Part shown: positions 1 to 64,000 of the stretch, in pieces
Position numbering within the stretch: position 1 is the first letter of the stretch
How the letters are laid out: the number at the start of each line of letters is the position of its first letter
From: a virus
DNA: 64,000 nucleotides
Direction: 5' to 3' (one strand)
IMG/VR virus record: IMGVR_UViG_3300042197_003184
Span: 1 to 64,000 of that record
Made by a program: the position numbers and the translations under genes
Notes under the pieces: model-generated
Databases searched by the model: none
Told to the model about the DNA's origin: nothing
Seen by the model: only the letters and a program-made list of their open reading frames with translations

Positions 1-10
1 ATTTTGTTCG

Positions 11-88
11 TAAGTCGTTGTGGCATAAGCACTTACGACGCGGCGGGCCGGCCACCCTCGCCCTAAGTCATTGGCAGTCAACAACTTA
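11..88. repeat. Bipartite dyad element R1
   Basis: TAAGTCGTT-GTGGCAT-AAGCACTTA (11-35), 28-bp GC-rich linker, TAAGTCATT-GGCAGTC-AACAACTTA (64-88). Confidence 0.95.
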
Positions 89-100
89 GAGCGATTGGCT

Positions 101-607
101 TTATTCGGCCTCAATAGGCTCATCTTCAGTAAAAAACTCACCCATATTATATTCATCCCACAAACGCTTAGGAATCATATCGTGATGGGTATACTCCACA
201 TAATGATCGTCACCATCCTGCCACAATCCACAATACGCCATTCCCGGTTCCCAGTATGTAGCCTCAACCTTGAATCCCAACTCTACCAATCGTTCATACA
301 ATCCAAGAGGAGGACTCCATGCACTATCAAAAGTCATAGTCGCCTGATTGTCCACAACGGTAGGATTCAATCCGTGGGCCTCATTATTATCACTACCTAC
401 GTCCCATTTTGTATTCCAATTATTTACGCACCAATTATACCAATAATCCGGATGGGTGGTATCAGTTATCAACTCACCATTACCGTCCCTAGGTACCGGT
501 AAATAATGGTCACAAACCTTACCTTCCTTATAGGCATGGACAAACTCCATAACCTTAGCCCTATCTTCATGCTCAATAGTCAGATTATTTTGACACCAAT
601 TAGGCAT
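101..607 (-). CDS. YubB/DUF1281-like ferredoxin-fold phage protein
   Basis: MPNWCxN start, WYNWCVNNWNTKWD and FDSAWSPP motifs; start moved to 607 because a -10 box lies at 631-636. Confidence 0.75.
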   Translation of the reverse strand: MPNWCQNNLTIEHEDRAKVMEFVHAYKEGKVCDHYLPVPRDGNGELITDTTHPDYWYNWCVNNWNTKWDVGSDNNEAHGLNPTVVDNQATMTFDSAWSPPLGLYERLVELGFKVEATYWEPGMAYCGLWQDGDDHYVEYTHHDMIPKRLWDEYNMGEFFTEDEPIEAE

Positions 608-1193
608 AAACAAACCCTTTCTTCTGCACAAGTATACCTTGTTGTTTCAGTTCTGTCAAGAGTCGCTTCCGAGCATACACATTTACAAAGCCATCAAAAG
701 TTTCATTATAGACCAGTTTTTTTGATCTCATATTAGAGTCAAAAGTAATTTGATAGCCGTGTTTTCCCCGTGTATACCCTTCCTTGGTCCACTCTGTTAT
801 CATTTCGCTATCAGTCCATTTGATCGTAATACCGTATGGATTGAGAAAAACGAAAAAGATTACATCAAAACACTCTGGTTTGATTTTATGAAACACATAT
901 TTTGTACGATTGCTTTTTTTATCATAAGGTTGCACAGTTCCCAGTTTTACCTCAACCCTAACATGATTCTCTACCAACAAATCATAATCCCCACTCTCAC
1001 CACAATGGATAACATCAAAACCACGCTCCATCAACTTTTTTTGCAATAACTTTTCAGTATATGTACCCCTATCATGGCTATTGCATAGATTCAGAGCATA
1101 GGCAAACTCATTTTTTTGTATGCTAAACAGGATAGCGTCCAGCATAGACCTTCCGTCCTGCCTAACACAATCAAGGTCTGCTATAGTGAACAT
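600..1193 (-). CDS. PD-(D/E)xK endonuclease
   Basis: GTYTE...GDYDLLV...VEVK motif series. Confidence 0.7.
   Translation of the reverse strand: MFTIADLDCVRQDGRSMLDAILFSIQKNEFAYALNLCNSHDRGTYTEKLLQKKLMERGFDVIHCGESGDYDLLVENHVRVEVKLGTVQPYDKKSNRTKYVFHKIKPECFDVIFFVFLNPYGITIKWTDSEMITEWTKEGYTRGKHGYQITFDSNMRSKKLVYNETFDGFVNVYARKRLLTELKQQGILVQKKGFVYA
631..659 (-). promoter_or_regulatory. sigma70-type early promoter
   Basis: TTGACA-17-TATACT on minus strand. Confidence 0.8.
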
Positions 1194-1199
1194 AGTGCT

Positions 1200-1227
1200 A
1201 TTCTATCACACTAAAATTTTTTGTCAA
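1200..1227 (-). promoter_or_regulatory. sigma70-type promoter, probably leaderless
   Basis: TTGACA-16-TAGAAT; ATG starts 7 nt after the -10 box. Confidence 0.75.
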
Positions 1228-1235
1228 CAGAACCA

Positions 1236-1274
1236 CGCTGACTATTGCCCATCACCGCAAATCCGTAGGATTAG
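1236..1274. repeat. GCTGACTAT plus GNA-triloop hairpin motif, copy 1
   Basis: cGCTGACTAT..AATCC-GTA-GGATTag; related copies at 5472 and 6327. Confidence 0.7.
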
Positions 1275-1450
1275 GAAAGACAACCAGACTCGCTACAGTC
1301 AATGACTACTTGACCCACCATGGTTCGCTCAAGGAAAATACGCTTTCCATATTCTTTCTCGGCTTTTTGCATAGCAGAGTATTCGGAATATGCTTTGACA
1401 TATCCAACGAGCCTACATTCTCTCCAGACTGCCCACAAGTATTCAGTCAT
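1271..1450 (-). CDS. hypothetical early protein
   Basis: ATG at 1450 overlaps the upstream stop (MTEYLWAVW...). Confidence 0.65.
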   Translation of the reverse strand: MTEYLWAVWRECRLVGYVKAYSEYSAMQKAEKEYGKRIFLERTMVGQVVIDCSESGCLS

Positions 1451-1694
1451 CCTCAGTCTCCGCAAACATATCATCCCATGCCACACTGTCAATACCGGTC
1501 ATGCACACTTCACGCTCATCGGCACTCAGGTACGGAAATGCTACTTGAACCAACTCCCCATTGAGCCAACGATTCATGTCCGCTAACTTGACCTGAACAG
1601 TAAACGGACGACCATCCAAACTTTCGCCCGTCATGGTCAAATCCTGACCGTCTTCACTAACCGTTTTCGTACAGTTCGCCAGAGCATATCTCAT
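1443..1694 (-). CDS. hypothetical early protein
   Basis: AGAGGAG SD, directly downstream of a promoter. Confidence 0.8.
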   Translation of the reverse strand: MRYALANCTKTVSEDGQDLTMTGESLDGRPFTVQVKLADMNRWLNGELVQVAFPYLSADEREVCMTGIDSVAWDDMFAETEDD

Positions 1695-1717
1695 AGTTTT
1701 TCTCCTCTTATCCCCTC

Positions 1718-1760
1718 ATTCTACTGCTCTATTATCGGCTTGTCAATAGAGAAAACTTTA
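1718..1760 (-). promoter_or_regulatory. composite sigma70/sigma28-like promoter
   Basis: TTGACA-17-TAGAAT overlapping TAAA-N17-GCCGATAA. Confidence 0.8.
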
Positions 1761-1777
1761 GCAGAAAAGATTTGTTG

Positions 1778-1855
1778 TAAAGTGTTGGTGGGTAAAGACT
1801 TACGTCAAACGGGGCCGCGAGCCCTCGCCCTAAGTGCTGCCGTAGCAACAACTTA
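1778..1855. repeat. Bipartite dyad element R2
   Basis: dyads at 1778-1802 and 1831-1855, 53-bp period. Confidence 0.95.
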
Positions 1856-1880
1856 GGGTTAGGGTTTCGAGAAAGAGAGA

Positions 1881-2294
1881 TCAGCAGAAGAAACTAGCCA
1901 CCTTCGGACTCTTGAACAGAGTACCAGCAAGGATAGGCTTTCGGCAATTCACTGCACGTTCACAGTAGAACTGTCGAATTTTACCATCCACAGTCTGACA
2001 CGTTACCAGATGATTAGTACGCTTGAACTGAGGATCGTTTCTACGATAGTTACTACGTCGGTTCATCAGTTTGATCCAAGTAGAATCCAGCGTAGCAACA
2101 GGCTCGATAACCTTAGCCAGATACCTTTCTGGCTCACCATTCAACGGTTGGAGATATTCAAAGTTGAAGACATCACCAACCTTAGCATTCGACAACGAAG
2201 TCCTAGAACCACCATAGATGGCATAGAACAGAAAGCCAGCAAAGCCAGCAGCAACAACAGCAAACAAACCACCAAGCACAATCCAATCAGTCAT
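1881..2294 (-). CDS. membrane-anchored hypothetical protein
   Basis: N-terminal hydrophobic helix; own promoter. Confidence 0.8.
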   Translation of the reverse strand: MTDWIVLGGLFAVVAAGFAGFLFYAIYGGSRTSLSNAKVGDVFNFEYLQPLNGEPERYLAKVIEPVATLDSTWIKLMNRRSNYRRNDPQFKRTNHLVTCQTVDGKIRQFYCERAVNCRKPILAGTLFKSPKVASFFC

Positions 2295-2332
2295 ACTAAA
2301 CCCTTTCGTTTGAAAATCCTAAATCTACAACC

Positions 2333-2360
2333 AGTCTACCACAATTTTTCTGTCTGTCAA
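2333..2360 (-). promoter_or_regulatory. sigma70-type promoter
   Basis: TTGACA-16-TAGACT. Confidence 0.7.
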
Positions 2361-2683
2361 GGGGAGATCACCATTCCGCTATAGAACGGATATTCGTTAC
2401 GACTACCATGGGCGGTAGGCACCTGCACATACCATTCATGATTACGCTGGCGAACCTTGAACGGGCTATACTGGTTGATACGATCCTTAGTGGTGGCGGT
2501 CTGCCATCCCCCATTGCTCAGTGTATACGTACCATCCTCGTGGATGCGAACCACACACGTACTATGCAGAGTGATTCCGACCGAGCCATCTGGCAGGATT
2601 TCCGCATAGGTATTGTTTCCAACCTTGCGACGAGTACGATAAGAAATACCCTTAACCATCTTAACCGCTTCAGCGTGTGTCAT
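2357..2683 (-). CDS. hypothetical early protein
   Basis: GWQTATTKDRIN motif; promoter upstream. Confidence 0.8.
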   Translation of the reverse strand: MTHAEAVKMVKGISYRTRRKVGNNTYAEILPDGSVGITLHSTCVVRIHEDGTYTLSNGGWQTATTKDRINQYSPFKVRQRNHEWYVQVPTAHGSRNEYPFYSGMVISP

Positions 2684-2707
2684 ATTCTTTTCCCTTTCGT
2701 TTCACTA

Positions 2708-2748
2708 AGTCTACATCTATTATCGGCACCTGTCAAGAGAAATCTTTA
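2708..2748 (-). promoter_or_regulatory. composite sigma70/sigma28-like promoter
   Basis: TTGACA-17-TAGACT overlapping TAAA-N17-GCCGATAA. Confidence 0.8.
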
Positions 2749-2767
2749 GAAAAATCTTTTTGTGTCG

Positions 2768-2845
2768 TAAAGTATTGAGGGATAAAGACTTACGTCAAAC
2801 GGGGCCGCGAGCCCTCACCCTAAGTGCTTTCGCACAAAGGGTTTA
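2768..2845. repeat. Bipartite dyad element R3
   Basis: dyads at 2768-2792 and 2821-2845; linker nearly identical to R2. Confidence 0.95.
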
Positions 2846-2854
2846 GGGCAAGAT

Positions 2855-3085
2855 TCACTCAAAGTCTACAAACACCACCTGAGCATAGCCGCGAGGCTTT
2901 AGGGTCAAACTATCTCCCCAGTTCTCAGTTTCGCAACGAACCCCGGTCAATCCGGCCAGTTCCTTGGCACGACGCACAATGCTACGTTGAGATTCTGGAT
3001 TCTTTGGCAGAAACTCATAACGATTCACCCAGCCATAATTAGCCTCACCACCAAACGTATCAGTCTGAGTCACAACACACTTCAT
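2855..3085 (-). CDS. hypothetical early protein
   Basis: TDTFGGEANYGWV motif; AAGGA SD. Confidence 0.8.
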   Translation of the reverse strand: MKCVVTQTDTFGGEANYGWVNRYEFLPKNPESQRSIVRRAKELAGLTGVRCETENWGDSLTLKPRGYAQVVFVDFE

Positions 3086-3086
3086 C

Positions 3087-3158
3087 TTACTTTCCTTTCT
3101 TTTCGTTCATTTGAACCACAATTCGAACAATTCGAGGAATACAATCTTCAGTCTTCAT
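3087..3158 (-). CDS. 23-aa micropeptide
   Basis: GAGGTG SD; MKTEDCIPRIVRIVVQMNEKKGK; coupled to neighbouring ORFs. Confidence 0.45.
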   Translation of the reverse strand: MKTEDCIPRIVRIVVQMNEKKGK

Positions 3159-3258
3159 CGTTCACCTCTTGGGTTGGAGCAAATACTAGGTCGCTTACCA
3201 GATACGATCCAATTATACCACAAACCACACCCAGAGTAAAGACCACATAAGGCTCCAT
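3148..3258 (-). CDS. 36-aa single-TM micropeptide
   Basis: AAGGAGG SD; MEPYVVFTLGVVCGIIGSYLVSDLVFAPTQEVNDED. Confidence 0.6.
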   Translation of the reverse strand: MEPYVVFTLGVVCGIIGSYLVSDLVFAPTQEVNDED

Positions 3259-3268
3259 TTTTCCCTCC

Positions 3269-3343
3269 TTAGATCAGAATAGCCATCACACACCCAGCCA
3301 CAAAACAAACCCCAAATAAAATCATCTCCTTAGGCCCAATCAT
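3269..3343 (-). CDS. 24-aa single-TM micropeptide
   Basis: AAGGAG SD; MIGPKEMILFGVCFVAGCVMAILI. Confidence 0.55.
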   Translation of the reverse strand: MIGPKEMILFGVCFVAGCVMAILI

Positions 3344-3424
3344 ATCCGATCTCCTTGTGGTTGTCAATCCCTATATCTATTATCGGCCAAATCCACCCAT
3401 AAGATCAAATAATTTTTCTTTCTG

Positions 3425-3502
3425 CAAAACGTTGTGAGATAAGGACTTAGGAACAATTTGTGCGGCCCGCCTCGCCCTAAGTTCTTTAGGGACAAGGCTT
3501 TA
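3425..3502. repeat. Bipartite dyad element R4
   Basis: dyads at 3425-3449 and 3478-3502. Confidence 0.9.
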
Positions 3503-3504
3503 GG

Positions 3505-3711
3505 TTAAGAAAGTACGTTGTCTGTACTAAATGAACACACGTTCAGTCCACTAGCCGCAGTGATAATATCAAACATTTTTCCGATATGCTCCTGTCGTTC
3601 CAGCGGTGTGCTCATATCATGCTCAGGAATATCTAGTACATACTCTTGAGTCAGGGGAATTTCTTCGAACTTTTCATTCTCTACTTTGATGTCATAGAAT
3701 CGGTGCAACAT
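3505..3711 (-). CDS. hypothetical early protein
   Basis: start overlaps upstream stop. Confidence 0.7.
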   Translation of the reverse strand: MLHRFYDIKVENEKFEEIPLTQEYVLDIPEHDMSTPLERQEHIGKMFDIITAASGLNVCSFSTDNVLS

Positions 3712-4109
3712 TAGAAACTCTCCGTAAAGTCAGCACTAATACCCATCTGTTCCCGAACGTCCGGGTCAGTAAGTGTATCCTCATCCATCATAAAGTCAAG
3801 GTCATCGAAAAAGATTTCCAACTCAGGCTCACCCTCATAAATCATGATTTTTGCAAAATCGTACAACATGAAATATGTCGTAGCCTGCACCCACGACTGA
3901 ACCACATTAGAATGAAGTTCGATTGTGTGCCGATTATTATAGACATACTCTATAGCGGAGCACTTAGTATTATCGCTCATCGTGCTCCATACCGGAATAC
4001 GATCATTGTACTTATTCAGTTCATACGACAATTCATTATGGTTCTTCCAGTCTTTATAATTCTCATACGTTGCTTCGATCATACCCTGTGCTATATTACG
4101 ATAGTACAT
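3711..4109 (-). CDS. hypothetical early protein
   Basis: coupled ORF with acidic C-terminus. Confidence 0.75.
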   Translation of the reverse strand: MYYRNIAQGMIEATYENYKDWKNHNELSYELNKYNDRIPVWSTMSDNTKCSAIEYVYNNRHTIELHSNVVQSWVQATTYFMLYDFAKIMIYEGEPELEIFFDDLDFMMDEDTLTDPDVREQMGISADFTESF

Positions 4110-4366
4110 CAGTAGTCCTCCCCATAGTAGCCGTAATCCTCATCGGTTCCAAATCCAGCATCTCGCATGGCACTGTCGAAATCCCCATCCATGCTATCAT
4201 CGACATCATTGTCCCAAACATCATCTTCCTCGTTTTCATCATAATCCTCATCCCAACTATCAAATTCATTCCAAGCGTTCTCGTCGTGGAAATCGTTGTA
4301 ATCGTCGTAGTTCATATCGTTTTCGTAAGAGTTATCGGGATCGAACAGGGGGTCAGGGTGACTCAT
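4109..4366 (-). CDS. extremely acidic protein (DNA-mimic candidate)
   Basis: 34 of 85 residues D/E, one R, no K; AAGGA SD. Confidence 0.75.
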   Translation of the reverse strand: MSHPDPLFDPDNSYENDMNYDDYNDFHDENAWNEFDSWDEDYDENEEDDVWDNDVDDSMDGDFDSAMRDAGFGTDEDYGYYGEDY

Positions 4367-4387
4367 GTGCTATTCCTTTCTCTAGTG

Positions 4388-4423
4388 TTATCGACATTCT
4401 ACACATAGAACTTGAGTTGTCAA
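4388..4423 (-). promoter_or_regulatory. composite sigma70/sigma28-like promoter
   Basis: TTGACA-16-TAGAAT plus TCAA-N16-GTCGATAA. Confidence 0.75.
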
Positions 4424-4453
4424 GCAAAAAAACACAAAAATAATTTCGTTTCG

Positions 4454-4531
4454 TAAACTGTTGATACGTAACGACTTACGACGAGCCGGGCCGCGGCGCC
4501 TCGCTCTAAGTTCTTTAGTAGCAAGGCTTTG
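4454..4531. repeat. Bipartite dyad element R5
   Basis: dyads at 4454-4478 and 4507-4531; 4454-4466 is an exact IHF consensus match on the minus strand. Confidence 0.95.
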
Positions 4532-4534
4532 CGT

Positions 4535-4780
4535 TCAATCTCCAAACGGGTTGTCGTCACCGTAACTTACGTATCCCACAGCCTCGTCCGCATGGAAGTC
4601 TTCGCGGTAATTATCTGACATAAAAACAACATCGGGTTCGATCTCGTCGCTCACCCCCACAACATCGGCCCAATCGTAGAAATCCGTTTGGATATTAGGA
4701 TCGTCAATCGGCTCGATCATGCCGTCGTCCACCATCTCGGCCAGAATCCGGTTAACATCATCAAAATCGTTCAGCATCAT
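4535..4780 (-). CDS. acidic hypothetical protein
   Basis: AAGGAG SD before ATG at 4780; D/E-rich. Confidence 0.7.
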   Translation of the reverse strand: MMLNDFDDVNRILAEMVDDGMIEPIDDPNIQTDFYDWADVVGVSDEIEPDVVFMSDNYREDFHADEAVGYVSYGDDNPFGD

Positions 4781-4842
4781 CTTCTCCTTGTGAAGTTCAC
4801 CAACGAACGCCATCATACTGGGAAAGTGATTCATGTCAACAC

Positions 4843-5106
4843 CTAAATTTGAGCCCAAGCCCTAAAACTTTGAGCAGAGGAACAGAACGCCATATCGTCC
4901 GAATCTCCACCGTAACCTTTGATTGTTTGAGCATACCAGATATATCCGCCCATCTCCCCCAACACTTCACGAAACCACCCGCTACCATCTTTTTTCGCGT
5001 AGGCTTCACCAACAAAAACCTTTGCTCTACTATTGAGCCAAATAATATCCCCGGTTTTCGTACCCAACATCGCCATAGCCTTTTGAACTTCCGATTTCGT
5101 AGACAT
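4843..5106 (-). CDS. hypothetical early protein
   Basis: AAGGAG SD and promoter upstream. Confidence 0.8.
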   Translation of the reverse strand: MSTKSEVQKAMAMLGTKTGDIIWLNSRAKVFVGEAYAKKDGSGWFREVLGEMGGYIWYAQTIKGYGGDSDDMAFCSSAQSFRAWAQI

Positions 5107-5118
5107 ACCTTGCTCCTT

Positions 5119-5155
5119 ATATCGTCATTCTACGCCTATAAAATCTACTTGTCAA
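5119..5155 (-). promoter_or_regulatory. composite sigma70/sigma28-like promoter
   Basis: TTGACA-17-TAGAAT followed by GACGATAT. Confidence 0.75.
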
Positions 5156-5318
5156 TAGTCTTTTGAAAAACAGTATCCAAATAAATCTCTCTATTCGTCA
5201 CAACCCACCCATATTCCGCTTCTGGAGTATAAACCCCAACATACAGTTTTCCACCATCCACACCCTCAAACCCCACACCATATCCTACCATACTAGCCAT
5301 CAAAAGTATACTGAACAT
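5145..5318 (-). CDS. 57-aa hypothetical protein (absent from ORF track)
   Basis: AAGGAG SD; MFSILLMASMVGYGVGFEG...IDK; preceded by TGAA-N16-GCCGATAT/TATAAT. Confidence 0.65.
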   Translation of the reverse strand: MFSILLMASMVGYGVGFEGVDGGKLYVGVYTPEAEYGWVVTNREIYLDTVFQKTIDK

Positions 5319-5384
5319 CCTTTTTCTCCTTAGATATTATATCGGCCAACCCCACCAATATCTTCACTTAAAAATCACAGAATA

Positions 5385-5462
5385 TAAACCCCTATCCTGC
5401 AACAACTTACGTTAAACGGGGCCGCGAGATTTTGACCTAAGTCCTTATGGGTCAATGACTTA
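5385..5462. repeat. Bipartite dyad element R6
   Basis: dyads at 5385-5409 and 5438-5462. Confidence 0.9.
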
Positions 5463-5471
5463 CGCTGACTA

Positions 5472-5502
5472 GCTGACTATCGCCATCAAGCCGGAGGCTT
5501 AG
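5472..5502. repeat. GCTGACTAT plus GNA-triloop hairpin motif, copy 2
   Basis: AAGCC-GGA-GGCTTag. Confidence 0.7.
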
Positions 5503-5514
5503 GTGAAACAATGT

Positions 5515-5901
5515 TCATCCATCACCCCTCCATGAGAAGGGGCTGATCTCCTCGCCATGAGACATGATAGCGGCATACTGTTCGGCCAGAGCCTCGACAC
5601 GCTCACGACTACCCCGTTTCCCGACCTTGATAATCATCGTATCCTCACCCCCCACAATTCGGGGATCGGCCTTCTCTGCCTTGCTCTTGCCCAATCGCCG
5701 CAATGCCTTGCGATTGAACTTCATAACCTTTTCGGTTACAAGGTATCTCTTATGGCCATCCACCCCATAGACATAGAAAGCGTCTTCGCCTTCTATCGCC
5801 CTATCGTCCGGGATCTCAACCAGATCGACCGTCGCCATACCAAGGAAACACATACGGGCTTGAATCTTGGCGTTTTCGATGATAGCGTACTTGGTTTTCA
5901 T
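5515..5901 (-). CDS. hypothetical early protein
   Basis: 128-aa ORF with purine-rich leader. Confidence 0.75.
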   Translation of the reverse strand: MKTKYAIIENAKIQARMCFLGMATVDLVEIPDDRAIEGEDAFYVYGVDGHKRYLVTEKVMKFNRKALRRLGKSKAEKADPRIVGGEDTMIIKVGKRGSRERVEALAEQYAAIMSHGEEISPFSWRGDG

Positions 5902-5948
5902 AGTTCTCTCTTTCTGTGTGTCAAAGGATACCGGTTTCGGTCAGACTA

Positions 5949-6137
5949 TCAACCCCCACAATCGAGGGAGGACAGATACTCTTGATTGTAGAAAACTACA
6001 TCCTCAAGATCCTCAATCTGACGATAGATTTGCGACCTAACGCTAGACGGCATACCATCATCCAGCATATCACGAAGATCGGTAATCTTCCGCATAGCCC
6101 AACTCGTTTCGTTCATTACTTTCTGTCGCTCGGTCAT
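5949..6137 (-). CDS. hypothetical early protein
   Basis: directly downstream of a promoter. Confidence 0.75.
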   Translation of the reverse strand: MTERQKVMNETSWAMRKITDLRDMLDDGMPSSVRSQIYRQIEDLEDVVFYNQEYLSSLDCGG

Positions 6138-6161
6138 CTTATTCTCTCTTTCTTTTCTCTT

Positions 6162-6189
6162 ATTCTACATATAGTTATCGTCGCGTCAA
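6162..6189 (-). promoter_or_regulatory. composite sigma70/sigma28-like promoter
   Basis: TTGACG-16-TAGAAT with GACGATAA in spacer. Confidence 0.75.
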
Positions 6190-6222
6190 TAAAAAAAAAT
6201 GAGGAAAAAGAAAAATATTTTT

Positions 6223-6238
6223 TGGTACAGTATTTGCT
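6223..6238 (+). promoter_or_regulatory. sigma54 (-24/-12) box
   Basis: TGGTACAGTATTTGCT, GG-N10-GC. Confidence 0.7.
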
Positions 6239-6248
6239 ATGATCGTTG

Positions 6249-6326
6249 TAAGTTGTTGATACATAAGCACTTACGTCAAATTCGCGGGCGCCTTGTTGTT
6301 GTAAGTCTTTATGTAGTAAGGGTTTA
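6249..6326. repeat. Bipartite dyad element R7
   Basis: dyads at 6249-6273 and 6302-6326; 6249-6261 is an exact IHF consensus match on the minus strand. Confidence 0.95.
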
Positions 6327-6363
6327 CGCTGACTATGCCCATATTGCCAAGCCGTAGGCTTAG
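6327..6363. repeat. GCTGACTAT plus GNA-triloop hairpin motif, copy 3
   Basis: AAGCC-GTA-GGCTTag. Confidence 0.7.
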
Positions 6364-6536
6364 CTGATACAGTGTTTCCACCTGAACAGGAGTTCAGTAG
6401 CAGCAGCCCGTATGCCTTCCATCAGCATTTCACGAATAGCCCCCTCCGAAGTGGGGAGTCTCCATTGTGCTTCGTGCAACCATAGTTGAATTGTGCTAGT
6501 GTTCATTTGTTCAAATGTTGGAGAGTAATAGTTCAT
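6360..6536 (-). CDS. hypothetical early protein
   Basis: likely start MNYYSPT after AAAGG. Confidence 0.65.
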   Translation of the reverse strand: MNYYSPTFEQMNTSTIQLWLHEAQWRLPTSEGAIREMLMEGIRAAATELLFRWKHCIS

Positions 6537-6546
6537 ACTTGACCTT

Positions 6547-6747
6547 TCAGTTAGCGGCTTCCATAACATCGAACGACACACACTTGTCAAGATAGATCGA
6601 CCTATACCCTTGCTCGCACTTGACAGTCAACAGGACACGCTCAGTCTCGTGACCTTCACCGGGAGGCATGGAGCGAACCTTGACCACTTCGCCATTCACG
6701 ATTTCGCCATTGTTGTATTCCGCAAACACAAAGTCACCAACATTCAT
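6547..6747 (-). CDS. small beta-barrel-like (SH3/KOW-like) hypothetical protein
   Basis: MNVGDFV...GEVVKV pattern; promoter upstream. Confidence 0.7.
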   Translation of the reverse strand: MNVGDFVFAEYNNGEIVNGEVVKVRSMPPGEGHETERVLLTVKCEQGYRSIYLDKCVSFDVMEAAN

Positions 6748-6772
6748 TTTCTTTCTCTCTTTCTTTGCTCTT

Positions 6773-6800
6773 ATTCTACATATTCATATCGTCAAGTCAA
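6773..6800 (-). promoter_or_regulatory. composite sigma70/sigma28-like promoter
   Basis: TTGACT-16-TAGAAT; TGAA-N16-GACGATAT. Confidence 0.75.
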
Positions 6801-6810
6801 CAAAAAAAAT

Positions 6811-7056
6811 TCAGTAGTACAACCAATCCTTCAGAATATTGCCATTAGCATCAACTTCGATATACTCGCCCTCATCCCCACAAGGGAAAAAGCCTTCAAT
6901 GTATCCGTTCAATCCCTTATGGGCAATGTCGTTTGCCAGAGCTTCGGCGAGCAACTCTCCACCGATGGTAGCAACCCCAACTAACGTATCGGGAGAAGTG
7001 CTATCCGCACCATACAGGAACTCGACCAATTCGTCTCGACTGTTTAGCGTAACCAT
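6811..7056 (-). CDS. acidic hypothetical protein
   Basis: AAGGA SD; promoter upstream. Confidence 0.75.
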   Translation of the reverse strand: MVTLNSRDELVEFLYGADSTSPDTLVGVATIGGELLAEALANDIAHKGLNGYIEGFFPCGDEGEYIEVDANGNILKDWLYY

Positions 7057-7079
7057 TTTTCTTATCCTTCTTTTCTCTT

Positions 7080-7107
7080 AGTCTACATAATATTATCGGC
7101 TTGTCAA
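7080..7107 (-). promoter_or_regulatory. composite sigma70/sigma28-like promoter
   Basis: TTGACA-16-TAGACT with GCCGATAA in spacer. Confidence 0.75.
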
Positions 7108-7139
7108 ACAAAAAAAAATAGAAAAAAGAAAAATATTTT

Positions 7140-7155
7140 TGGCATAGTATTTGCT
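7140..7155 (+). promoter_or_regulatory. sigma54 (-24/-12) box
   Basis: TGGCATAGTATTTGCT. Confidence 0.75.
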
Positions 7156-7165
7156 ATATGCGTCG

Positions 7166-7243
7166 TAAGTCGTTATATATCAAGTACTTACGTCAAATTC
7201 GCGGGCGCGATTTTTTTCTAACTCCTTATGCCACAAGGATTTA
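7166..7243. repeat. Bipartite dyad element R8
   Basis: dyads at 7166-7190 and 7219-7243; TATCAAGTACTTA (7178-7190) is an exact IHF consensus match. Confidence 0.95.
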
Positions 7244-7316
7244 CGTATAGTAGTAGTTTAGGGGGGTGCGTCTAACCCCCCGGTTTAGGTGGTACACCCC
7301 CACTCTAGGTAGTGTA

Positions 7317-7517
7317 CTAGCGTACCCTGTGCATGTATACCCTACTGATACCGCACGATGACACCCCCCAACCGGGGCAGTTCCAAATCCAATCCGGCAA
7401 CCCCTTGGATTGGGGGTGGAAGTATCCGTCAACGTGTAACGTATCGGGATGATTCGGAACCTTTTGAACGTTTAGATTGTATTTTTCCAACGCTACGATC
7501 ATTTGAGATACGCTCAT
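7317..7517 (-). CDS. hypothetical early protein
   Basis: AAGGA SD. Confidence 0.7.
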   Translation of the reverse strand: MSVSQMIVALEKYNLNVQKVPNHPDTLHVDGYFHPQSKGLPDWIWNCPGWGVSSCGISRVYMHRVR

Positions 7518-7574
7518 GATTTTCCTTTTTTTGATGAAAAACTTTTTTACCCTTGAATCGGCCGGTCTATCCCC

Positions 7575-7781
7575 TTACCGGGGGGTAGCCCCGTTTGCTT
7601 TTGCATACCGATACATGGCACGTTCATCTACCATAAACCTTCGAACACCGTTCAAATCCTTGAAATTCCAATGGTAGGTTAGAACGTCTGACTTGACCAT
7701 CCATCGGGCTTCAACGTCCGAAGTCTTTTTCAGCGTATAACCCATTTTATTCAACTCTTTTGCAATCGTTTGGCTGTTCAT
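7575..7781 (-). CDS. hypothetical early protein
   Basis: start MNSQTIAKE downstream of promoter 7807-7834. Confidence 0.7.
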   Translation of the reverse strand: MNSQTIAKELNKMGYTLKKTSDVEARWMVKSDVLTYHWNFKDLNGVRRFMVDERAMYRYAKANGATPR

Positions 7782-7806
7782 TTCTTTTCTCTCTTTCTTT
7801 TCACTC

Positions 7807-7846
7807 ATTCTACATACTATATCGTCAACGTCAAGAAAAAAAATTA
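7807..7846 (-). promoter_or_regulatory. composite sigma70/sigma28-like promoter
   Basis: TTGACG-16-TAGAAT; TAAT-N16-GACGATAT. Confidence 0.75.
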
Positions 7847-7866
7847 GGAAAAATCTTTTTCTTTTT

Positions 7867-7882
7867 TGGCATGGGTTTTGCT
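7867..7882 (+). promoter_or_regulatory. sigma54 (-24/-12) box
   Basis: TGGCATGGGTTTTGCT. Confidence 0.75.
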
Positions 7883-7917
7883 GCCCGAGGGGATTAGGTG
7901 AGACTTTCCTATTTTGC

Positions 7918-8121
7918 CTAAATCCTCCATTCGAGAAATTCGAGAGTAAACACCATTCCGGGATACTTATTTCCGATATACTTTTCCGCAGTAGACTTAC
8001 GATTATCGGTAGCCGAAACACACTGGACTACCTTACCATCGGAAATCACTTTCCAAATTCGACGACGACGAATCCGAGGAAGGCTACCGATGAAACTGTT
8101 TACGCTGATTGAAGGTTGCAT
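7918..8121 (-). CDS. basic hypothetical early protein
   Basis: Arg-rich 67-aa ORF after a promoter. Confidence 0.7.
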   Translation of the reverse strand: MQPSISVNSFIGSLPRIRRRRIWKVISDGKVVQCVSATDNRKSTAEKYIGNKYPGMVFTLEFLEWRI

Positions 8122-8152
8122 TTTCTTTTTCTCTCTTTCTTTCTTACTCTTT

Positions 8153-8188
8153 ATATCGACATTCTACATTCAAAACTTTACTTGTCAA
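8153..8188 (-). promoter_or_regulatory. composite sigma70/sigma28-like promoter
   Basis: TTGACA-16-TAGAAT; TAAAGTTT-N12-GTCGATAT. Confidence 0.8.
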
Positions 8189-8204
8189 GAAAAGAAAATC
8201 AGAA

Positions 8205-8414
8205 TCATGAAACCCCCATCCAATCGGCATTTTCGATACAATAATCGTAAAACATATCGTTCAACACTTCAACATAGTTGGAATCCGTCAACCGACGACG
8301 CTGCATGGTGGATTCACACTCTGCAAAAAACTTTCCGTTTTCTTCCACAATCTTGCAATTGTGCCATTCGTCGCCGAAAATTTCCACCATCGTCAAATGA
8401 TACGGGCTAACCAT
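8205..8414 (-). CDS. hypothetical early protein
   Basis: start MVSPYHLT downstream of promoter 8446-8473. Confidence 0.7.
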   Translation of the reverse strand: MVSPYHLTMVEIFGDEWHNCKIVEENGKFFAECESTMQRRRLTDSNYVEVLNDMFYDYCIENADWMGVS

Positions 8415-8445
8415 TTTTCTACTCTCTCTTTCTTTCTTTTCAATC

Positions 8446-8473
8446 ATTCTACATATAGTATCGTCGGTTGCAA
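8446..8473 (-). promoter_or_regulatory. composite sigma70/sigma28-like promoter
   Basis: TTGCAA-16-TAGAAT with GACGATAC in spacer. Confidence 0.7.
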
Positions 8474-8505
8474 GAAAAAAAATCAGAAAAAAAGAAAAAA
8501 TTTTT

Positions 8506-8521
8506 TGGCACAGGATTTGCT
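8506..8521 (+). promoter_or_regulatory. sigma54 (-24/-12) box
   Basis: TGGCACAGGATTTGCT, near-perfect RpoN consensus. Confidence 0.8.
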
Positions 8522-8527
8522 CAGGCT

Positions 8528-8552
8528 TTCCCCACCATAGGGGGGTTTTTTT
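8528..8552 (+). terminator. possible intrinsic terminator (plus strand)
   Basis: TTCCCC-ACCATA-GGGGGG followed by T7. Confidence 0.45.
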
Positions 8553-8656
8553 GTTTCTGAAATATCGTCCGAAAAAATGCCAGAAAGCCCGCGGTGGTGC
8601 ATACGCAATAGGCGCCCTCAGAAAATAATTGGCCAGTTTATTAGCCATTATCTTTA

Positions 8657-9079
8657 TTATGATTCCAGAACCATGCCGCTGCTGTCTGTTTTAAATCCAA
8701 AAGACTCATAGAATCCCACCAAATTCTTATTGCAATTCAACTTGATTTTGTAACAGTTGTTGCTCTTGGCCACATCGACACAATAATTTACTATTATTTT
8801 TCCATAGCCTTTACCTCTGCTGTTCTTACTAACCGCCACATCTTCTATATGACAGCATAATCTTTGGTATCTTAGTTTCTTTTCCATGATTATTGTTGCT
8901 GTTGATACTATCTTATTATTGTCTATACCCACAAACGTCAAAACATTGGACGGCCGAATACCCAGAGCCTCACTTATCTGCTCAACAGAACAAATATTAG
9001 ACCTTCCACTATTGAGTTCTGACACAACATCTAAATATTCTTCCAGATTATCGGAACATTCTAATAACTTAATAAACAT
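8657..9079 (-). CDS. GNAT acetyltransferase, glucosamine-6-phosphate N-acetyltransferase (GNA1)-like
   Basis: HIEDVAV..RGKGYGK acetyl-CoA motif; CYKIKLNC; FYESFGF. Confidence 0.8.
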   Translation of the reverse strand: MFIKLLECSDNLEEYLDVVSELNSGRSNICSVEQISEALGIRPSNVLTFVGIDNNKIVSTATIIMEKKLRYQRLCCHIEDVAVSKNSRGKGYGKIIVNYCVDVAKSNNCYKIKLNCNKNLVGFYESFGFKTDSSGMVLES

Positions 9080-9080
9080 T

Positions 9081-10688
9081 TTATCTCCTTACTATTCCAT
9101 TCCATCCTACGCTAGTTTGTCCAGAGATAGGATCGAATACTACTATTTGTATATTATTATTTCCTCTCTTAAGCCAATTACGATTCAAAGATATATTGAA
9201 TCCATGATACCCTGAACCAACTACAGGAACCAGGTTCTGTTTGTATTTATTAGCTAACTGCCCAGTTACCACCCTTCCGTTTATAACTACCCTCACTACC
9301 ACAGGCGAAGATCCCGATCTTTCGCTAAAGGCCCATCCGGACACCCTGTTTTTACTTAAAAACCCAACTCTTACCACAGGGGGTGCGATTTTGATAGTCG
9401 TAGTTCCTATGGTGTTCCACAACCCGCTCTGAAGGTCTCTGGCCTTAATTTCTATAATATGGTCGCCAATAACCAAACCTCCTAAATTAAACCTCCAAAC
9501 TCCGCCGACCCCAGTAACAAGATCCCCCTTTTCTGAGCCATTTATAATTAATTTTACGCTTATTGGACTATTACTAAAATCAGGATCATTAGCCCACCCA
9601 CCAACGGTTTTGAGATCTTGAAAAGTTATAGCTCCTATCGGAACGTGATTACTATCATAAGGTATATTCAAAACATTACAAACCGCTGCTGCTATATTCA
9701 GTTTGCCACCAGAAGCTACCTTACCAAATAATTCTGGTATTCTATCGACCGAAGAAAAAATAGCTTCTTTCACTTCTGATATAGATAGGCTCGGTTTAAT
9801 AGCTTTTAATAAAGCAACCGCCCCAGCAACCTGAGGCGCTGCCATACTAGTTCCGCTCATATATCCATAGTTGTTGTATGGGATCGTAGAGTATATTATG
9901 GATCCTGGAGCAGCTAAATCTACAGTAGTAGCCCCATAGTTAGAAAAACCCACCAAGCCATTAGAGTAACTACTCAAAGCTCCCACACTAATAATATTAG
10001 GACTATCATAACAGCTAGGATATCTTAAAGTAATATCATTATCGCTTCCATTATTACCCGCAGCTACGGTTAATATCACGCCATCATTATTTAATTGATT
10101 GATCGCTCCATACAACATATTACTAAAACCAGTCCCCCCACCCCAACTAGCATTTGCGACAACGACATTAACCCCATAAGTGTTTTTCATCATACTTATG
10201 TAACTCATAGCATTAGCAGCCGCCCCAGTATATCCCATCCCCTGTTCGTCTGTAAATTTTAATGTCATCAAACTAACATTCCAATTAATTCCCGCAACCC
10301 CCCAAGCATTGTTCCCTTCTGCTCCAATTACGCCAGCAATATGAGTGCCGTGTCCATATCTATCTTGAATATCATTATTGTTAGAATAAAAATTCCATCC
10401 ATGAATATCGTCTATATATCCATTGCCTTCATTGTCTATACCATCTCCGGCTATTTCTCCACTATTTGTCCATAGGTTACCTATCAGGTCCTGATGATTC
10501 AAATCTATCCCACTATCTATAATAGCGACAACAACATCTCTTGATCCCCTAGAATAATCCCAAGCCCCAAAAGCGCTCATATTACGAAGAGCCCATTGAT
10601 TATTAATTAGCGGATCATTAGGAGCTGTTGATAATAGTTTTTTATTTTCTAAATGTTCTATGCCTAACGAGAAAACTTTTTTGTTCAT
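9081..10688 (-). CDS. S8 subtilisin-family serine protease with planctomycete-type N-terminal signal
   Basis: IIDSG, HGTHIAG, AAGN, GTSMAAP; N-terminal LGIEHLENKKLLS. Confidence 0.93.
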   Translation of the reverse strand: MNKKVFSLGIEHLENKKLLSTAPNDPLINNQWALRNMSAFGAWDYSRGSRDVVVAIIDSGIDLNHQDLIGNLWTNSGEIAGDGIDNEGNGYIDDIHGWNFYSNNNDIQDRYGHGTHIAGVIGAEGNNAWGVAGINWNVSLMTLKFTDEQGMGYTGAAANAMSYISMMKNTYGVNVVVANASWGGGTGFSNMLYGAINQLNNDGVILTVAAGNNGSDNDITLRYPSCYDSPNIISVGALSSYSNGLVGFSNYGATTVDLAAPGSIIYSTIPYNNYGYMSGTSMAAPQVAGAVALLKAIKPSLSISEVKEAIFSSVDRIPELFGKVASGGKLNIAAAVCNVLNIPYDSNHVPIGAITFQDLKTVGGWANDPDFSNSPISVKLIINGSEKGDLVTGVGGVWRFNLGGLVIGDHIIEIKARDLQSGLWNTIGTTTIKIAPPVVRVGFLSKNRVSGWAFSERSGSSPVVVRVVINGRVVTGQLANKYKQNLVPVVGSGYHGFNISLNRNWLKRGNNNIQIVVFDPISGQTSVGWNGIVRR

Positions 10689-10773
10689 ATCAGCTTCCTT
10701 GCTTTGATTTTATGACAGAATTTCAGACAACACCCTGAAACTATCAGAAAAATCTTAGAAGTCAAGAAACATC

Positions 10774-12585
10774 TTATTCGACTGTTACGCTTTTAGCTAA
10801 ATTTCTAGGCTTATCAACATTCTTATTTCTTAATATTGCAGAATAATACGAGAATAGCTGCAAAGGAACCACAGAAACCAAAGGACTCAAAGCATCGCAT
10901 ACACTAGGTACTCTTATTTTATAATCGCCCAGATCTCCATAATTGGAATATATTCCAATAACTTTGCCATCTCTGGCTTGAATCTCTTTTATATTATTGA
11001 TTATTTTATTATGATTCTCATAGTTATTAGCAACCACAACAACAGGCATGTTTCTATCTATCAAAGCAATAGGACCATGTTTCATTTCAGCAGCAGGATA
11101 TCCTTCAGCATGAACATAGCTAATTTCTTTTAGTTTAAGAGCCCCCTCTAAAGCCACAGGAAAATTATATCCACGCCCCAAGAACAAACAATTCGTCATA
11201 GAAACAAACTCTTCAGCCACAAACTCCACAACATCACAACATCCCAGAGTGTCTTGTAAAATATTTGGCAAATCACGCAAATCGTCCATAATAGCTTTTC
11301 TATAATCGACAGATATAACCCCATCTATCTGCTCAATCCACAAAGCCAACAACAACAGACAAATCACCTGATTAGTAAAAGTCTTGGTACTAGCCACACC
11401 AACCTCCACCCCGCTTCTTAAATGAATTCCACAGTTGGTTAGCTTGCTCATACTAGAACTCACAACATTACATATACCAACAGTAATTGCTCCATAAATC
11501 TTAGCAATCTCCAAAGCCCCCAGAGTATCAGCAGTTTCCCCACTCTGACTAACCCCTATGACAATATCCCCCTCGTTGATCACAGGCTTTCGATATCTAA
11601 ACTCACTAGCATACTCCACACTCACTTTTATCTTACAAAGCTCTTCAATATAATACTTAGCCAGTAAAGAAGCGTGCCAAGAAGACCCACAACTTACTAT
11701 AGTAATATGATTCGCTTTTTTAAATATATTCTCATATCCTATCAGTCCCCCTAATTTAACCCTGTACCCATCTAGTCGTCCACTCAAACAATCATGTACC
11801 GTTTTGGGTTGTTCGTATATCTCCTTTAGCATATAACTATCAAAATCACCCTTATTGATCTTTAATACTTTACTATAGACCTTTTCAATTTCATAGTCTA
11901 TTTCTATTCCTTTGCTCATATCAAACACTTCCAGTCTGTCTTTCACCTCAACAACAACATTATCTTCCAGATAAACCACACCCACACTAGCTCTATCACC
12001 AAAAGCCCCCACATCACTAGCTACCATAGTCTCATTCACCCCAAACCCAACAACCAAAGGACTTCCTTTTCTAGCAGCTATCATTTGGCCAGTTTCCCCA
12101 TCTAATATTACTATAGCATAGGCCCCTATTACTTTTTCTAAAGACGATTTGATACCATCAATTAATGACCCTTTAATTTTGGTTTGATGATATATTAGGT
12201 ACAACAATACTTCAGAATCAGTATCACTAACAAAACTATATTCGGATAGCTCTTTCTTTAGATCTTCGTAATTTTCGATAATACCATTATGTGCTATTGC
12301 TAGTTTATTATCGTTCGTAACATGAGGATGAGAATTTCTTTTACAAGGCTTACCATGAGTGGCCCATCTGGTGTGTCCAATAGCGCTATAGGTTTCTATA
12401 TCAGGATTTTTGATTTTTTGCCTTAGATCTTCAATACTACCGGTTTGTTTGGTAGTAATCATATTATTCCCAACTATATAGCTAATTCCGGCACTATCAT
12501 AGCCCCTATACTCTAAACTTTGCAAACCATCTAAAATAAAAGACAAGCATTTGCTTTGTCCCTTATAGGCCACTATCCCACACAT
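10774..12585 (-). CDS. glmS: glutamine--fructose-6-phosphate aminotransferase
   Basis: MCGIV, LEYRGYDSAG, GHTRWATHG, SQSGETAD, PRNLAKSVTVE. Confidence 0.98.
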   Translation of the reverse strand: MCGIVAYKGQSKCLSFILDGLQSLEYRGYDSAGISYIVGNNMITTKQTGSIEDLRQKIKNPDIETYSAIGHTRWATHGKPCKRNSHPHVTNDNKLAIAHNGIIENYEDLKKELSEYSFVSDTDSEVLLYLIYHQTKIKGSLIDGIKSSLEKVIGAYAIVILDGETGQMIAARKGSPLVVGFGVNETMVASDVGAFGDRASVGVVYLEDNVVVEVKDRLEVFDMSKGIEIDYEIEKVYSKVLKINKGDFDSYMLKEIYEQPKTVHDCLSGRLDGYRVKLGGLIGYENIFKKANHITIVSCGSSWHASLLAKYYIEELCKIKVSVEYASEFRYRKPVINEGDIVIGVSQSGETADTLGALEIAKIYGAITVGICNVVSSSMSKLTNCGIHLRSGVEVGVASTKTFTNQVICLLLLALWIEQIDGVISVDYRKAIMDDLRDLPNILQDTLGCCDVVEFVAEEFVSMTNCLFLGRGYNFPVALEGALKLKEISYVHAEGYPAAEMKHGPIALIDRNMPVVVVANNYENHNKIINNIKEIQARDGKVIGIYSNYGDLGDYKIRVPSVCDALSPLVSVVPLQLFSYYSAILRNKNVDKPRNLAKSVTVE

Positions 12586-12621
12586 TATGCATTCCTATTT
12601 AATAAGAGTATTTTTATAAAA

Positions 12622-12655
12622 CAAAAATAAAGGGCAAACATTTCTGCTTGCCCCT
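12622..12655 (-). terminator. intrinsic terminator
   Basis: GGGGCAAGCA-GAAA-TGTTTGCCCT followed by T-rich run. Confidence 0.7.
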
Positions 12656-12661
12656 TAAATA

Positions 12662-12970
12662 TCAGTACCTATATACTGAAGCATATACTAGTGGACCAGT
12701 AGGAGGACCCACAGGAGCACTATTAATTATATATGATGGCCTATTACAAAATCCAAACCATGGTCTATACTGATAAACCACAGGATGATTAACAACACTA
12801 TAATGATGATAAATAACCACAGGATAGTGAGTTACCACAGGAACATAATGGGTAGTTGGCACATATACAACTTCTTGTTTAACAACAGGTACCCACACAC
12901 TATTATCTGCATAACTATAATTTGGCCATAAACATAATAACAGGCCAAAAATTACCGAAAAAGCTTTCAT
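12662..12970 (-). CDS. secreted Tyr/Val/Pro-rich protein
   Basis: signal peptide MKAFSVIFGLLLCLWPNYSYA; AAGGA SD. Confidence 0.7.
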   Translation of the reverse strand: MKAFSVIFGLLLCLWPNYSYADNSVWVPVVKQEVVYVPTTHYVPVVTHYPVVIYHHYSVVNHPVVYQYRPWFGFCNRPSYIINSAPVGPPTGPLVYASVYRY

Positions 12971-12983
12971 AAATAGTCCTTTA

Positions 12984-13220
12984 TTATTGTTGATTACTTT
13001 CCACACTAGATTCTGGATGACTAACAACTCTATTCTTAGGTCTTCGTCCTTTTGGCTTTCTAATTCCTAGTTTGCGTCTTTGACGTCTGATCATTGCTGT
13101 ACTAATAGTTTGGCCAGTCATTTGGCTTAATTTGGCACTTAGTTCCTCATCACTCAAAAGAACTTGATTATCCTCAATAAACTTTAATTCAGCATCAGTC
13201 CACTTTTTGTAATTAGCCAT
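12984..13220 (-). CDS. small HTH DNA-binding protein
   Basis: KWTDAE...SDEELSAKL...AMIRRQRRKLGI. Confidence 0.7.
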   Translation of the reverse strand: MANYKKWTDAELKFIEDNQVLLSDEELSAKLSQMTGQTISTAMIRRQRRKLGIRKPKGRRPKNRVVSHPESSVESNQQ

Positions 13221-13311
13221 AAATTTTGTCCTTTGGTGTAAATATTGACTAGTCTAAGAAACTCTTTACTATAATACAGTTTGACAAGTTTGATGCAAGG
13301 AGACATATCCG

Positions 13312-13503
13312 ATGAATCAAAATTTTAATATTGTAGATTCTATTTTGGAAGTTAAGGCTTGTGGATCAATTGCTGATATTTCGGCCGATTTATCCTTACA
13401 GTCCACCAAAACCATATCAGAGCTATTAGATGACCAAAAAGAACCAGAAACCAAAGAAGAAAATAGTCAAGAAGAAAACCAGGAAAACCTTAGATCAGAG
13501 TAA
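13312..13503 (+). CDS. hypothetical protein
   Basis: AAGGAG SD; overlaps the next gene. Confidence 0.55.
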   Translation: MNQNFNIVDSILEVKACGSIADISADLSLQSTKTISELLDDQKEPETKEENSQEENQENLRSE

Positions 13504-14140
13504 TTTATACGGTGTATCAGAACAGGAATTTTTAAATGTTTTGGATAATATTAGCAAAAGATTAGCTAATCGTTTTAAATTTGGATACCACGATTTTGAT
13601 GATATGAAACAACAGGCCGCTATTTTTGCTCTGGAAGGACTAGAAAAATACGATCACAAAAGACCATTAGAAAATTTCTTATGGACCCACGTTCGTAATC
13701 GACTATTTAATTACAAAAGAAACAATTATCAAAGACCAGACAAGCCTTGTTTAACTTGTCCGTTTTTTGACAAAGGATATCGCTGTTCCAACAATCAGTG
13801 TTCCAAATTTACAGACAAACAACAGTGCGAACTATACGCATCGTGGGCTCAACGTAACGACTCTAAAAAGAATATCATGCAGCCTACTCATATAGGTGAT
13901 CAGGAGTATATTCATAATTCTTTGGTTAAAGACGGGTTTAGTAATGCTATACAAAACCAAGAGATTATTAATTTTTTAGACCAACACATTCAAGCAGAAT
14001 ACAGAGAAGCTTATCTCAAACTAAAACATGGCTCTAAAATACCCAAGCAGCAATTACAAAAATTACAAAATCATATTGCAGAATTATTAAGGAATAACGA
14101 ATGGGATCCGGAAAATTATCCAAAAAACGAGGACAATTAG
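13430..14140 (+). CDS. phage sigma70-family factor with Cys-rich insert
   Basis: region-2-like DDMKQQAAIFALEGLEKYD..LENFLWTHVRNRLFNYKR; CLTC..C..C..C insert. Confidence 0.7.
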   Translation: MTKKNQKPKKKIVKKKTRKTLDQSNLYGVSEQEFLNVLDNISKRLANRFKFGYHDFDDMKQQAAIFALEGLEKYDHKRPLENFLWTHVRNRLFNYKRNNYQRPDKPCLTCPFFDKGYRCSNNQCSKFTDKQQCELYASWAQRNDSKKNIMQPTHIGDQEYIHNSLVKDGFSNAIQNQEIINFLDQHIQAEYREAYLKLKHGSKIPKQQLQKLQNHIAELLRNNEWDPENYPKNEDN

Positions 14141-14931
14141 CTCTTGAAGAAGAACAGTTTATCAGAGATAATTTTGGTAAATTGTCTATTGAAGAGATTG
14201 CCGATAGTTTAAATAGGCATACTGCTCCTATTCAAAGATATATTGATGAAAATAAATTAGTAGTATCTGATGACGAGAAAAACGATCACGCCACACTAAA
14301 AAGAAAATTACACGCTAAAACTTTCTGGAACGAAATAGAAAGACAGTTTGATAAGGAAAGTGGTGAATTGGAATATTTTGAGGACACATGGATAAGTCTG
14401 GTTAAGCAATTTAGAGAAGACGTTTTACCAGCAGAAGAACTTCAAATAAAGCAATTTATTACTATTGATATTTTAATTAATCGCAGTATGAAAGAGCGTA
14501 AACGTCACATATCAGAAACCGAAAAATTGCAAAAGGCAGTAGATAAGGAATACGAAAAACCAGAAGACCAAAGAGATATCCCAAAATTAGCTAATATGGA
14601 GACTCAATTAAGCTTTGCTCGTAATAGTATTGCTAATTATACTAATGAGTATACTAAGCTTTTGAATGAGCAACAAAAGATTAGCAAAGACTTAAAAGCC
14701 ACACGAGAACAAAGAATCAAAAGAATAGAAGACGGTAAAAGCTCTTGGGTAGGATTAATAAGAATGCTTGAAGACGAAGACGTGAGAGAAAAAGAAGGAC
14801 GCGAAATGGAAATATTGAGTATGGCTACAGAAAAATATAAACAACAACTCGAAGAACTTCATTTATACGAAGATAAAGTTCTTGATAAGCCATTCCTAAC
14901 TCCGGAGAGCATAGAGGCATCTGATGACTAA
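14101..14931 (+). CDS. HTH plus coiled-coil protein, putative terminase small subunit
   Basis: N-terminal HTH, coiled coil, position upstream of terL. Confidence 0.45.
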   Translation: MGSGKLSKKRGQLALEEEQFIRDNFGKLSIEEIADSLNRHTAPIQRYIDENKLVVSDDEKNDHATLKRKLHAKTFWNEIERQFDKESGELEYFEDTWISLVKQFREDVLPAEELQIKQFITIDILINRSMKERKRHISETEKLQKAVDKEYEKPEDQRDIPKLANMETQLSFARNSIANYTNEYTKLLNEQQKISKDLKATREQRIKRIEDGKSSWVGLIRMLEDEDVREKEGREMEILSMATEKYKQQLEELHLYEDKVLDKPFLTPESIEASDD

Positions 14932-15952
14932 AACAGCTATGATATCTGGCATTACTGGACAGGATGGTTCCTATCTGGCAGATTTATTGTTGTCATATAA
15001 TTATAGAGTTATTGGATTACATCGCAGAACTAGCCATAACAGCTTTATTAGGGTTAGACATCTATTAGATAATCCAAATTTTTTATTAGAAGAATTTGAT
15101 ATTACTGATCCCTCAGATTGCTTTAGAGTATTAGAAAACTTTAAGCCTGATGAGCTATACAACCTAGCGGCTCAGAGTCATGTTGGCACCAGTTTCAAGC
15201 AGCCTTCTACAACTTTTGAAATCAATACTTCTGGTGTTGTGAATTTACTGGAAGCTCTACGATCCAGAACTCCTTCTACTAGATTTTATCAGGCCAGTAC
15301 CAGTGAAATGTTTGGGTCCAATTATACAGAAGGTTTTTGTGATTCTTCTGGAACAATACAACAATATCAAAACGAGAATACCTCATTTGCTCCCCAAAGT
15401 CCTTATGCGGTATCAAAATTAGCAGCTCATAGATTAGTGCAAATTTATAGAGAATCATACAATCTGTATGCTTGTTGTGGTATATTATTTAATCACGAAA
15501 GTCCACGCAGAGGAGAAAATTTTGTTACACGCAAAATCACAAAATATCTAGGACTTTTAGCAAATAAATTTGTTTCCATCAATAATAATCAATTCTTAAG
15601 GCTTGGAAATATTTATGCTATCAGGGACTGGGGTCATGCAAAAGACTTTGTTAAAGCTATGCACATGATGTTGAACCAGGATACTCCTGATGACTTTGTT
15701 ATAGCAACCGGATCGTGTCATTCTGTTAAGGATTTTTTACAATATAGTTTCGGTTTATTTGATCTAAATTATGAAGACTATATTAAAATTGATTCAGACT
15801 TATATAGACCATGCGAGGTTAACTATCTCAAAGGGGACGCTACCAAAGCACACAATAAATTCGGCTGGCAACCAGAAATTTCTTTTGAAGACCTTATCAA
15901 AGACATGGTGTATAGCGATATAGAGGCCAATAAACAGATCAATTTGGTGTAA
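14924..15952 (+). CDS. gmd: GDP-mannose 4,6-dehydratase
   Basis: GITGQDGSYLA, LAAQSHV, QASTSE, SPYAVSK, FNHESPRRG. Confidence 0.97.
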   Translation: MTKTAMISGITGQDGSYLADLLLSYNYRVIGLHRRTSHNSFIRVRHLLDNPNFLLEEFDITDPSDCFRVLENFKPDELYNLAAQSHVGTSFKQPSTTFEINTSGVVNLLEALRSRTPSTRFYQASTSEMFGSNYTEGFCDSSGTIQQYQNENTSFAPQSPYAVSKLAAHRLVQIYRESYNLYACCGILFNHESPRRGENFVTRKITKYLGLLANKFVSINNNQFLRLGNIYAIRDWGHAKDFVKAMHMMLNQDTPDDFVIATGSCHSVKDFLQYSFGLFDLNYEDYIKIDSDLYRPCEVNYLKGDATKAHNKFGWQPEISFEDLIKDMVYSDIEANKQINLV

Positions 15953-15954
15953 TT

Positions 15955-16230
15955 ATGTTTCGTAATTTTAATGATCCCCAATATAAAAAATGGAGATTAG
16001 CTGTCTATAAAAGAGATAAACATCAATGTAGATGGCCAAATTGCAATTCTAAAAAAAGATTGAATGCTCATCATATAAAAACTTGGGCACATTTTCCAGG
16101 ACTTAGATTTGATGTTAATAATGGAATCACGTTGTGCAAATACCATCATGATCTTATTAGAGGTATGGAAGAGGACTATAGTTATTCTTTACTTATGCTA
16201 CTGTTAAGAACCAAGGAGAATCCGAAATGA
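15955..16230 (+). CDS. HNH endonuclease
   Basis: RDKHQC..C..AHHI..NGITLCKYHH. Confidence 0.9.
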   Translation: MFRNFNDPQYKKWRLAVYKRDKHQCRWPNCNSKKRLNAHHIKTWAHFPGLRFDVNNGITLCKYHHDLIRGMEEDYSYSLLMLLLRTKENPK

Positions 16231-16805
16231 AACTAGACGCACCAATTACTTTAAACCCACCACCATATACAGATAATAATAATAAAGTTATACATCCAGA
16301 CCCTATTGTTTTAAATGAATTAATTGTAACATACAGCGATACTCCGGCCCGTAAGGTACTAGCTGCAAATATCGAAAATGTTCCTAGTACTATTTATTTA
16401 TTTACTGGTCAGCAGTACGACATTATGGGGGATTGGACACAAGCTCAAGCAGAAGCAGCCCTAAAATCTAGACTAGGAGATAATATACAAGCAGGATTAC
16501 AGGCTTTGTTTCCTAAAACTCTAGAACAAAATCCTAATGGTCCAGGCAGCATTTTAACTGGAATGATTAGTACCCTTGGTATCAAGAGTAGCTCTAGCTG
16601 TTCGTGTCGCAGACATGCGCTAGAAATGAATGAAAAGGGACCAGATTGGTGTGATCAAAATATGGAAACCATATTGAGTTGGCTAAAAGAAGAAAGTCAG
16701 AAGCGAGGCTTGCCTTATGTTGAGATGGTGGCTAAGGCCATGGTACAGAGAGCAATCAATAAGTCTCGCAGATTGCTAGCCCAAGAGACTAAGGCTAATG
16801 AATAA
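16227..16805 (+). CDS. hypothetical protein
   Basis: coupled ORF; C-terminal CSC...MN..GPDWC motif. Confidence 0.75.
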   Translation: MKLDAPITLNPPPYTDNNNKVIHPDPIVLNELIVTYSDTPARKVLAANIENVPSTIYLFTGQQYDIMGDWTQAQAEAALKSRLGDNIQAGLQALFPKTLEQNPNGPGSILTGMISTLGIKSSSSCSCRRHALEMNEKGPDWCDQNMETILSWLKEESQKRGLPYVEMVAKAMVQRAINKSRRLLAQETKANE

Positions 16806-17280
16806 GTATGATGACTTTACAATTATAATAGACACTAGAGAACAACAGCCCTGGACCTTTGAACACTATACTACCGCTAGCAAAAAACTAGACACCGGAG
16901 ACTATAGTATAGAAGGTCTGGAGGAATTGTTGTGTATAGAGCGTAAAAAAAGCATCAACGAAGTAGCCAATAACATTACTGAATCTAGATTCAAAGATGT
17001 TATCAACAGAATGAGTACTTTTAAGTATGCTTTTTTATTATTAGAATTTGATTTAGAAAATGTTCTTAGCTATCCTATAGGATCCAATCTTCCAAAAAGA
17101 CTATGGGATAAAATTAAAATTACTCCTCAATTTATTATGAAACATTTATTAGAGCTTCAAATTAATCATAATATTAAAGTATTATTTTGTGGCGACCAGT
17201 CTAATGCAGAGAAACTAGCCGAAGCCATTCTAAAAAAGGTTCATTATATTGAAAGAGTCCAAAAACAAAAAGACGTTTGA
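16798..17280 (+). CDS. ERCC4 (XPF/Mus81)-type nuclease
   Basis: IIDTREQ, LDTGDYS, IERKKS. Confidence 0.88.
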   Translation: MNKYDDFTIIIDTREQQPWTFEHYTTASKKLDTGDYSIEGLEELLCIERKKSINEVANNITESRFKDVINRMSTFKYAFLLLEFDLENVLSYPIGSNLPKRLWDKIKITPQFIMKHLLELQINHNIKVLFCGDQSNAEKLAEAILKKVHYIERVQKQKDV

Positions 17281-19282
17281 TGACGCATGGCTCGGCTTGG
17301 GGGATCTGAGCCAACTGTCGTTATCTGACAATCCAATGATCCATAGAAGCAAACAGGATATAGAAAATCCCGATTTGCATCTTATGAGATTATTAAGAAA
17401 TCCTAAGTATATAGGGGCTACATGCAAACTACTATTTAATATAGAGTTGCATCCTATTCAGATGGCTATTATTCAGGAGTTTTGGATCAGACCATTCCCT
17501 ATGTATATTGCTAGTCGAGGTTGGGGTAAATCTTTTTTATTGGCTCTGTATTGTATTTTGCGATGCACTTTTTTCCCTGGTACTAAAATAGTGGTTGTTG
17601 GTGCTGCTTTTCGACAGAGCAAAATCATTTTTGAATATATGGAAACCATATGGAGAAATAGCCCCATACTCAGAAGTATTTTTATGGGAAATGAAGACGG
17701 ACCAAGAAGAGACGTAGACAGATGTACTATGAGACTAGGAGACAGTTGGACAATAGCTATTCCCATGGGTGATGGTAGCAAAATCAGAGGTTTAAGAGCA
17801 CATATTATTATTGCTGACGAGTTTGCTTCTATTAGTCCAGACATTTATGAAACGGTAGTATCGGGGTTTGCCGCCGTATCCGCGACTCCTATCCAAAACG
17901 TCAAAGAACAAGCCAAGAGAGCAGCTATGACCGAAGCAGGTTTGTGGAATGAGGAATTGGAAACCCTTAATACTAAAATGGGTAACCAAGCTATCATATC
18001 TGGAACTGCCGATTACGCATTTAAGCATTTTGCTTCTTACTGGCGAAGATACAAGGGTATTATTGAAAGCAAAGGAGACAACTCTAAATTAGAAGAAATC
18101 TTTAAGGGAGAAGTTCCTAGTAATTTTAACTGGAGAGATTATAGCATTATCAGAATTCCTTATGAATTAATACCAAAAGGATTCATGGATGATAAACAGG
18201 TAAGTAGAGCCAAAGCCACCATTCATACTGGTATCTACAATATGGAATACGCTGCCTGTTTCGTTAACGATAGTGAAGGCTTTTTCAAAAGAAGCCTAAT
18301 AGAGAGCTGTGTTACTTCTCACACCAAACCTATCATGGTATCTGGGAAGAACATTACATTCGACGCGGTAACATCAGGTAATCCAAATCAGCAATACATA
18401 TACGGAATCGACCCAGCTAGCGAACAAGATAATTTTAGTATAGTTATATTAGAGCTACATCCGGACCACTCTAGAATAGTCTATTGTTGGACAACCAATA
18501 GAACAAACTTTAAAGATAGACAAAAAACAGGATTGATTACAGAGCACGATTTCTATGGTTTCTGTTCTCGTAAAATTAGAAATCTCATGAAAATTTTTCC
18601 ATGCTCTCGCATAGTACTTGACGCTCAAGGAGGAGGTGTTTCTATAGAGGAAGCATTACATGATCCGGCTAAATTAGAAGAAGGAGAACATCTCATTTGG
18701 CCTATTATAGACGTTAATAAAAACAAAGACACCGATGACCAAGCAGGATTACACCTTATAGAGCTGGTACAGTTCGCCAAAGCAGATTGGACGGCTCAGG
18801 CTAATCATGGACTAAGAAAAGACCTAGAAGATAAAGTGCTGTTATTTCCAACATTTGATAACCTTACTCTTGGATTAGCTTTGGATCAAGAAGGTAAAAG
18901 CATACTAGAGTCAGATCTTAATCCTATCTATGATAGCTTAAGTGAGTGTATCTTAGAAATAGAAGAATTGAAAAATGAACTTACAACGATTGTTATGACA
19001 CAAACTAGCACAGGACCAAACGCTAGAGACAGATGGGATACTCCAGAAATTAAGATGCCTAACGGTAAACGAGGAAGATTACGCAAAGACCGCTATAGTG
19101 CTTTATTAATGGCTAATATGGCAGCTCGTCAACAACAAAGAACCTTACAGCCAGTATCATACGATTTGATAGGAGACAACCTAAGAAACGTATCAAATAA
19201 TAATGGCCAATTATACAAAGGACCGGAATGGTTTACTTCGGCTGTAAATGAAGACATATATACAGGAATTTATAGACAATAG
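17249..19282 (+). CDS. terL: terminase large subunit
   Basis: Walker A SRGWGKS, Walker B IIADE, RNase-H-like GIDPA and KDRYSA. Confidence 0.92.
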   Translation: MKESKNKKTFDDAWLGLGDLSQLSLSDNPMIHRSKQDIENPDLHLMRLLRNPKYIGATCKLLFNIELHPIQMAIIQEFWIRPFPMYIASRGWGKSFLLALYCILRCTFFPGTKIVVVGAAFRQSKIIFEYMETIWRNSPILRSIFMGNEDGPRRDVDRCTMRLGDSWTIAIPMGDGSKIRGLRAHIIIADEFASISPDIYETVVSGFAAVSATPIQNVKEQAKRAAMTEAGLWNEELETLNTKMGNQAIISGTADYAFKHFASYWRRYKGIIESKGDNSKLEEIFKGEVPSNFNWRDYSIIRIPYELIPKGFMDDKQVSRAKATIHTGIYNMEYAACFVNDSEGFFKRSLIESCVTSHTKPIMVSGKNITFDAVTSGNPNQQYIYGIDPASEQDNFSIVILELHPDHSRIVYCWTTNRTNFKDRQKTGLITEHDFYGFCSRKIRNLMKIFPCSRIVLDAQGGGVSIEEALHDPAKLEEGEHLIWPIIDVNKNKDTDDQAGLHLIELVQFAKADWTAQANHGLRKDLEDKVLLFPTFDNLTLGLALDQEGKSILESDLNPIYDSLSECILEIEELKNELTTIVMTQTSTGPNARDRWDTPEIKMPNGKRGRLRKDRYSALLMANMAARQQQRTLQPVSYDLIGDNLRNVSNNNGQLYKGPEWFTSAVNEDIYTGIYRQ

Positions 19283-19338
19283 TGTATCATATCTTATAAT
19301 ACTATTGTAATGCAATCACGATCACAATAAGGGATATT

Positions 19339-21540
19339 ATGGCCAAAAAAGAGATCCAAAATCCAGTTATTCAAGACTCTCAGCCAACCAACGAACAAGC
19401 TTACGTTACATGGGGTGACGACCTATCCAGTAAACAAGAAGCCCTGAAAACCTCTTCCGAATCTTTAGACGAATTTACAGTAGTACAAAGGGCACAAGCT
19501 GGTAGATTTTACAGAGTGGACTACTCTAATCTTGATGGTCGCACAGGGGGTCGTCCAGGATTAACTCGTAGCGATTACGACTACTTTCGACCAGACGAAG
19601 CAGTACCAAAACGTATCAAAGACATTATTCGTAGAGCAGACGAAATTTATCAAAAAGTAGGATTGGTTAAAAACGTTATCGACCTCATGGGAGACTTTGC
19701 TGCTCAGGGAATCAGAATTTGCCATAAGAATAAAAGAATAGAAAGATTTTATCGTCAATGGTTTAAAAAGATAAACGGAAAAGAAAGAAGCGAACGATTT
19801 CTTAATAATTTCTATAAAGCAGGCAATGTTGTTATTAATAGACAAACCGGCAAATTAAGCTTGAAGGTAGCAGATAGACTATATAGAGCTATTGGTTCTC
19901 CTGATCTTCAGGTGTCAGACCTTGATGGTACCCAGTATGAAAAAAGAGAAATTCCATGGAAGTATACTTTTATCGACCCAACATTCGTTGAGGTTGCTGC
20001 TGGACCTTTAGCTTCATTCGTATCAGATAAAAGATACGAACTAGAACTTCCAGCTATTCTTAGGAAGATGATCAACTCCCCAAAGTCTGATGCAGAGAAG
20101 GGCATTATCGCAAATTTACCTCCACAGATTATTGAAGCAGCAAAAACCAAGAAGCCGTATCCTCTGGATCCAAATAAAACCCTGGTATTTCACTATAAAA
20201 AGGATGATTGGCAGGCTTGGGCTTTTCCGATGGTTTATGCGATTATGGACGATATCACAGTAATAGAAAAACTTAAGTTAGCAGATATGGCAGCCCTAGA
20301 TGGAGCCATTTCAAATATTCGTATTTTTAAGTTGGGTAGTCTAGAACATAAAATTGCTCCAACAAAAGCAGCAACAGCCAAACTAGCACAAATCCTAGGA
20401 AATAATGTTGGTGGTGGCACTATGGATCTTGTATGGGGTCCAGACATTGAATTAATAGAATCCAAAACATCTGTTCATCAATTTTTGGGAGAAGGTAAAT
20501 ATATCCCGCATATGAATAATGTTTATGCTGGTCTAGGAATTCCTCCAACTTTAACAGGAACATTCGGAGCAGCAGGAACTACTAATAACTTCATATCCTT
20601 AAAAACTCTTACACAAAGATTACAATATGGAAGAGATATGCTGATCTCATTTTGGGAGAAAGAGATCGAGCTAGTACAAAAAGCTATGGGCTTTAAATAT
20701 GGAGCAAAGATAGAGTTTGATAGAATGGACCTAAGTAATGAAGACTCAGAGAAAGCCCTATTAATTCAGCTAGCAGACAGAAATGTTATTAGCGATGAGC
20801 TATTACAAACTCGATTTGGTATCGATCCAGATATGGAAAAGAGTAGACTCAACAGAGAGCAGAGAGAAAGGAAATCAGAAAGAATGGTACCAAAAGCAGG
20901 ACCATGGAATGATCCACAAATTGAGCACGCTCTTAAAAAGATAGCTTTACAAACGGGCATTGTCGCACCAAGCCAAGTAGGTCTAGATTTAGAAAAAAAG
21001 AAAAGCGGAGAGAAAACAGCTATGGAACAAAAGGTTCCTAAGCCTGGTTCTTCAACGAAGTTGGCAAATGATTCGTCAGAATCATTGCCAGGTGTTCCAG
21101 GTCAGGGAAGACCAAAACTCAGTAAGGATTCAGAACAAAGACAAACCAAAAAGTTTGCCCCCCAGACAGGAGCCAGTTTGATGCTTTGGGCAAACGAAGC
21201 ACAAGATAAAATAAACGAAATACTCAACCCAACACTGCTAGACTTTTTCAATAAGAAAAACTTAAGAAGTTTATCTAAAGCAGAAACTAAAGAAATAGAC
21301 GTAATGAAAACAAAGATCCTGTTCAGCCTGACCCCAAACACAGCTATTGACGAACCAACTCTGCAAAAAACCCTATCTGCTATCAACACACCCGAACATT
21401 CTACGGTATTAAATCACTACAATAACTGGCTAAAACCAATAAAAACAGAAATTAATCGAGATTTAGGGGTCGATGAGATTAAACAACTTAAGTCGTCTTT
21501 CTATTCTATGGTGTATAGTTCATTCATGGCCAACCCATAA
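19339..21540 (+). CDS. portal protein
   Basis: follows terL; size and portal-like segments (AGLGIPPTL). Confidence 0.8.
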   Translation: MAKKEIQNPVIQDSQPTNEQAYVTWGDDLSSKQEALKTSSESLDEFTVVQRAQAGRFYRVDYSNLDGRTGGRPGLTRSDYDYFRPDEAVPKRIKDIIRRADEIYQKVGLVKNVIDLMGDFAAQGIRICHKNKRIERFYRQWFKKINGKERSERFLNNFYKAGNVVINRQTGKLSLKVADRLYRAIGSPDLQVSDLDGTQYEKREIPWKYTFIDPTFVEVAAGPLASFVSDKRYELELPAILRKMINSPKSDAEKGIIANLPPQIIEAAKTKKPYPLDPNKTLVFHYKKDDWQAWAFPMVYAIMDDITVIEKLKLADMAALDGAISNIRIFKLGSLEHKIAPTKAATAKLAQILGNNVGGGTMDLVWGPDIELIESKTSVHQFLGEGKYIPHMNNVYAGLGIPPTLTGTFGAAGTTNNFISLKTLTQRLQYGRDMLISFWEKEIELVQKAMGFKYGAKIEFDRMDLSNEDSEKALLIQLADRNVISDELLQTRFGIDPDMEKSRLNREQRERKSERMVPKAGPWNDPQIEHALKKIALQTGIVAPSQVGLDLEKKKSGEKTAMEQKVPKPGSSTKLANDSSESLPGVPGQGRPKLSKDSEQRQTKKFAPQTGASLMLWANEAQDKINEILNPTLLDFFNKKNLRSLSKAETKEIDVMKTKILFSLTPNTAIDEPTLQKTLSAINTPEHSTVLNHYNNWLKPIKTEINRDLGVDEIKQLKSSFYSMVYSSFMANP

Positions 21541-21542
21541 TA

Positions 21543-23135
21543 ATGAGGCATAAAATGCAAATTTTTGAACAAGAGATCAATGACGGACTAGAAGCCCAAC
21601 TACAATCATCTGCTTCAATCTCTTATGCTTGTGTTGCCGAGCCCTCTCATAAAACTAATCATAATGTTAAGCATATTAAAAGCTTAGCTTCTTTAAACGA
21701 TAGTGACTTATATTATGTTCAGTCTATTCTAGTCACATCTAGTTGGAATAAAAATGATGATATTTTTGATAAAAATGAGGTTTGGGCAGCAAAAAACACG
21801 CCAGAAGACAAACCCACAAATCTTGATCATGACGAAAAAACCATAGTTGGCCATATTACCTCTAGTTGGCCGATTACAGACGATGGAGTCCTTATAGATG
21901 AAAATACTCCTACAGAAAATTTGCCTGACAAATTCCATATCCTTACAGGGTCCGTAGTTTACAGAGGTTTTTCGTCACCAGACCTAATGGGTAGAGCTAA
22001 TAATCTTATCAATGAAATAGAAGCTGGTACAAAATATGTCAGTATGGAATGCTTTTTTAAGGGTTTTGATTATGGGTTAATTAATAAGTCTACCGGAGAA
22101 TTTAAAATTCTTAATCGTAATTCTGAAACAGCGTTTTTAACAAAATACTTGAGATCTTACGGAGGATTAGGAGAACACGATAACTATAAAATCGGAAGAG
22201 TATTAAGGAATATAACATTTTCAGGCAAAGGATTTGTTGACAAACCAGCTAATCCTGATAGTATAATCTTTACGAAAGATGGTTTTTCTAAAAGTTCTTT
22301 GATTAATTCAACAGAAAATTTTGTAAATTTATCAAATATAGGTGTATCAGATATTCAGTCAACCCCTAATGTGGAGAACAACACTATGAGTTTAAACGAA
22401 ACTAACACTGAAGCAGTCGCCGAAACAACAGAAGTAGTTGAAGCTACACAACCAACAGAGGCATCGGCCACTTCAGAATCAGCAACCACAGAAAATAACA
22501 CAGTAGACCTAGCCCAAAGAGTGGCTGAATTAGAGTCACAGGTTGCTGCTCAGCTAGACACCATCCAAACTCTTCAAACAGAAAAAGAAGAAGCTGCTAA
22601 GAAAGCCCAGAAGGACGAAGAAGAAGAAATGCAGAAGGAAGAAGCAGCCAAGAAGATGAAAGACGATATGTCTAAGAAAGACGAAGAAATGAAAAAAGTT
22701 AAGTCTGAACTCGATGCTGCTCTTGAAGCCATTGCTGGATACAAGATGAAAGAAGAAGAAATGGCTAAGAAAGAAAAGAAAATGAACAGAAAAGCTTCTT
22801 TGATCGAAAACGGAGTAGATGCTGATTCAGCTGATACCGTTGTTGAAAAATTTGAATCTATGGCTGACGACGCTTTTGAGGCTATGACCAGCTTATTCGC
22901 TGGTAAGATGCCACCATGGTTAGAGAAAGTTAAGAAAGACGAAGACAAAGAAGAAGATAAGAAAGCCAAAGAAAAAAAGAAAGCATCAGAAGCTTCTACT
23001 GATCCAGAAGTACTAGATTCAGTTGAAGTGATTGAAGAAGTTAATCTCGGTGTTGGGGGAGAAACCGAAAGTTCGGTAGATACCACCAGGGCCGCATTAG
23101 TCGAATTTGTTAGTAGCAGATTAGGTAAGAAATAA
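21543..23135 (+). CDS. prohead protease/scaffold fusion
   Basis: NKNDD, NLDH, VSMEC, FSGKGFVDKPANP; charged coiled-coil C-terminus. Confidence 0.8.
   Translation: MRHKMQIFEQEINDGLEAQLQSSASISYACVAEPSHKTNHNVKHIKSLASLNDSDLYYVQSILVTSSWNKNDDIFDKNEVWAAKNTPEDKPTNLDHDEKTIVGHITSSWPITDDGVLIDENTPTENLPDKFHILTGSVVYRGFSSPDLMGRANNLINEIEAGTKYVSMECFFKGFDYGLINKSTGEFKILNRNSETAFLTKYLRSYGGLGEHDNYKIGRVLRNITFSGKGFVDKPANPDSIIFTKDGFSKSSLINSTENFVNLSNIGVSDIQSTPNVENNTMSLNETNTEAVAETTEVVEATQPTEASATSESATTENNTVDLAQRVAELESQVAAQLDTIQTLQTEKEEAAKKAQKDEEEEMQKEEAAKKMKDDMSKKDEEMKKVKSELDAALEAIAGYKMKEEEMAKKEKKMNRKASLIENGVDADSADTVVEKFESMADDAFEAMTSLFAGKMPPWLEKVKKDEDKEEDKKAKEKKKASEASTDPEVLDSVEVIEEVNLGVGGETESSVDTTRAALVEFVSSRLGKK
22386..23135 (+). 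CDS. nested in-frame scaffold protein
   Basis: GGAG SD before in-frame ATG; GGTGTAT motif at 22341. Confidence 0.55.
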   Translation: MSLNETNTEAVAETTEVVEATQPTEASATSESATTENNTVDLAQRVAELESQVAAQLDTIQTLQTEKEEAAKKAQKDEEEEMQKEEAAKKMKDDMSKKDEEMKKVKSELDAALEAIAGYKMKEEEMAKKEKKMNRKASLIENGVDADSADTVVEKFESMADDAFEAMTSLFAGKMPPWLEKVKKDEDKEEDKKAKEKKKASEASTDPEVLDSVEVIEEVNLGVGGETESSVDTTRAALVEFVSSRLGKK

Positions 23136-23158
23136 CAACCTTATAGGGAGAAATTGAA

Positions 23159-23614
23159 ATGGCTCTAAAACCAGATCGTATCGAAGCTCGTACAGATATT
23201 TCATTTTTCATGAACACGGTTGCAGAAAGAGGCGGCGTAGCTTCTGTTGTAACAGGTGGTGCCGGAGTTGCTATGGATGATGCTAGTGCCGTTGTAGGCT
23301 ATGCAGCTGCCGTATCCGGTGCTGTGCCAGTTGGCATTCTGTTAAATGATGTTGTAAACATTGATTTAACCAGACAGCATATCAATTGGTATAAAGACGA
23401 AGTACAGGTTGGTGGCAAGGTAACATTGCTCCGTCAGGGACAGGTTACTACCAACATGCTTGTATCAGGTAATACTCCATCAGCAGGTGCTCCTGCTTAC
23501 GTAGGCGCCAATGGCTTACTAAGCACAGCCAGCACAAATGCTGCTAGAGTTGGTACATTCTTAAGTAGTAAAGATGCCGACGGTTATGTCAAAGTAGACG
23601 TAAACATTGTTTGA
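23159..23614 (+). CDS. capsid decoration/cement protein
   Basis: small Gly/Ala/Val-rich gene immediately before the capsid gene. Confidence 0.7.
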   Translation: MALKPDRIEARTDISFFMNTVAERGGVASVVTGGAGVAMDDASAVVGYAAAVSGAVPVGILLNDVVNIDLTRQHINWYKDEVQVGGKVTLLRQGQVTTNMLVSGNTPSAGAPAYVGANGLLSTASTNAARVGTFLSSKDADGYVKVDVNIV

Positions 23615-23641
23615 TAAAACTTAACACGGAGAGCAAAAAAC

Positions 23642-24652
23642 ATGTCAGCTAACACAAGTAAATTTCAACCAACACCAGAAGTTACAGAACTATTGATTCG
23701 TTCTGGTTCTGCCGATAGAGAAGTAGCTTTAGCAGCTAATAGAGAATTTGCTAAGGCTCTTGAGTTACCACTTCGTCAAGGTCTACTCAGCGGGAATATC
23801 CTTGACAATATTTTCGAACCCATCCAATTAGCTCAGAGTGCCACTCCAGAGTTTCCATTGGACTTCATCGCCCCAGGTACAGAAAAGGACTTCGTTGCCT
23901 ATACTGTACCAAATCATGGATATATTCCAGAGCGTCATGTTGAGAGCGATTATGTCATGGTTCCAACCTATGATATTGGCGCCTCAATTGACTATCTCCT
24001 AAAGTATGCTCGTGATGCTCGCTGGGACGTTGTTGGTCGCGCAATGGAAGTTCTAGAGGCTTCTTTTGTTAAGAAGATGAATGATGATGGTTGGCACACC
24101 CTATTAGCGGCTGCTGCTGATCGTAACATTGTAGTGTTCGATAGCGATGCCAACGCTAATCAGTTTACAAAGAGATTGGTCAGTCTGATGAAGACAGTAA
24201 TGCGTCGAAACGGTGGTGGTAATTCTGCCAGTACCAATCGAGGCATTCTAACTGACCTCTATGTTTCACCAGAGGCTATGGAAGATATCCGTAACTGGGG
24301 AGTAGATATTGTTGACGAAATTACTCGTCGTGAAATCTACACCGCTGCTGACGGTACTCTTAATAGAATCTTCGGCGTTAATCTTCATGATCGTGACGAA
24401 CTCGGTGTTGGTCAAGAATATCAATTATTCTACTCCAGCACTCTCAATGGAGCACTACCATCCGGTAAGGCCGAAGTTGTTGTTGGTCTCGATCTCAGAA
24501 AGAGAGACAGCTTTATAATGCCAGTACGTCAAGAAGTTCAAATCTTCGAGGACGAGACACTACATCGTCAGAAGAGAGCAGGCTTCTACGGATGGGCCGA
24601 ACAAGGCTTTGCCGTACTAGACAATCGTAGAGTTCTCCTTGGTGCTCTATAA
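23642..24652 (+). CDS. major capsid protein (HK97 fold)
   Basis: position, size, strong codon bias, terminator downstream. Confidence 0.85.
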   Translation: MSANTSKFQPTPEVTELLIRSGSADREVALAANREFAKALELPLRQGLLSGNILDNIFEPIQLAQSATPEFPLDFIAPGTEKDFVAYTVPNHGYIPERHVESDYVMVPTYDIGASIDYLLKYARDARWDVVGRAMEVLEASFVKKMNDDGWHTLLAAAADRNIVVFDSDANANQFTKRLVSLMKTVMRRNGGGNSASTNRGILTDLYVSPEAMEDIRNWGVDIVDEITRREIYTAADGTLNRIFGVNLHDRDELGVGQEYQLFYSSTLNGALPSGKAEVVVGLDLRKRDSFIMPVRQEVQIFEDETLHRQKRAGFYGWAEQGFAVLDNRRVLLGAL

Positions 24653-24688
24653 TAAAGTTGTTACCTAATCAGCTATAAAAACGAAAGT

Positions 24689-24725
24689 AAGGGCTGGGCC
24701 TCAAAACCTAGCCCTTCTTTTGTTT
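24689..24725 (+). terminator. intrinsic terminator
   Basis: AAGGGCTGGG..CCTAGCCCTT followed by CTTTTGTTT. Confidence 0.8.
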
Positions 24726-24779
24726 CGGTGTATAGTATTAATAAAGCAAGCTATTAAATACATTCTGGTGGAATAAAAT

Positions 24780-25295
24780 ATGAGCTGGAATATCGAAATA
24801 CCCATTATGGTTAGAACATTAATTAATGATACAGCTAACCCTCCTGCTTATAGTGACGAAAGATTGTTACAGGTTATTGCTGTAGCAGCCCGGTATGTTC
24901 AATTCGATGTTGTTTTGGATCATACATATAATATTAATGTGGCCAATCCAGCCATATCCCCGGATCCTACAGAAGATAACGATAGTATTTTTATTAGTCT
25001 GGTTAGTCTAAAGGCAGCCTGCATTATTGATCAAAGTGTGTTACGTACCAAAGCCGCGATGGAAGGCATTAGAGCCGCTTTAGGACCAGCACAATTAAGT
25101 GTGGCAGGTAGTCTCTCGGGATTAAAACTAATTATAGAAGAAGGTCCATGCGCAGCCTATGATGAGCTGGTATCTCACTGGGATGTTAAAGAGGCTACGG
25201 CTATCAGGGCTGTTCTCAGTCCCTTTGTTGGTAATAAGTTTGACCCCAATTCCATTAGGTATAGTTCAGACAGATCTAGGGATTTTTATTCTTAA
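24780..25295 (+). CDS. putative head-tail adaptor
   Basis: VRTLIND...YSDERL pattern; position. Confidence 0.6.
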   Translation: MSWNIEIPIMVRTLINDTANPPAYSDERLLQVIAVAARYVQFDVVLDHTYNINVANPAISPDPTEDNDSIFISLVSLKAACIIDQSVLRTKAAMEGIRAALGPAQLSVAGSLSGLKLIIEEGPCAAYDELVSHWDVKEATAIRAVLSPFVGNKFDPNSIRYSSDRSRDFYS

Positions 25296-25365
25296 CTTCA
25301 GAATATATAAAGCATATGGTTTAGTGTATATTTTTATATATCACTAATCGCAATAAGGAACTCAT

Positions 25366-26313
25366 ATGTCAGCAGCCACCCATAACTTTTCTATAGAGCA
25401 AGGGTCCGACAACCAAATTATTTTTGAATATTTTGACGAAAATAATCTGCCTGTAGATTTGCGTAATTATCATTTAGTTTTAAATTGTCTTACCAATGCT
25501 GGTCTAACAATATCTTTTAATAACTTTACTAAAACCACATCATACTCTTTTGTTGGCACCAAGGACGGCAGGATGATATTAGATCTGCCAGCCAAAACCA
25601 CAAATCAATATGTTTTCAATAATGCGGTATATGATTTAGATGTTCAGGAGCCGAACGAACAATTTCCAGGTAGTGGATTTAAAAGATATAGATTTTCTCA
25701 AGGCACTATTAATATTATTAAGCGAAATACCACGATTCAAGAATTTGATATTATCGCCCCTATAGCTGATCATATAGATAGATGTCAAATAGACTGTTCT
25801 TCCTTAGATACTATGATATACGACGGTCCTAGGGTTTCTATTTTAGACAACAATAAAACTTCAAGTTCTATTCAGGTATCAGATTCTAGACCAATTAAGT
25901 CGGTGGACGTTGCAATAAACGGACTCTATCACTCTAGTCCGCAGGATCTAACAGTGTTTTTGGTTCCACCATCAGGCAATAAGGTTTTATTGATGGCTCA
26001 TAATAAAATTTCTAATTATAAACCAGGATTTAGTTTTATGTTCTCTGATAGAGCGCCCAACGATATTTATCTCAATAATGTTATGAATGGCGGACTTTGC
26101 CGTATCCTAAACAAAACAAACAGCGTTAGGTACGATGATGGGTCCGGTACTTCCAATAGCACAAATAATGAAACACTGGCTAGTTCCTTTAGTCATTTGT
26201 CCGGATATGTACCTGTTGATGGTAATTGGTCTCTGGATGTTTATGACAACGATACCGGATCGGCTGGGGTGATAGATTCCTGGAATCTGGTTATTACGTA
26301 CCAAGAAGAATAA
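25366..26313 (+). CDS. virion protein with C-terminal proprotein-convertase P-domain-like fold
   Basis: VDVAINGLYH..QDL..L.PPSG..V.L ... GNWSL.V.D...G..G.I.SW.L. Confidence 0.7.
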   Translation: MSAATHNFSIEQGSDNQIIFEYFDENNLPVDLRNYHLVLNCLTNAGLTISFNNFTKTTSYSFVGTKDGRMILDLPAKTTNQYVFNNAVYDLDVQEPNEQFPGSGFKRYRFSQGTINIIKRNTTIQEFDIIAPIADHIDRCQIDCSSLDTMIYDGPRVSILDNNKTSSSIQVSDSRPIKSVDVAINGLYHSSPQDLTVFLVPPSGNKVLLMAHNKISNYKPGFSFMFSDRAPNDIYLNNVMNGGLCRILNKTNSVRYDDGSGTSNSTNNETLASSFSHLSGYVPVDGNWSLDVYDNDTGSAGVIDSWNLVITYQEE

Positions 26314-26315
26314 TT

Positions 26316-26537
26316 ATGGATTTTATCATTACTAAAAATAATCTTAAATCAAAAAAATCAACCTTATATTCTACTATGGATTTTGGTATTACTTCGTTCT
26401 CTAGTTTGGCAGGGCTAGAAACCAGAACAGAAAAAGTAGCTATACAAAGATTTACATATAGACAGCCTTCCATCAGAGAAGGAGATAGTAATATTACCAT
26501 TAATATGGTTAGGCCAGTACGCAGGATCATATACTAA
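26316..26537 (+). CDS. hypothetical protein
   Basis: coupled ORF. Confidence 0.6.
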   Translation: MDFIITKNNLKSKKSTLYSTMDFGITSFSSLAGLETRTEKVAIQRFTYRQPSIREGDSNITINMVRPVRRIIY

Positions 26538-27064
26538 TGAACCCCTTCGCCAATATTATTAATACTGAATTTAAAAACACATTTAACAACGCTATAGACG
26601 CACTATTAGCAGATAATTCTTTAACCGTGCCATGTCTGATAAAGTATGGATTATCAGAACCTACTCTTTGTAATAATTGTATATATGATCCAATTTCTAA
26701 ACTATCTTCTAATAGATATAACGGAAACGGTCCAGCTCCATTTCCAGAGAATCAAATATGTCCGGTTTGCGTAGGTAAAGGCACCCTTGTTTCAGATAAT
26801 CAGGAAACACTATACTTGGCTGTTATATTTGATAGCAAGTATTGGTTAAATTGGGGGTCAGATACTCTTGGGGTACCAGACGGACAAGTCCAGACTCTGT
26901 GCTCAATAGACTACCTACCCAAAATTATTAACGCTCAGGAGATTATATTCGATACTAATATCTCTTCTAGGTTCGGAGAAAAACCATACCAAAGAAACGG
27001 AGAACCTAGATTTTATGGTTTAGGAAACAATAGATATATATCTACTATGTGGAAACTCAAATGA
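26537..27064 (+). CDS. putative head-closure/neck protein with CxxC pairs
   Basis: CNNC and CPVC; position. Confidence 0.55.
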   Translation: MNPFANIINTEFKNTFNNAIDALLADNSLTVPCLIKYGLSEPTLCNNCIYDPISKLSSNRYNGNGPAPFPENQICPVCVGKGTLVSDNQETLYLAVIFDSKYWLNWGSDTLGVPDGQVQTLCSIDYLPKIINAQEIIFDTNISSRFGEKPYQRNGEPRFYGLGNNRYISTMWKLK

Positions 27065-27705
27065 AATTTTCTATAACACTAACGGATAGTGCTGGTGATA
27101 TTAGATCAAAAATATTAGAATCTATCAGAGAACACTTAGACAAAGCATTTAGTGCTGCTATACCTAAAATATCTATCAGACTACAAAACGCCGTATCTTC
27201 TGCTCTTAAAGCAGAGCCGGAATATATGGCTTTAACGGCAGGACAACTGAGATATGAGTTTGGTATACCAGACCCTATTCAGGTTGATATGGTTATAGAT
27301 GGCATGGTGGATACCTTAGACATTAAAAAAATACCTTTACAGACCAATAATTTTGGCTTGTCCGGAGGCATAGAATTATCTATGATGCCCACCAGGGATA
27401 TGGGCGGAGTTACTGATACAGATGCTGCTTTCGTTATAGATGAAGCCAGAGGGCATAAATTACCATGGTTACAATGGCTGTTATACGAAGGTAATGCTCC
27501 TATTGTGAGGCAGTATAGGGTTCAGATAGGGCCAAGCAGAGCCTCCAGAACCGGTATGGCTATTATGAAAGAAGCTAATACTAATTGGAAAGTACCATCA
27601 GAATACTCCGGTACCGTATCCAATAACTGGACCACAAGAGCTATCGACAGAATAGAAAACGACATATCGGGAATTTTGCAAAACGAGATAGAAAAATATT
27701 TATGA
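27061..27705 (+). CDS. putative neck/tail completion protein
   Basis: ATG overlaps upstream stop; PWLQWLLYEG motif. Confidence 0.55.
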   Translation: MKFSITLTDSAGDIRSKILESIREHLDKAFSAAIPKISIRLQNAVSSALKAEPEYMALTAGQLRYEFGIPDPIQVDMVIDGMVDTLDIKKIPLQTNNFGLSGGIELSMMPTRDMGGVTDTDAAFVIDEARGHKLPWLQWLLYEGNAPIVRQYRVQIGPSRASRTGMAIMKEANTNWKVPSEYSGTVSNNWTTRAIDRIENDISGILQNEIEKYL

Positions 27706-28649
27706 CGCAAGACTATACAAAATTTAATCATATCACCAATATACATCAAAAATACGCTGTATCTCAGTTAGAAGATAATATTAAGTCTTTTTTAGATTGG
27801 GCATTTTTACAAATTGATGGATATGTTAACGTGCAGATGAACACAGGACTGCCTACTCTCTATACTATGAAACCTTCTGTTAATCCCAACCCAACATCTA
27901 CAACTTCGAGTTCTTCTATCTGGGAAACGCCAGTAAAGGATTGGGTTTGGGAATCCTGTGGTCAAGATACTCCCAGCGGACTACTACCAATATCAGGAGT
28001 ACAAGTTAGTGGTAATTTTTTACCAGCACCAACCGGAAGCGGTAACATGGGTTATTATATTAACTATCCTTTGGGTAGAATAGTTTTTGATAATCCTATC
28101 AACAATAACAGTCCTGTTTTAATCTCTTATGCTTATAGATATGTTCAAATATATAAAGCTAATGAGTCTAATTGGTGGAAACAGCTTAGTTCAGTATCTT
28201 ATCAGGCTAATTCTAATTCAAATTATGCTACTTTATTATCCGAGAATAAGGTTAATTTACCCTTTATTATGGTGGAAACAATCGCCAGAAATCAACAAAT
28301 ACCGCACGAACTAGGAACCTCCGAAAACAGAATAGTGCAGGATTTACTATTACATATTTTTACAGATAATCCCGTACAAAGATCAACACTATCAGATATA
28401 ATATTGGCCCAAAAAGACAAAGGTCTTATAATATATGACATCAATAAACTGGTCAAAAACGATAAAAATCCTCTTAATTATCGTGGAGAAAAGAACCCCA
28501 ACGGCCTTAATTATTGCCAAATAGTATCTGATTCGGCTTATCAATACAAATACAGCTTTATTAAAAACGCGAATACAGTAGAAACTAATAACTTTAGTGC
28601 CTCTTTATTTAACAGTATTATCAGATGGAGTATAGAAATTTTCCCGTGA
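27702..28649 (+). CDS. putative tail terminator
   Basis: LPFIMVE...QDLLLHIFTD; lies before tail tube. Confidence 0.55.
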   Translation: MTQDYTKFNHITNIHQKYAVSQLEDNIKSFLDWAFLQIDGYVNVQMNTGLPTLYTMKPSVNPNPTSTTSSSSIWETPVKDWVWESCGQDTPSGLLPISGVQVSGNFLPAPTGSGNMGYYINYPLGRIVFDNPINNNSPVLISYAYRYVQIYKANESNWWKQLSSVSYQANSNSNYATLLSENKVNLPFIMVETIARNQQIPHELGTSENRIVQDLLLHIFTDNPVQRSTLSDIILAQKDKGLIIYDINKLVKNDKNPLNYRGEKNPNGLNYCQIVSDSAYQYKYSFIKNANTVETNNFSASLFNSIIRWSIEIFP

Positions 28650-28756
28650 ATACTTTTTTTTGGTGTAATCTACTGATGTGTTCAATACTAGAAAAAACAA
28701 GTCAATATTCGATTAGTCCATAACTTCCTAACTTCATAATTCTGGAGATCCTAACT

Positions 28757-29797
28757 ATGGCCAACAAGAGAGTTTATTACGCCACACAAATCGTACAACT
28801 TCAGCCAGTAAAAGCTGAGACAACTAGTGATTCATTTACGCCAGATACTGGAGGTTACGTTACTCCTCAAGGTTTACAAAGTGTTGGTATGACAACCAAT
28901 TTTAATCTTGAAACATTGTTTCAGTTGGGCCAGCAGGATCTATATGATCTAGTAGAAGGTATTCCAGAGATAGAAGTTACTCTACAAAAGACTCTTGATG
29001 GTAGTCGTCCATTATATCTATTATGCATGGGTGGCACTACATCCGGTGGTAGTAACGAGAATATCGGCACATTAGCAAATAACAGAGTTAACTTTAAGCT
29101 AGGTGTTTACAAAGACACCCAAACTGCCGCAGAAGGAAATTCTGAAACCGCTGTGTTATGCACGGGTATGTATTTGTCTAGTATCGCTTATAACCTACCC
29201 TTAGACGGTTTTGCTACAGAAGACGTTACCCTTGTTGGTAATCATAAAGTCTGGAGCGGAGAAAGCACATCCACCAGTTGGACCGAAGCTAGCCCCAAAA
29301 CAGCAAAACACGCTGTTCGTAGAATTAACGTTGATATCTCGGGTAGTGATGCTATTCCGACCACAATCCCAGGAGGTAAGAGCGCCCACTTTCAGAGCAT
29401 TAGCGTAAATGCTAATCTTGGAAGAGAAGCCATCAACGAGTTAGGTAGAATGGCCCCATATGCTCGTTACGTTAAGTTCCCATTAGAAGTAACATCAGAG
29501 TTCGTAGTTACTGCTACAGCAGTTGACAAGATCAAAGCTGACGACTTTTTAAGTAATACAGCCTCTTGCCAACTTAGCAAAAATCTAACCGATGAGCCAA
29601 TCAACGTTAGAATTTGTGGAACCGGAGCTAACGACTGGATGAAAATTGATCTTGGAGGCAAGAACAAACTTACCAGCGTTAATTATACTGGTGGAGGTAC
29701 TGGTGGTGACAATGCTACTATTACCTATAGTTATCAAACATATAACTATCTGAAGGTACAGGTTAACGGAAGTTTTGCTAACGTTAATCCTACCTGA
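28757..29797 (+). CDS. major tail (tube) protein
   Basis: GLQSVGM..FQLGQ..EVTLQK; strong GGAG SD; position. Confidence 0.7.
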   Translation: MANKRVYYATQIVQLQPVKAETTSDSFTPDTGGYVTPQGLQSVGMTTNFNLETLFQLGQQDLYDLVEGIPEIEVTLQKTLDGSRPLYLLCMGGTTSGGSNENIGTLANNRVNFKLGVYKDTQTAAEGNSETAVLCTGMYLSSIAYNLPLDGFATEDVTLVGNHKVWSGESTSTSWTEASPKTAKHAVRRINVDISGSDAIPTTIPGGKSAHFQSISVNANLGREAINELGRMAPYARYVKFPLEVTSEFVVTATAVDKIKADDFLSNTASCQLSKNLTDEPINVRICGTGANDWMKIDLGGKNKLTSVNYTGGGTGGDNATITYSYQTYNYLKVQVNGSFANVNPT

Positions 29798-29832
29798 TAT
29801 AGTTAATTAGTAATAAGACTAGGTTCGAGGAC

Positions 29833-29991
29833 ATGAACGACAACAATATTGATGAATTACTGAATATAATAGGAAGACTGTATGTAGATGTCTATAACTG
29901 TCGCAAGGTTATAGACATTCTACAGCAGCAATTACAGTTTAAGGACAAGGAAATTCTAGAGCTAAAGAAGCCTAGAGAAACAGATGAATGA
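29833..29991 (+). CDS. 52-aa coiled-coil protein (absent from ORF track)
   Basis: GAGGA SD; MNDNNIDELLNIIGRLYVD... Confidence 0.6.
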   Translation: MNDNNIDELLNIIGRLYVDVYNCRKVIDILQQQLQFKDKEILELKKPRETDE

Positions 29992-31015
29992 TGCGGATAT
30001 TGATTTCTATCTTAGTAGAATTCTTTCTGGATATTTATTATTCTTTCATAAGAACGAGAGATATGAGCTTAGGTATCCGTCTCTTCCTTTAAAATATGAG
30101 GCTAATTTAATATACAATAATATTATTAATGACGAAAAATATAATGATTGGATACGAGAAGAAAATGCCATTAAGGCAATGATTTTTTTAGGATTATGGA
30201 CAGACGAAACAGAGATTATGATACAAAAATTAGACAAAACTATAGATAATCTAAAAGTTGAGCTATATAATAATTTTCTTAACAAGTCTAAACATCCAAA
30301 GATCAGAGAGTCCATACGATCATACGAATCTCAAAAGGATAGACTGCTAGGGGTTAAGCAAGACTTTGTTGCTCACACATTAGAGGGCTACGCCGCTTCT
30401 GTTAAAAATGAGTACATTATCTCTCAAACATTATATAAGGATTCCAAACTAGTTTTTAAAGACATTTCTGGTTCTGATGCTAATTCTTATCAGTATTTTA
30501 ATTCTTTAGTACAAGAGATTAATAGTAATATCATATCCGTTCCAATTTTTAAATCAATATCTAGAAGCGGATTATGGAGATCTTATTGGAATGCCAATAA
30601 AAACAATATTCTCAAAGATTCTGTTATTAATTGGACAGATGAACAAAGAAGCCTAATTAATATTACTAAAATGTATGATAGTGTATATGAACATCCTGAA
30701 TGTCCAGATGATAAAGTTATAGAAGATGACGATATGCTAGATGGTTGGATGATAGTACAAAAACGTAAGATTAATAAGCAAAAAAAAGAAGCCACATTAG
30801 AAAAAGCAGATCCCAGATTAAGAAATGCTCAAGAAGTTTTTATTATTGCTGATGGTACAGAAGAAGCAGAGGAAATTCTTGAGATGAATAGTCTCGAAGC
30901 TAAGATGAGGCTAAAAGAAAAATTTGCATTTATTGACCAACAACAAGGGCCTATTGATGAATTACAGTTACCAGATGTTAGACGAGATGCTTTAGCATCG
31001 TTACATAAAAAATAG
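29984..31015 (+). CDS. hypothetical protein, tail assembly region
   Basis: long ORF between tube and tape measure genes. Confidence 0.7.
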   Translation: MNDADIDFYLSRILSGYLLFFHKNERYELRYPSLPLKYEANLIYNNIINDEKYNDWIREENAIKAMIFLGLWTDETEIMIQKLDKTIDNLKVELYNNFLNKSKHPKIRESIRSYESQKDRLLGVKQDFVAHTLEGYAASVKNEYIISQTLYKDSKLVFKDISGSDANSYQYFNSLVQEINSNIISVPIFKSISRSGLWRSYWNANKNNILKDSVINWTDEQRSLINITKMYDSVYEHPECPDDKVIEDDDMLDGWMIVQKRKINKQKKEATLEKADPRLRNAQEVFIIADGTEEAEEILEMNSLEAKMRLKEKFAFIDQQQGPIDELQLPDVRRDALASLHKK

Positions 31016-31023
31016 GATATTAT

Positions 31024-31329
31024 ATGAATCATAATGAAATTTTAGATAATATTGAAACCAGATTTAAAACCACCATGATAGGATCATTAGCTAAATTTGA
31101 AGAATATTTTGGACACTTATGGGAAGATAATAATAAAAACAGATTAGAATACGAGAAGTTGTGGGAACAGGCTCGCAATGCTATATTAAATAATGGTAAC
31201 CATCAAATGAGATTAGCTTTGGACGAGCTATTTGATTATTTGGAATACAAACAGTCCGGACGTAATAATAAAACATTTAAGGAAAAGTATCGATACAAAT
31301 TTTATTTCAATAACGGAGATCATCAATGA
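31024..31329 (+). CDS. hypothetical protein
   Basis: AGGA SD; coupled ORF. Confidence 0.7.
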   Translation: MNHNEILDNIETRFKTTMIGSLAKFEEYFGHLWEDNNKNRLEYEKLWEQARNAILNNGNHQMRLALDELFDYLEYKQSGRNNKTFKEKYRYKFYFNNGDHQ

Positions 31330-32204
31330 AAACTAAGACTTTTAAAGCCACAGTGGACGGAGTAGAGAAAGAATTTTTAGTCAGGACACCATCATTACAG
31401 GATCAGAGAGAAGGACAAAAGGTTTACAACCAAGCCTTCACAGATGCCGTAAAGTCTAAGAGTGTAGTTAGAGCTAAGCTTGATGATCTACTAAAGGACC
31501 AGGGTTTGTGGGACAATGACAAACAGGCCAAGTTTACTGCCCTACAGAGAGAATTACTCGAAGGAGAAAAAAGATTAGCCAAGGGCGGTTTTGGTCTGAA
31601 CGAGGCTAAGGATCTGGCTGTTAATATGAGACGAGTAAGGGCCGAAATTAGAGATCTGATTAGTGTTAGAACTTCTTTAGATAACCATAGCGCCGAAGGT
31701 CAAGCAGATAATGCTAGATTTAATTATCTTGTATCCGTATGTTTGGTGTATAATGATACGAAACAGCCTTATTTTGCTAACATGGAAGATTATCTAAACC
31801 GTGCTGGCGAAGAGGTTGGTTTATTGGGTGCTCAACATTTGGCCAATATGCTTTATGGTCTAGACAACGACTACGAAAGCACTTTGCCAGAGAACAAATT
31901 TTTGAAAAAGTATAAGTTTGTTGACGACAAGCTTCGTTTGGTGGATAAAAAAGGAAGGCTCATTGACAGTGAAGGAAGACTGGTTGATGAAAGCGGCAGA
32001 TATATAGATGATCAGGGTAATTTTATTGATAAGTTTGGTAATAGAGTAGACGAATCGGGAGACTATGTTGTTGATCCACAACCATTTCTTGATGACGACG
32101 GAAAACCAGTTGTTGTTGAGGACGAAACCGAAAATGCTGTCGCGGAAACACCAGATGAACCAACCAAAACAAACACCTCAACCGGAGCCAAGAAATCCAG
32201 TTAA
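31326..32204 (+). CDS. putative tail assembly chaperone
   Basis: immediately before tape measure; repeated D.EG.L.D hairpin motifs. Confidence 0.55.
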   Translation: MKTKTFKATVDGVEKEFLVRTPSLQDQREGQKVYNQAFTDAVKSKSVVRAKLDDLLKDQGLWDNDKQAKFTALQRELLEGEKRLAKGGFGLNEAKDLAVNMRRVRAEIRDLISVRTSLDNHSAEGQADNARFNYLVSVCLVYNDTKQPYFANMEDYLNRAGEEVGLLGAQHLANMLYGLDNDYESTLPENKFLKKYKFVDDKLRLVDKKGRLIDSEGRLVDESGRYIDDQGNFIDKFGNRVDESGDYVVDPQPFLDDDGKPVVVEDETENAVAETPDEPTKTNTSTGAKKSS

Positions 32205-32248
32205 TGGTCTTTTCCTATTAGGTTTAGTTTTTTCTAGATGTCTACCAG

Positions 32249-32276
32249 AAATCCTCGTTAGTCGCGAGGATTTTTT
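32249..32276 (+). terminator. intrinsic terminator
   Basis: AAATCCTCG-TTAGTCG-CGAGGATTT followed by TTT. Confidence 0.7.
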
Positions 32277-32300
32277 GGTTTTGATAAGGAGCATTAGCTA

Positions 32301-35300
32301 ATGGCTGGTTTTAATCTAACGGCTCAACTTAATCTACAAGGACCCTCGAATGTCAGAAAAATAGTTTCTGATATTCAGAGACAATTAGGTACTATCAAAG
32401 GCACAATAGATTTCACTCTCAATCCGGGTACCGCCAGAAATGTTACTCAATTAAATTCTGCACTCAAAACACTAAACACCACTTTTACTACAACCAACAG
32501 AACAGCAGTGTCTGCTGCTAATGCTATATCTCAATTTAATGCTGCCGTTAGCGGTATTAACACCAGATCCTTGACCACGAACATTGCCAGCTCTGCAACA
32601 GCCACACAAAAACTGACATCGCAACAAAGACAAGCATCCAAAGCTATTGATGAGTCAGCTTATAGTATGCAGGAGTTTGGTAAGCAGTCTCAATTGGCTA
32701 TCAAAAGATTTATTGCCTATAGCGCTGCTGCTGGTCCTATTTTAGCAGTAGCTAATGCTGCTCGTAAGGGTATTAGCGCATTTATAGAGTTTGACTCAGA
32801 AGTTGTTAAATTACAACAGGTGACTGGCGAATCAGCAGGAGGACTAAAGGAACTAACTAATACTATCACGTCATTATCTAGTGGGTTGGGCGTTTCATCT
32901 AGCGAATTGGTTAATGTTTCGTCCACATTAGCCCAGGCAGGCTTGAGTGCTAGAGATACAGAAAAAGCACTGAAAGCTTTGGCTCTTAGTTCTTTGGCTC
33001 CGTCATTCGATAATATGAATCAGACGGTAGAAGGTAGTATCGCTCTTATGAGACAGTTCGGTATTCAGGCCGGTTCTCTTGAGGGAGCATTGGGGTCGGT
33101 TAATGCCGTGGCTGCTAGATTTGCCGTAGAAGCTAGCGACATTATTGCCGCTATTCAGCGTACTGGTGGTGTGTTTGCCAGTGCCAGTAAGGGGGTTAGC
33201 GAAGGTACAGATGCTCTTAATGAATTTATTGCTGTGTTTACCAGCATTAGAGCGACTACTCGTGAAAGCGCAGAAACTATTGCTACAGGCTTGCGTACTA
33301 TTTTTACAAGAATACAAAGAGGCGGAACAATAGACGCTCTAAAGGAATATGGGGTTAACCTAACGGATTTAGACGGAAAGTTCGTTGGTGCCTACAAAGC
33401 GGTCGAGTTGCTGTCAAAAGGTTTGAATCAGCTTGACCCTAGAGATATTAGATTCTCCAAAATCGTAGAAGAGCTTGGTGGATTTAGACAGATCGGTAAG
33501 GTTATTCCTCTTATCCAGCAGTTTGCTACGGCACAGGAGGCACTCGCTGTTGCTCAACAAGGACAAGGCTCCTTAACAGAAGATGCTGCTGTAGCACAGC
33601 TTGCACTAGCAAATCAGATCTCCAAAGTTCGAGAAGAATTTTTAGCTTTATTTAGAGATATAGGAGCATCTGACACATTTCAAACATTAGCTAAGGGAGC
33701 GCTACAATTAACCAGCGCTATTATTGGCGTTGCTGATTCTGTGAAGGGGGTATTGCCAGTTTTGGCACTAATAGGTTCTATCAAGGGTACACAAGCCTTG
33801 TTGGAGTTCGGCTATGGTTTTACTGGGAGATCATCATCTGGAAGCAATAGAAAAAATACTCGTAATTTTGCTACTGGCGGTTATGTCCCCGGTGTTGGTG
33901 ATACAGATAGCATACCAGCCAATCTAACCCCGGGCGAGTATGTTATGAGTAAAAGGGCTGTTAGATCTATCGGTGTTGGAAATTTAAATAAAATGAACAA
34001 AGCTGGTGGTGGTAAAATATCAGATTATGGCGGAGCGCCTGCTGGTACAACCATCAACAACAGAGAAAATAAACCTGTTGGTATATCTAATGATACCTTT
34101 AGTTATTCAGGATTTTTTAATCCCCAAGGGATTTCTGTCACGATATCTTACGACAAAAAAAATAAAAGATATACAGCTCAAGCCCCAGCCGGATCCAAGG
34201 TTTCTTTAACCAAAAACGATATCAAAACCCTATTCAAAAACAATAAAGCTTCAGCGACAAGATTCGAAGAAATTAGTAGGGGTACTCTGGGAGGAACATT
34301 AGCCAATACCACAGACCCTAATTATCCTATCGATATTATTGATGGACAAAAACTATACGACACAAAGCTTTCTGTACCAGGAAACTATAAAGAAAAAGAA
34401 GCGGTACTAAAGGTTTTAAACTATAAACTAGATAAAGCCAATATAGGATATCAATATAACCAAGGCTCACAAGCGATCAAATTGTCTAGACCATCACCTA
34501 GACTACTAGGAGCTAATCTGACGCCAGCTTCTGATCCATTAAAAGCCCGAGAGTCTTTTTCTTTCGTATATCCAAAATTTGAAAATATACAAACCAAAGA
34601 TATCCAGGATCTACAGACCGATTTACAAAACAGATACGAGACATTCTCTGGTCTTAGTAGTCAACAGAATAGTGGTAAAAATTTATCTGATGCTGCCAAT
34701 AGGCTCAAAAACTTATCACAATCAGCCATAGAAACCTATCAATCCGATGCCAGAGGCATGAGTGCTATTGATGAAATTTCAGGCGATAAAAATATAATAA
34801 ACCTACTAAGAAATTATTCTTCTAGATCTTCTGGTGGCATAATTCAGAAATTTGCTACAGCCGGGGTGGTTAAAGAGCCCCAAAACATACCGGATAAAGT
34901 CGCTGAACTAGCTGCCAAAAAACAGCTATCTATACAGGACGTTATATTGTCTGAGTTCCAAGCTATTACAGGAGCTAGACTAAAGAGAGATCTTGGTATT
35001 CCAAACGCCGTTAGTTTACCCAGGGTTCCAGATTTACGCGCCGGTGTTGGTGTTGATAAAATCAAAGAGTTGGTCAATCGATATCTGCATATGAAAGGTA
35101 TAGAGAGCGCAGCAAAAGCAGAACAGATTGCTAAGATGAGAAAAGTAGCAATCGCAGGATTATTTCCGTTAGATTACTCTAAGGATTTTGATGACTGGAC
35201 TCTAGAAGATGGTAGACAAATCTATGGTATGGTTAGAGGATTTGGGAGTGAGTTCTTAGATGATATTCAACTAATGCAGCAGCGCACCATGGCCGCTCGC

Positions 35301-38300
35301 GACGAGTTTGCCATTAATGTACAAAACCGAAAAGCTTTGGGGTTATTGGCTGGCTCTTCAGTTCAGGGGCCTATTCAGCCTCTGGCGATAGATTTTGATG
35401 AAACACTAGCTCTTGGCACAAAAATGGTTGATGCTCAAGGAGAAGAAGACTTAGCGGCATATCGAGACCCAACAAAAGTTGCCGATAGCTTAGCCAAAGC
35501 TCGCCCAACAACTTTGGCCCAGCGCATGGCTGAGATAGAGAAAAGCAATCCAGGAGTTCTAAGAAAATACTCTAGAATCCTAACCGCCAGACCACAAGAA
35601 ACAGCCAGCATCATTGCTGCTACACTAAATAGATTTGGTTTACCATATCTAGAAAGTGACATCACTGGCCTAGCAAAAGGTCTTGGTACCAATATTCCAC
35701 TAGCAAAAGCCAATGATTTAGGTATCTTTGAAAAACTTATCGACGATAGCGAAGCTAATGTCAAAGCCGTGAGATCGTCGGGGAAAAATGCTTTTCAATA
35801 CGGAGAAGTCGAACCTCTTACCTCCGCAGCTGCTGGAAAAATCGGACAGTCAAATGTTGAAGCTAGTATTTTAGAAGGAGCTATAGGACAACAACTAGGA
35901 TACCCTATAGATATTGCGGCTCTGGAAAGAAATAGAGCAGTAGACTTTCCCCAAGGTCTTGGTAGAGCTGCCCAATATTTTGGCATACCTCCAAATATAG
36001 AAACAGAGATCAAAAGAACATTAGATGGAGACGCTTTTTTTAAAGCCAGAGGAGAGTTCAGTAGGTATTTTACAGAAAATCCTTCTTTGTTTAGCAACGG
36101 AGGTCTGGTTCAGTTTTTTGCAGATGCTGGGGAGATCAAAGATAGATCTACTAAGAATAGAAGAAGAGGAGCTTATGGAGCAAGAGGTTTTGTTCCGTTA
36201 AATAGTAGAGAATACGAAGCCTTTGCTGATAAAGCTTATGCCGAGGCCGGTCCGTATGGTGGTCCTGGATGGGGAAAATCAGCGGGCGTACCAATGCCAA
36301 AAGTTTTGGCGGATTATGCTGAAAAAATAAATAGATATGTTTTTGAAACTGGTGGTGCTGGATTATCTATAGGTAAGAAATTAGTTAGGATTCCAGACAA
36401 TATTGAGCCAGAAGCACTGGAAGCGTTAAAAGAAGACTTGATTAGACAGTATGACGGATGGTATGCTGAGATAGAAGAGGTGATGCCGTTTGGTAAGGCT
36501 ATTAACACATCAAATCCAATAACTGTCGCCAAAAATGCCAGGATGCAAGCTGCCGCTATGGCCGAGGCTGGAAATGCAGCCTATACACAAGCCGAGGATG
36601 CTATATCTGGTTTCAAGAAAACAGGAATCCTTGCTGGTTTTGATCCGTCAATAGAGAGCCATATCAAAACTTCTTTCCCAGCATATATTAAAGAGCTAGA
36701 GTCTTCTTTGAGATCCGAGACAGACCCTGATGAAAAATCTTCTATACAAAGAAAACTCAAAAAGGCTCAGGCAGCATGGCCAGATTATCAATCTTTGTTA
36801 TCTGGTACTCCGGTAGCTAATCAGGGTAGAATTACTGGGCTTTCAGAAACTCTCAATACCCTATTGGAAAGATATGGTAGTCCGGTATCTTTTGGCGAAA
36901 TAGATAATATTATCAAAGCTATGGGCTCTAAATTGCTTGGCAAAGCCTCTGGTGGTCTCATATCTTCTTTTGCTAGTGGTGGCAAAATTGGATTAGATGA
37001 TATTCGCAAAACCATAGAGGATAAATATCCCGATTATAAGTTTAGAATTAATCCAAAATCTAGTGGTTTTGGCTATAGAATGTTAGTAAGACCAGCTTCC
37101 AAAGATGCTCCTGAATCTTTGATGGCTTTTGATCTGGTGTCCAGACTATCTGATGCTCCAGCATTGGCAGAAAAACTCATAGGCAGAATACAAGAACAAC
37201 AAGGTGCTCAAAAATTTGCTTCTGGTGGTTATATTCCTGCTATGGTCAGTAATGGAGAAGCATTTGTACCCCCCGAAACCGCACAGAAGATAGGCTTTCA
37301 TACTCTAAACAGAATGAATCAAGCTGATCGTAATGGTATGGGTCAATTTGCTGGTGGAGGAGATATTAGTTTATTTAAAGGACCAGGTAGTGGGACCAGC
37401 GATAGTATAGGGCCTATTCCTTTGCCTGTTGGTGGTTTTGTTATTCGTGAAGCGGCTACCAGAGCTTTGGGTTTATCTAGAAAAGGTGGTGGTCCTATAG
37501 GACAAATCAGGTCTTTTGCTGTCGGAGGAAATAAAGGAGTTCCTGTATTGGGGACTAATAGACCCGATATTGTAAGTAGGTCAACCGTTGCCGTGTCTCC
37601 AGACACTATTCAGGGCGTTGCCACCTTGATCGATATTCTAGGAGAACTCGGTAGTGTAGCAAAAAATTCCGCAGATCTCATTAAAACCAATGGAGAGATT
37701 AGTTATAAGGTAGTAGAAAAAGCATTGGTTAAAGACATAGAAAGATTAAAAATATCTGGAGCAGGAATAGATAAAATTGCAATTGCTGAAAAATTATTAT
37801 CTGAGACTAGAAATAAAGGTAAAGCAGAAGTAGATAAACAAAAAAACCTACAAGGATTATCCTCTTTGAGAGGTAGTTCTACCACAGCCATACTTGGTGG
37901 ACAAACCGTAGGTAATCTACAAGCAGGAGCTGGCGCTGGTCAGCAAGCCATTGAAACACAAGCTCAGATGATAATAGAAGAAAAGATCAAAGCTCGTGGA
38001 GGGAAGGTATCAGATAAGCAAAGAGCTAAGATAGTTGAGTCGTCGTATGTTGATGCTGCATCTCAAATAACTGGAGTTAATAAAAAAGATTTTAAGGCTG
38101 CTGGTATAGGAGGATCAGATATACAGCAATATATTGCTGAATCGATGAGAGATCGTAAGACCCTATCCCAAATGGATAAACAGCTTATTGCCATAAAGCA
38201 AGAAGAAGTCCGTAGATCTGCAAATTTTTCTAGTTTGTCCAGAACAGAACAACAGAGGCTGTTACAACAAGCCAAACAAACAGCCGAACAAGAAATTAAA

Positions 38301-41300
38301 ACCAGAAGAGAAATCGTTAATCAATTAGCAGCCGAACAGGGTCGAGCAGGTGTGGGCGATGGTTCCGGTTCTATGGCTAGCGGACTATTTAGAAGACTAG
38401 AGAATCCTTTGGTTGCTCTTGGTCTTAGTAGTATGGGATCATTATTGGGATCCGGCACTCCTGGCAGTTCCAGCGAAGCTTCTCAAAACGCAGGTATTCA
38501 ATCTGGCATATCTACACTTAGTCAAGGATTATTTTTATCAGGACAAGTAGCTAGTATATTAGGTCCGGTAGCCGGTGGTGCTACTTTAGCAGCTTCGGCT
38601 TTGGCTTCGATAGCCAGCGCTTTCAAAGATGGGCGCAACGCATTTATAGAATTTGAGAAAAACCTAAGATCACAAAGGTTACAGAATACGCTTGAGGCAT
38701 TAGGTAACACATTTGCCCAACTAGAGAAAGACGTTAAAAATTTAGATCTACAAAATCAGGTATCTTCTCAACTAGTATCTGCTGGGTCAGAAGCGCAATC
38801 TTTAAACGATATTGTTACAGAAATACCTAAAGCGTTTTGGGTCAATATGTTTGATGCTGCTTTTAGCAGCAATCAGAGAGAAGCTTCGGATAGATCAAGA
38901 ATACTTGAAAAATTTGGAATATCAGCATATTTGTCTTCTACTTCCGCTTTTGGTTCAGAAGATAACAGAAGATTTTTCAACAGACAACTAATACCAGAAC
39001 AAGCACTAGCCAATGCAAGAAGTTTTTCTGAGGTAGGATTAAATACTCGTAGATTCATAGAAAATAGGGCAGATGCTGGAGCTAGCCTCAACGAAATAAT
39101 GAACTCGGCCGACTTTGCTCAGTTTGCTCGAAACATAGCTTTATCTAATGTTGAAGTTCAGAAACAAATATTGGCTATACAAAACTCAACATCTGCCAAT
39201 AAAGAAGCCGAACAACAGGCTATTATCACCAGATATGCAGAATCAGAAACCATAAAAATCGCACAAGCAGCTTCTAGACGTAGAAATTCCGAAGGATTAG
39301 ACAGAGAAACCAGATCATTCTCTGTTAGTATACAAAGAATTTCTCAAAATATGCAGGACGTAATTTCTGTCATAAATAGTAATCTTACTAGATTTAATGA
39401 AAAAATAGAGTACACCGTAGCAGCCATGTCTGGACAAGCCAGATCTGGACAGGTGTCTTTTGGTACTCTAGACGTTTTAAGGTCACCAAACGCCTTTTCT
39501 GGTTTCGACAGACAATCAGCCGCCGACAGAGCAGGATCTTTATTTGGTGGCGACCAAAAACTCATCAGCTCCCTCCTTGTGCTAAACAAGAACCTAGAAG
39601 AAAATATTATGAGAGCTATAGATTCTACTATAGCTAATAATCCATCTTCTAGCGATACAAAAATAGGTTTAAGTATAGACCAAGCTGTTCAAAACACTAT
39701 TAATCAATTAAACCTACCAGACGCTATAACCAAACAACTTAGCAGAGAAATAGGATTGGCCGTTGATAGACTGAGACAAAGCGGTAAAGAAAAGATAGAT
39801 TTTGAAGCATTAAAAAACGAGGTGCCTCAGCTAGAAAATATTATATCTAGCACTAGAGTTGCCCAGGAAGGGGCGATAAAGGCTTTGGAAAACTGGCAAA
39901 ATCAATTAAATGAGTTGACTCAGGCCATGAATAAAAGCTCGGATCTACAAATTTCTGCTGCTGATCGTAGAAACCAAGCCGAAGATATCGTAATTAATAG
40001 CAGTATAGAACTAGCTAAAGCGCTAGGTAGGAATTTCTCTGCTGGCTTTGGTAATAACTTAAGAGATAGACGTACCGCACGATTAACGGGAGGAGCTACT
40101 TCCCCAGAGGATATTTCAAACAGGTTAAGGAATTTAACACAACTCGGGGAAAGTCAATCAGCCAGCCTAGCTGCTCAATCAGAAAGAAGTGTTGGAGATA
40201 CCGGATCTTTGGATTCTATTGTGGCTAATCAAAGAGCTTTGAGACAAACGAATAACGAACTCAGACAAACACAACAGGCTTTGAAAAATTTAGCAGAAAA
40301 TTCCGAGGCGGCATCTCTGGCCTTATCTTCTATCCAAGAAACACAACAAAGACAGCAAGGCCGGGTTGCCTTAATAGAAAAACTAGTATCTAGTACGCCA
40401 GAAGAACTGTATAAATTCAGTGCCGCAGCAGACAGGCTTCAAAAAATAGCCAGAGGACAACCGGTTAATCAAACCTCTGACGAAAGAAGAGAAACATTAT
40501 CTGTATTTAATGATATAGCTCCTATGTTGGGTTCTTCTTTAGAAGCCAATAATATGAGAGCCAATATGCTTGAATCAATGCTTAGTGAATCTGGTGTTGG
40601 TTTAACTCCTCAGTTTCAGGCTATATTAAATGCTCTCAGAGATCCCCAAACCGACCCAGCCACACAAAAGGCGATAGAAGAATATTCTAAAGCTATTGAT
40701 ATACAATCTAGAGCTAATATAGAATTAGCAAAAATTAATACAGACCTAGCAGACCAAATAGCAGATGCTTCGGCTCGTGCCCTAAAGGATGCTTTAACAA
40801 ATCAGGTAGTTAAGTTTGAAAGCACTCAACTGGCAGATATTGCCAGAGGACTAAGATCATTAACCACCACAACACAAAACCAAGCAGCACCCCCCGTAGC
40901 CAGAGCAGATGGTGGTATAATCTATGCTGCTACAGGAACTAACGTACCAGATTTTGCTCCGAGAGGAACAGATACGGTACCTGCTATGTTGACACCAGGA
41001 GAATTTGTAGTTAATCGTTCGGCAACACAAAAAAATCTGCCACTACTTAATGCTATAAACAATGGCTATAGTAAAGGAGGCAGGGTTTCTTATTATCAAG
41101 ACGGAGGTTATGTTAGCAGTACGCTGAGAGAAGAATATCAAAACAGAGAACCATTTAAGGAATCTAAAGGCTCCTATATGGTATTGCCAGAAAATATAGG
41201 AGAGCCAGAAGATTTATATACTTGGAACAAAGTTCGCAGTGTTGCTGTTCCGTCAACAGATAATGTTGAAAAAATTAATATAAACTCTAAACCCAATGAT

Positions 41301-44300
41301 CAGCTATATATAAAAGCCAATAGACAACTAGGTTATGGTTATACGGGATTTAGGGCTCAATATGATACTTCTGCCGGAGAGTATAGTTTTTGGAGATTCA
41401 ACCCAGAGGGGTCTTTATCTCCGAGTATACTAAAGCCTTTAGGTCGCTATTATTTAAGCCCAAGACTTCTTGAGCTTGGTTCAGGTTCAGAAAAACAAAA
41501 GCTGGTCGATCAAACCGGCATACCAAACCGAACAGAAATCGAGGATTATACAGCAAGACTAAATAATATTTTGAAACATCTACCGTCAAAAGCATCCAGA
41601 TCTGCTGGACAAGGAACTATTGAAATTGATGGCTCTAAAATCATAGTAGAAGATCAAAAGTTTGCTGGTAGCACCGGACAACTAACTGCTTATACCAAAA
41701 ACCAAGAAGTTGTTGTAAAAAATCTAGCCAAGTCTCTTGATAGCAACTTAAATTATGGATTATATACATCGTCTCCTATGGTTGGTTTGACCCATAGTCT
41801 TGATTCTATAATGGATTTTTCTGGAGATCATTGGGGTCGTTTTTTCTTTGGTAGTGCTGCTCAAACCCGCAAAGAATCCTCTGGTAGTTCTGAGTCTTTA
41901 TTACGAAGCACTAGTGGCGGTAAATATGCTTTAACGTATAATCCAAAATTAGATAGCTTATTTGATCCTGATAAATTACCAGACATTATTAGTGCATTGA
42001 AATCGTCTCAGGAAGCACTAGCTAATGAGGAATTTGCAACATCAGATAAGAATACTGGTATAGACAAACAGAATACAGCACTTAGAGAGTTATATATTGG
42101 CACCATAGCTAAACAAATATTGGAGGGTAGAGCATCCTCAAATCAACAAGATGGGCAATCAACAGACAAAGAATATGCTTATAAGTTTGGACCAGAATTT
42201 GCTAATGCATCTAAATTAACAGTTTATGGTGTGACAACTGACGAATGGACTAAATCCAGAGATGGCTCTGCTTCTTATCTACAAAGATTTCAAAGCATTA
42301 TCGGCAAACAAAAAGAAGCTAAATACTGGGATCCTGATGGGACGTACAAAACTCCGTTCGATATTGCTCCTAGAAGCGATTTGAATAGTAAGAAATTTTT
42401 CCCTTGGGTAGCTGGTGACGCTCCGGATCTGGCCGTTTTGGATGCTGAATTAAAAGAACGAGCAGATGCCACCCAGGCAGAAACGTATGGTAAACAAGGA
42501 GACACTATCCTAAAAAGCGGCAGATTCAAATTTAATGAGCTGCCATTTACTGTGCCATACGCTATGTCTTATGTGTCTTTAGAAAAGCCCAAAAAATATG
42601 ACGCAGCTACGGGGACTTATACAGACGAGAACCTACTGCCCAATGGGCTACAAAAAGCAGATATTATTAGTTCAGATAACTTATTTAGGAAAGCTAAGGA
42701 TGATTTTCCTAGTGTAACGGCAATTACGGATGCTACCGGCTCCAATGATAGCTCTGGTTCGTTAGGCTATGTTGCCGGTTTGATACAGAACTTTGTGAAT
42801 CAGTCTGATAGGTTCAAAAAATATTTTGGACTAATCAAAACGTCCTACTCAGAAGATCAGCCATCTGTTGAATTACAAAAGTTAAAATCGCAATTAAAAT
42901 ATTCTACTATTAATTTGGCTGGTAGTCAAAGTCCTTTCTTTGGCTTCTTAACGGGCTCAAATAAACAGTATACAGGTTATGATTCGCTAACCAGACCACT
43001 AACTATTGGCGATGTATTATTGGACCTAATAGACAGAGAAGCCAAGAATAAAACCTCAACTTTATCTGCTATAAAAAATCAAAGATATTCGTCTAAACCA
43101 GAAGACTCTGACAACAAAACCAACTTCAAACTATCCCAGTATCCTGCACTGGCTCAGGGGTTAATATACTCAGCATATGACCTATTTGGTTCTGGTAAGA
43201 CATACGAAATGCCTAATAGTTTGGGTCGTGGCTGGTTTAGTCCTCGAATGAGCCAAAGATATAATAGTATTTTTGAGATTCAGCCTGAACTTATTCAGGA
43301 TTATATGAAACAGCTATCTATTATTTTTGGAAATCAATATGCTAATCTAGAATCGAACTTATCTAGATTTGTTGGAACACCAGAATATGACAAAGCTATA
43401 GAGACCATGAGCTACTTACAAGGTGCTCAAAAGGCTTTCTTTATGATTGGTGATCCGGCGACTGGTACGTCGGTACTAGGAGGCTTGCTGGATAGATCAA
43501 TGTTTGATGATAGGGTTTTTGACCAAGCCGAAAAAGAAGCAATAACCAATGTTTTCAAATCGTTAGGCGCTTCTGGTAAAGACTCCAGAATTCGCAGTCG
43601 TTTATTGGATACTATATCGGAGGATGAGAAAGTAGATTGGGAAAGACAATTAACTGGGTCTAGAATTAATGATCCCAAAACAAAAAACTCAGCAACACAA
43701 GAATTTGGCGAAGTGAATGTTCCACAAACATTCAATGATCTTTTTGATTTAGGTATTAATCCATATAATCAATTTACTAATCGAAATATTAGAAAATCTA
43801 TTTTTGATAGATTTTTAAGCAATATTGCAACAGCTCAAGACAGAAGAGGCAGACCACTATTCTCTACTAGTGGCGGTAAAGAGTTTGGAGATGCTTTAAG
43901 CAATCTGCGTTTGTGGTATGGTGGAAATGACGAAGATTGGCAGGGCTTAGATTATTTATATGATAAAAACATCAAACCCATAGAGAATACCGATACTGTC
44001 CCATCATATAATGATAGATGGAACGAACTCAATAGCTTTAATAGAAAAGATAATCTCTATAAAGATGCTGAAACCTCTCACTCATTAGTGGGCGGTAGAG
44101 AAAAATTTGGAGAGCTTCCTCCATTAGATTTTTATAAAGACAGAGGAGACGAGATCCAATATCGACGTACTGGTGGTATTATTTATGCTTCTCAAGGATC
44201 ATTAGTTAACTTTGAGCCTAGAGGCACAGATACTGTTCCTGCGATGTTGACTCCAGGAGAATTTGTCGTAAATCGATCTGCTACGCAAAAACACTTGCCG

Positions 44301-47300
44301 CTATTGAGAGCGATCAACGACGGAGCAAAGGGTTATAGTAGCGGCGGTGTGGTATACCTCAGTAGCGGAGGTTTAACACCAGCACAAGAAACTAGATTTA
44401 ATGAACTTAGTGGTATGTCTTCTAGAAATAGAGAAGAAGAAAATGAGTACATTGATCTGAAAAATAAAAGAATGTCTGGAGGGGCACAATCGAGTTCTAC
44501 AACAACGCAATCTAATATTCAACAGTCACGCAGAACCGCTGTAAGAGAGCGTAATCAGAGAATGGCGCTAATGGCCATACCTCCCAACGAAAGAACTCCA
44601 GAGCAGCAAGAAAGATATAATGCTCTGATAGCTAAGAGAGATAAAGATAGACCAGAAATAGCTAAACGCAATGCTAATTATAGAGCTTCACAAGCTTATA
44701 ATGCAGAAGCTGAAAGACGCAGTAACGAAAGACTAGTGAATCAATATGCCGATGAATACAGATCGTCTGGTAGCGAATTATCCCCAGAAGAGTGGGCAGC
44801 ACAAAACAAACCAGGAATGAGGGGTCAGAGACTGGACGGCTTCTTAGCTAGAGTATCTGGTTCAGACTATGATTATGGTCGTAAAATGACTGACCAGGAA
44901 TTTGCTGACGCTGGTACAGCTAATAGAGCAAGGCTAGATGCTTCAACACAACAAAAGGCTCAACAATACACCTCAGGGTCTTCACCTGCTCAACAGCCAG
45001 CCGCACAAACCGGCTCCAAACCAATGTTACCGCCTAGTGAGCAAGAACAAGAACCAGCAGATTCCACAGTCCCTTCTATACCTGCGCCTCCGGCACCGGC
45101 GGCAGAACCACCAAAACCAGCGCCAGCACCAGCGGTTGAGCCACCCAAACCAGCGCCAGCACCAGCGGTTGAGCCACCCAAACCAGCGCCAGCACCAGCA
45201 CCAGCACCAGCGGTTGAGCCACCCAAACCAGCTACAGTACCAGCACCAGTTTGGGCAAGAGGAGGAACAGACGAGGATCCGTTTGCTGAACGAGCCAAAC
45301 CATCACCAGCAGACGCCGCTAAAACAAGAGCAGAAGAAAGAAGAACAGCTTCTGAGGAGCAACAAACAGAAGCAAGAAAAGAAAGAAGAGAGCTAAGACG
45401 AGCAGCTGCTCAACAAAGAGAAGATATTATAGCAGAAACTCGTAGACGACTAGAAATGACTATTAGTCGTGAAGAAGCAACAATTAAAGATAAAGCCAAG
45501 AACAGAGAAGAGTCCGGTTGGTGGGCTGCGTCTATGAGAGGTATGGGATTAATGTCTGATCCTTACGAAGCAGAAATGGCCGCTTCTCGACAAAGAATCA
45601 CAGCAGCTAGAATGGGTTTGTCAGAATTAAAGACTGCTACTGTAGACGTTTCTCCGTCAGGATATGTGCGAGATACGTTCAAAGTTGAAAACTTTAATGC
45701 TGCTAGAAGATTAGCTGGATTAGACGAGGTAACTACCGGAGTTGACTCTGCTGGAAATATGACAGTATCTCGCGTGGAAAAAGATGAGACAGAAAAAGCT
45801 AATGATGCTGCAAGAAGAGCTGCTGATACGGCCTATAGCAGACAGTTGATGGATAATGAGCAGTCACAGATTACAGCAGCTAGAGACATTAGTATAGATA
45901 GTGTTTTGGCTGTTGGTGGAGTAGCTACAGGAGTTGCTGGTATGGCTACTCGTGGTGGCACAATGGCTCTTCAACAAGCAGGCAAAATAGGACTTAGACA
46001 AGTAGCTAAAACAGCAGCCTTGGAAGGCGCTGCTGAAGGTTTAGCTGGAGGAACCACAAGAGCAATTGATGACGTAACTAGAGGAGCTAAAACAACTCAA
46101 GAAGGCATATCTTCCGCACTATTAGAATCTACTATAGGAGGTGTTGCAGGTAGTGTGTTGGGTCCTGCTTTTTCTGTAGGAATACCGGCTGCTGGCAGAG
46201 TATTAAGTGGTATGGGTTCGTTTGTTGGAGATATGGCGAGTCCTATTACCAAGCCAATAGGCGACTTAATGTCATCTACATATGATTCAATTTCTCGCGG
46301 CTTATCAGGAATGTCAGATTATTTGGATTTACCCACCCAGTCCAGATACTCAGCATTACTACCGTCCGATCCTAAGCAAGCAAAACAATACAGGGCTCTT
46401 GTGTCTGCTGGCCGTGGACCTAGAGAAGCTATCGAAGAACTAGATGAAATCCTAAGAACCGGCTCTAACAGGTTTGACAAACAAGAAGAAGCTTTCGCCC
46501 AATGGACATCTAAGAATCTCTTTGATTTTGTTGGTATGCAGCCCGGTAGTTTGGTAAGTAGACTACGAAGCAATCCTCTCGACGGGTTATTTGATAATAT
46601 TAACTCGGGACCAGGAATAGGCAGACCAAGAGGGTCTTTATCGGAAATTGCTGGGGTAGATAAGTATAGAATACCCAATTTATCAGACGAAGCTGCCCGA
46701 CCAGTACAGAAAATGAAAGTAACAGCAGCTCAAGTCACAGAATATCAAAAATTAATAGATTCTGGAATGAACCCGGCATCGGCTCAACAACAGGCACTAA
46801 GACAAACTTCAACAACAGAAACAGCGCCCGCCACGGCCGCTCAAATCTATAGACAAAATTTACCAAGAGCGATAGACGATCCATCTCGTATGGAACAGGG
46901 TTTGTATAGAACGCAAGTGCGTAAGGGCTCATATGACAATCCCGATAATATGAACAGGTGGTTTTATCCAAAAAATCCTGGTATAGATATGATCGGAGAC
47001 TCTATAAATACCGGATATAAACCCAGATTTGCTGTAAAAGAAGGTAAAATGAACGAAATGATTGAGCGCATGGCAGCCGACGAACGGTTGTCTTGGATGC
47101 TTGGTCCGAGCGGTTTTAAACAGCAGCCGTTTGGAGAAGAGGTATTATCAGGTAGAGACAACAGATTTTTAGTTCTGTATAGCAGTAGAGGTACGTCCGA
47201 CGAAGCTTTAGCTATCACTCAACGTATGGAAGAGATTGGAGAAGATCTTCTTTTTGCAGGAGGGGCGAAGGATTATGGCGACAGAATGGCGCTAGGAAAA

Positions 47301-49502
47301 TTCGGCAGTACCAGATATGATCCAGATCTCACAACGCTTACCAATCCCCCAGGACTACAAAAAACACTATTAGACTTAAGACAAAGATGGCTGTCAGAGC
47401 GTGGCTCTTCTTCATACGATCCTGATTTCGCTGCTTTTGACCAAGCATTAGTCAAACAACAAGACTACAGACTAGCTCTTTATGAGGCCGGTAAAAGAGC
47501 ACCAGGCACAATGATGGATAAATTTTATAAGGATTATCCCGACTTATTCCCGAGTTATGCTGGAGATATCAGCTACTCACCAGCCTCTACTTCGGCACTA
47601 TCGGATGCTGTACCAGTAGCAGCTAAACAACCTAACACATCAACGTCTACTGCTCCGACTGACAAGATTACAATAACCCCTCCCAATGACATAGCACAAC
47701 CAACCGCGATTTTCAACAGAATAAGAGCAACAAGACAACTACAGTCTTCAGCAGAAAATTCAGCTGGTATCAATCTATCAGCACCTGAACAATTGTCTTT
47801 GACAGAAGATGCTTTGTCCAGACTACAAGAAATTCAACTAGATAGCGACTACGTCAGCAATCGCGCCCTTGGTAATTTTCGCGGTGATATCAAACAGGGT
47901 GAATCCAAAACAGGATTGTTTAGTGGTACTATACAGATTGGAAAAAAGAGCATAGGCAATCTAGAAGTTTTAGGACACGAGAGACTACACGCCGCATCCT
48001 TTATCATGCAACAATTAGATAATATTACTGGAGGAAATATAGCTCCAGAAGTTTTAGATTTAATGGCGAACAAATTAAATTTAAATTTAAAATCGGTAGA
48101 GATAATAAGATCTGGCGCTGGTAAAAGAAGTCTAAATTTTGCAAAAAACACAACCGATCCAGAAAAGCTTTCCGCTTTACAAAACATGGATATTTTACCA
48201 GCATCACTACCGGATCAAAAAATACTAAAAGCCTCCGTTCTTGCAGAAAGATTCCTAGAAGAGTACCAGGTTGCTCAAGCATTAAAATTTGGAGAAAATA
48301 TATCTAATATAAATTTACGTAGTGTTGATACTACAAGAAAAGCCCTTCTAAAAGAACTATCACAATTTACAACAGCAGACAGTATAGCTCCAATTAAAAA
48401 GAGACTGTCAGAAGTTATTCCAACAAACAAATTAGATACACTACTTGATTCTGGTGCTGGTCCTTTTACTCCTAAAGATATATACCCACTTCCCACCAAT
48501 AAATCAGGAATACTAGATAATATCTTGTCTATTATACAGTCTCCTGGAAATCTGAGTGAAAATCTAGGTTCCAAACTAATGCAACAACCTGGCCTAAAAG
48601 ACTTTATCGACAAGATAGCGTCTGATAATCCTCAGGTAGCAAGCCTAGCAAAATCAGCTAAAACCCCATTAAAATTCTTAACTAATCTATCAACATTTGG
48701 ATTGGGGTTCTCTGCTGCTGGCATTGCTCTAAGAAATCTAATGTCAACAGATCCCAATCGGCCGAATGTTGTAGAGGCTCGAACCAGATCTTTGATGCCC
48801 GGAGAAAATCCAGAAGACCCAAATACTAAACCCTTAAGATCTTATTATTCTGACGGTACCCCAGTACCAGAAGACGAACAACCCAAAGAAACAAAAAGAA
48901 TGAGCACCGGAGGTATTGTTTATGCCAATAATGGTGCTTTTATAGCTGCTACCAGAGGATCTGACAGTGTTCCGGCAATGCTAACTCCGGGCGAGTTTGT
49001 GGTAAATAGACAAGCAGCAGCTAATAATATGACATTATTACATGCTATTAATAGTGGTCATTATACTCACGGAGGATTAGTTAAATATTTAGCTAATGGC
49101 GGGGTGGTACAGCCCAAATATTTGGAGTATGGCTCTCAAAACCCAGTAAATTCTATTAACAATCAGGCTGCTAATAGTGGTGTATTATCTAGTAGAGTTA
49201 GCCAGAATATGGTATCGCAACAGGTTCAGGCACCATCTTTTGACTACTCAAAAATGGAGCAATTATTTAATAGGTTTGAACAAGCTATGGATAGGAGCGC
49301 CAGCGCCATTAAAGACGGAGGCACAATCGAACACAAACTCACAGGAGAAGTCAAAACAGCATACGACCAGAAATCTATCCAAGATATTATTGGTAGATCT
49401 GTTGGTATCAGTAATTCCAACACTAACGCCCAAGTCAATAATGCTCAAGCAAATACAAATAGAACATTATTCAACAATACTGACGGAGCAATAGACCCCT
49501 AG
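32301..49502 (+). CDS. giant tape measure protein (TP901-type core) with embedded enzyme-like domains
   Basis: N-terminal TMP core (RESAETIATGLRTIFTRI); repeated DxxPAMLTPGEFVV motifs; HAD, PD-(D/E)xK-like and HExxH motifs. Confidence 0.88.
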   Translation: MAGFNLTAQLNLQGPSNVRKIVSDIQRQLGTIKGTIDFTLNPGTARNVTQLNSALKTLNTTFTTTNRTAVSAANAISQFNAAVSGINTRSLTTNIASSATATQKLTSQQRQASKAIDESAYSMQEFGKQSQLAIKRFIAYSAAAGPILAVANAARKGISAFIEFDSEVVKLQQVTGESAGGLKELTNTITSLSSGLGVSSSELVNVSSTLAQAGLSARDTEKALKALALSSLAPSFDNMNQTVEGSIALMRQFGIQAGSLEGALGSVNAVAARFAVEASDIIAAIQRTGGVFASASKGVSEGTDALNEFIAVFTSIRATTRESAETIATGLRTIFTRIQRGGTIDALKEYGVNLTDLDGKFVGAYKAVELLSKGLNQLDPRDIRFSKIVEELGGFRQIGKVIPLIQQFATAQEALAVAQQGQGSLTEDAAVAQLALANQISKVREEFLALFRDIGASDTFQTLAKGALQLTSAIIGVADSVKGVLPVLALIGSIKGTQALLEFGYGFTGRSSSGSNRKNTRNFATGGYVPGVGDTDSIPANLTPGEYVMSKRAVRSIGVGNLNKMNKAGGGKISDYGGAPAGTTINNRENKPVGISNDTFSYSGFFNPQGISVTISYDKKNKRYTAQAPAGSKVSLTKNDIKTLFKNNKASATRFEEISRGTLGGTLANTTDPNYPIDIIDGQKLYDTKLSVPGNYKEKEAVLKVLNYKLDKANIGYQYNQGSQAIKLSRPSPRLLGANLTPASDPLKARESFSFVYPKFENIQTKDIQDLQTDLQNRYETFSGLSSQQNSGKNLSDAANRLKNLSQSAIETYQSDARGMSAIDEISGDKNIINLLRNYSSRSSGGIIQKFATAGVVKEPQNIPDKVAELAAKKQLSIQDVILSEFQAITGARLKRDLGIPNAVSLPRVPDLRAGVGVDKIKELVNRYLHMKGIESAAKAEQIAKMRKVAIAGLFPLDYSKDFDDWTLEDGRQIYGMVRGFGSEFLDDIQLMQQRTMAARDEFAINVQNRKALGLLAGSSVQGPIQPLAIDFDETLALGTKMVDAQGEEDLAAYRDPTKVADSLAKARPTTLAQRMAEIEKSNPGVLRKYSRILTARPQETASIIAATLNRFGLPYLESDITGLAKGLGTNIPLAKANDLGIFEKLIDDSEANVKAVRSSGKNAFQYGEVEPLTSAAAGKIGQSNVEASILEGAIGQQLGYPIDIAALERNRAVDFPQGLGRAAQYFGIPPNIETEIKRTLDGDAFFKARGEFSRYFTENPSLFSNGGLVQFFADAGEIKDRSTKNRRRGAYGARGFVPLNSREYEAFADKAYAEAGPYGGPGWGKSAGVPMPKVLADYAEKINRYVFETGGAGLSIGKKLVRIPDNIEPEALEALKEDLIRQYDGWYAEIEEVMPFGKAINTSNPITVAKNARMQAAAMAEAGNAAYTQAEDAISGFKKTGILAGFDPSIESHIKTSFPAYIKELESSLRSETDPDEKSSIQRKLKKAQAAWPDYQSLLSGTPVANQGRITGLSETLNTLLERYGSPVSFGEIDNIIKAMGSKLLGKASGGLISSFASGGKIGLDDIRKTIEDKYPDYKFRINPKSSGFGYRMLVRPASKDAPESLMAFDLVSRLSDAPALAEKLIGRIQEQQGAQKFASGGYIPAMVSNGEAFVPPETAQKIGFHTLNRMNQADRNGMGQFAGGGDISLFKGPGSGTSDSIGPIPLPVGGFVIREAATRALGLSRKGGGPIGQIRSFAVGGNKGVPVLGTNRPDIVSRSTVAVSPDTIQGVATLIDILGELGSVAKNSADLIKTNGEISYKVVEKALVKDIERLKISGAGIDKIAIAEKLLSETRNKGKAEVDKQKNLQGLSSLRGSSTTAILGGQTVGNLQAGAGAGQQAIETQAQMIIEEKIKARGGKVSDKQRAKIVESSYVDAASQITGVNKKDFKAAGIGGSDIQQYIAESMRDRKTLSQMDKQLIAIKQEEVRRSANFSSLSRTEQQRLLQQAKQTAEQEIKTRREIVNQLAAEQGRAGVGDGSGSMASGLFRRLENPLVALGLSSMGSLLGSGTPGSSSEASQNAGIQSGISTLSQGLFLSGQVASILGPVAGGATLAASALASIASAFKDGRNAFIEFEKNLRSQRLQNTLEALGNTFAQLEKDVKNLDLQNQVSSQLVSAGSEAQSLNDIVTEIPKAFWVNMFDAAFSSNQREASDRSRILEKFGISAYLSSTSAFGSEDNRRFFNRQLIPEQALANARSFSEVGLNTRRFIENRADAGASLNEIMNSADFAQFARNIALSNVEVQKQILAIQNSTSANKEAEQQAIITRYAESETIKIAQAASRRRNSEGLDRETRSFSVSIQRISQNMQDVISVINSNLTRFNEKIEYTVAAMSGQARSGQVSFGTLDVLRSPNAFSGFDRQSAADRAGSLFGGDQKLISSLLVLNKNLEENIMRAIDSTIANNPSSSDTKIGLSIDQAVQNTINQLNLPDAITKQLSREIGLAVDRLRQSGKEKIDFEALKNEVPQLENIISSTRVAQEGAIKALENWQNQLNELTQAMNKSSDLQISAADRRNQAEDIVINSSIELAKALGRNFSAGFGNNLRDRRTARLTGGATSPEDISNRLRNLTQLGESQSASLAAQSERSVGDTGSLDSIVANQRALRQTNNELRQTQQALKNLAENSEAASLALSSIQETQQRQQGRVALIEKLVSSTPEELYKFSAAADRLQKIARGQPVNQTSDERRETLSVFNDIAPMLGSSLEANNMRANMLESMLSESGVGLTPQFQAILNALRDPQTDPATQKAIEEYSKAIDIQSRANIELAKINTDLADQIADASARALKDALTNQVVKFESTQLADIARGLRSLTTTTQNQAAPPVARADGGIIYAATGTNVPDFAPRGTDTVPAMLTPGEFVVNRSATQKNLPLLNAINNGYSKGGRVSYYQDGGYVSSTLREEYQNREPFKESKGSYMVLPENIGEPEDLYTWNKVRSVAVPSTDNVEKININSKPNDQLYIKANRQLGYGYTGFRAQYDTSAGEYSFWRFNPEGSLSPSILKPLGRYYLSPRLLELGSGSEKQKLVDQTGIPNRTEIEDYTARLNNILKHLPSKASRSAGQGTIEIDGSKIIVEDQKFAGSTGQLTAYTKNQEVVVKNLAKSLDSNLNYGLYTSSPMVGLTHSLDSIMDFSGDHWGRFFFGSAAQTRKESSGSSESLLRSTSGGKYALTYNPKLDSLFDPDKLPDIISALKSSQEALANEEFATSDKNTGIDKQNTALRELYIGTIAKQILEGRASSNQQDGQSTDKEYAYKFGPEFANASKLTVYGVTTDEWTKSRDGSASYLQRFQSIIGKQKEAKYWDPDGTYKTPFDIAPRSDLNSKKFFPWVAGDAPDLAVLDAELKERADATQAETYGKQGDTILKSGRFKFNELPFTVPYAMSYVSLEKPKKYDAATGTYTDENLLPNGLQKADIISSDNLFRKAKDDFPSVTAITDATGSNDSSGSLGYVAGLIQNFVNQSDRFKKYFGLIKTSYSEDQPSVELQKLKSQLKYSTINLAGSQSPFFGFLTGSNKQYTGYDSLTRPLTIGDVLLDLIDREAKNKTSTLSAIKNQRYSSKPEDSDNKTNFKLSQYPALAQGLIYSAYDLFGSGKTYEMPNSLGRGWFSPRMSQRYNSIFEIQPELIQDYMKQLSIIFGNQYANLESNLSRFVGTPEYDKAIETMSYLQGAQKAFFMIGDPATGTSVLGGLLDRSMFDDRVFDQAEKEAITNVFKSLGASGKDSRIRSRLLDTISEDEKVDWERQLTGSRINDPKTKNSATQEFGEVNVPQTFNDLFDLGINPYNQFTNRNIRKSIFDRFLSNIATAQDRRGRPLFSTSGGKEFGDALSNLRLWYGGNDEDWQGLDYLYDKNIKPIENTDTVPSYNDRWNELNSFNRKDNLYKDAETSHSLVGGREKFGELPPLDFYKDRGDEIQYRRTGGIIYASQGSLVNFEPRGTDTVPAMLTPGEFVVNRSATQKHLPLLRAINDGAKGYSSGGVVYLSSGGLTPAQETRFNELSGMSSRNREEENEYIDLKNKRMSGGAQSSSTTTQSNIQQSRRTAVRERNQRMALMAIPPNERTPEQQERYNALIAKRDKDRPEIAKRNANYRASQAYNAEAERRSNERLVNQYADEYRSSGSELSPEEWAAQNKPGMRGQRLDGFLARVSGSDYDYGRKMTDQEFADAGTANRARLDASTQQKAQQYTSGSSPAQQPAAQTGSKPMLPPSEQEQEPADSTVPSIPAPPAPAAEPPKPAPAPAVEPPKPAPAPAVEPPKPAPAPAPAPAVEPPKPATVPAPVWARGGTDEDPFAERAKPSPADAAKTRAEERRTASEEQQTEARKERRELRRAAAQQREDIIAETRRRLEMTISREEATIKDKAKNREESGWWAASMRGMGLMSDPYEAEMAASRQRITAARMGLSELKTATVDVSPSGYVRDTFKVENFNAARRLAGLDEVTTGVDSAGNMTVSRVEKDETEKANDAARRAADTAYSRQLMDNEQSQITAARDISIDSVLAVGGVATGVAGMATRGGTMALQQAGKIGLRQVAKTAALEGAAEGLAGGTTRAIDDVTRGAKTTQEGISSALLESTIGGVAGSVLGPAFSVGIPAAGRVLSGMGSFVGDMASPITKPIGDLMSSTYDSISRGLSGMSDYLDLPTQSRYSALLPSDPKQAKQYRALVSAGRGPREAIEELDEILRTGSNRFDKQEEAFAQWTSKNLFDFVGMQPGSLVSRLRSNPLDGLFDNINSGPGIGRPRGSLSEIAGVDKYRIPNLSDEAARPVQKMKVTAAQVTEYQKLIDSGMNPASAQQQALRQTSTTETAPATAAQIYRQNLPRAIDDPSRMEQGLYRTQVRKGSYDNPDNMNRWFYPKNPGIDMIGDSINTGYKPRFAVKEGKMNEMIERMAADERLSWMLGPSGFKQQPFGEEVLSGRDNRFLVLYSSRGTSDEALAITQRMEEIGEDLLFAGGAKDYGDRMALGKFGSTRYDPDLTTLTNPPGLQKTLLDLRQRWLSERGSSSYDPDFAAFDQALVKQQDYRLALYEAGKRAPGTMMDKFYKDYPDLFPSYAGDISYSPASTSALSDAVPVAAKQPNTSTSTAPTDKITITPPNDIAQPTAIFNRIRATRQLQSSAENSAGINLSAPEQLSLTEDALSRLQEIQLDSDYVSNRALGNFRGDIKQGESKTGLFSGTIQIGKKSIGNLEVLGHERLHAASFIMQQLDNITGGNIAPEVLDLMANKLNLNLKSVEIIRSGAGKRSLNFAKNTTDPEKLSALQNMDILPASLPDQKILKASVLAERFLEEYQVAQALKFGENISNINLRSVDTTRKALLKELSQFTTADSIAPIKKRLSEVIPTNKLDTLLDSGAGPFTPKDIYPLPTNKSGILDNILSIIQSPGNLSENLGSKLMQQPGLKDFIDKIASDNPQVASLAKSAKTPLKFLTNLSTFGLGFSAAGIALRNLMSTDPNRPNVVEARTRSLMPGENPEDPNTKPLRSYYSDGTPVPEDEQPKETKRMSTGGIVYANNGAFIAATRGSDSVPAMLTPGEFVVNRQAAANNMTLLHAINSGHYTHGGLVKYLANGGVVQPKYLEYGSQNPVNSINNQAANSGVLSSRVSQNMVSQQVQAPSFDYSKMEQLFNRFEQAMDRSASAIKDGGTIEHKLTGEVKTAYDQKSIQDIIGRSVGISNSNTNAQVNNAQANTNRTLFNNTDGAIDP
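45081..45250 (+). repeat. coding tandem repeat (PAPAVEPPK)n
   Basis: 33-bp units within the tape measure gene. Confidence 0.9.
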
Positions 49503-49532
49503 AAGCAATTCTTAAACACATAGAGATTAATT

Positions 49533-51215
49533 ATGATAAATAAATCAATAAAAATTATCGACGGAGTTTGCTGTTCTTTTGCCATAAAGGATGGAATGTT
49601 AGCTCTGGGGCCTTCTGTATCTGGGTTTAAAACCCTAAGTATACATGATGAAAGTAAAATAATTCCTTATTTATGTCGAAACACTATCAGCACAGGAGTC
49701 GAATGGGAGGTTGGAATTGGCGAAGTTGTAGTGGTTGACGGGGTGGTTTGTGTAAGCAGAATTAGAGTGCTGTCTTCTTCTAATAATAATAACGTAGTAT
49801 CATTTACTGACCTTAAAGATCCAACATTTTTTATTGTGGCTAATGAGTACAGCTTTGATACCGCATTCAATAATTTGGTTAGTAAAAATACTGATTTTAA
49901 TGTTGATAATGTTAGAACCACTTATTTCGTAGACTCATCCAACCGAACGGTGACAGCAACACTTCCATCTGCTAAGAATAATCCCAATTTAGTTGTTGAG
50001 TTTAAATTATCTACTAGCAATAATTATTGTTATATTGTAACTAGTAACAAAGAATCCATAGATGGATTATCTACTGTAGTTCTAGATGGTAATAAAAAAT
50101 ATACCAAATTAATATCAACGGGTTATGATTGGACAGAACTTGTTAACCATATGATTGTTCCGCCAATGATAGCATCATTGCCTGAGCCAGAACTTTCTAC
50201 GCAGAACTTTGCTATGCTATCCTCCGTACCCGGTTCTGGTTTACCAAACGGACCACTAAACTCCGTACAGTTCAATAACAACGGACTATTCGATGGCGCA
50301 GACATCTATACTGCTCCAGGTTTTGTCTACTTTGGTGGTTCCGGTAGTACAGACTCTCACGCACAAATTGCCACTACCGGTAATCAACCAAATATTTTTA
50401 ATACTAAGTATACCGTATCAGATTTTATTGTAAGAGGCAGTTCTGTTCATAAGAATTTAATTTTTACTCACGACGGTAAACTTGGTATTAATATGCCATC
50501 CGGACTCAAGCCTAATACAGCTTTACATATTAATAACAATGGTTGTATAGACGGTATACGTTTAGAGAACAACAACAACTGCCACCCAGCATCACTGACC
50601 CTATATCATAAACCATCCACTGTTCCGCCAACAGGCACCATTGCTGCTCAAATCAATCTATCTGGTAAAAACAGTAATAACTACCAAACCAATTATGTAC
50701 AGTTAAAATCTAGAATTCTTAATAATATACTGGGAAGTACCGCTGGTGAATTCGTTTTATCTGTTGATAATTCTGGATCCATGAGAGACGTTTTGGTTGC
50801 CAATAAAGACTTTATGAGCATTAACTACGGCAATAATTCTATTAGAGTATCGACTTCCGGCACATTCATATCCGGACCAGTAGATATTTCTACTTTTAAT
50901 ATCGATGGTGGTGTGGTTGTATTTGGGGGTTTGTCTTCTGACAATAGTCCAAGTACAACGGTCACGCCGACCCCAACAGCTACCGAAACTCCTACTCCCA
51001 CACCGAGCGTTACTCCATTTAATACTCCAACAAATACCACAACTCCCACACCAACACCGACCCCAACGGCGACCCCAACCGAAACACCAACTAATACTCC
51101 ATCAGTAACCCCAACTGAAACTCCCACAGTAACGCCGACCGAAACACCAACGGTTACCCCAACTGAAACCCCAACACCGACCCCAACAGCAACTCCAATA
51201 GAAACTTCAGAATAA
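49533..51215 (+). CDS. tail fibre/appendage protein with C-terminal Pro/Thr repeats
   Basis: [26 protein letters not shown] fibre motifs; (TP)n tail. Confidence 0.7.
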
Positions 51216-51231
51216 ACATCGGAGCTAAACA

Positions 51232-51732
51232 ATGAGCTTTATATTCAAAAGAGATTTAACTACTACAAATGCACCGCTAGATAGTCAATTAGATATTGGT
51301 GAGTTTGGCTTTAATGCCAAAACAGGTATTCTATATGGTAGAAGATTAGACGGTAAGATTATTAAGTTTATGTCCGTAGCTATAGATGATACTTCGCCAG
51401 CTAGTGATATGTTGCGATTTGTTCCTATCATAAAGTTTTCGGATGTTTCCGGCTTCTGTTGTAATGGAGATTCTGTTATTGTAACAGTAGACAATCTTTT
51501 GGTTAACGAGTCGTACACTTATTTGGTTACAGACATGGTAGCCGGTTCAACAAGTTATCTTAGCGTTAGTAGTGGTATTATGAGTCCTATCACAAGCTCT
51601 CGAAGAGAAGTATCTATTAATATAGGTATTAGTAATATTCAAAACAATGCTCTAATCAAGTTTAGTGTGCTAAAAGATGGCGTAATCTTATCAGAAAATA
51701 TTCTCCCAATTTGTTGCACCACCTGCTCATAG
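51232..51732 (+). CDS. small virion appendage protein
   Basis: IFKR...LDIGEFGFN...G.LY fibre N-terminal motif. Confidence 0.6.
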
Positions 51733-51745
51733 GATATCCAATCAA

Positions 51746-54019
51746 ATGCCAAAAACGTTTAAGGTTCAGTATCCTGCTAATGTTTGCGAAAGCGGAGCAT
51801 TAATATCTTTTACCGGTATTAATGTTTTAAAACCTAACAATAATTATTTAATTTTCTTTTACCAGGTTAATAGCATACCTTTCGGATATGTACAATTCAA
51901 TCCATCATATTACTACCTGAAGCCTATCAACGAAGACCCTGTATCAATCCATACTTATGCTAAAATTTTAACAAATAACAGTCCAAATAATTCTAGTAGT
52001 AGCATTATTGAATTATCTATTTGGGATGCCAATACAAAATTAGTTTTTGATGACAATGACACCCCCGTTTATAGAGAAAGATGTAATATCAAATGCGGTA
52101 GTTTATGTGATCCCAGCGGCGTACCTGTCTATTCCTCAGAAGTTGCTGCTAGACTGCCGTCTCCTACGCCCACATTAACCGCTACCATAACCCCCACTAT
52201 TAGTATAACCCCAACCGTTAGTTCTAGTCCCACCCAAACACCAACCAACACTCCCACACCGACACTGACTCCCACAGTAACTCCTACTGTTACCGAGACA
52301 CCAACCAATACCCCGACATCTTCACCAACCAATACTCCCAGTATTACTCCTAGCGTTACTCCGACCATTACACCAACCATTACCGAAACCCCAACTCATA
52401 CACCCACACCAACAGAAACTCCCACCAACACACCCACTCCAACCGAAACCCCGACTAACACTCCGACTCCAACAGAAACCCCAACCAATACTCCGACACC
52501 CACAGAAACCCCCACCAATACCCCTACTCCTAGTATAACCCCCACAGAGACGCCTACTGTAACACCAACAGAAACACCTACGCCTACTGTAACTATAACA
52601 CCTACCGAAACACCTACGGTTACTCCTACTGACACTCCTACGCCAACACCAACCGAGACGCCAACCAACACACCTACTGAGACACCAACGGTAACACCTA
52701 CTGAAACGCCTACACCAACACCAACGGTGACTCCGACAGAAACACCAACACTCACTCCTACTGAAACTCCCACAGAAACACCAACCAATACTCCGTCGGT
52801 TACCCCAACCGAAACACCAACGGTCACCCCAACCGAAACACCAACAGCTACCCCAACCGAAACACCAACTTCTACACCAACCGAAACCCCAACCAATACC
52901 CCGACCTCTACGCCAACACCTACTGTTACTCCAACAGTGACCGAAACTCCAACCAACACCCCTACTCCTTCTAATATAGCATTAGACTGGAAGCTTCTTG
53001 GTTCTTATTATTGGCCCAGAACGAAACTAAGTATTGATCAAACTATCAGCACTGCCAGTGTCAATAATGTTTCTACTAATGTTAGTGGTTTTAATGGAGG
53101 ATTTATAGGCGGAGTCTTGCTCGAAGACGGTAGAGTGTTTTGTGTTCCTTCCGACGGTACCGTTGCAAATATTTATAATCCCAACACAAATAGTATTACC
53201 GTTCCCAATGGCAGCTATGCTGGTAACAACGCCTATAGAGGCGGAGTATTAATGCATGACGGCAGAGTATTTATGGTCCCACACAATAGTACATCTGCCC
53301 TGATATATAATTCCTCAACTAACACCACTAGTACACCTATTGGTACATATCCAGGAAATGCGGCATTTTTTGGTGGAGTGGTTTTACCGGACGGTAGAGT
53401 ATTCTGCATTCCACACAACAGCACTTCTGCAATAATTTACAATCCAATTACTAATACAACCTCAAATGCTATCGGATCATTCCCTGGTGCAGAAGGCTTT
53501 GCCGGAGGAGTATTAATGTCTGACGGCAGGGTATTCTGCGTACCATATTCTTCCTCGACAGCTAGAATATATGATCCAAATACCAATGCTGTTACTGTAG
53601 CAGGTGGGACTTATTCTGGTAAATATAATGGCGGAGTTTTATTGCCAGACGGTAAGATTTTCTGTGTACCATATGGCGCTACCCAAGCAGTAGTATATAA
53701 TCCTTCTAATAATACTGTATCTACTGTAGGCGGTATATCATATACAGGAGCTAGTTCAGCTCACTTTGGGGGAGTTTTATTACCAGACGGTAGGGTATTA
53801 TGTGTGCCGTTTGGTTCTAGTAATTTGCGCATATATAATCCTGCCAATAATACTACACTAGAGTTGTCAGGCTATTCCACATATGCATATTCCGGTGCTG
53901 TTGTGATGTTGGATGGTAGGGTATTATTAATACCAAAAACCAGTAATGGTCGCTTATACGGAGGAAATACTGGTTTTGATAGAAATGTTAGCTTGTCTTC
54001 TTACTATAATAAATTATAA
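51746..54019 (+). CDS. appendage protein: mucin-like PT stalk plus 7-bladed kelch-like beta-propeller
   Basis: about 280 aa of TPT repeats; seven [14 protein letters not shown] repeats. Confidence 0.8.
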
Positions 54020-54030
54020 GGAATAGAGTA

Positions 54031-54255
54031 ATGATTGTTTATGAAAAAGATAATCAAATTGCATTGGTAACATTAATACACGACAATGGCTATATTGTTT
54101 CGGTATATAATTCTTTCGAGGATTTTGTGTCTGGATCTTCTCCTACTCAAAGCTATGAATTAAATGGCACTGTTAATCAGGATAATATCCTAACTATTTT
54201 ACCAAACTGGCAAATATCTCATAGAGATGATAATACATGGGAAAAAATTAATTAG
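54031..54255 (+). CDS. hypothetical protein
   Basis: AAGGA SD. Confidence 0.65.
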   Translation: MIVYEKDNQIALVTLIHDNGYIVSVYNSFEDFVSGSSPTQSYELNGTVNQDNILTILPNWQISHRDDNTWEKIN

Positions 54256-54282
54256 ATAATTTAATATAAGGAATTTGCTAGT

Positions 54283-57200
54283 ATGCCGTTTAAGAAAGTA
54301 GTAGACCCATCAGTAGCATACAAAGGATTTACTCTTAGTTTTTTAAAACTACCAGTAGAAACGGGTAAAAACTATCAGGTAGTAGTTACAGAAATATCTA
54401 AGATACCTAAGCGTACTACCGTAGCTATTAATCCTAGAAATCAAACAATCATGTCTGATGATGAATTTCTAGATATTAGTATATTTGTTAGAATACGTAC
54501 TAATTATACATTAGATAATTCTAGTGAGTGTATTTTTGGTATAACATTAATAGATATAGATACAGAAACAGAGGTTTATACAGACTATGCTGTGGTTCAG
54601 TGTGGGGATTTGTGTTCCGTCGATGGACAGCCTAGAGTCTCCGCTGTGCCAACAAAAACTCCTACTCCAACACCCACTCAGACACCAACAGCTACGCTAG
54701 TTATATATGGTATAACCAAGGATTCTATTACTCTTGTTGATGGTGGTCAAAACTATAAAGTTGGTGATACTTTTAATGTTTCTGATAATCAAGGAGGTAG
54801 TGGTGGGCAAATTACGGTTACACAGGTTGATCAAAATGGGAAGATTTTAGATTTTACCGTCTCCAATCAGGGTTCTAATTTTAAGGACACTCCTCAAGTA
54901 ACAGATGGGAATTTGCAGAACAACGGGTCTGGGGCTGTTTTTCAAGGGAATACCGGTAATTTTGCTCCCGTTGGCGGAGGCGGTGCTCCTCCGGGACCGC
55001 CACCCGGACCACCGCCCCCACCTCCTCCGGGACCACCACCTGGACCTCCTCCGGGACCACCACCTGGACCTCCTCCGCCCGGACCTCCTCCGGGACCACC
55101 ACCCGGACCTCCTCCGGGACCGCCGCCCGGCCCTCCTCCTCCTCCGCCTGGCCCACCTCCTCCACCCGGACCTCCGCCTGGCCCACCTCCTCCTCCACCC
55201 GGACCACCACCCGGACCTCCACCCGGACCACCACCCGGACCTCCTCCGGGACCACCACCCGGCCCACCTCCGGGACCGCCACCCGGCCCACCTCCGGGAC
55301 CGCCACCCGGCCCACCTCCGGGACCGCCACCCGGCCCACCTCCGGGACCGCCACCCGGCCCACCGCCCCCACCTCCTCCGGGACAACAAGACCTTACTCA
55401 GTCTATTCTGTTGTATGCTTGTGAAATCCCCAACACATACAATGCCACCACAAGAAGGAAAAAGGGACGCCTACATTGGACCAATGTTCCTGGAGGATTT
55501 ACATACATAGTCATCGAAGCCAGCTATGATAATGGTGCTTATAGTAGACTATCTAGCTTTAGAGCAACCGGCTCCGGATTTATTATTGTAGATTTATTTG
55601 CTAGATATGGTAGTCAACAATACAAAATTTATTTAGAAAATAGAAGCACTAACAATTATTCTAAATCAGAAATATACGCACTATCTAATATCGTGTCATT
55701 CTCTAAGGGACCCATCTGTCCTGCTAAACTACCTTGGGAAACCGGGTCTGGCGGACCACCTCCGCCGCCACCAGGACCACCTGGACCACCGCCCGGACCA
55801 CCGCCCGGACCATCATCTGAGGATTCAGATTGGCCTTGGGAAGCATTACCTCCTCCACCAAGACAACCTAATACCCCAACGCCTACCAAAACACCCACCG
55901 TTACTCCAACCAATACCACTACGCCTACTACTACGCCAACAAATAGTCCGTCTCCTTCTATCACTCCGACGGAAACACCAACCAATACCCCCACTACTTC
56001 TGAGACACCAACTAACACACCAACGAACAGTCAGACACCAACGCCGACTGTAACTTTCGGTTTTGTGCCATCACCAACACCTACGCCTACGGAAACCCCA
56101 ACCAATACTCCAACCCCAGACACCCCAACTCCAACACCAACAGAAAGTCTTACGCCAACCCCCACGGTTTCTCCCTCAGAAACTCCTACAAACACCCCTT
56201 CCAATACCTGTACGCCATCTATCACCCCCTCTATTACTCCAACGATTTCTCTCACCCCAACTAACACCCCAACCGTTACTCCAACAGCGAGCGTACCGTG
56301 CTGTAATTTCCAGTGCTACTATTCTTTAGTTGCTCCATCGAATTGGTCTGTTACCAATGAAAACACCAACGGATATCTTCAATTACAGGATGAATTCGGG
56401 GACAATACATTGCCTTGGGAGTGTCGTCTATATGGTGGTAATGACGAGCAATATACTGATCAGTATGGTATTACTAAACTTTCTATCAAAATACCAGAAG
56501 ATACCTATCTTTTCTTTTCGTGGGCCTATATCACACAAGACGCAGCTAGATGGGATGCTTGTGGATATTTTATTAATGAAGAATATACAGAATTAGACAA
56601 CGGAGACCCTTACGAAACACTACCTCATTCTGGTAGTATTCAGATGATTAGGGTTTATCCGGATGATATATTTGGTTTTTACATATCTACTGAAGATAAT
56701 TCCAATGGTAGGGGTATTTTAAAGATCAGAGACTTCAATACATACGCTTGCGATCTTATAAATCCCAATAGAGAGACTGTTGGGGGTGAAGGTGCGGGGC
56801 CAGGACCGGGGCCAGGACCGGGGCCAGGACCGGGGCCAGGACCGGGACCAGGACCAGGACCGGGGCCAGGACCGGGGCCAGGACCAGGACCGGGGCCAGG
56901 ACCGGGGCCAGGACCGGGTGGTAGACCACTATCTCCATTTGAAGACGATTTCTCTGGACAGGTTATTTGTTTAGCAGAAAATATCAATGTTTCTGTGTCT
57001 AGTGATAGTCAGTATTATTTATTTGAGATGGTCGATTCTCATCAGGTGTTTGATCCTACTGACTCCAATCAAAAATTAGGATTTAGCACTGGGGTATATA
57101 TTTTTAATAATATTCCAGCCAGTTTCCCGATGGCTATATTGAACGGGAATGAAGCCTTTAATTACTTTGTAGAGTATACAGGAACAAACGTAGTAAATGC

Positions 57201-59538
57201 AACAACAGAGGACGGAGATTATGCCTTCTATCATGGACAGTTAACAATGACTGTTTATGGATATGATTATATCTTTGACGAGAATGGTAATCCTCCAGCC
57301 ACTGTCTTTAGTTATAGTTCTTCTAACAACGGCTACATGGGAGGTTTACAGAGATTGGTTTATCGTCCAGAACACTGTAACTGGCCGACCCCAACACCTA
57401 CGCAAACAAATATAGACTGGAACAGTCCAACTCCAACTACGACACTAACTCCGACGCCGACAGTAACTTTTGGCTATGACCCAACGCCAACAGCTACACG
57501 TACTCAGCCACCCACTAGGACACCAACTAAGACTCCTACCAACACCCCAACACCGGGCTTATCCCCCACCCTAACATCTACTCCAACACCAACGCCAGTT
57601 ACCCCAACACCCACAAAAACACCAACAAGAACCCCGACCGTTACACCAACTAAGGGACTAACACAAACCCCCACCACTACGCCTACAACTACTCCAACGT
57701 CTTCGATAACGAGAACGGTTACTCCCTCCATAACCCCAACTCAAACTGTTACCCCGACCGTAACTAAATCTCAAACCCCAACACCCACGGTTACTGCTAC
57801 CAACACCCCGACCCCAAGTATTACGCCTACCACCAGCAGAATACCCAACAATTTATTATCTACTTATTTAAGTGATGAGGTTTTTGGTACAGACACGGGT
57901 TCGTACGTTATAAATAACTATTTAGAACAGCACTCTTTATTTATTAATAATTATGGTCAGTTGTTAAATAATTATCTGGTCCCCGAAGCCCTAAACATTA
58001 CCAACGTTTCATCTGTTTTAAATACATATCTAGACTTTGATACCCTATCGGTGAGAACCGCCCCATATGAGTATTTCAGATTTTCTTCTGTACGTAGCGA
58101 AACTTTGGTAGAGAAAATAGACACCCCGTCCGACGTTATACTCTCAGAGGCTGATCAACAACCCTTTAGATTAAAGTTGTCTGATACAGATATAGTGTCA
58201 TCGTTATCAGACCAACAACCGTTCAATCTCAGGGTGTTGGATACGGACGTATTGGTTGGACAATCTATCGCCCACGCCTTGGATGCGAAAATTAATGAAA
58301 CAACAGTTATTCAGGGTGCGATAGACGATGCGGTTGTTTATATTAGAGATAATCCCGAAAATATTGTTAATCAAAGTATTATTAATACGGAAATAGCTTT
58401 TAATAGAATAATTTTTGATTATTTAACTATCTATGACCATATAAGTTCGGAAGTGTTTTACAATAAGCCAACTGTTGGTACCAAAGACAATTTATTAACA
58501 TCAATAGTAAGCGATGAAGCTATGCTGCTGCGTAACAGCGTTTTGAACTTCTTTATTGGTGATCATATTAGTCACGAGCTACTATTTAGTAGAAATACTA
58601 GTGAAATACAACTAGTGGATGAAAATCTAAACATAGAGATTCCACGATACTTATTAATCACTAATGACTACATTCATATCGATCATACATCATGTGAAAT
58701 CGTTAATATATACAAAACATCATCAGAAAAGGCTATGTCTAGTAGCTCTTTTGGTTTTGATGTTATTTCTAAGTTACAGAACACCGATATAGAGTACGAC
58801 AGTATAAGGTTCTCTAAAAACTCCAGCATAGTATTGAGACAAAAGATATCTGATGAGCAATTTATATCTCAATATCACCACCAAGAGGTTTTAAATATTG
58901 CAGAACCCGACGCTCTTATAGGATCTAATCAGGACCAACAAGTACTGGTAATAATACCCACACCAGAAATTTCTATCATAGATCAGTCTTCGGATCAATT
59001 AGCTACTCTATTGTATTTACAAAACGTATCCGTTATGTTGTCTGTAACGGCACAGGTTACTTTTGACCAGGCTTTGTCGTATCAGTGGCAAAAACTAATC
59101 AATAATGAATATCAAGATATTATTGGTGCCATCAATAATACGTTATTAATTAGTAATTTAGTTTTATCTGATAATAATAGTAGATACAGAGTAAGAATTG
59201 ACGCAACCGGAGGTGCAACGTCTATCTATAGCAATAGTATATTGTTAACTGTTGATCCTATGACGCCTACACCAACCCCAACAGTTACCGCTACCGTCAC
59301 CCCAACTCCTTCTTTCACCCCAACACCTAATAGAATATCTGAGCCTGATGCTCCTAGGAACCTTGTGGCATATGGAGCGAACGAACAGATAGTTATGTTC
59401 TGGTCACCTCCGGCTTACGATGGTCGTCGAGAAATTATAGACCACATTATTGAATATACTCCAGTACCCAGTCAAACCCCCACGGAAACACCCACTAACA
59501 CACCAACACCCACACCCTCAGTAACGCCTTCTTTATGA
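54283..59538 (+). CDS. large appendage protein with (GPPP)n, (GP)n and PT repeats, Ig/FN3-like C-terminus
   Basis: YQWQK..I.GA..L..YRV Ig motif; PDAPRNL..WSPP..DG FN3 start. Confidence 0.8.
54985..55381 (+). repeat. GC-rich coding repeat (GPPP)n
   Basis: 12-bp degenerate units. Confidence 0.95.
56797..56919 (+). repeat. coding repeat (GP)n
   Basis: GGGCCAGGACCG units. Confidence 0.95.
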
Positions 59539-59646
59539 AAAATTGGTTATATTTTTTAGTATAAGTTGGTGTATTGCTTATATAGGAAATCTAGACTATA
59601 ATCAATTAGACCCTCAATTTATCTCTTAATAGGAGTTAACATACAC

Positions 59647-61296
59647 ATGGTATCTACAATCTTTTTTGATGGTTTCGGACCCCACGGCGGCGAGCACATA
59701 GGACAGATTGACCCTGTGTATTGGAATTATAATAGTGGAGCTTCTCTAAGCGGTTATCGTAATGATAGAGCCCAAAGCACAATAAACGGAACATCTAATG
59801 GTCTTGACTTTATGGGACACACATTTGGTTCTGTGGTTAGGCTTGATAACCATGTTGCAACAAGTAATAGGTCCTACCTTAAGGCGTCTAATTTTCCAGC
59901 AGTATTTTCTGCACAAGACACAGCCTTTGGTATGGGTTTCTTTATCAATAAAATAGCTACGGACTCTGTAGCCAGACCAGACTCCACAAGCGGAACCAAT
60001 TATGCATCTGCTTTATTGAACTTAATTAATAGAGATAATAGTGTTGATAATAATATTCTAAAACTAGAGGCTGTTCATTTGGGATCGCTTGGCTATCCCA
60101 ACAACAACCCCAAAATGGGACTGAAGGTATATCAAACGGTTGATGGTTTGGATGAGGCGATGGGGACCTTTACTTTTGATGTTTGGGGTGCTCCATGGTA
60201 TACAGAACAAAATCCTAATAATGTATCCACTAATTATCAACGCACAATAGGTGCCTATAATTATAAGTATGGTGGTTTGTATACAGAAATTTGTGTGATG
60301 AAAGACGCTAGTACGGTTGCCGATGTGACGGCCACAGTAAGCGGTTCGGTTTCATCTGGATCGACTGTTGTGGTATTGAATTCTGTGACGGGCTTATCTG
60401 TTGGTATGGCTGTTGTATCAGGAACTTCTGGAATTCCCAACAATACCTCCATCCAGTCAATAGACACCAACAATGTCTCTATAACCCTCAGTTCTGCTAC
60501 AACATCAACACTAGCCGATGCTTCTTCGCTAGGCTTTACTAAAAAAACATACTCTTTGCAAATCAAAGTTAACGGTATGAATTTATTGGTTGATGGAACC
60601 ACCAATGACAAAAAGATTTATCTCAAAAATAACTGGAGTACTTTTTCTAATAAGTATTTCAACAGTTGCGTGTTTTATGGAGCAAGAGTTCCGACGGACC
60701 CCAATGGAGGCACCCCTAATCCATTGGCTTATTCTTATATTCATAACGGACAAGTAATTAATCAAGGATATATGTACGAAACATATATTGATAATATCTA
60801 TATTGTTGGTGGTCTGAACGATCAAGACTGCTTCTTAGGTCCTACCACCAAGGTATTCAATATTGCACCAGTTGCTGGATCAACAGTTAATACCAACAAC
60901 GAATGGCAAGCCTTTAATCTGCAATGGGATACCAATACCAGTATCGAAGAAAATCTTAAAGATAGCAATGGTGATAGGTCATATGTTTATACAGAGATTA
61001 ACGGAGCAGTATTGGCTATGGACATGGCAAATATTCCTGATAATCCTAATTATGCTGTTGGGGGTATTAAAATCACTAATAGTGTAAGAAAGTCCAACAA
61101 AGACACATCATTCACGAATGTTTGGGGATCTGGTAATACTCTAGCAGATATTACTCCTATTGGTACTAATTTTGCGGTTAACAACAATCATTACGAATAC
61201 AAAAACCAGTATTTCTTAAATAATCCAGTAACCAATCAACCATGGACATTTACTGATATCAATGGGGGTAAATTTGGTATTAAGAAAACACAGTAA
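59647..61296 (+). CDS. virion structural protein
   Basis: AGGAG SD; C-terminal NPVTNQPWT..IN..KFG motif. Confidence 0.7.
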   Translation: MVSTIFFDGFGPHGGEHIGQIDPVYWNYNSGASLSGYRNDRAQSTINGTSNGLDFMGHTFGSVVRLDNHVATSNRSYLKASNFPAVFSAQDTAFGMGFFINKIATDSVARPDSTSGTNYASALLNLINRDNSVDNNILKLEAVHLGSLGYPNNNPKMGLKVYQTVDGLDEAMGTFTFDVWGAPWYTEQNPNNVSTNYQRTIGAYNYKYGGLYTEICVMKDASTVADVTATVSGSVSSGSTVVVLNSVTGLSVGMAVVSGTSGIPNNTSIQSIDTNNVSITLSSATTSTLADASSLGFTKKTYSLQIKVNGMNLLVDGTTNDKKIYLKNNWSTFSNKYFNSCVFYGARVPTDPNGGTPNPLAYSYIHNGQVINQGYMYETYIDNIYIVGGLNDQDCFLGPTTKVFNIAPVAGSTVNTNNEWQAFNLQWDTNTSIEENLKDSNGDRSYVYTEINGAVLAMDMANIPDNPNYAVGGIKITNSVRKSNKDTSFTNVWGSGNTLADITPIGTNFAVNNNHYEYKNQYFLNNPVTNQPWTFTDINGGKFGIKKTQ

Positions 61297-61327
61297 GTTT
61301 TAATTTTTATCAAGGACATACGATACC

Positions 61328-63184
61328 ATGGTGTATTCTGGACCATTTATTAATTCTATCTTTCAGATAGGAGAGGATAATCAAGAGCCTGTCTCCGTTC
61401 AGTCCGGCTCTGTACCTGTTACTGTGACCTACAATGGCACATCAATAGGCTCAATTGTTGGGGCCACACCCCTAGTGGTGCTTTCTCATCAGTTTAATAG
61501 AGCCGATAACGGTATTCTTAATAGTATTACAAATAGAATTTCTTTAACTGGGAAAATATATGACCGATCAGCTACTGCCACAGATATACAAAATATATTA
61601 TCTAAAGAGGTTCAACTAAAAGATTTATTTAAGAATTGCCCAATAGGCAAACTAGAAATCAAATGTGGCTCTACTGTAGCTCTAGCTGCGACAGGTGTTA
61701 AGTTACTATCTTATACTACTGATCCTAGTCCGGACTTTCTAACCAGGAGCTTGGGTTACAATATAGATTTAGAATACCACGAGAAACAGAGTAGTAATTC
61801 TCATATGGTGGTTAGTACCTCCGATTCTTGGAGTATAGAACCAATAGAAGAATATACCTACGAAGACTTTACTACAAGTATAGCAGCACGTACAGAAAAC
61901 GACAACCCTAATGATGGAAGCGCATCAACAGGCAGCATAACAACAAGAACCATTCCTCAGTTTAGGGTTTCTCACAGGGTATCAGCAAAAGGAGCTATGC
62001 CTAACGAAGATTGCAATAATAAAGACGCTTATTTTGCGGCATATAGAGAGGCACAAAAATGGGTTAAAGATAGATTAGATGTACCATGGGCTAATACTAC
62101 CAATGAAAAAGGACCATTTGTGGGATCTTACAACGTTCCTCCAAATGCGGGTTTGTGGTTATTTAACCATGTGAGATCCACCAATTTTAGTATTACTGAT
62201 GCGACATACGAGGTTGTGGATACCTGGCTCGCTATGCCCAGTGGTGTTTCTTATGTGGAAGATTATACTATAGAAATTAGTGGTGATGAAAAAAATATTA
62301 AAAGCATTAAAGTACAGGGTACTATCAAAGGCTTAGATATTAAAGCAGACTCTTTGATTAAGGGAGATTCTAGCCTAGTTCCGGACACAGTTGGAAAAAT
62401 AGACCTAGCCTCGACCTTAACTTCCAACAAGTCTGGTGGCTCTGTTTCTTTTCCCGACACCAATAATACCTCATCAGTTCAGCCCAATAAATATACCAAT
62501 GCTCTTAATGCTTGGCATAGTGGAGTTAAACCACTATTATACAGACGAGCTAGTGCTGGTCTAAACAGAATCAGATATACTGGCGCTATTAATCCTAAAA
62601 ATTATTTAAGAGAAAGTCCACCAGAGCAGCCCATTTATAGGATGGATTCATTCCTTAACATAAACCCAGTCTCATCATCAGAGAGCCACGACCCAAAAAG
62701 AGGCGTGATTACATACGGTTATGAATTTAATAATAAATATACGGTATTGAGTGGGGTCTTATCTGAAAGCGTTTCGATCAACGATACCGGACCGGCCGAT
62801 GTTGTGGCAGAAATTTTTGTATTAGGACGTAAATTAGGGCCGGTGTTACAGTCTTTAGGAGCGAAAACATCCTCCAAGAAAGAAATAAATATAGAGGTTA
62901 CAGTTATACCGCCAACGTCCATAGCACAGTACCACATGAACTCTGCTGAATGCCCACTATATTTTAAAGGCACCATTTATTCTCAGATAGACTCATTGGT
63001 AGAGGGGTTGAAACCCTTTGGAATTAACGATACCTCTGTGGTAGTAGCTGCTGGGCCAACGCAGGGACAAGTTTATGTGGAAAGAGATAGTCAATCATGG
63101 AACCCCGTGGAAGGAAGATATACCAGAAGCGTAGCCTGGGTATACCAACACTGCAATAATAATAATTTCTATTTAGACCACTAG
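61328..63184 (+). CDS. putative distal tail/baseplate protein
   Basis: beta-rich long ORF in the tail module. Confidence 0.55.
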   Translation: MVYSGPFINSIFQIGEDNQEPVSVQSGSVPVTVTYNGTSIGSIVGATPLVVLSHQFNRADNGILNSITNRISLTGKIYDRSATATDIQNILSKEVQLKDLFKNCPIGKLEIKCGSTVALAATGVKLLSYTTDPSPDFLTRSLGYNIDLEYHEKQSSNSHMVVSTSDSWSIEPIEEYTYEDFTTSIAARTENDNPNDGSASTGSITTRTIPQFRVSHRVSAKGAMPNEDCNNKDAYFAAYREAQKWVKDRLDVPWANTTNEKGPFVGSYNVPPNAGLWLFNHVRSTNFSITDATYEVVDTWLAMPSGVSYVEDYTIEISGDEKNIKSIKVQGTIKGLDIKADSLIKGDSSLVPDTVGKIDLASTLTSNKSGGSVSFPDTNNTSSVQPNKYTNALNAWHSGVKPLLYRRASAGLNRIRYTGAINPKNYLRESPPEQPIYRMDSFLNINPVSSSESHDPKRGVITYGYEFNNKYTVLSGVLSESVSINDTGPADVVAEIFVLGRKLGPVLQSLGAKTSSKKEINIEVTVIPPTSIAQYHMNSAECPLYFKGTIYSQIDSLVEGLKPFGINDTSVVVAAGPTQGQVYVERDSQSWNPVEGRYTRSVAWVYQHCNNNNFYLDH

Positions 63185-63185
63185 T

Positions 63186-64000
63186 ATGAATACTTGTACA
63201 ACTAATACTAAAGACATTGCACAAACATTGTTTCTAGGAGCTAGTGTAACTAGCTTTTTTTCTAATATGGGATGGTCAGGACAGCCGTCTCAGTTAACGG
63301 TTAATCTGGTTACAGATCAGACCCCGACCGTTTTTTGCTCTAACGACAATCAGTTTGTTGCTCCTGCTGGTTATGATGCGGACAACTATTACTATACGTG
63401 TTCTGGAGACGCTTGTTACGTGGATAGAGATGGTTCCACATGGAACAGTAGTGCCGCTAGTCGAGCACAACTCAGAGCTGATGGTACTACTATTCGTATG
63501 GATGACAAAATGATCCCTGGTAAATTAAGATATAAATTTGTTACCACGAACGGTATTGATCCTTTTGTTTCCAACTATTGGTACAGACAAGATCCTGGTT
63601 TCTTGGGTAGTCCCAATCTAATAAATACTGCTGGTTCTGTGATAGCAACTAAAAATAGTGGCTATGATATTATTGGCACTCCTGTATTTTTTAAAATGGG
63701 CAACTTTTCTTTTGGTGGAATTGTTCAGTCATGGGAGGAAAATCTTGGTAGTGGAGGCAATCAATATAAGGTCGTGATTGATGGTATGCACAGCGTATTG
63801 AGTAGTTGTTATTTGATTGTAGGAAACTATTCCGGAACCATTTTTAGTAAGCTCAATAGTGGTTCGGCATACGGATCTCCCAGAAATTATGTTGGTACAG
63901 GTAATGTTCATGCCGGTTCCATATCTCAGGGTAATATTCCTAATTTATTTAATGTTTATGGTTTTTTAGAGGCTTGTGGTCCAGAGAATTTTGGTGGGTC
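63186..64000 (+). CDS. putative baseplate hub/tail protein (runs off window)
   Basis: ATG just after previous stop; FLGASVTSF..MGW..SQLTVNLV; 5' part read by eye. Confidence 0.6.
   Translation, partial: MNTCTTNTKDIAQTLFLGASVTSFFSNMGWSGQPSQLTVNLVTDQTPTVFCSNDNQFVAPAGYDADNYYYTCSGDACYVDRDGSTWNSSAASRAQLRADGTTIRMDDKMIPGKLRYKFVTTNGIDPFVSNYWYRQDPGFLGSPNLINTAGSVIATKNSGYDIIGTPVFFKMGNFSFGGIVQSWEENLGSGGNQYKVVIDGMHSVLSSCYLIVGNYSGTIFSKLNSGSAYGSPRNYVGTGNVHAGSISQGNIPNLFNVYGFLEACGPENFGG

Follow-up and report, generated by a model that had tools for sequence, protein, structure and literature searches.

A repeated 78-bp double palindrome upstream of early phage promoters, most likely a site for a DNA-binding protein

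Cluster A mycobacteriophages such as L5 carry stoperators, many one-orientation copies of a short protein-binding site in intergenic gaps, at which one phage protein controls many transcription units and blocks elongation. Stoperators are single asymmetric 13-bp sites, distributed genome-wide and recognised by a temperate phage's immunity repressor. T4-type phages contain another kind of repeated sequence, the promoter-early stem-loop cassettes or PeSLs (PMC2839356, Arbiol et al. 2010; PMC4122927, Comeau et al. 2014). In phi29, sites for p4 (with p6) lie between promoters A2c, A2b and A3; each repeat binds one dimer of p4, a small DNA-bending protein that relies largely on indirect reading of A-tracts, and the two p4 sites per region assemble a bent nucleoprotein complex of higher order by which early transcription is switched (PMC3100819). 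Here we describe a repeated element, for which we found no published description in the literature, in a 64,000-nucleotide window (positions 1 to 64,000 of IMG/VR record IMGVR_UViG_3300042197_003184, a contig of 139,964 bp).

Like stoperators, the elements are multi-copy, intergenic and co-oriented relative to transcription, but they are 78-bp double palindromes restricted to the early block of phages showing no lysogeny genes. They resemble PeSLs in being repeated composite intergenic cassettes of an early region that is hyperplastic and rich in small orphan genes, and in combining a strong sigma-70-like promoter with AT-rich sequence upstream, a G+C-rich motif and ~100 conserved bp marking module borders. 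However, PeSLs are defined by a terminator stem-loop that is variably placed with respect to the promoter (five subclasses), whereas the elements have no conserved hairpin or terminator and consist of palindromes of 25–33 bp with a fixed 53-bp spacing, phased to the promoter. PeSL mini-circle recombination has been demonstrated experimentally, while element junctions are rearranged no more than others, and, as far as tested, the element phages have no relationship to T4. The p4 sites of phi29 are, like our dyads, paired imperfect inverted repeats of 25–27 bp with A/T-rich conserved ends (CTTTTT-N15-AAAATG for p4). Yet they occur once per genome and overlap the -35 boxes, whereas the elements number 14–16 per genome and lie 20–65 bp upstream of the -35 box, and their candidate binder, p78 (see below), has no detectable relationship to p4.

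The original prediction of eight double-dyad elements at positions 11–7,243 was confirmed, with a gap-free alignment of R1 (11..88, dyads 11–35 and 64–88), R2 (1778..1855, dyads starting at 1778 and 1831), R3 (2768..2845), R4 (3425..3502), R5 (4454..4531), R6 (5385..5462), R7 (6249..6326) and R8 (7166..7243), the earliest in the direction of transcription. All eight are on the minus strand, as are the associated genes and promoters. The strict pattern TAA-N4-TT-N7-AA-N4-TTA fits 12 of the 16 half-sites; those at 1831 (TT to TG), 3425 (TAA to CAA), 4507 (TTA to TTG) and 5385 (TT to CT) are one base off, and 156/160 fixed positions are retained. The predicted anatomy also held in its details: a 53-bp dyad spacing in all eight, G+C-rich linkers (50–89%, the central 10 bp 80–100%), inner arms as the best conserved part (ACTTA 8/8, TAAGT 7/8) and 7-bp cores of which no two are alike. 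Elements were expected just past stop codons, and the gap is 2 nt at R4 (gene 3505–3711), 3 nt at R5 (4535–4834), 9 nt at R3 (2855–3085) and 12 nt at R1 (101–607); R2 follows gene 1881–2294, R6 gene 5515–5901 and R7 an ORF ending at 6360. A profile HMM recovered these eight copies, all in 11–7,243, and none elsewhere in the 140-kb contig, where the strict dyad was likewise absent outside the elements (backwards control, 0). With up to one mismatch, the window contained 26 dyads against 9.9 ± 3.1 expected (shuffle maximum 19), an excess accounted for by the 16 element half-sites. Since R1 begins at contig base 11, the array is probably truncated by the contig end; the promoter downstream of R1 is missing, lost at the contig start.

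Related elements were found in hundreds of copies on dozens of viral contigs of 20–240 kb, all from uncultivated phages. Complete genomes carry their 14–16 copies in a single 17–20 kb early block and in one orientation (backwards control, 0), and the upstream gene usually stops 2–3 nt before the element. Dyads are spaced by 53 bp in 164 cases, 52 in 11 and 54 in 3. The full palindromic site, present twice per element, extends over ~33 bp (GNCS-TAA-N4-TT-N7-AA-N4-TTA-SGNC). The 7-bp cores are nearly all different (218 distinct among 424), and copies inside one genome diverge at most non-fixed positions.

The element is polar, with a sigma-70-type promoter following on one side at 20, 30–31, 41–42 or 52–53 bp. 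The pattern TTGACN-N16-18-TANNNT was present on one side and strand in 103 of 177 oriented copies, versus 2–5 in the other three configurations. In the window, the expected short distance to the -35 box at R2, R3 and R5 was borne out at about 30–32 bp, with promoters at 1718..1746 (TTGACA-N17-TAGAAT, CTAAAG upstream and GCCGATAA in the spacer; 31 bp from R2), 2708..2736 (TTGACA-N17-TAGACT with GCCGATAA; 31 bp from R3) and 4396..4423 (TTGACA-N16-TAGAAT; 30 bp from R5). Longer distances separate R7 from 6162..6189 (TTGACG-N16-TAGAAT; 59 bp), R8 from 7080..7107 (TTGACA-N16-TAGACT with GCCGATAA; 58 bp) and R4 from its top promoter candidate at 3339..3367 (TTGACA-N17-TATGAT; 57 bp), all on the minus strand. 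R4 also has a weaker candidate at 3379–3408, adjoining GCCGATAA at 3380, and R6 is followed by a weak promoter near 5340–5350 (GCCGATAT/TATAAT). Promoters downstream of elements across the family carry conserved boxes, TTTTYTAAAG before and CCGATAA after the -35.

Distances from element to -35 box peak at 19–21, 29–33, 40–42, 52–53 and 61–65 bp. Using one distance value per downstream gene family (88 families), we estimated a phasing period of 11.0 bp (R = 0.65), and none of 2000 jittered nulls was as high. This phasing could partly stem from the inheritance of a few ancestral cassettes, but the 88 gene families argue against it; spacers of one distance class come from 12–17 different contigs and precede several unrelated downstream genes.

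We propose, with a probability of about 0.6, that the 78-bp element is a protein-docking module acting on double-stranded DNA, most likely one at which a DNA-binding protein regulates early genes or insulates them. The module consists of two ~33-bp palindromes, with centres five helical turns (53 bp) apart and a rigid G+C-rich core between them, beginning at the end of the upstream early gene and placed a whole number of turns before the next sigma-70-type early promoter. A sequence-specific protein, bound to a single helical face as a pair of dimers or as four monomers, would bend or wrap the element, which would set the activity of the downstream promoter and also shield it from transcription of the preceding unit; the effect may be activation, shut-off or insulation. 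Because the phased positions are far upstream (dyad centres near -69, -80, -90 and -101, plus 53 bp further upstream), we prefer an architectural or activator role to a classical operator. Two observations qualify this proposal: promoters so close to the sigma-70 consensus should need no activator, which counts against a docking module, and roughly one in two early promoters of equal strength in the window lacks an element, so that it is not required for promoter activity as such.

A position directly after stop codons and ahead of the next promoter would also suit an RNA-level signal, in which hairpins of the transcribed element end or attenuate early transcripts or direct their processing, as in RNase III processing of the T7 early region. 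R1–R3 and R5 fold better than shuffles (z -2.6 to -3.7), a 12-bp hairpin with seemingly compensatory differences characterises a subfamily including R4 and R5 (R4 being a member of the subfamily with the additional hairpin GCCTTG..CTAA/TTAG..CGAGGC), and weak pairing was detected in the G+C-rich centre (36–43 and 37–42, z 4.5–5.8). We nevertheless judge this explanation very improbable. Neither dyad showed pairing covariation at the variable N4 positions on either strand (z <= 0), the predicted hairpin register varies from copy to copy, and R6–R8 fold no better than shuffles. Mean dyad folding energies are -3.1 and -1.7 kcal/mol, mutual information within the element is dominated by neighbouring bases, and the dyad arms are reverse-complementary at conserved positions only; symmetry without covariation fits half-sites recognised independently on duplex DNA. 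An RNA signal would also leave the reverse-complement symmetry and the helical phasing to the promoter unexplained. The element as an intrinsic terminator was rejected, a hairpin with T-tract being found on the transcribed strand in 14/212 copies, fewer than on the opposite strand (21/212). Ordinary hairpin and T-run terminators are present elsewhere in the phage, such as the canonical one at 12628..12657 (minus strand, 13-bp stem) that ends the mini-operon of p78 and a 102-aa protein.

The repetition of four arms in a 9-7-9 arrangement at cassette borders had suggested tyrosine-recombinase cassette sites, or more generally attC-like or res-like sites at which a tyrosine or serine recombinase moves cassettes. 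Subsites I and II of gamma-delta/Tn3 res are 53 bp apart from centre to centre, equal to the dyad spacing, and this contig encodes a 285-aa ORF with a sub-threshold match to Phage_integrase (24.5 bits, cut-off 27.1). That ORF, however, lies ~117 kb away among LamG tail-fibre genes, no resolvase is present on this contig, and none of the five complete element-bearing relatives has a tyrosine or serine recombinase. The diversity of the 7-bp cores would leave crossover regions mismatched, and recombination between copies that are all direct in one block would delete genes. Breaks in gene order are not enriched at elements relative to other junctions: gene adjacency is conserved at 0.198 across element junctions (n = 306) versus 0.189 across element-free ones (n = 903; p = 0.38), and at only 0.139 across wide element-free junctions. 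Site-specific recombination is already largely refuted, and the least probable of the readings considered.

Somewhat less remote, although still unlikely, is that element and promoter together serve mainly as a PeSL-like homology patch, used by general recombination to shuffle early modules, any protein binding being secondary. The setting is that of PeSLs (PMC2839356): small orphan genes fill a hyperplastic early region, and each has a strong promoter of the sigma-70 type, AT-rich sequence upstream and a G+C-rich motif. The phage encodes RecA and a PD-(D/E)XK nuclease. Relatives differ strongly in gene content and order, with a mean adjacency conservation of ~0.2 (L004 retains 10/24 units, with one swap). 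But the lack of any deficit in adjacency at element junctions speaks against such shuffling as well, homology alone needs no 53-bp spacing, palindromic symmetry or promoter phasing, and the divergence of copies within a genome leaves only short identical runs.

The original prediction favoured paired in-phase IHF/HU sites. Its view of a protein site on duplex DNA, on one helical face and coupled to a promoter, agrees with our results, whereas IHF/HU as the binder is not supported. A host bending protein of this type would bind each dyad as a symmetrised site, and two in-phase U-turns would wrap DNA between units, to insulate them, to provide a platform for activation or to titrate nucleoid protein. 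The IHF half-site of lambda H' has flexible steps 9 bp apart and TTR 6 bp past the kink, with ~35 bp bent (PMC5829579). As claimed, the dyads reproduce this geometry, and in exact register: the TT step is 9 bp from the AA step (both at +/-4.5 from the dyad centre), and TTA, at +10 to +12, has its middle T at a distance of 6 bp from AA. The core (Y)AA-N4-TTA is shared with the consensus WATCAANNNNTTR (PMC5829579), outer half-sites favour C ahead of AA (55–58%), giving CAA-N4-TTA, and R5, R7 and R8 do contain one full match each. The ~33-bp palindrome is close to the ~35 bp bent by IHF, both kinds of site lie upstream of promoters (cf. IHF-assisted phage early promoters), and a host protein would already be there at time zero, when early promoters fire. 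We still consider this binder unlikely, if less so than the recombination and RNA readings. Only 27 of 848 half-sites (3.2%) match WATCAANNNNTTR, the W-A-T positions are unconserved with T depleted (8–31%), and the elements are symmetric and paired at 53 bp, whereas known IHF sites lack this symmetry and HU binds without sequence specificity. A search for an HU/IHF gene (PF00216) found none in this phage and five complete relatives. The dyad is not enriched on chromosomes of the MAGs holding these phage contigs, and multi-copy matches in bacterial genomes are limited to phage-like contigs.

For the docking module we infer p78 as the best candidate binder of the dyads, a host nucleoid protein with IHF-like bending geometry being the alternative candidate. 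The p78 gene (12984..13220, minus strand) comes first in the early-direction operon and encodes 78 aa with a three-helix HTH and a basic AT-hook-like tail. Foldseek, Pfam, PHROGs and PDB sequence searches with p78 returned nothing significant. The three-helix core of its structure model is confident, and structure comparison ranks HTH domains that bind DNA highest, with that of GcrA in first place (Z 6.9, rmsd 1.8 A across 48 residues), although such modest Z-scores can arise from a shared helical arrangement alone. GcrA-/Myb-type domains (5yiu_A and others) are likewise three-helix HTHs of 45–50 residues, but p78 is 19% identical to GcrA, has an AT-hook instead of the sigma-70-interacting C-terminal domain, and the dyad contains no GANTC site.

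Among 79 loci retrieved through p78 alone, 190 elements were located downstream of p78 and 0 upstream. Of the 35 p78 loci whose downstream sequence reaches 6 kb or more, 25 carry paired dyads. Against this candidate, the other 10 show no element, and the fetched stretch of one element-bearing clade (L012, L049, L050) had no p78-like ORF. Helix 3 is near-invariant in the p78 alignment (M-V/I-R-R-Q-R-R-K-L), followed by K-P-R-G-R-P-x-K; the most diverged forms (L062, L095) have an altered helix 3, yet elements with the usual motif, which also counts against p78. In all five complete relatives p78 likewise leads the early operon and diverges from a phage sigma-70-family gene (here 13430..14140, plus strand, 236 aa), which occupies the same place beside the element block in 6/6 genomes.

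The window carries eight copies (R1–R8, positions 11–7243, in minus-strand orientation) of a 78-bp element built of two 25-bp dyads, TAA-N4-TT-N7-AA-N4-TTA. The coordinates in the original prediction proved exact, and all copies align without gaps. Twelve of the 16 half-sites match the dyad pattern strictly and the other four are each off by a single base, with 156 of 160 fixed dyad positions kept. The 53-bp spacing between dyads holds in every element, and the linkers are G+C-rich as described, reaching 80–100% G+C in their central 10 bp. Outside the eight elements, no strict dyad was found in the 140-kb contig (backwards control, 0). When one mismatch was tolerated, the window held 26 dyad matches against 9.9 ± 3.1 expected, an excess accounted for by the 16 element half-sites, and a profile built from the eight copies and searched back recovered those eight only. 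Each element also matches its own reverse strand, indicating dyad symmetry of the whole element. In the family alignment the flanks lengthen each dyad into a palindrome of about 33 bp, the invariant dyad positions are all A/T, and a palindromic flank, GACG...CGTC, surrounds the promoter-proximal dyad. The TTGACG in the linker was rejected as a −35 box, decoy or real, because no −10 box follows and it forms half of this palindromic flank. R4 (3468–3502), R5 (4497–4531) and some 14 related copies form a subfamily with an additional 12-bp hairpin (GCCTTG..CTAA / TTAG..CGAGGC), which covers the promoter-distal dyad's core together with the beginning of the linker; the differences between R4 and R5 there are apparently compensatory.

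The element is not restricted to this phage. Its exact 78-bp pattern was found in at least 119 stretches of IMG/VR, on dozens of contigs of 20–240 kb, where it forms arrays with a usual spacing of 1–3 kb. Extraction gave 212 unique strict copies, or 472 with up to three mismatches allowed. Three complete relatives carry 14–16 copies each, in a single block of 17–20 kb and a single orientation (control, 0), and in bacterial genome collections every multi-copy match fell on a phage-like contig that had been binned into a MAG. Across the family the two dyads of an element are spaced by 53 bp (n = 164), 52 bp (n = 11) or 54 bp (n = 3); in some relatives (contigs C598, C712 and C1039 of the genome set G006, and the fetched locus L308) the 52-bp spacing runs throughout the array. 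The element is kept across phages whose proteins are only 45–70% identical, and early gene content and order are very plastic between relatives.

The contig is linear, 139,964 bp long and estimated to be 94% complete, with the window as its first 64 kb. All genes in 1–13,300 lie on the minus strand, are small and are nearly all orphans: the only Pfam assignments among these early proteins were a Kyano_Gp96-like protein and a GNAT acetyltransferase, and Pfam detected no DNA-binding domain either in the window's early proteins or in the 20 most widespread early-region families. Some 15 promoters close to consensus (TTGACA-N16/17-TAGAAT) serve the minus-strand early genes. Along the direction of transcription, the last stop codon of a unit is followed by the element and then by the next promoter; most often the upstream gene ends 2–3 nt before the element, or the first TAA of the element is itself the stop codon. 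Since roughly half of the early promoters have no element, the elements delimit multi-promoter units.

This arrangement is polar and helically phased across the family. A sigma-70-type promoter lies on one given side and strand of 103 of 177 oriented copies, compared with 2–5 copies in each of the other three configurations. The distance from element to −35 box is quantized (19–21, 29–33, 40–42, 52–53 and 61–65 bp), with a best period of 11.0 bp (R = 0.65) that none of 2000 jittered nulls reached. Phasing was computed with one value per downstream gene family (88 families), which replaced a clustering that chained most records into one cluster. The spacer between element and promoter contains a conserved TTTTYTAAAG, 7–8 nt before the −35 box, and the promoter spacer contains CCGATAA, which in this genome marks the promoters after R2, R3, R4 and R8. 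The sequence GCCGATAA is confined to element-associated early promoters and is absent from late genes. CCGATAA was rejected as a late box for the phage sigma factor, as it is absent upstream of the plus-strand late genes. The upstream, phased positions of the elements resemble architectural or activator sites more than classical operators. Composite element-associated promoters, with TTTTYTAAAG before the −35 box and GCCGATAA just after it, lie at 1718–1775, 2708–2765 and 7080–7140 and in relatives, and their boxes are similar to sigma-28 boxes at non-canonical spacing. On the plus strand, four conserved sigma-54-like boxes (TGGYAY-N5-TTGCT, at 6223, 7140, 7867 and 8506) are antisense to the early genes and stand back to back with the A-rich stretches that precede minus-strand promoters; two of the boxes point directly into R7 and R8.

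We then considered whether the symmetry of the element is read as RNA or as DNA. Among the 212 copies, the variable N4 positions of the arms showed no covariation on either strand (z ≤ 0), and the strongest positional dependencies were between neighbouring bases. The arm variants TAAGT, TAAAC, TAAAG and TAACT are chosen independently in each arm, and a weak pairing signal appears in the G+C core only. The register of the predicted hairpin shifts between copies, R6–R8 fold no better than shuffled sequences, and the dyads alone have mean folding energies of −3.1 and −1.7 kcal/mol. A loose hairpin with a T-tract was found in 14 of 212 copies on the transcribed strand versus 21 of 212 on the opposite strand. 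The element was rejected as an intrinsic (Rho-independent) terminator, which would place a G+C-rich hairpin and a U-tract on the transcribed strand; ordinary intrinsic terminators occur elsewhere in the window (for example, 12657–12628). Reverse-complement symmetry without compensatory change is what would be expected of a duplex-DNA site read by identical protein subunits. The best-supported reading is that the element is a duplex-DNA docking module. Its two palindromic sites share one helical face, five turns apart across a stiff G+C core, and an early promoter follows the module at a distance of whole turns. The module would be bound by a protein with sequence specificity, which would set promoter activity and keep neighbouring units apart. 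Geometry this strict suggests DNA wrapped in a nucleoprotein complex and not a simple operator.

The dyads had been proposed to be paired sites for IHF or HU. In IHF sites, which span about 35 bp, the DNA is kinked at two steps some 9 bp apart, and 6 bp separate the nearer kink from the middle T of TTR (PMC5829579). The geometric part of this proposal stood: the TT and AA steps are 9 bp apart, TTA sits in the IHF register and the palindrome measures about 33 bp. The IHF core CAA-N4-TTR and its pair of kinkable steps are likewise recognizable, with TTA 4 bp beyond AA; the AA and TTA positions were part of the search pattern, but the window's own copies keep 156 of 160 fixed positions. Otherwise the consensus is absent: the full sequence WATCAANNNNTTR fits just 27 of 848 half-sites, and across the four half-site classes A at position 2 reaches 14–33%, T at position 3 8–31% and C at position 4 14–58%. 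No HU/IHF gene was found either, with no PF00216 in this phage or its five complete relatives (six genomes). In the MAGs that hold these phage contigs, chromosomal dyad counts equalled the backwards control once the phage contigs were set aside, a result of little weight. A host bending protein is possible, but not favoured, as the reader of the dyads.

The other original proposal, cassette sites for a tyrosine recombinase, fared worse. None of the five complete relatives encodes a tyrosine recombinase, and the only integrase-like match of this contig scored 24.5 bits, below the 27.1 cut-off, and lies about 117 kb away among tail-fibre genes. A serine recombinase was likewise absent from all six genomes (this contig, which lacks a resolvase, and the five complete relatives). 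The 7-bp cores are nearly all different (218 distinct among 424). Accordingly, both an attC or tyrosine-recombinase core site (no cognate enzyme, no arm covariation, crossover cores not identical) and a serine-resolvase res site (no cognate serine recombinase in six genomes) were rejected. Gene order was also checked for breaks at the elements, and adjacency proved no less conserved across them (0.198, n = 306) than elsewhere (0.189, n = 903; p = 0.38). Collectively, the lack of recombinases, the undiminished adjacency and the differing cores make a site-specific mechanism very unlikely. Homology patches of the kind formed by PeSL cassettes (PMC2839356) could possibly promote recombination, at most as a side effect; the plasticity of the early region fits such exchange, and adjacency is not lowered at the elements.

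The genes bordering the element block include a candidate for the protein that would occupy the docking module. In six of six genomes a small sigma-70-family protein adjoins the block and diverges from it (here 13430–14140, plus strand); it measures 215–236 aa across these genomes, with only region 2 detected. It is probably a late sigma factor, since it heads the rightward operon leading to the packaging and structural genes. Opposite the sigma gene, p78 (12984–13220, minus strand, 78 aa) opens the operon in the early direction and is kept in all five complete relatives. In the alignment of its family, a compact helical domain whose third helix is near-invariant precedes a canonical AT-hook, K-P-R-G-R-P-x-K. 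AT-hooks read A/T minor grooves, and the dyad's invariant positions are, as noted, all A/T. The predicted structure of p78 is a confident three-helix bundle whose nearest solved folds, at modest Z-scores, are DNA-binding HTH domains. First among them is the GcrA DNA-binding domain (5yiu_A; Z 6.9, rmsd 1.8 Å over 48 residues, 19% identity), where a Z below 8 may reflect a common arrangement only. The C-terminal sigma-70-interacting domain of GcrA is absent from the 78 residues of p78, which has instead a basic, low-confidence tail with the AT-hook after helix 3. Foldseek against the PDB returned nothing significant for p78, a profile search of PDB sequences gave marginal matches only (E 0.47 or worse), and PHROGs yielded one weak, implausible HNH match. 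The family comprises 1,739 clusters, all unnamed.

The 79 loci fetched through p78 alone contained 190 elements downstream and none in 733 kb upstream (control, 0). Paired dyads were present in 25 of the 35 p78 loci with at least 6 kb of downstream flank, and the other ten had no element. In one element-bearing clade no p78 was seen in the fetched stretch, and where p78 has diverged, the elements keep their usual motif; like the ten loci without elements, both findings count against p78 as the reader. No dyads were seen in the promoter region of p78 itself. We regard p78 as a tentative candidate reader of the dyads, with the odds against it. The neighbouring p276 (14101–14931, plus strand, 276 aa, 73–83% identity across relatives) is modelled with an HTH at its N terminus, similar to that of p78, and then very long helices or a coiled coil. 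It was dropped as a dimeric binder: fold and sequence searches gave no decisive match, and a protein encoded upstream of TerL and portal is no less likely to be a small terminase. p276 may be such a terminase or a regulatory protein. Dyad pairs with a 31-bp spacing, located inside the p276 coding sequence, were discarded as pattern noise.

In design, the element comes closest to the PeSL cassettes of T4-type phages and to phi29's paired p4 sites (PMC3100819), but it fails the defining features of both. It shares with PeSL cassettes a strong sigma-70-like early promoter, an AT-rich upstream region and repeats in a plastic region of orphan genes, but not the stem-loop terminator (no dyad covariation; 14 of 212 versus 21 of 212 terminator-like). 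Recombination between PeSL cassettes drives the gain and loss of modules (mini-circles); at the elements, gene adjacency is not reduced relative to other junctions. The p4 sites of phi29 are paired imperfect inverted repeats of about 25–27 bp with A/T-rich ends near early promoters (PMC3100819), a likeness in design only: they overlap the −35 box, whereas the elements lie 20–65 bp upstream of it and are not accompanied by a p4-family protein. No p4-related family was found for any early protein. We regard the element as a variant of this class of regulatory cassette in phages, and the chance that it is a new control system is real. In its fullest form, this would be a previously undescribed system whose p78-family protein, encoded by the first early gene, would assemble on some 15 phased double operators in each genome and wrap the DNA that precedes the early promoters; we give it a probability of about 30%.

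The early genes of large uncultivated freshwater phages include long batteries of orphans. Geometry as strict as that of the element is rare in bacterial promoter architecture. If the full system holds, one small protein would serve as switch and topological insulator for an entire battery of host-takeover gene units, and the element would be a bacterial-virus counterpart of an enhancer/insulator, with strict helical geometry. The element offers a concrete grammar for early-gene regulation (palindromes five turns apart, whole turns from the promoter, about 15 repeats per genome), and p78 a named candidate regulator from a large unannotated family, whose binding and phasing can be approached in vitro without phage culture. 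The motif is also a sensitive marker by which the early regions of this phage clade, those of host takeover, can be located in metagenomes, and the cassette, a putative insulating element with a strong promoter, may serve as a modular expression part.

Elsewhere the contig encodes a replication set (split Pol III alpha, DnaB, primase, RecA, SSB, RNR, dUTPase and PhoH), as well as TerL, portal and structural genes. No cultured phage is a close relative: the best match to Pol III alpha is 35% identical, and neither the early region (at the DNA level) nor a 733-aa structural protein found a match. The Pol III alpha is divided between two genes (contig positions 88380–92736, minus strand; locus L241), one with PHP and NTPase domains and the other with finger, HHH and OB domains, and an RNase T-like exonuclease gene lies between them. 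The ORF with the sub-threshold tyrosine-recombinase match, 285 aa long, lies outside the window among LamG/Ig tail-fibre genes (G000:C1:123821-124678, minus strand, on the whole contig; L240:1255-2112 in the fetched locus), and its product might act by inverting or shuffling fibre segments. Two early proteins (4109–4366 and 4535–4834, both minus strand), small, extremely acidic and present in 23–24 loci of relatives, resemble in composition the DNA mimics that inhibit host DNA-binding or restriction proteins. Auxiliary genes around the control region (9081–12585, minus strand, and 14924–15952, plus strand) encode a subtilase (S8), GlmS and a GDP-mannose dehydratase/epimerase; together with a glycosyltransferase at contig positions 86203–87918, they suggest that the phage modifies the cell envelope or the sugar-nucleotide pool. 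A single ORF of 5,733 aa occupies 32301–49502 on the plus strand.

Follow-up and report, generated by a model that had tools for sequence, protein, structure and literature searches.

Two forms of the host RNA polymerase could probably start transcription of the early genes of an uncultured 140-kb phage, since a second two-box signal that matches promoters of the sigma28 family accompanies the sigma70-type promoters of its early region. The analysis covered a window of 64,000 nucleotides, the whole stretch of DNA that was analyzed, and a comparison set of 34 related viral contigs belonging to a clade of lake phages. Judged from these sequences, the signal is an autonomous bipartite element of the form yT[AC]AAGWWT-N12/13-G[CT]CGATA[AT]. 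With modest confidence, we incline to the view that its CGATA boxes represent the -10 half of a promoter element of the sigma28 (FliA/SigD/WhiG) class that is interleaved with near-consensus housekeeping promoters.

The octamer G[ACT]CGATA[ATC] has 30 matches in the window, compared with 11.6 +/- 3.7 in shuffled sequences (0 of 100 shuffles reached 30), and of its 47 matches genome-wide, 14 fall within the first 10 kb on the minus strand. All 12 minus-strand copies listed for the early region in the original prediction were recovered at their positions; two more copies inside the interval (4892 and 8562) were absent from that list, and neither is part of a promoter. The minus strand carries about 13 near-consensus sigma70-type promoters, in agreement with the 13 that had been claimed, and they have the form TTGACA-N16/17-TAGAMT. 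The Streptomyces-type -10 element reportedly described by Strohl in 1992 is TAGRRT, which the TAGAAT and TAGACT boxes of the phage fit. The octamers had been placed either in the sigma70 spacer or just after the -10 box, and this is accurate for 10 of the 12: seven (8458, 7819, 7093, 6786, 6175, 2720, and 1732) lie in the spacer and three (8153, 5119, and 4388) directly follow the -10, but those at 5339 and 3380 have no surrounding TTGACA/TAGAAT promoter (Table 1). In the first arrangement (register A), the sigma70 spacer would contain the -10 octamer of the element, and the -35 box of the element would fall in the UP-element zone; in the second (register B), its -35 box would occupy the spacer and its -10 octamer would lie over the discriminator and start site.

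Table 1. Positions of promoter-like elements and of the phage sigma factor gene in the window
Feature	Position	Strand	Sigma70-type boxes	-10-like octamer	-35-like box	Spacing	Remark
Composite promoter, register A	8446..8485	-	TTGCAA 8468-8473, TAGAAT 8446-8451	GACGATAC 8458-8465, in spacer	TGATTTTT 8478-8485, weak	N12	
Composite promoter, register B	8153..8188	-	TTGACA 8183-8188, TAGAAT 8161-8166	GTCGATAT 8153-8160, adjoins -10	TAAAGTTT 8173-8180, in spacer	N12	Top sigma28 match of the whole window
Composite promoter, register A	7807..7846	-	TTGACG 7829-7834, TAGAAT 7807-7812	GACGATAT 7819-7826	TAATTTTT 7839-7846	N12	
Composite promoter, register A	7080..7120	-	TTGACA 7102-7107, TAGACT 7080-7085	GCCGATAA 7093-7100	TATTTTTT 7113-7120, weak	N12	
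Composite promoter, register A	6773..6813	-	TTGACT 6795-6800, TAGAAT 6773-6778	GACGATAT 6786-6793	TGAATTTT 6806-6813	N12	
Composite promoter, register A	6162..6202	-	TTGACG 6184-6189, TAGAAT 6162-6167	GACGATAA 6175-6182	TCATTTTT 6195-6202, weak	N12	
Stand-alone sigma28-like putative promoter	5339..5366	-		GCCGATAT	TGAAGATA	N12	No TTGACA/TAGAAT pair
Composite promoter, register B	5119..5155	-	TTGACA 5150-5155, TAGAAT 5127-5132	GACGATAT 5119-5126	TAGATTTT 5140-5147, weak	N13	
Composite promoter, register B	4388..4423	-	TTGACA 4418-4423, TAGAAT 4396-4401	GTCGATAA 4388-4395	TCAAGTTC 4408-4415, in spacer	N12	
Tandem, not nested	3380..3407	-		GCCGATAA 3380-3387	TGATCTTA, poor (4/8)		12 nt upstream of another TTGACA (3362-3367); weakest of the 12
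Composite promoter, register A	2708..2748	-	TTGACA 2731-2736, TAGACT 2708-2713	GCCGATAA 2720-2727	TAAAGATT 2741-2748	N13	
Class C sigma70-type promoter	2333..2360	-					No second signal; A-tract spacer, CCCC directly upstream
Composite promoter, register A	1718..1760	-	TTGACA 1741-1746, TAGAAT 1718-1723	GCCGATAA 1732-1739	TAAAGTTT 1753-1760	N13	Both sigma28 octamers perfect
Class C promoter	1200..1227	-					
Class C promoter	631..659	-					
Divergent ECF-like sigma factor gene of the phage	13430..14140	+					Sigma region 2, Cys4 insert, 3-helix C-terminal domain

Upstream of every one of the 12 window octamers, the best match to the sigma28 -35 octamer TAAAGTTT stands at N12 or N13 and never at N11 or N14. 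Two of these boxes match at 8/8 positions (8173-8180 and 1753-1760) and one at 7/8 (2741-2748), and the other nine score 4 to 6 of 8, with TCAAG/TGAAG at two and T-rich sequence at seven. A good T[ACG]AAG box is found at only 5 of the 12 copies in this phage, and in half the -35-like box is just a weak, T-rich one. T-rich boxes scoring 4 to 6 of 8 are unremarkable, the UP region itself being T-rich. For the complete motif T[ACG]AAG-N17/18-CGATA, the window has five occurrences against about 0.8 expected, a modest enrichment. The related phages carry the weight of the evidence.

In an unbiased set of promoters from the relatives, CGATA is located at index -13/-12 or +8 from the -10 hexamer in 95 of 128 (74%), compared with about 2% in shuffles. 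Among 551 CGATA sites, T[ACG]AAG is found at N12 in 69, at N13 in 75, and at N11 in 3; no other spacing between 6 and 19 has more than 4, and the opposite strand has 0 at N12/13. Register B promoters, which were not chosen for carrying it, contain T[AC]AAG in 25 of 26 cases. In register A, the distance of the upstream box to CGATA has a standard deviation of 0.48, compared with 0.78 for its distance to TTGACA, with compensation at r = -0.80. The information sits in the two boxes, the bases between them carrying about 0 bits, and the family matrix, for which CGATA itself was the search anchor, has G (80%) and C/T (87%) at the two preceding positions and A/T (89%) at the following one.

The pair also occurs by itself, in about 22 motif copies that have no sigma70 boxes and that include conserved groups immediately before the same small genes in five and in three phages. 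The element at 5339..5366, which is 20 nt upstream of a small membrane-protein gene (5145-5318), has stand-alone homologues in L013 and L032, and the second group comprises L004, L010, L015, L016, and L040. Orthologous genes can have register A in one phage and register B in another, with both signals retained, as for the genes downstream of the register A promoters at 6773..6813 (register B in L006 and L036) and 2708..2748 (register B in L004 and L016). The element is autonomous because its upstream box tracks CGATA rather than the sigma70 -35, because the pair occurs alone, and because orthologues switch register. Across 36 loci, the 152 motifs occupy a single strand per locus, at a median of 27 nt from the start codon. 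Forward-sense copies number 56 in the four complete relatives and cluster in the early region; the reversed-pattern control gave 10, summed over these four and G000.

At every defined position, the two boxes are identical to the sigma28 consensus (TAAAGTTT and GCCGATAA). The CGA core of the -10 octamer is present in all 12 window octamers and in the family matrix, the register B promoters carry the TAAAG(TTT)-type -35 of the class, and the orientation toward genes and the conserved solo copies are likewise as expected of sigma28-class promoters. Class 3 flagellar promoters of Escherichia coli/Salmonella FliA and Bacillus subtilis SigD have the consensus TAAAGTTT-N11-GCCGATAA (PMC2859248, PMC4183435), and the FliA sites identified in E. 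coli by ChIP-seq tolerate G[ACT]CGATAA, including GACGATAA and GTCGATAA (PMC4183435). The phage element shares with these promoters both octamers, the bipartite asymmetric layout, and the gene-directed orientation, but it has A or C at -35 position 2, is nested in strong sigma70 promoters, and is located in an early region rather than at motility genes. Its N12/13 spacing bears out the original prediction of a spacing 1 to 2 nt longer than the N11 of E. coli, and it is independent of the sigma70 hexamers. Spacing in the sigma28 class is lineage specific (N16 or N16-17 in Actinomycetota and N11/12 in Chlamydia), and N12/13 between octamers corresponds to T[AC]AA-N16/17-GNCGATA. Actinobacterial WhiG2 promoters, T(A/C)AA-N16-GCCGATAA, provide the nearest published consensus with such spacing (WhiG1 promoters are CTCA-N16-17-GCCGAACT; PMC12871210, published as PMC13595943); the phage T[AC]AA-N16/17-G[CT]CGATA[AT] shares their spacing, A/C choice, and -10, although the WhiG consensus is actinobacterial and may not be that of the phage host. 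A WhiB gene was not found in the phage or in four relatives, and relatives at the protein level gave no indication of the host. The chlamydial sigma28 consensus, in the form in which PMC8762339 cites it from Yu et al. 2006, is TAAAGWWY-N11/12-RYCGAWRN; as quoted there, it is degenerate enough to fit the phage boxes (R in 91%, Y in 87%, CGA, W, and R) and allows N12, whereas in the phages N13 is as frequent as N12 and N11 is rare.

In the mechanism that we propose, the same ~60 bp would be occupied by either of two holoenzymes, containing the host primary sigma or a host sigma28-family sigma, and the same early mRNA would be started from either. The predicted additional 5' ends would lie about 13 to 14 nt upstream of the sigma70-type start in register A and about 8 nt downstream in register B, and early expression might be secured or boosted in cells with an active sigma28-family factor. 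The sigma70 boxes are already near-consensus, and the gain from a second reader is not obvious. Of the original dual sigma70/sigma28 reading, the interleaved sigma28-like two-box element holds at the sequence and comparative level; from it we infer promoter function and recognition by a sigma28-family factor. It is a tentative proposal, possible rather than probable, that a large and abundant freshwater phage clade carries dual early promoters interleaved box by box for the host primary sigma and a host sigma28-family factor of the FliA or WhiG type. If true, the first phage transcription would be coupled to the state of the infected cell with respect to motility, cell cycle, or c-di-GMP, and the spacing T[AC]AA-N16/17-GCCGATA would be a sequence fingerprint of the host clade. 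Six MAGs carrying such phage contigs represent six lineages, and a true FliA was found in only one of the five searched. The swimmer stage of a dimorphic planctomycete, suggested as the infected cell in the original prediction, gained no support from the analysis.

Dual promoters served by sigma70 and FliA are known from the E. coli fliA, fliL, fliD, and flgM genes, where competition of holoenzymes at overlapping sites has been proposed (PMC4183435). As predicted from sequence for the phage, one gene is open to two holoenzymes, but in E. coli the two promoters stand in tandem, with the sigma70 one dependent on the activator FlhDC, whereas those of the phage interdigitate box by box and have near-consensus sigma70 boxes. 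In pili- and flagellotropic alphaproteobacterial phages, CtrA boxes are concentrated in promoter regions, a pattern associated with "lytic deferment" (PMC9437464). There too, sites that are gathered in a single part of the genome and shared by different phage lineages wire the promoters of a virulent phage to a host factor reporting the motile or cell-cycle state, as may be the case here; CtrA, however, is a response regulator acting on an operator, and the signal described here looks like a complete alternative promoter.

A different reader could be the divergent ECF-like sigma factor encoded by the phage itself, in which case the bipartite element would be a middle-mode promoter laid over early promoters, and the same genes would be transcribed first by the host sigma70 holoenzyme and later by the phage-sigma holoenzyme. 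Middle promoters are likewise placed in early regions in T4 and SPO1. The gene is present in this phage and in all four complete relatives, its family has >1,500 members in metagenomes, and a fold model of the protein contains a sigma2 domain and a helical C-terminal domain, with best structural matches that are all sigma factors. We nevertheless consider this reader unlikely. The protein is ECF/SigI-like rather than sigma28-like (TIGR02479 FliA_WhiG only at E = 0.08), it has no Pfam region 4, and in the fold search neither FliA nor WhiG comes higher than 40th. The N12/13 spacing, which differs from that of the well-studied host sigma28 factors, would suit a phage reader, but the boxes follow the sigma28 consensus, without the AAC and CGT that mark ECF promoters. 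ECF (group 4) promoters have the consensus GAAC-N16/17-CGT, and this type was rejected for the element: the overall spacing is similar, but the -35 T[AC]AAG has G for C and the -10 CGATA has A for T. The motif was not found in the upstream regions of late genes, which are the expected targets of a phage sigma; the late-gene upstream gaps of G000 instead contain strand-consistent copies of (G/A)GTGTAT, although no clear separate late motif was confirmed in the relatives, a point in favor of the phage sigma. The sequence GGTGTATA, considered as an alternative phage-sigma promoter, was not enriched in relatives, and for this reason no separate promoter is confidently assigned to that factor.

The boxes could instead be an operator for a phage- or host-encoded DNA-binding regulator that shuts off or modulates early transcription, the fallback named in the original prediction. 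In either register the boxes cover part of the sigma70 core, the spacer or the start site, where repressors act, and the registers are 20 to 21 bp apart, two helical turns and hence on the same DNA face; one early open reading frame has a weak HTH-family match (Fe_dep_repress, E = 0.0015). An operator is nonetheless improbable, as the two halves are dissimilar and form neither a palindrome nor a direct repeat, are strictly co-oriented with transcription, both match a known sigma consensus, and stand before conserved genes that have no sigma70 promoter; nor would an operator whose position shifts against the sigma70 boxes need to hold a constant -35/-10-like spacing. That the boxes have no separate function and reflect the shared ancestry of duplicated promoter cassettes, with the upstream box being an UP element, is very improbable and largely refuted by the box information, tracking, spacing, and register switching. 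The early promoters are repeated modules with repeated dyad elements on their flanks, the upstream boxes of register A fall in an A/T-rich, UP-like zone, and the window-only statistics are modest, all of which would suit shared ancestry. Against it, the boxes rather than the intervening bases hold the information, one and the same pair is found both in the two registers and by itself, orthologous genes retain both signals after a switch, and the pair is kept in relatives whose phage sigma gene is only about 40% identical. An UP element (alpha-CTD site) was rejected as the identity of the upstream box, which follows CGATA and not TTGACA and which in register B lies within the spacer, where an UP element is impossible. 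Near-variants of CGATA, namely, CGATG and CGATC, are found in the spacers of the class C promoters.

The composite architecture of the early promoters is present in the window, and most of its particulars are as originally predicted. All 12 octamers of the form G[ACT]CGATA[ATC] were found where the original prediction had put them, all on the minus strand, together with 13 near-consensus minus-strand sigma70-type promoters (TTGACA/TTGCAA-N16/17-TAGAAT/TAGACT/TATACT). The predicted placement, in the promoter spacer or directly after the -10 box, held for seven and three of the 12 copies, respectively, whereas those at 5339 and 3380 lie outside such a promoter. The window contains 30 octamers against 11.6 +/- 3.7 in shuffled sequences, and of 47 genome-wide copies, 14 are on the minus strand within the first 10 kb. 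In all 12 cases, the best match to TAAAGTTT is located N12 or N13 upstream and never N11 or N14; a good T[ACG]AAG box is present at only five, and the full two-box motif occurs five times in the window alone against about 0.8 expected.

Most of the evidence comes from relatives. A DNA pattern scan of IMG/VR yielded 45 loci, 33 of which contain clusters of the same promoters, one strand each; a protein-based search for relatives with the open reading frame at 10774-12585 returned no match. Among 159 unique TTGNNN-N16/17-TAGAMT promoters in the relatives, 98 have a CGATA beginning 13 or 12 nt ahead of the -10 hexamer, 26 have one 2 nt past the hexamer, 2 have it at both places, and 33 at neither; the two positions are separated by 20 to 21 bp. 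In the unbiased set, consisting of promoters other than those matching the search pattern (n = 128), CGATA was found at these positions in 95, compared with 1.6% and 0.7% per promoter after shuffling. The T[AC]AAG box lies upstream of TTGACA in the spacer class (register A), and in the downstream class (register B) it falls inside the sigma70 spacer in 25 of 26 promoters, 12 or 13 nt from the octamer. Across 551 promoter-strand CGATA sites, T[ACG]AAG was present at N12 in 69 and at N13 in 75; each remaining spacing between 6 and 19 accounts for at most 4, and the box is never at N12/13 on the opposite strand. All 152 two-box motifs in 36 loci occupy a single strand per locus, with a start codon a median of 27 nt downstream. 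Four complete relatives (150 to 223 kb; sigma gene 39 to 62% identical) include 56 motif copies clustered on the early-region strand, and reversed-pattern controls summed to 10 over these four and G000, the single viral contig of 139,964 bp (~94% complete) whose first 64 kb form the window. The window's phage is a further member of a phage clade with nested promoters. The octamer occupies both registers at once in two related contigs, L004 (3291, minus) and L029 (5921, plus), with GGCCGATAA as the spacer copy and GTCGATAA as the one following the -10 box.

At the level of sequence, the positions of the boxes demonstrate that the second signal is independent of the sigma70 promoter. Promoters of the spacer class show just two distances between the upstream box and CGATA (sd 0.48); the distances of this box to the sigma70 -35 and -10 boxes have sds of 0.78 and 0.80, and the two partial distances are mutually compensating (r = -0.80). 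Because the upstream box tracks CGATA, a plain UP element is excluded. The boxes themselves have a high information content, and the bases between them carry almost none. The gap of 154 unique bipartite motifs holds the sigma70 -35 hexamer in 85 and the -10 hexamer in 44, and about 22 have no sigma70 hexamer there; some of these are chance matches inside genes. Other stand-alone motifs form conserved groups directly 5' of the same small membrane-protein genes in five and three phages, to which the window's copy at 5339 belongs, and a further group is in tandem position ahead of another promoter. Orthologous early genes can differ in register from phage to phage: the window promoters at 6773-6813 and 2708-2748 are both in register A, and their orthologues in the related contigs L006/L036 and L004/L016, respectively, are in register B. 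This switch between orthologues indicates that selection maintains both signals and not one arrangement.

The family consensus of the second signal is yT[AC]AAGWWT-N12/13-G[CT]CGATA[AT]wA. The sigma28 consensus is TAAAGTTT-N11-GCCGATAA (PMC2859248), and FliA ChIP-seq sites of E. coli, including GACGATAA, GTCGATAA, and ACCGATAA, were all aligned with N11 (PMC4183435); the phage spacing is thus 1 to 2 nt longer than in E. coli, as had been claimed. The passage of PMC8762339 that cites Yu et al. 2006 gives a degenerate TAAAGWWY-N11/12-RYCGAWRN for Chlamydia and E. coli. In Actinomycetota, the WhiG2 consensus is T(A/C)AA-N16-GCCGATAA and the WhiG1 consensus is CTCA-N16-17-GCCGAACT (PMC12871210 = PMC13595943), a notation in which the phage motif reads T[AC]AA-N16/17-G[CT]CGATA[AT]. 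Judged by their sequences, the phage spacing and the A/C at position 2 are inside published sigma28-family variation. A DnaA box was rejected on the reverse complement TTATCGGC, which lacks CACA, and a sigma32 -10 box (CCCCAT) and an ECF promoter were rejected on invariant bases; the overall spacing of ECF promoters is similar, but their hallmark AAC and CGT are missing in the phage boxes. Two known arrangements come closest: E. coli flagellar operons, which have sigma70 and FliA promoters in tandem (PMC4183435), and flagello- and pilitropic phages of alphaproteobacteria, which carry CtrA boxes (PMC9437464).

The halves of the motif are dissimilar, strictly oriented, spaced like -35 and -10 boxes, and able to stand alone, which are properties of a promoter rather than of an operator. 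A sigma28-family holoenzyme would initiate at the two-box sites, and its mRNAs would be nearly the same as those of the housekeeping holoenzyme. If initiation is 7 nt past the octamer's final base, as is usual, the additional start is predicted to precede the sigma70-type start by 13 to 14 nt in register A and to follow it by ~8 nt in register B. The two enzymes are proposed to compete because their footprints overlap, and the net effect would be early transcription that is added or secured while the alternative sigma is active. We infer this dual-holoenzyme mechanism as a whole from the promoter architecture; of the original interpretation, which is supported in part, the architecture stands, whereas its reader of the boxes and its host are no more than candidates.

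The boxes could instead be read, as a middle mode of transcription, by a sigma-like protein of the phage itself (13430-14140, plus), the gene for which all four complete relatives share. Two points weigh against such a reading: the boxes equal the host-type consensus, yet this protein is not sigma28-like, and the two-box motif is absent before late genes. The protein has a Pfam Sigma70_r2 match at threshold and weak ECF-superfamily similarity, with no recognisable region 4 and a FliA/WhiG model match of only E = 0.08; its family has more than 1500 homologues in metagenomes, some annotated as sigma-24 family. The AlphaFold model (pLDDT 67) contains a confident sigma2 domain, a disordered insert with four invariant cysteines (C107, C110, C124, and C133), and a three-helix C-terminal domain. 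Foldseek retrieved sigma factors only, with SigI and ECF sigmaH first, WhiG at rank 40, FliA at rank 46, and weak E-values throughout these generic sigma/ECF matches, and PDB sequence searches were uninformative. Late intergenic gaps of G000 hold (G/A)GTGTAT, a candidate late promoter of which all copies, the nine exact GGTGTATA ones included, are co-oriented with genes; this octamer is not enriched in the four complete relatives and therefore cannot assign the phage sigma a separate job.

Searches of the early promoters against cultured phages (megablast and short blastn) gave chance matches only, and no close cultured phage was found by these searches or by comparison of TerL, which is 24% identical to Bacillus and Microcystis phage proteins; DnaE is 28 to 32% identical to proteins of many unrelated phages. 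These protein relatives gave no indication of the host. The composite promoter was also found in six MAGs from six lineages (L047 to L052, labelled Gammaproteobacteria, Methanobacteriota, Bacteroidales, Aggregatilineales, Methylococcaceae, and Bacteroidia), occurrences that represent phage contamination of bins and not host evidence. Among the five of these MAGs that were searched, a true FliA is present only in G002, which has no flagellin and three non-phage motif matches, none at flagellar genes. WhiB is absent from G000 and the four complete relatives, every top Gmd homologue lies on a contig of phage size, and the window contains no tRNA genes. The fliA gene of Planctopirus is thought to be cell-cycle regulated (PMC11958385). 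The actinobacterial WhiG consensus fits the phage motif as well as the planctomycete idea does, and both planctomycete and actinobacterial hosts are leads only. The TAGAAT/TAGACT -10 boxes resemble the Streptomyces TAGRRT form.

Textbooks present phage early promoters as the model of promoters read purely by the housekeeping sigma, and full-text literature searches returned no publication in which sigma28-family promoters serve phage early genes. If the proposed mechanism is true, a conserved promoter of the flagellar/developmental class is interdigitated with early promoters across a whole clade of abundant lake phages, which could allow virulent phages to hedge between two host holoenzymes or to tie the onset of their transcription to the motile or developmental state of the host. 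The lineage-specific spacing would then offer a way to trace the host of an uncultured phage group from its promoters, and nature would have supplied a template for compact dual-sigma promoters.

The DnaE-type Pol III alpha domains are probably split between the 571-aa and 541-aa open reading frames (7203-8918 and 9380-11005 in the coordinates of contig L057), which have a 124-aa open reading frame between them; the 541-aa frame matches phage DnaE genes.

Locations of modules, genes, and promoter-associated elements in the window, in the whole contig (G000), and in related contigs (L-numbers)
Feature	Location	Strand	Remark
Small-gene block	~8.5 kb down to 0.1 kb	minus	
Three larger genes (GNAT, subtilase, amidotransferase-like)	next after small-gene block	minus	
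Structural module	13.4 to 79.4 kb	plus	
Replication and fibre modules (DnaE-type polymerase, DnaB, primase, SSB, PhoH, RNR)	after structural module	minus	
DnaE-type Pol III alpha domains (PHP, NTPase, finger, HHH, OB)	replication module	minus	Pfam matches
Two largest ORFs near Pol III alpha matches (571 and 541 aa)	G000 86203-87918, 88380-90005	minus	
GC-rich dyads	window 1-100, 1790-1870, 2770-2855, 3430-3515, 4450-4535, 6230-6350, 7170-7260	minus	
Class C promoters	window 2333-2360; L003 3996; L012 2670; L016 5276, 6135; L017 12554; L021 2456		
GGTGTATA / (G/A)GTGTAT variants	G000 15907, 21510, 24727, 31745	plus	
GGTGTATA / (G/A)GTGTAT variants	G000 102998, 106937, 112793, 126310, 127677	minus	

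The early region has several further features. ATG adjoins TAGAAT in early promoters (for example, at 8446-8454, 7807-7815, and 6162-6170, with conserved TATGTAGAAT), which places TG at -14/-13, 1 nt off the canonical extended -10. Many early genes have purine-only leaders (AAGAAAGAGAGAAAAGAA), rather than a GGAGG Shine-Dalgarno sequence, as at window positions 8120-8150, 7785-7805, 6750-6770, and 6140-6160 (minus), and other early genes of the same region use AAGGAG. Most early promoters have, a short distance upstream, a conserved GC-rich dyad of ~80 bp with the core CTTAGGGCGAGG..CGCGGCCCCGTTTGACGTAAG; these dyads probably act as terminators or processing sites bounding single-gene units. 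Sigma70-type promoters without CGATA (class C) contain a spacer with GAAAAAGTTT and a CCCC...GGGG hairpin abutting the -35 box (often TTGACG), and their conservation across relatives suggests a differently regulated subset. An extremely acidic, D/E/Y/N-rich early protein (MSHPDPLFDPDNSYE...; 4109-4366, minus) is conserved in related phages, 12 at the least, and may act as a DNA mimic or in an anti-restriction-type role.

Follow-up and report, generated by a model that had tools for sequence, protein, structure and literature searches.

The early control region of this phage carries four sigma54-type -24/-12 boxes, all antisense to every neighbouring gene, and we tentatively read them as promoters of the host sigma54 (RpoN) holoenzyme, E-sigma54, that would make antisense RNAs convergent with the early units (probability about 0.4). 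In the 64-kb stretch of DNA that was analysed (hereafter the window), TGGYA-N6-TTGCT occurs on the plus strand at the four places listed in Table 1 and in no other copy. A search with TGGYANNNNNNTTGCT returned exactly these four matches, all on the plus strand, against 0.31 expected from shuffles, and none of 100 shuffles reached four, which confirms the sites listed in a first-pass annotation. In each box the invariant GG and GC lie exactly 10 bp apart; box 4 agrees with TTGGCAC-N4-TTTGCT without mismatch, boxes 1 to 3 with one mismatch each. Among the ORFs of the window, no plausible plus-strand one lies 3' of any of the four boxes, and in this phage the earlier remark on the lack of a gene to transcribe holds. 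The source phage is uncultured, with a genome of about 140 kb; the entire 139,964 bp hold one extra copy of the box, at 64594 on the minus strand, within a long ORF.

Table 1. Sequence features of the early control region (window positions; predicted +1 taken as C(-12) plus 12)
Feature	Position	Strand	Remarks
Sigma54-type box 1, TGGTACAGTATTTGCT	6223..6238	+	GG 6224-5, GC 6236-7; predicted +1 6249; alignment with paralogous and orthologous modules
Sigma54-type box 2, TGGCATAGTATTTGCT	7140..7155	+	predicted +1 7166
Sigma54-type box 3, TGGCATGGGTTTTGCT	7867..7882	+	predicted +1 7893, within 5' arm of inverted repeat 7888-7928
Sigma54-type box 4, TGGCACAGGATTTGCT	8506..8521	+	predicted +1 8532, third base of hairpin arm CCCCACC
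Leftward sigma70 early promoter, TTGACG-16-TAGAAT	6162..6189	-	-35 hexamer at 6189; would drive 62-aa gene 5949-6137
Leftward sigma70 early promoter, TTGACA-16-TAGACT	7080..7107	-	-35 hexamer at 7107; would drive 81-aa gene 6811-7056; GCCGATAA in spacer
Leftward sigma70 early promoter, TTGACG-16-TAGAAT	7807..7834	-	-35 hexamer at 7834; would drive genes 7575-7781 and 7317-7517
Leftward sigma70 early promoter, TTGCAA-16-TAGAAT	8446..8473	-	-35 hexamer at 8473; would drive 69-aa gene 8205-8414
A-run/T-run tract, common to box 1 and divergent sigma70 promoter	6190..6222	.	AAAAAAT-N16-ATTTTTT
A/T tract, box 2 to divergent sigma70 promoter	7108..7139	.	sequence, module alignment
A/T tract, box 3 to divergent sigma70 promoter	7835..7866	.	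sequence, module alignment
A/T tract, box 4 to divergent sigma70 promoter	8474..8505	.	sequence, module alignment
Double-dyad element R7 (GTAAGT..ACTTAC, GC-rich linker, second dyad)	6249..6326	.	directly 3' of box 1
Double-dyad element R8	7164..7243	.	directly 3' of box 2; arms 7164-7170 / 7186-7192
Inverted repeat GAGGGGATTAGG-N17-CCTAAATCCTCC after box 3	7888..7928	.	overlaps stop codon of gene 7918-8121(-)
Terminator-like hairpin CCCCACC-ATA-GGGGGG, then T7	8527..8552	+	stem 8527-8545; right edge of early region, after box 4
Second terminator-like site, CGGGGGGTAGCCCCG then TTTGCTTTTG	7579..7603	+	would stop RNAs started at boxes 1 and 2

Each box stands back to back with a leftward sigma70 early promoter, across a gap filled by an A-run/T-run tract. 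From the GG to the edge of the -35 hexamer we measured 35, 34, 34 and 34 bp (boxes 1 to 4), as the first-pass annotation had it. On the minus strand, the tract next to box 1 matches AAAAAATATTTTT, which we take to be the distal consensus of the UP element. Altogether, about 17 sigma70 promoters and eight dyad elements lie between the small ORFan genes of the early region. Sigma28-like GCCGATAA boxes also occur, with a -35/-10 spacing 1-2 bp above what we take to be the consensus, and no convincing IHF site was found; the proposed wiring to the host flagellar regulatory set is unsupported.

Is the box a recognition site, and if so, for which protein? Our comparison set comprised about 80 contigs of related viruses, 1.24 Mb in total; the clade has more than 600 terminase relatives in IMG/VR, with genomes of 140-230 kb. 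Among these contigs, TGGYA-N(k)-TTGC reaches 172 copies at k = 6, compared with 6-30 at each other k between 2 and 11. The clade consensus is TTTGGCAC-RRNAT-TTGCT, or more fully TT-TGGCAC-RR-N-AT-TTGCT-RT, and information content drops to nothing beyond the box. In near-miss copies from the cluster zones, G-25, G-24, A-22, G-13 and C-12 are never substituted, while C-21 (33 cases), T-16, T-27 and T-11 vary freely; background near-misses are spread evenly. GG-N10-GC and its spacing are thus conserved in homologues, an outcome that agrees with the prediction put forward in the first-pass annotation. The zones, which are themselves defined by box presence, hold 49 perfect and 56 one-mismatch copies in 140 kb, compared with 3 and 5 in the remaining 1.1 Mb, and in five complete relatives the boxes are limited to one 1-4-kb cluster in the early region. 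Since a large clade of related phages has retained the box, we regard it as a real control element. The clade consensus also agrees with the extended RpoN consensus, which we take to be YTGGCACGrNNNTTGCW; strict spacing and RpoN-like tolerance, together with the copies that head genes in relatives and have enhancer-like palindromes, strongly back a sigma54-type -24/-12 identity.

The site could nevertheless be an operator at which a phage-encoded protein, or a host DNA-binding protein other than sigma54, docks and regulates the adjacent sigma70 early promoters, the likeness to RpoN sites being coincidence or mimicry. Such a protein would account for the use of both orientations, for positions fixed relative to the sigma70 promoters and for the palindromic head-to-head pairs of some relatives, which lie 3-4 bp apart (TGGCAC-N5-TTGCT-N3-TGCAA-N5-GTGCCA) like dimer operators. 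The two half-sites form an 11-bp direct repeat, of the kind bound by tandem winged-helix proteins, and about 20 unannotated small early proteins could supply the factor. However, the box matches RpoN preferences at Y-27, R-20, R-19, T-15, T-14 and W-11, and the positions that tolerate no substitution are precisely GG/GC and A-22. Furthermore, some copies sit as promoters before genes, with a leader equal to that of the sigma70 promoters, and no helical phasing is seen among tandem boxes, which are spaced 26, 38 and 43 bp apart. Screening the early gene families for one that is present wherever the box is brought out only core early genes, a result confounded by incomplete flanks, where absence means missing sequence. 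The 20 early proteins gave nothing against Pfam, PHROGs and PDB sequences except one Kyano_Gp96 match. We consider an operator for another protein unlikely.

The early genes of these phages are mosaic and reshuffled, with 68-85% nucleotide identity between relatives, and paralogous and orthologous cassettes share, as one conserved unit, a module of about 95 bp that begins at the sigma70 -10 and extends to the sigma54 -12. The box might then be kept only as part of a short junction for early-cassette shuffling, with no binding function of its own; in T4-type phages, PeSL cassettes mediate such shuffling (PMC2839356). We hold this to be very improbable. Five spacer positions of the box vary while GG and GC stay constant, so that a bipartite recognition site is what selection preserves, rather than a run of identical sequence for recombination. 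Several modules unrelated to each other contain the box, in either orientation. In the L071 orthologue of gene 7575-7781, the antisense box is kept upstream of the promoter and the spacer architecture is different. The fixed spacing and the invariant GG, A-22 and GC, amid variable flanks and spacer, show that repeated DNA does not account for the box.

Some relatives use the box in a promoter-like manner. In five of them (L019, L026, L047, L050 and L058), an ATG follows about 35 nt 3' of a box; the leader is rich in purines, and sigma70 hexamers are missing. Two or three 17-mer palindromes, TGTAGCATTTTGCTACA, are found 60-150 bp upstream, between this gene-heading box and a divergent box, a position that we recognise as the classic enhancer layout. 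These palindromes are absent from the present genome, and the window has neither their GCATTTTGC cores nor TGTCAA-N6-TTGACA. Boxes were counted in both orientations, 75 antisense and 41 sense; of the clustered ones, about two thirds are antisense. Copy number ranges from 0 to 11 per phage, and the box is dispensable, since relatives such as L010, L057 and L061 have many sigma70 early promoters and none at all. In some relatives, boxes lie head-to-head at 3-4 bp or in tandem at 26 bp; E-sigma54 could not fill both members of such pairs simultaneously.

These arrangements bring in another reading, in which E-sigma54 or free sigma54 would bind and the transcript would be irrelevant. The closed complex would act as an orientation-independent insulator beside the sigma70 UP element, or the copies on replicating DNA would soak up a host sigma54 that may be scarce and blunt the sigma54-dependent responses of the host. 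A closed E-sigma54 complex covers about -34 to -5, and the A/T tract adjoining the box is that of a sigma70 UP element, so the two polymerases would presumably compete. Boxes of both orientations lie upstream of sigma70 promoters, and head-to-head, back-to-back or 26-bp tandem copies leave no space for both members to initiate. Box 4 and 12 sense-strand boxes of relatives run into a hairpin or inverted repeat within 7-10 nt, several with T-runs. For Yersinia, RpoN sites whose effect is silent or negative have been documented (PMC7657599). On the other hand, the gene-heading boxes with their enhancer-like palindromes suggest that some copies are working promoters, a sponge has no need for tight, discrete spacing to its neighbours, and copy number is low, with some relatives having none. 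Overall, we consider silent docking unlikely.

All four predicted starts fall at or within the 5' arm of an inverted repeat. According to the first-pass annotation, the +1 of boxes 1 and 2 is the first base of R7 and R8; this holds for R7, whose arm GTAAGT starts at 6249, and is within 2 nt for R8, where 7166 is the third base of the arm CGTAAGT (7164-7170). The dyads have 6-7-bp arms and 13-15-nt loops and no sense-strand T-run, and few minus-strand terminator-like sites are seen in 1-8600. Plus-strand folds 3' of the boxes are no better than shuffles (z = -1.6 for R7 and 0.08 for R8), and no structured antisense RNA was detected there. Known RNA families gave no match at E<=1 in positions 1-14000.

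The plus-strand terminator-like hairpin reported after box 4 is present, and its GGGGG and T6-7 are invariant in 19 of 19 aligned relatives. It also occurs in box-less relatives and is therefore independent of the boxes; box 4 and hairpin are found as a unit in five relatives. Over the 120 nt after box 4, the sequence is strongly conserved in 17 relatives, with no covariation on either strand that would indicate a conserved RNA structure, and the one feature seen is UGGCUA..UGGCCA, a small hairpin on the minus strand. The internal terminator-like site at 7579 was rejected as conserved evidence, as the L071 orthologue does not conserve it. We also rejected box 4 as a driver of the rightward late operon, which starts with a phage sigma gene: leftward genes and further terminators intervene, here and in L077.

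The spacing from box to arm is 7-10 nt in 18 of 18 copies, in two classes. A sigma54 promoter lodged at the base of a hairpin or terminator, with its start within the 5' arm, might represent an undescribed phage control device: RNAs from upstream would be stopped, whereas RpoN-initiated RNAs would lack the arm and pass. The predicted hairpin energy without the arm rises from -8.5 to -3.2 kcal/mol at box 4 and from -7.2 to -4.1 kcal/mol in L050. Together with the back-to-back sigma70 promoters, this would be an RpoN-gated bidirectional early switch in a large clade of uncultured phages, driven by a stress- or motility-linked host activator with no phage factor. We regard such a device as improbable.

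The sequence does not separate antisense shut-off, a roadblock and an RpoN decoy. We prefer antisense transcription, and activator-dependent antisense transcription is in our opinion the most likely role of the box, though not proven. The boxes would be genuine sites for the host holoenzyme and an optional module of mobile cassettes between small early genes. All four in the window are of a divergent version: each points right and has an A/T tract of 31-33 bp in common with its strong leftward sigma70 promoter. To the right of a box come only its 3' flank, with a dyad or hairpin, and then the next early unit, read on the antisense strand. At the boxes, E-sigma54 would wait in a closed complex until opened by an enhancer-type ATPase, presumably from the host, since the phage encodes none. 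The opened polymerase would then make non-coding plus-strand RNAs converging on the sigma70-driven early units and damping early genes by transcriptional interference or sense-antisense pairing. These RNAs would end at the plus-strand terminator-like sites 7579-7603 and, at the early-region border, 8527-8552; the hairpin and T-run closing the early region in the window and 19 aligned relatives fit plus-strand transcription that needs a stop. The sequences show the motif, its strict geometry, its conservation in the clade, its RpoN-like tolerance and its promoter-like use in relatives; that RpoN binds, that the boxes fire and that antisense RNAs arise and act on early genes is what we infer. 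Counting against antisense transcription are the lack of a phage RpoN or activator, a window without enhancer-like palindromes, the use of both orientations, the head-to-head and tandem pairs, the hairpin immediately after box 4, the dispensability of the box, the border terminator of box-less relatives, the unconserved site at 7579 and plus-strand folds no better than shuffles.

Profile searches found no RpoN DNA-binding domain (RpoN domain) in the phage, and neither the phage nor five complete relatives have a sigma54-activator AAA+ domain (PF00158). Weak PF00158 matches in relatives were rejected as activators, the protein being RuvB-like. Several genes were compared for indications of the host. 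The terminase has its best tblastn match at 24% identity, in Bacillus phages, with no cultured relatives, and megablast of the region found no cultured phage. GlmS, compared with one genome per species, is closest to a Clostridia MAG (43%, with mixed phyla below), and the N-terminal part of DnaE to gut phage fragments (35%). The tRNA scan gave none in the window and a doubtful one in the genome, and Shine-Dalgarno sequences, used by about half of the large genes, are not diagnostic. None of these comparisons is informative on the host.

How do the boxes compare with known systems? Like bacterial sigma54 promoters, they have GG-N10-GC, the extended TGGCAC-N5-TTGCW and an equal tolerance profile; as in divergent bacterial pairs, relatives have palindromes 60-150 bp upstream that divergent boxes have in common, and their upstream tract is rich in A/T and probably bent. 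Unlike them, the window has antisense boxes with neither upstream palindromes nor a downstream gene, and relatives have overlapping head-to-head and tandem copies. The T4-type PeSL cassettes (PMC2839356) are similar in their small ORFan early genes, their conserved unit of strong sigma70 promoter and stem-loop or dyad, and their reshuffling; the present modules likewise align as units. PeSL cassettes contain no sigma54 element, whereas the present cassette may also have a -24/-12 box that faces the other way, and the simple terminator is replaced by a double-dyad element, by its fold not an effective sense-strand terminator. ChIP maps of Yersinia pseudotuberculosis (PMC7657599) and Salmonella (PMC3844500) contain intragenic, antisense and 'silent' RpoN sites, some negative for their neighbours. 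These too are consensus sites in non-productive or antisense positions; however, they are scattered singly on chromosomes, whereas the present boxes form a conserved, phased viral cluster.

Development of Pseudomonas phage YuA is strictly sigma54-dependent according to the passage in PMC5053324 that cites Ceyssens 2008, and one sigma54-like promoter was re-detected by ONT-cappable-seq (bioRxiv 10.1101/2023.10.13.562163). As far as these accounts go, YuA is likewise a tailed lytic phage with a host sigma54-type promoter beside sigma70-type ones. Its single mapped sigma54-like promoter, as described there, serves gene expression, whereas the present phage has four boxes (0-11 in relatives), clustered in an early control region, mostly antisense and in repeated cassettes. 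The two phages have no sequence relationship.

In a large uncultured clade, textbook RpoN sites are retained within the early control region, mostly facing against genes. To our knowledge, phages have almost never been reported to use sigma54, YuA being the cited exception. Sigma54 requires an ATP-driven activator and is for this reason the sole bacterial sigma factor giving all-or-none, signal-gated transcription. If the boxes fire, they would constitute a host-signal-dependent antisense brake on early genes, through which a lytic phage would read the physiological state of its host; if they only bind, they would be the first viral RpoN insulators or sponges. Either way, they would add a layer to the temporal control of phages, and the boxes may serve as a simple sequence marker predicting rpoN in hosts.

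Exactly four copies of the sigma54 (RpoN)-type pattern TGGYA-N6-TTGCT are present in the window, each on the plus strand, with 0.31 expected and no shuffled sequence reaching four. The back-to-back arrangement described in the first-pass annotation holds for each of them: the GG faces the -35 box of a leftward sigma70 promoter at a nearly constant distance, across an A-run and then a T-run which, read on the minus strand, resembles the distal consensus of an UP element. The terminator-like hairpin beyond the last box was recovered in a terminator scan, and the boxes do lack a gene to transcribe, no plausible plus-strand ORF following any of the four. The table lists these and the other features, with predicted sigma54 starts placed at C-12 plus 12 and mismatches counted against the longer consensus TTGGCAC-N4-TTTGCT.

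Table. Coordinates of sigma54-type boxes and associated features (window positions unless a related locus, L, is named)
Feature	Position	Strand	Remarks
Box 1	6223	+	-35 at 6189, 35 bp from GG; 1 mismatch; predicted start 6249
Box 2	7140	+	-35 at 7107, 34 bp from GG; 1 mismatch; predicted start 7166
Box 3	7867	+	-35 at 7834, 34 bp from GG; 1 mismatch; predicted start 7893
Box 4	8506	+	-35 at 8473, 34 bp from GG; 0 mismatches; predicted start 8532
Border hairpin	8527-8552	+	terminator-like, with T7
Conserved non-coding block at early/late border	8540-8655		GGGGG, T6-7, ~30 variable nt, then GGGTGGTCCAAAAAYARTAGGCACC..TAATTGGCCAGTTTATTAGCCA; at least 19 relatives
R double-dyad elements	11-7243, eight copies (e.g. 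6249-6326, 7164-7243)		after each early unit
Sigma70-family sigma factor	13430-14140	+	Pfam Sigma70_r2, E=3.6e-5; PHROG 1740; heads rightward genes
Sigma28-like boxes	1718-1746, 2708-2736, 7080-7107
Clustered near-palindromic 17-mers (2-3), TGTAGCATTTTGCTACA	L050 4377-4441		also L019, L026, L047, L058, L078; absent from this genome
Cys-rich zinc-ribbon-type genes	L050 ~3915-4045, L026 ~1540, L047 ~2480	-

The window covers the first 64 kb of the contig, an IMG/VR virus of 139,964 bp with an estimated completeness of 94%, which opens with an early-type region (positions 1-8550) of about 25 small minus-strand genes without known relatives. These are served by some 17 strong sigma70-type promoters (TTGACN-16/17-TAGAAT) with A/T-rich tracts upstream and purine-rich leaders, and the double-dyad R elements are placed after the gene units. 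To the right lies a leftward block with GNAT, S8 peptidase and GlmS genes, then the sigma-factor gene, presumably responsible for late transcription, followed by the rightward terminase, portal and 5,733-aa tape measure genes. Among about 20 early proteins only one is annotated, a 108-aa product (2357-2683, minus strand) matching Kyano_Gp96, a Pfam family of T4-like cyanophages (E=4.7e-9). Outside the window (genome 88380-92736, minus strand), DNA polymerase III alpha is divided between a 622-aa ORF with PHP and NTPase domains and a 541-aa ORF with finger, HHH and OB domains, separated by a 231-aa ORF; DnaB, primase and class II ribonucleotide reductase are encoded nearby. We found no cultured relatives of the phage, but IMG/VR holds more than 600 terminase relatives at about 80% amino-acid identity, on contigs of up to 240 kb.

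For comparison we used the terminase to retrieve 80 related loci, 1.24 Mb in total, in which the pattern is abundant upstream of that gene. The GG/GC spacing expected to be conserved in related phages is indeed kept: TGGYA-N(k)-TTGC has 172 copies at k=6, versus 6-30 at every other k from 2 to 11. In 123 non-redundant copies, information content falls to about zero directly outside TT-TGGCAC-RRNAT-TTGCT-RT, and central positions are variable. Enrichment of boxes in cluster zones is partly circular, since the zones were defined by box presence; the missing GG/GC variants among near-misses in these zones are not subject to this circularity. There, G-25, G-24, A-22, G-13 and C-12 are never changed and C-21, T-16, T-27 and T-11 often are, a pattern that, compared qualitatively, resembles the tolerance known for RpoN; in background near-misses, changes are spread evenly over positions. 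In five complete relatives (150-230 kb), boxes are confined to a single 1-4-kb early-region cluster. When the modules of the four window boxes are aligned with six others, taken from the related loci L019, L021 and L077, about 95 bp stand out as a single conserved unit that begins at the sigma70 -10 and ends at the sigma54 -12; conservation collapses beyond it. The box might be thought a mere recombination joint of cassettes resembling the mobile promoter-early stem-loop (PeSL) cassettes of T4-type phages (PMC2839356), which we consider very improbable. Hitch-hiking in repeated DNA was rejected, the box being set apart by its spacing, information content, tolerance and confinement. The best-supported reading is that the boxes are RpoN-type recognition sites under selection, and we put at roughly 0.6 the probability that E-sigma54 binds them in some role.

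Are these sites simple promoters? Clustered boxes in relatives are oriented antisense to early genes in 75 cases and sense in 41; for sigma70-like promoters the counts are 23 and 199. Box pairs stand head-to-head 3-4 bp apart, back-to-back at about 17 bp, or in tandem at 26, 38 and 43 bp, so crowded that two holoenzymes could not occupy them jointly. Copy number varies from 0 to 11 per phage, and some relatives have 10-11 sigma70 early promoters without any box. Neither the phage nor the five complete relatives carry genes for RpoN or an enhancer-binding ATPase; weak PF00158 matches were rejected as a RuvB-like protein. The mixed orientation, crowded pairs, variable copy number and missing phage RpoN or activator are at odds with reading the boxes simply as promoters. 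Silent docking, with the box as an insulator, an UP-element competitor or a sponge, is unlikely in our view. We give similarly low odds to an operator for some protein other than RpoN: palindromic box pairs and orientation independence would suit it, but the RpoN-specific tolerance profile and the copies that head genes speak against it.

Such gene-heading copies were found in L019, L026, L047 (two copies), L050 and L058. In these, a sense-strand box precedes CTTATA-N5-TATAAG, then a purine-rich leader and an ATG; sigma70 hexamers are absent, and the small gene downstream differs between phages. Genes directly headed by boxes include small Cys-rich zinc-ribbon-type proteins (..SDCCG..C-x2-CGEHC..). 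Each gene-heading box is preceded by the conserved segment ATGTCATAGCGTTTTTCCCGAGGAAAAC and by two or three copies of a 17-mer, which look like candidate sites for an enhancer-binding protein. In L050 their distances are 82, 103 and 146 bp to one box and 60, 103 and 124 bp to its divergent counterpart, the same layout as classical divergent sigma54 promoters with common activator sites. By this architecture, some copies in relatives are apparently built as working sigma54 promoters. One box of the divergent pair faces a dyad element and lies antisense to the next early gene, as in the window, where the 17-mer palindromes and the small gene are absent. Another palindrome, TGTCAA-N6-TTGACA, bordered by further -35-like repeats, precedes antisense boxes by about 40 bp in 14 relatives (e.g. 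L016 1052 and 2333; L071 804 and 2577) and is also absent from the window.

Distances around the boxes fall into narrow classes. Downstream of sense boxes, CCTTAC-N6-GTAAGG begins after 7-9 nt (12/12), ahead of a T-rich run and a sigma70 -35 at 35-38 nt; border boxes, including box 4, have CCCCACC-N3-GGGGGG and a T-run 8-10 nt downstream (6/6); and antisense boxes are separated from a divergent -35 by 32-36, 53-59, 65 or 69-71 bp. In the window, the predicted start of each of the four boxes falls at the 5' arm of the following inverted repeat or within it, so an RNA begun there would lose much of the hairpin, whose predicted energy weakens from -8.5 to -3.2 kcal/mol at box 4 and, for L050 4905, from -7.2 to -4.1 kcal/mol. 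This suggests that RpoN-started RNAs may escape hairpins that halt RNAs coming from upstream. The border GGGGG and T6-7 are invariant in 19/19 aligned relatives, including those without boxes, a universality that would fit a requirement to halt plus-strand transcription exiting the early region and that is independent of the boxes. The conserved non-coding stretch after this signal spans about 75 nt. No covarying RNA structure was found in the border block, which contains just one small hairpin (UGGCUA..UGGCCA), with G-U pairs that favour minus-strand folding. A further terminator-like site on the plus strand, at 7579, lacks conservation. The R half-site, GTAAG/CTTAC, is everted in R dyads and inverted (CCTTAC-N6-GTAAGG) beside the sigma70 promoters of relatives; members of the L021/L077/L080 subclade have CTGCCA-TTTT-GGCAG wholly in place of the dyads. 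The weak folds and long loops of the R elements suggest that they may be protein sites rather than RNA hairpins.

Sigma28-like GCCGATAA (or GTCGATAT) boxes, with TAAAG upstream, lie within or just after sigma70 promoters in the window and in early promoters of relatives. The gap from TAAAGTTT to GCCGATAA is 12-13 nt, 1-2 bp longer than the 11 nt of the E. coli sigma28 consensus. The proposed link to the flagellar regulon rests on these boxes and would depend on the host as well; we regard it as unsupported.

Sigma54 use by phages is described as rare but has precedent: YuA is reported to be strictly sigma54-dependent (PMC5053324), and ONT-cappable-seq detected one sigma54-like YuA promoter again (bioRxiv 10.1101/2023.10.13.562163). 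Bacterial chromosomes are known to carry RpoN sites that are non-productive or act negatively (PMC7657599, PMC3844500). In our literature search we met no account of sigma54 boxes that are clustered, mostly antisense and part of phage early-gene cassettes. For this phage, in which all four copies diverge from a sigma70 promoter and converge with the next early unit, we tentatively favour, at somewhat less than even odds, activator-dependent antisense transcription that would damp early expression.

Follow-up and report, generated by a model that had tools for sequence, protein, structure and literature searches.

A giant tape measure protein of an uncultured siphophage family joins a conserved backbone to two hypervariable regions, the probable payload

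Introduction

Tape measure proteins (TMPs) are usually regarded as passive rulers of the phage tail. A small enzymatic motif, that of a peptidoglycan hydrolase, is reportedly embedded in the TMP of mycobacteriophage TM4, and we know of no mycobacteriophage TMP with multi-kilobase variable regions. The 853-aa TMP of phage lambda, gpH, is processed into gpH* and gpHC by a cut in a Gly-rich stretch whose exact site is unmapped and which lies just upstream of a copy of the module described below, and the segment holding that copy (residues ~690-817) is not visible in virions (PMC12617516). Thermus phage P23-45 encodes a 5,002-aa TMP that carries an N-terminal virion RNA polymerase in an 800-nm tail (PMC10770324). 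Polyvalent proteins are virion-delivered mosaics of ADP-ribosyltransferases, nucleases and HExxH peptidases; an embedded metallopeptidase has been suggested to process them, and the account in question does not mention TMPs (Iyer et al. 2017, PMC5512222).

Here we describe a 5,733-aa TMP encoded within a 64,000-nucleotide stretch of viral DNA (hereafter the window; positions 1 to 64,000 of IMG/VR record IMGVR_UViG_3300042197_003184), the source of which is an uncultured phage genome of ~140 kb. Like the P23-45 protein, it is a giant TMP that would take a functional enzyme into the host from an N-proximal position (region A below); compared by description, P23-45 differs in that its cargo is single, fixed and placed at the very N terminus, and neither a repeated module nor swappable slots have been reported for it. 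A resemblance to polyvalent proteins would lie in the very large size and in the diverse effector domains combined across the family, but those proteins are packaged in the head or transferred by conjugation, and no repeated junction module has been described in them (PMC5512222). In lambda gpH, residues 747-789 match the module profile (E 3.2e-4; PAGIVHRGEFVFTKEATSRIGVGNL...GYATGGYVG); gpH, however, is built on another TMP core, is free of inserts and has its single copy close to the C terminus, whereas six modules and three collapsed linkers are distributed over 5.7 kaa here. Internal modules are likewise found in Douge gp16 (two, at 964-1030 and 1412-1459 of 1,699 aa) and Hurricane gp20 (one, at 880-948 of 1,382 aa), although mycobacteriophage TMPs differ in having one or two modules, ~1.4-1.7 kaa and a TMP_3-type core. 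Finally, the cultured Nodularia phage vB_NpeS-2AV2 combines a 139-kb genome with a giant TMP (3,404 aa) in which two modules stand in tandem (identity over the motif core 71%), but its core is unrelated, its composition is mostly helix-type and it has no comparable inserts.

Results

A TP901-type tape measure protein in one uninterrupted frame

The original prediction, made from the DNA letters and their translated reading frames, described a single 5,733-residue tape measure gene, and both parts of that claim are borne out: the frame is stop-free over 17.2 kb of the plus strand (Table 1), and its product scores above the respective cut-offs for the TP901-family TMP models TIGR01760 (88.9 bits against 28.8, aa 148-486) and PF10145 (77.4 bits against 33.2, aa 188-381). 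Terminase and portal genes were recognized upstream on the same strand and in the usual order, and family searches gave no match for the genes immediately flanking the TMP gene. A candidate chaperone is encoded at 31326-32204. Searches of Pfam, PHROG and NCBIfam with the whole protein in four chunks returned nothing beyond the TMP core and module-type PHROG matches. Megablast with positions 17249-32204 of the window found no close cultured relative, and among cultured phages the TMP core reaches only the YomI-type TMPs of SPbeta, at 27% identity. Judged by these profile matches and by the relatives described below, the protein is a genuine TP901-type TMP of a family of large uncultured siphophages with genomes of 100-250 kb.

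Table 1. Coordinates of the tape measure gene and its parts in the window
Feature	Residues	Nucleotides	Strand	Basis or remark
Whole tape measure gene	1-5733	32301..49502	+	one stop-free ORF, 5,733 aa
TP901-type TMP core	1-519	32301..33857	+	PF10145, TIGR01760, PHROG TMP families
Module M1	520-578	33858..34034	+	module HMM 63 bits; matches C-terminal ends of TMP PHROGs; motif core at 33906
Hypervariable region A	579-1627	34035..37181	+	inserts S1-S4 parted by three linkers
Linker GGIIQKFATAG	from 845	34833-34865	+	
Insert S2	857-1264	34869..36092	+	folded three-part unit, AlphaFold2 model
HAD-fold phosphatase domain in S2 (predicted)	~1021-1171	35361..35813	+	motifs and predicted fold
Linker GGLVQFFADAG	from 1267	36099-36131	+	
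Linker GGLISSFASGG	from 1551	36951-36983	+	
Tandem degenerate modules M2+M3	1628-1727 (1628-1677, 1680-1727)	37182..37481	+	module HMM 32 and 37 bits; motif cores at 37236 and 37401
Conserved backbone block S5	1728-2866	37482..40898	+	in 115/121 family proteins
Module M4	2867-2938	40899..41114	+	module HMM 99 bits; motif core at 40971
Backbone block S6	2939-3951	41115..44153	+	in 103/121 family proteins
Module M5	3952-4024	44154..44372	+	module HMM 94 bits; motif core at 44229
Hypervariable region B	4025-5530	44373..48890	+	in 0-4/120 relatives over most of its length
Tandem DNA repeat, 33-nt period		45078..45244	+	encodes (A/V)EPPKPAPAPA
HExxH motif, H5226-E-R-L-H5230	5226-5230	47976..47990	+	HEKLH in relative P0002
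Module M6	5531-5603	48891..49109	+	module HMM 90 bits; motif core at 48963
C-terminal tail	5604-5733	49110..49499	+	cluster shared with 17 proteins

A fixed backbone alternates with two hypervariable regions

Homologs of the protein comprise at least 285 giant TMPs of 3.3-7.9 kaa, some of them from genomes that are complete and have direct terminal repeats; coverage was mapped over 120 relatives, and block and module statistics were drawn from 121 proteins. The core, closed by a hydrophobic stretch (aa 470-501), is 50-76% identical to that of every one of the 120 relatives. Block S5, which spans ~1,140 aa here and 901-1,535 aa across the family (median 1,165), is of helix-type composition (aromatics 2-4%, Pro 1-2%) and contains a second hydrophobic stretch (aa 2083-2108). 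Block S6 (~1,010 aa here; 872-1,093 aa and ~992 aa across the family) keeps its length while diverging in sequence, and its last ~180 aa, S6c, are predicted to form a helical domain (pLDDT 72-89); Foldseek found no fold match for a model of S6c together with M5, and an ESM Atlas look-up with S6 gave no usable match. The order of S5 and S6 is the same in all family proteins that have them. By analogy with the solved TMP C termini of JBD30, Douge and lambda, the C-terminal tail is presumed to be the end that docks at the tail tip.

Length varies very differently from part to part. Its standard deviation across the family is 46 aa for S6, compared with 595 aa for region A and 886 aa for region B, and total TMP length correlates with the length of regions A and B (r 0.59 and 0.77, respectively) and not with that of S5 or S6 (0.03 and 0.12). 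Regions A and B carry nearly all of the length variation, while the core, S5 and S6 are kept in order and length. The original picture of a cargo train of unrelated domains thus holds for regions A and B but not for S5 and S6, which belong to a conserved backbone. Furthermore, 43% of the ends of homology between family members lie no more than 25 aa from a module, where 13% would be expected for random positions; for a distance of up to 10 aa from a linker the corresponding figures are 3.6% and 0.7%, a fivefold enrichment. The alignment of relatives, which the original prediction had named as a check on whether inserts change at the linkers, came out in its favor: the inserts vary, and homology ends near modules and Gly-Gly linkers more often than at random positions.

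Region A contains a predicted HAD-fold phosphatase

Across the family, region A ranges from 278 to 2,826 aa. Inserts S1, S3 and S4 each occur in only ~8-15 of the 120 relatives, and S2 in 29-86 of them. The AlphaFold2 model of S2, built on an alignment of 27 sequences, has a mean pLDDT of 86.3 and places at its center a domain with the motifs of the HAD superfamily, namely D1031-x-D1033-x-T1035 (motif I), T1095 followed by ARP (motif II), K1136 (motif III) and D1148-D1149 (motif IV). In the 27 aligned sequences, which are 26-59% identical to the query, D1031, D1033, T1035 and K1136 are nearly invariant (at least 90%), the DD pair and ARP are invariant, and position 1095 is T or S.

Structure comparison with the S2 model points the same way. 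The first six Foldseek ranks (E <0.003) are HAD-superfamily phosphatases or hydrolases, and the list is almost wholly HAD-fold; VIA-align returned 19 chains with Z of at least 8, nearly all HAD, the best being the 3' phosphatase of T4 Pnkp (Z 10.9, rmsd 3.2 Å over 126 residues). Both domains are cap-less HAD folds with a DxDxT nucleophile motif, but S2 shares only 14% identity with the T4 protein, lacks a kinase domain, carries additional subdomains at its N and C termini and is embedded in a tail protein. Pfam gave no match to the HAD domain, and the S2 sequence profile is marginal against the PDB (E 0.16). In its model, S2 carries a confidently folded HAD phosphatase that is closest to T4 Pnkp and whose activity is a prediction from motifs and fold. 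The structure searches with S2 were filled by the HAD domain. The C-terminal subdomain (aa ~1176-1264) was compared with PD-(D/E)xK nucleases, whose E ... D ... (D/E)xK motif lies on an alpha-beta-beta-beta core: D359 and K382-R383-T384 hardly vary and the Lys has an acidic residue at position -2, but the model shows only two short strands, at pLDDT 55-73 in part.

The inserts had been predicted to be globular, several with catalytic motifs. For S2 the model supports a globular unit, and the other inserts resemble it by composition alone, with 7-14% aromatics and 4-7% Pro as opposed to 2-6% and 1-2% in the helical core and S5. Comparison of S1, S3-S4, S6 and S7 with PDB sequences gave nothing below E 0.18. 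As S1, S3, S4, S6a/b and S7 have no recognizable family or fold, enzyme cargo is evidenced for one unit of this protein.

A locus search with S2 alone retrieved no related loci, and those discussed here were collected with the TMP core as query. Matches to the ADP-ribosyltransferase family PF03496 exceed the cut-off in 6 of the 46 related records, always inside TMP frames of 5,079-7,795 aa. In three records (G039, its near-duplicate G040, and G012) these domains were mapped to region A, which in G039/P0013 reads ADP-ribosyltransferase, linker, HAD, ADP-ribosyltransferase, linker. EF-hand domains were also found in the variable regions of relatives, again inside the TMP open frames. The family thus displays a mosaic of effector domains, with HAD in the protein described here and ADP-ribosyltransferase, HAD and EF-hand in its relatives.

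Region B is nearly private and bears an HExxH motif

Region B consists of a charged stretch, a Pro/Ala repeat, a helical Gly/Ala-rich hydrophobic part (aa 4530-4630), an orphan domain and an HExxH domain. No Pfam or PDB match was obtained for the region, nor any Pfam, NCBIfam or PDB sequence match around the HExxH motif, and an exhaustive HMMER search with aa 4641-5530 over 1.84 billion representatives returned four matches, none with a Pfam domain. The HExxH motif, which in zincin-type metallopeptidases is joined by a third metal ligand, is kept in the single alignable relative, P0002 (30% identity over 663 columns), with which the downstream stretch FLEEY(Q/K)VAQALKFGE is also common. Of the several catalytic motifs claimed at the outset, those of the HAD domain stand firmly, and HExxH stands as a motif retained in one detectable relative. 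A recent foreign origin of region B, considered in view of its higher GC content, was rejected: GC3 lies within the range of the gene, and the higher GC follows from the Ala, Pro, Gly and Arg content.

A Gly-flanked module recurs within the protein and across tape measure proteins

The six copies of the module identified by HMM have their motif cores where the original prediction had placed the recurring motif (Table 1). The module is ~70 aa long and Gly-flanked, with the pattern [QKFAxGG]...G-T-D-T-V-P-A-M-L-T-P-G-E-F-V-V-N...[GGxV]. VPAMLTPGEFVVNR is identical in M4, M5 and M6, which match one another at BLAST E 1e-22 to 1e-28, and M1 matches these three at E 3e-07 to 9e-06. In M5, the uninterrupted stretch GTDTVPAMLTPGEFV-N is invariant at 17 of its 18 positions among 13 sequences whose overall identity to the query is 35-46%. 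M4 and M5 have 33 of 40 residues in common, 18 of them differently coded, and 71% nucleotide identity; because synonymous sites differ between copies, the modules are kept alike by strong selection at the protein level, and recent duplication or gene conversion was ruled out on the same grounds. Over the family, the HMM locates 743 modules in the 121 proteins, 3-11 in each, with the final module at a median of 148 aa before the C terminus; the tandem pair ahead of S5 is also seen in relatives.

The short linkers described in the original prediction were likewise found in place, as three mini-linkers of the form GGhhQKFAxGG. Shuffled family sequences contain this pattern 0.008 times per protein, and 41 of the 121 real members have it at least once; by its sequence the linker is a collapsed form of the module.

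The module extends beyond this family. A profile built from the six copies matches Douge gp16 (E 2.7e-10) and the JBD30 TMP (3e-5) in addition to the gpH segment noted above, returns no non-TMP chain below E 10, and conforms to the lambda-gpH type of module, GG ... (D)xxPAxLxxGEFV ... hydrophobic helix ... GG. By tblastn it was found in 75 cultured phages, in TMP genes throughout among the matches listed. Brevundimonas phage Bambus is, like 2AV2, Douge and Hurricane, a cultured phage with internal modules. Five module segments searched against Pfam at E up to 10 gave no match, and one module compared with PDB sequences gave chance matches only. The predicted recurrence of the module is real, and the module is a widespread element of TMPs rather than one peculiar to the 5,733-aa protein: common to lambda gpH, JBD30 and Douge, it is already present in known TMPs and not new.

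The monomer model of the module is of low confidence (pLDDT 33-45), in agreement with the invisibility of the corresponding part of gpH in lambda virions, and a homotrimer prediction scored 0.01, which leaves the fold with a partner uncertain. The module region is not visible in any of the solved virions (lambda, JBD30, Douge). Most likely, the modules are flexible, partner-dependent joints that separate units. By analogy with lambda gpH, they may also be sites at which the chain is cut, a possibility that we hold with considerable doubt. We consider it rather unlikely that the module is a dedicated processing and release element, in which case the chain would be cut at each module and linker, after ejection or during tail maturation, with the invariant GTDTVPAMLTPGEFVVN as the recognition or self-cleavage determinant.

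Discussion

We propose, as the more plausible reading of the locus, a composite TMP in which a backbone of fixed length is joined through modules and linkers to variable regions A and B as payload, so that enzymes would probably enter the host preformed, by way of the tail. The backbone (core, S5, S6 and C-terminal tail) would set tail length and plug the tube, and its hydrophobic helices may form a trans-envelope conduit, while regions A and B would exit together with the TMP before the DNA follows. Because the C terminus of a TMP is located at the tip of the tail, region B would be the first to emerge and would probably act in the envelope, as its hydrophobic helices and HExxH motif suggest; region A, adjoining the core at the head-proximal end, would emerge last, probably to act in the cytoplasm. 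There, its phosphatase may repair nucleic-acid ends that carry a 3'-phosphate or eliminate nucleotide signals, and relatives would use ADP-ribosylation. The lumen of a tail tube is ~4 nm wide, and three folded 45-kDa S2 units would be too large to fit side by side in it, so that they would have to lose their fold, be severed from the chain or be accommodated elsewhere.

The alternative that survives best, unlikely as we find it, is that all 5,733 residues lie extended in the tube as a ruler, the inserts being filler or incidental enzymes. With 0.15 nm per residue it predicts a tail of 0.86 µm, and with the ratio of 2AV2 one of up to ~1.3 µm; it overlaps with the cargo reading, since cargo could also count toward length. 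The original prediction had taken such a length as a sign that much of the protein is payload; its arithmetic is correct (5733 x 0.15 nm = 860 nm), but the argument has less force than it seemed, as 2AV2 and P23-45 reach ~800 nm with giant TMPs. In 2AV2, 3,404 aa correspond to a 795-nm tail (0.23 nm per residue), and in P23-45, 5,002 aa to 800 nm, though ~1,100-1,200 of these residues are RNA polymerase; JBD30 uses 1,158 aa for 180 nm. In TM4, deletion of the Mt3 motif reportedly shortens the tail, which would also fit a ruler of the whole length. Against it, members of the family range from 3,313 to 7,872 aa despite cores that are 50-76% identical, with the difference residing in regions A and B; such variation next to constrained S5 and S6 is the pattern expected if the backbone alone measures. 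In addition, ~2,900 aa are of globular-type composition here, in contrast to the helix-type 2AV2 protein over ~2,000 aa (aromatics 3.6%), and S2 has a compact predicted fold. Were the whole protein nevertheless to measure, the tails of these phages would exceed all known ones in length.

It is quite improbable, in our estimate, that the protein is a polyprotein precursor, cut at modules and linkers so that the inserts are freed before or during tail assembly and act in the producing cell or elsewhere. Such a scheme could draw on lambda, where gpH is cut once the tail has been assembled and three of the six gpHC copies may leave the virion, as well as on the conserved HExxH of region B and the strong conservation of the Gly-Gly motifs. 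Yet the HExxH-bearing region B is detectable in 1-2 of 120 members while the modules are universal, so that a cis-acting protease cannot be the general mechanism, and an ADP-ribosyltransferase or a nucleic-acid end phosphatase would be more sensible early in infection than late. An artefact, by misassembly or by read-through fusion of several genes, can practically be dismissed: the record is indeed a metagenomic contig without end repeats, but the 17.2-kb frame is uninterrupted, independent samples have yielded 285 proteins of the same architecture, some of them from genomes that are complete and have terminal repeats, and module order and backbone are conserved.

If the TMP is the composite, cargo-delivering protein that we favor, enzyme carriage by a TMP, for which P23-45 is the one published case, would be a widespread and modular principle. 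Hundreds of uncultured large siphophages would then combine a fixed backbone with two slots for the exchange of enzymes such as the Pnkp-like phosphatase and the ADP-ribosyltransferases, plausibly as first-strike tools against host defenses. The module, short, extremely conserved, uncatalogued and shared by lambda, JBD30 and mycobacteriophages, adjoins the unmapped cleavage site of gpH, and its role is therefore directly testable in lambda. Should modules indeed be cut, one TMP gene would give rise to a ruler, a conduit and a programmable set of free effectors, and GTDTVPAMLTPGEFVVN would be the gpH* determinant that has been missing for fifty years. The variable parts of the 5,733-aa TMP are internal, unlike the C-terminal variable toxin of polymorphic toxin systems.

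Architecture of the giant tape measure protein and its family

The 5,733-aa tape measure protein (TMP) is encoded by a single uninterrupted open reading frame (Table) in an IMG/VR virus record of 139,964 bp (94% complete by CheckV), whose first 64 kb make up the window. Its first ~520 residues form a TP901-type TMP core (PF10145, 77 bits; TIGR01760, 88.9 bits), with scores far exceeding the cut-offs and matches to several TMP PHROGs. The large terminase and portal genes lie upstream on the same strand; the genes directly flanking the TMP gene show no recognisable family, and no close cultured relative of the window was found. A profile HMM built from the copies of a ~70-aa Gly-flanked module locates six of them (M1-M6), at the places where the original prediction had seen a recurring motif. 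Three short linkers further divide region A, the stretch between the core and segment S5, into segments S1-S4, and all fit GG-h-h-x-x-F-A-x-[AG]-G, a pattern whose frequency in shuffled family sequences is 0.008 per protein but which 41 of 121 real members have at least once, most commonly as GGhhQKFAxGG. Read against the module consensus (EAQKFASGG...YAKGGKV), each linker joins a module's C-terminal GGxV directly to the QKFAxGG that opens the next module and is thus, in effect, a coreless module.

Table. Positions of features in the TMP, in a relative and in the window
Feature	Sequence	Position	Score
TMP gene	window	32301-49502 (+)	
Module M1	TMP	aa 520-578	63 bits
Region A (S1-S4)	TMP	aa 579-1627	
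GG linkers	TMP	aa 845, 1267, 1551	
Module M2	TMP	aa 1628-1677	32 bits
Module M3	TMP	aa 1680-1727	37 bits
Segment S5	TMP	aa 1728-2866	
Module M4	TMP	aa 2867-2938	99 bits
Segment S6	TMP	aa 2939-3951	
Module M5	TMP	aa 3952-4024	94 bits
Region B	TMP	aa 4025-5530	
Module M6	TMP	aa 5531-5603	90 bits
33-nt-period tandem repeat (region B)	window	45078-45244 (+)	
ADP-ribosyltransferase	G039/P0013 region A	aa ~914-1055	
GG linker	G039/P0013 region A	aa 1078	
HAD unit	G039/P0013 region A	aa ~1268-1506	
Second ADP-ribosyltransferase	G039/P0013 region A	aa ~1583-1669	
GG linker, then module pair	G039/P0013 region A	aa 1699	
315-aa structural-module protein	window	25366-26313 (+)	
757-aa protein	window	51746-54019 (+)	
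1,751-aa ORF	window	54283-59538 (+)	

Proteins recovered by word-indexed search number 285 (3,153-10,033 aa); the 120 relatives listed are 3,313-7,872 aa long, with PF10145 in nearly all. Related contigs measure 100-250 kb, and several are complete with direct terminal repeats. Across the 121 proteins there are 743 modules (3-11 each, median 6), the first directly after the core and the last a median 148 aa from the C terminus. Residues 1-575, 2050-2935, ~3950-4035 and ~5550-5600, the last two modules included, are covered by 110-120 of the 120 relatives, and the domain at the end of S6 just before M5 (S6c, aa 3800-3950) by 86-97; coverage is 29-86 for S2 (aa 857-1264), 9-43 for aa 2950-3750, ~8-15 for aa 576-850 and 1300-1600, and 0-4 for aa 4100-5450. 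Of the ends of long alignments between family members, 43% lie no more than 25 aa from a module, versus 13% for random positions, and within 10 aa of a linker such ends are 5-fold enriched; homology between these TMPs tends to break at the junctions, as the original prediction proposed for the linkers.

Two variable slots within a length-constrained backbone

When all family proteins were cut at modules and linkers and the pieces clustered, the recurrent pieces, in constant order, were the core (121/121), S5 (115/121) and S6 (103/121). S6 diverges fast, no more than 10 sequences being direct neighbours of the query segment (24-32% identity), yet it spans 872-1,093 aa (sd 46), and S5 spans 901-1,535 aa; by contrast, the length of region A varies between 278 and 2,826 aa, and that of the post-S6 stretch, comprising region B and the C-terminal end, between 0 and 3,688 aa. 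Total TMP length correlates with regions A (r 0.59) and B (r 0.77) rather than with S5 (0.03) or S6 (0.12). Polymorphism is therefore concentrated in two slots, and S5 and S6 represent backbone rather than swappable cargo, so that the proposed cargo train of unrelated domains holds for regions A and B but not for the length-constrained, fixed-order S5 and S6. Constant length under sequence drift is the behaviour expected of a measuring or spacing element, and free variation in length that expected of payload.

Predicted domains in the slots

An AlphaFold2 model of S2, computed with a 27-sequence alignment from related viral loci, has a mean pLDDT of 86.3 and three subdomains, the middle of which (aa ~1021-1171) has a HAD fold. 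All Foldseek matches at E < 0.003 are HAD-superfamily phosphatases or hydrolases (AphA, the Pseudomonas fluorescens and Deinococcus HAD hydrolases, phosphoserine phosphatase); the HAD domain of Legionella Lem4 and the phosphatase of T4 Pnkp come next, at E 0.004-0.016. In an independent all-against-all structural search the best match is the T4 Pnkp 3' phosphatase (Z 10.9, rmsd 3.2 Å over 126 residues), ahead of T4 PNK and the RNA-repair enzyme Pnkp1. The HAD motifs (D1031-x-D1033-x-T1035, T1095, K1136 and D1148-D1149) are invariant or nearly so across the 27 sequences, and S2 is thus a globular insert with catalytic motifs of the kind originally predicted, recovered as a HAD phosphatase by the suggested fold comparison. 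Its C-terminal subdomain carries conserved D...(D/E)xK-type residues in an uncertain fold model. S1, S3 and S4 are of S2-like composition, with no detectable family in family searches.

Region B begins with charged sequence and continues, in order, with a Pro/Ala repeat, a helical part in which two hydrophobic stretches are rich in Gly/Ala, an orphan-like domain and an HExxH motif. The tandem DNA repeat behind the Pro/Ala repeat, with copies up to 98% identical, encodes an (A/V)EPPKPAPAPA spacer and is likely a site of length polymorphism by slippage. For the orphan-like domain, a search of 1.84 billion representative proteins gave just four relatives. The HExxH at aa 5226 is kept, along with a downstream FLEEY-VAQALKFGE block, in the closest relative, P0002 (30% overall identity). 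The higher GC of region B stems from its amino-acid content, GC3 being ordinary.

When stretches of related records were scanned against Pfam, nine from region A and ten from region B, EF-hands came up in three and ADPrib_exo_Tox in two; precomputed Pfam labels place a staphylococcal-nuclease domain in one relative, and the ADP-ribosyltransferase family PF03496 scores above cut-off in 6 of 46 related virus records, always within open frames of 5,079-7,795 aa. Because the ADP-ribosyltransferases lie in region A in the three relatives' records mapped, two of them near-duplicates, the slot with the phosphatase in the query holds other enzymes elsewhere, in agreement with the exchange of contents at the core of the original prediction. 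In P0013 (genome G039, locus L064; 7,794 aa, 11 modules), two ADP-ribosyltransferase domains flank a HAD unit in one TMP.

The module copies are old, and the module is shared with cultured phages

M4, M5 and M6 share an identical VPAMLTPGEFVVNR (pairwise E 1e-22 to 1e-28), and GTDTVPAMLTPGEFV-N is invariant across 13 sequences that are overall only 35-46% identical to the query. M4 and M5 share 33 of 40 residues, with different codons at 18 of the shared ones and 71% nucleotide identity (71-77% for the DNA of the modules flanking S6), which indicates old copies kept by peptide-level selection; these synonymous differences exclude recent duplication or gene conversion. With such DNA divergence the copies would be poor substrates for ordinary homologous recombination, which, together with the constrained length of S6, speaks against S6 being a recombinationally labile insert. 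A Pfam search with the module, up to E 10, matched no family, and its monomer model is of low confidence (AlphaFold2 pLDDT 33-45, versus 72-89 for the adjoining upstream S6c domain). Extreme conservation together with the lack of a stable monomer fold suggests a partner-dependent element such as an oligomer interface, docking peptide or recognition site.

Against solved chains, the six-copy profile has exactly three matches, every one a TMP: mycobacteriophage Douge gp16, with two internal copies (964-1030 and 1412-1459 of 1,699 aa; E 2.7e-10), Pseudomonas phage JBD30 (1019-1087 of 1,158 aa; E 3e-5) and lambda gpH (747-789 of 853 aa; E 3.2e-4). The solved virions resolve Douge 1658-1699 only, the last 33 residues of JBD30 and lambda 818-849, and the module region is unseen in them. 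By tblastn the module occurs in 75 cultured-phage records, inside the TMP gene in every match listed, with hosts that include Gordonia, Mycobacterium, Nodularia, Brevundimonas, Ralstonia and Erythrobacter. Lambda gpH is cut in a Gly-rich stretch (PMC12617516), which places its module copy just downstream of the cut, within gpHC. That protein has a single copy, the query six copies and three linkers; by analogy the GG sites of the query may be cut as well, although this is less likely than not.

Tail length and a proposed route of delivery

The original prediction took the implied tail length as a sign of payload. Its figure holds for the whole chain (0.86 µm at 0.15 nm per residue), but very long tails do exist: Nodularia phage 2AV2 combines a 795-nm tail (PMC6293099, Table 1) with a 3,404-aa TMP, and P23-45 an 800-nm tail with a 5,002-aa TMP. 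We consider whole-chain measuring unlikely here, since both the family-wide length pattern, with S5 and S6 constrained and A and B variable, and the helix-type composition of the 2AV2 TMP, unlike the query inserts, favour measuring by the backbone only. The 2AV2 TMP (locus L097, NC_048637.1 124378-134592; 139-kb genome) contains two tandem modules (aa 984-1109), and its ratio of 0.23 nm per residue, versus the textbook 0.15, implies either a partly extended rather than helical chain or a published tail length that needs rechecking. The estimate for the query thus depends on which parts count: ~0.33 µm for helix-type parts alone, ~0.40-0.46 µm for the backbone, and, for the whole chain, the 0.86 µm noted or >1.3 µm at the 2AV2 ratio.

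In solved siphophage tails the TMP fills the tube with its C terminus anchored in the tip, and is expelled before the DNA to build a trans-envelope conduit. Given this anchoring, region B would exit first and could act in the envelope, a role that its hydrophobic helices and putative metallopeptidase would fit, while region A, beside the head-proximal core, would exit last, immediately before the genome. An early role in the cytoplasm would then suit a Pnkp-like 3' phosphatase or an ADP-ribosyltransferase, for example against defences that cleave nucleic acids or signal through nucleotides, or in the modification of host proteins. Delivery of the inserts into the host is plausible and somewhat more likely than not. 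The tail tube lumen is ~4 nm wide, and because three or six folded 45-kDa units are too big for it, the inserts would have to pass in unfolded form, be cleaved off or be housed outside the tube. The sole published precedent is the P23-45 TMP, whose N-terminal virion RNA polymerase transcribes pre-early genes (PMC10770324) and whose cargo, like region A, is N-proximal; polyvalent proteins, a concept drawn up for proteins packaged in heads or transferred by conjugation, follow the same evolutionary logic, tape measures not being covered (PMC5512222). The architecture of the query TMP is solid, and it is a variation on these known kinds, TMPs with embedded enzymes and polyvalent virion proteins.

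Neighbouring genes

A tRNA search of the window found none. The 315-aa structural-module protein matches PHROG 1084 in its N-terminal part and ends in a proprotein-convertase P-domain (PF01483, E 1.9e-8); it may serve for decoration or as a tube protein, the P-domain forming a jelly-roll appendage. In the 757-aa protein, a short DUF4651 match (aa 583-602) reaches E 3e-11 for the whole protein with no single stretch passing alone, and is probably low-complexity. Three genes downstream of the TMP gene, the 1,751-aa ORF likely encodes a central tip or fibre protein; its sole family signal is sub-threshold, to a tail sheath Gp18-like domain I (22.6 bits, cut-off 27). Finally, large ORFs lie on the minus strand up to 12585 and on the plus strand from 13430 (window ~1-13000 versus 13400-64000), and the sign of the GC skew flips there as well, which together indicate that a boundary of divergent transcription precedes the structural module.
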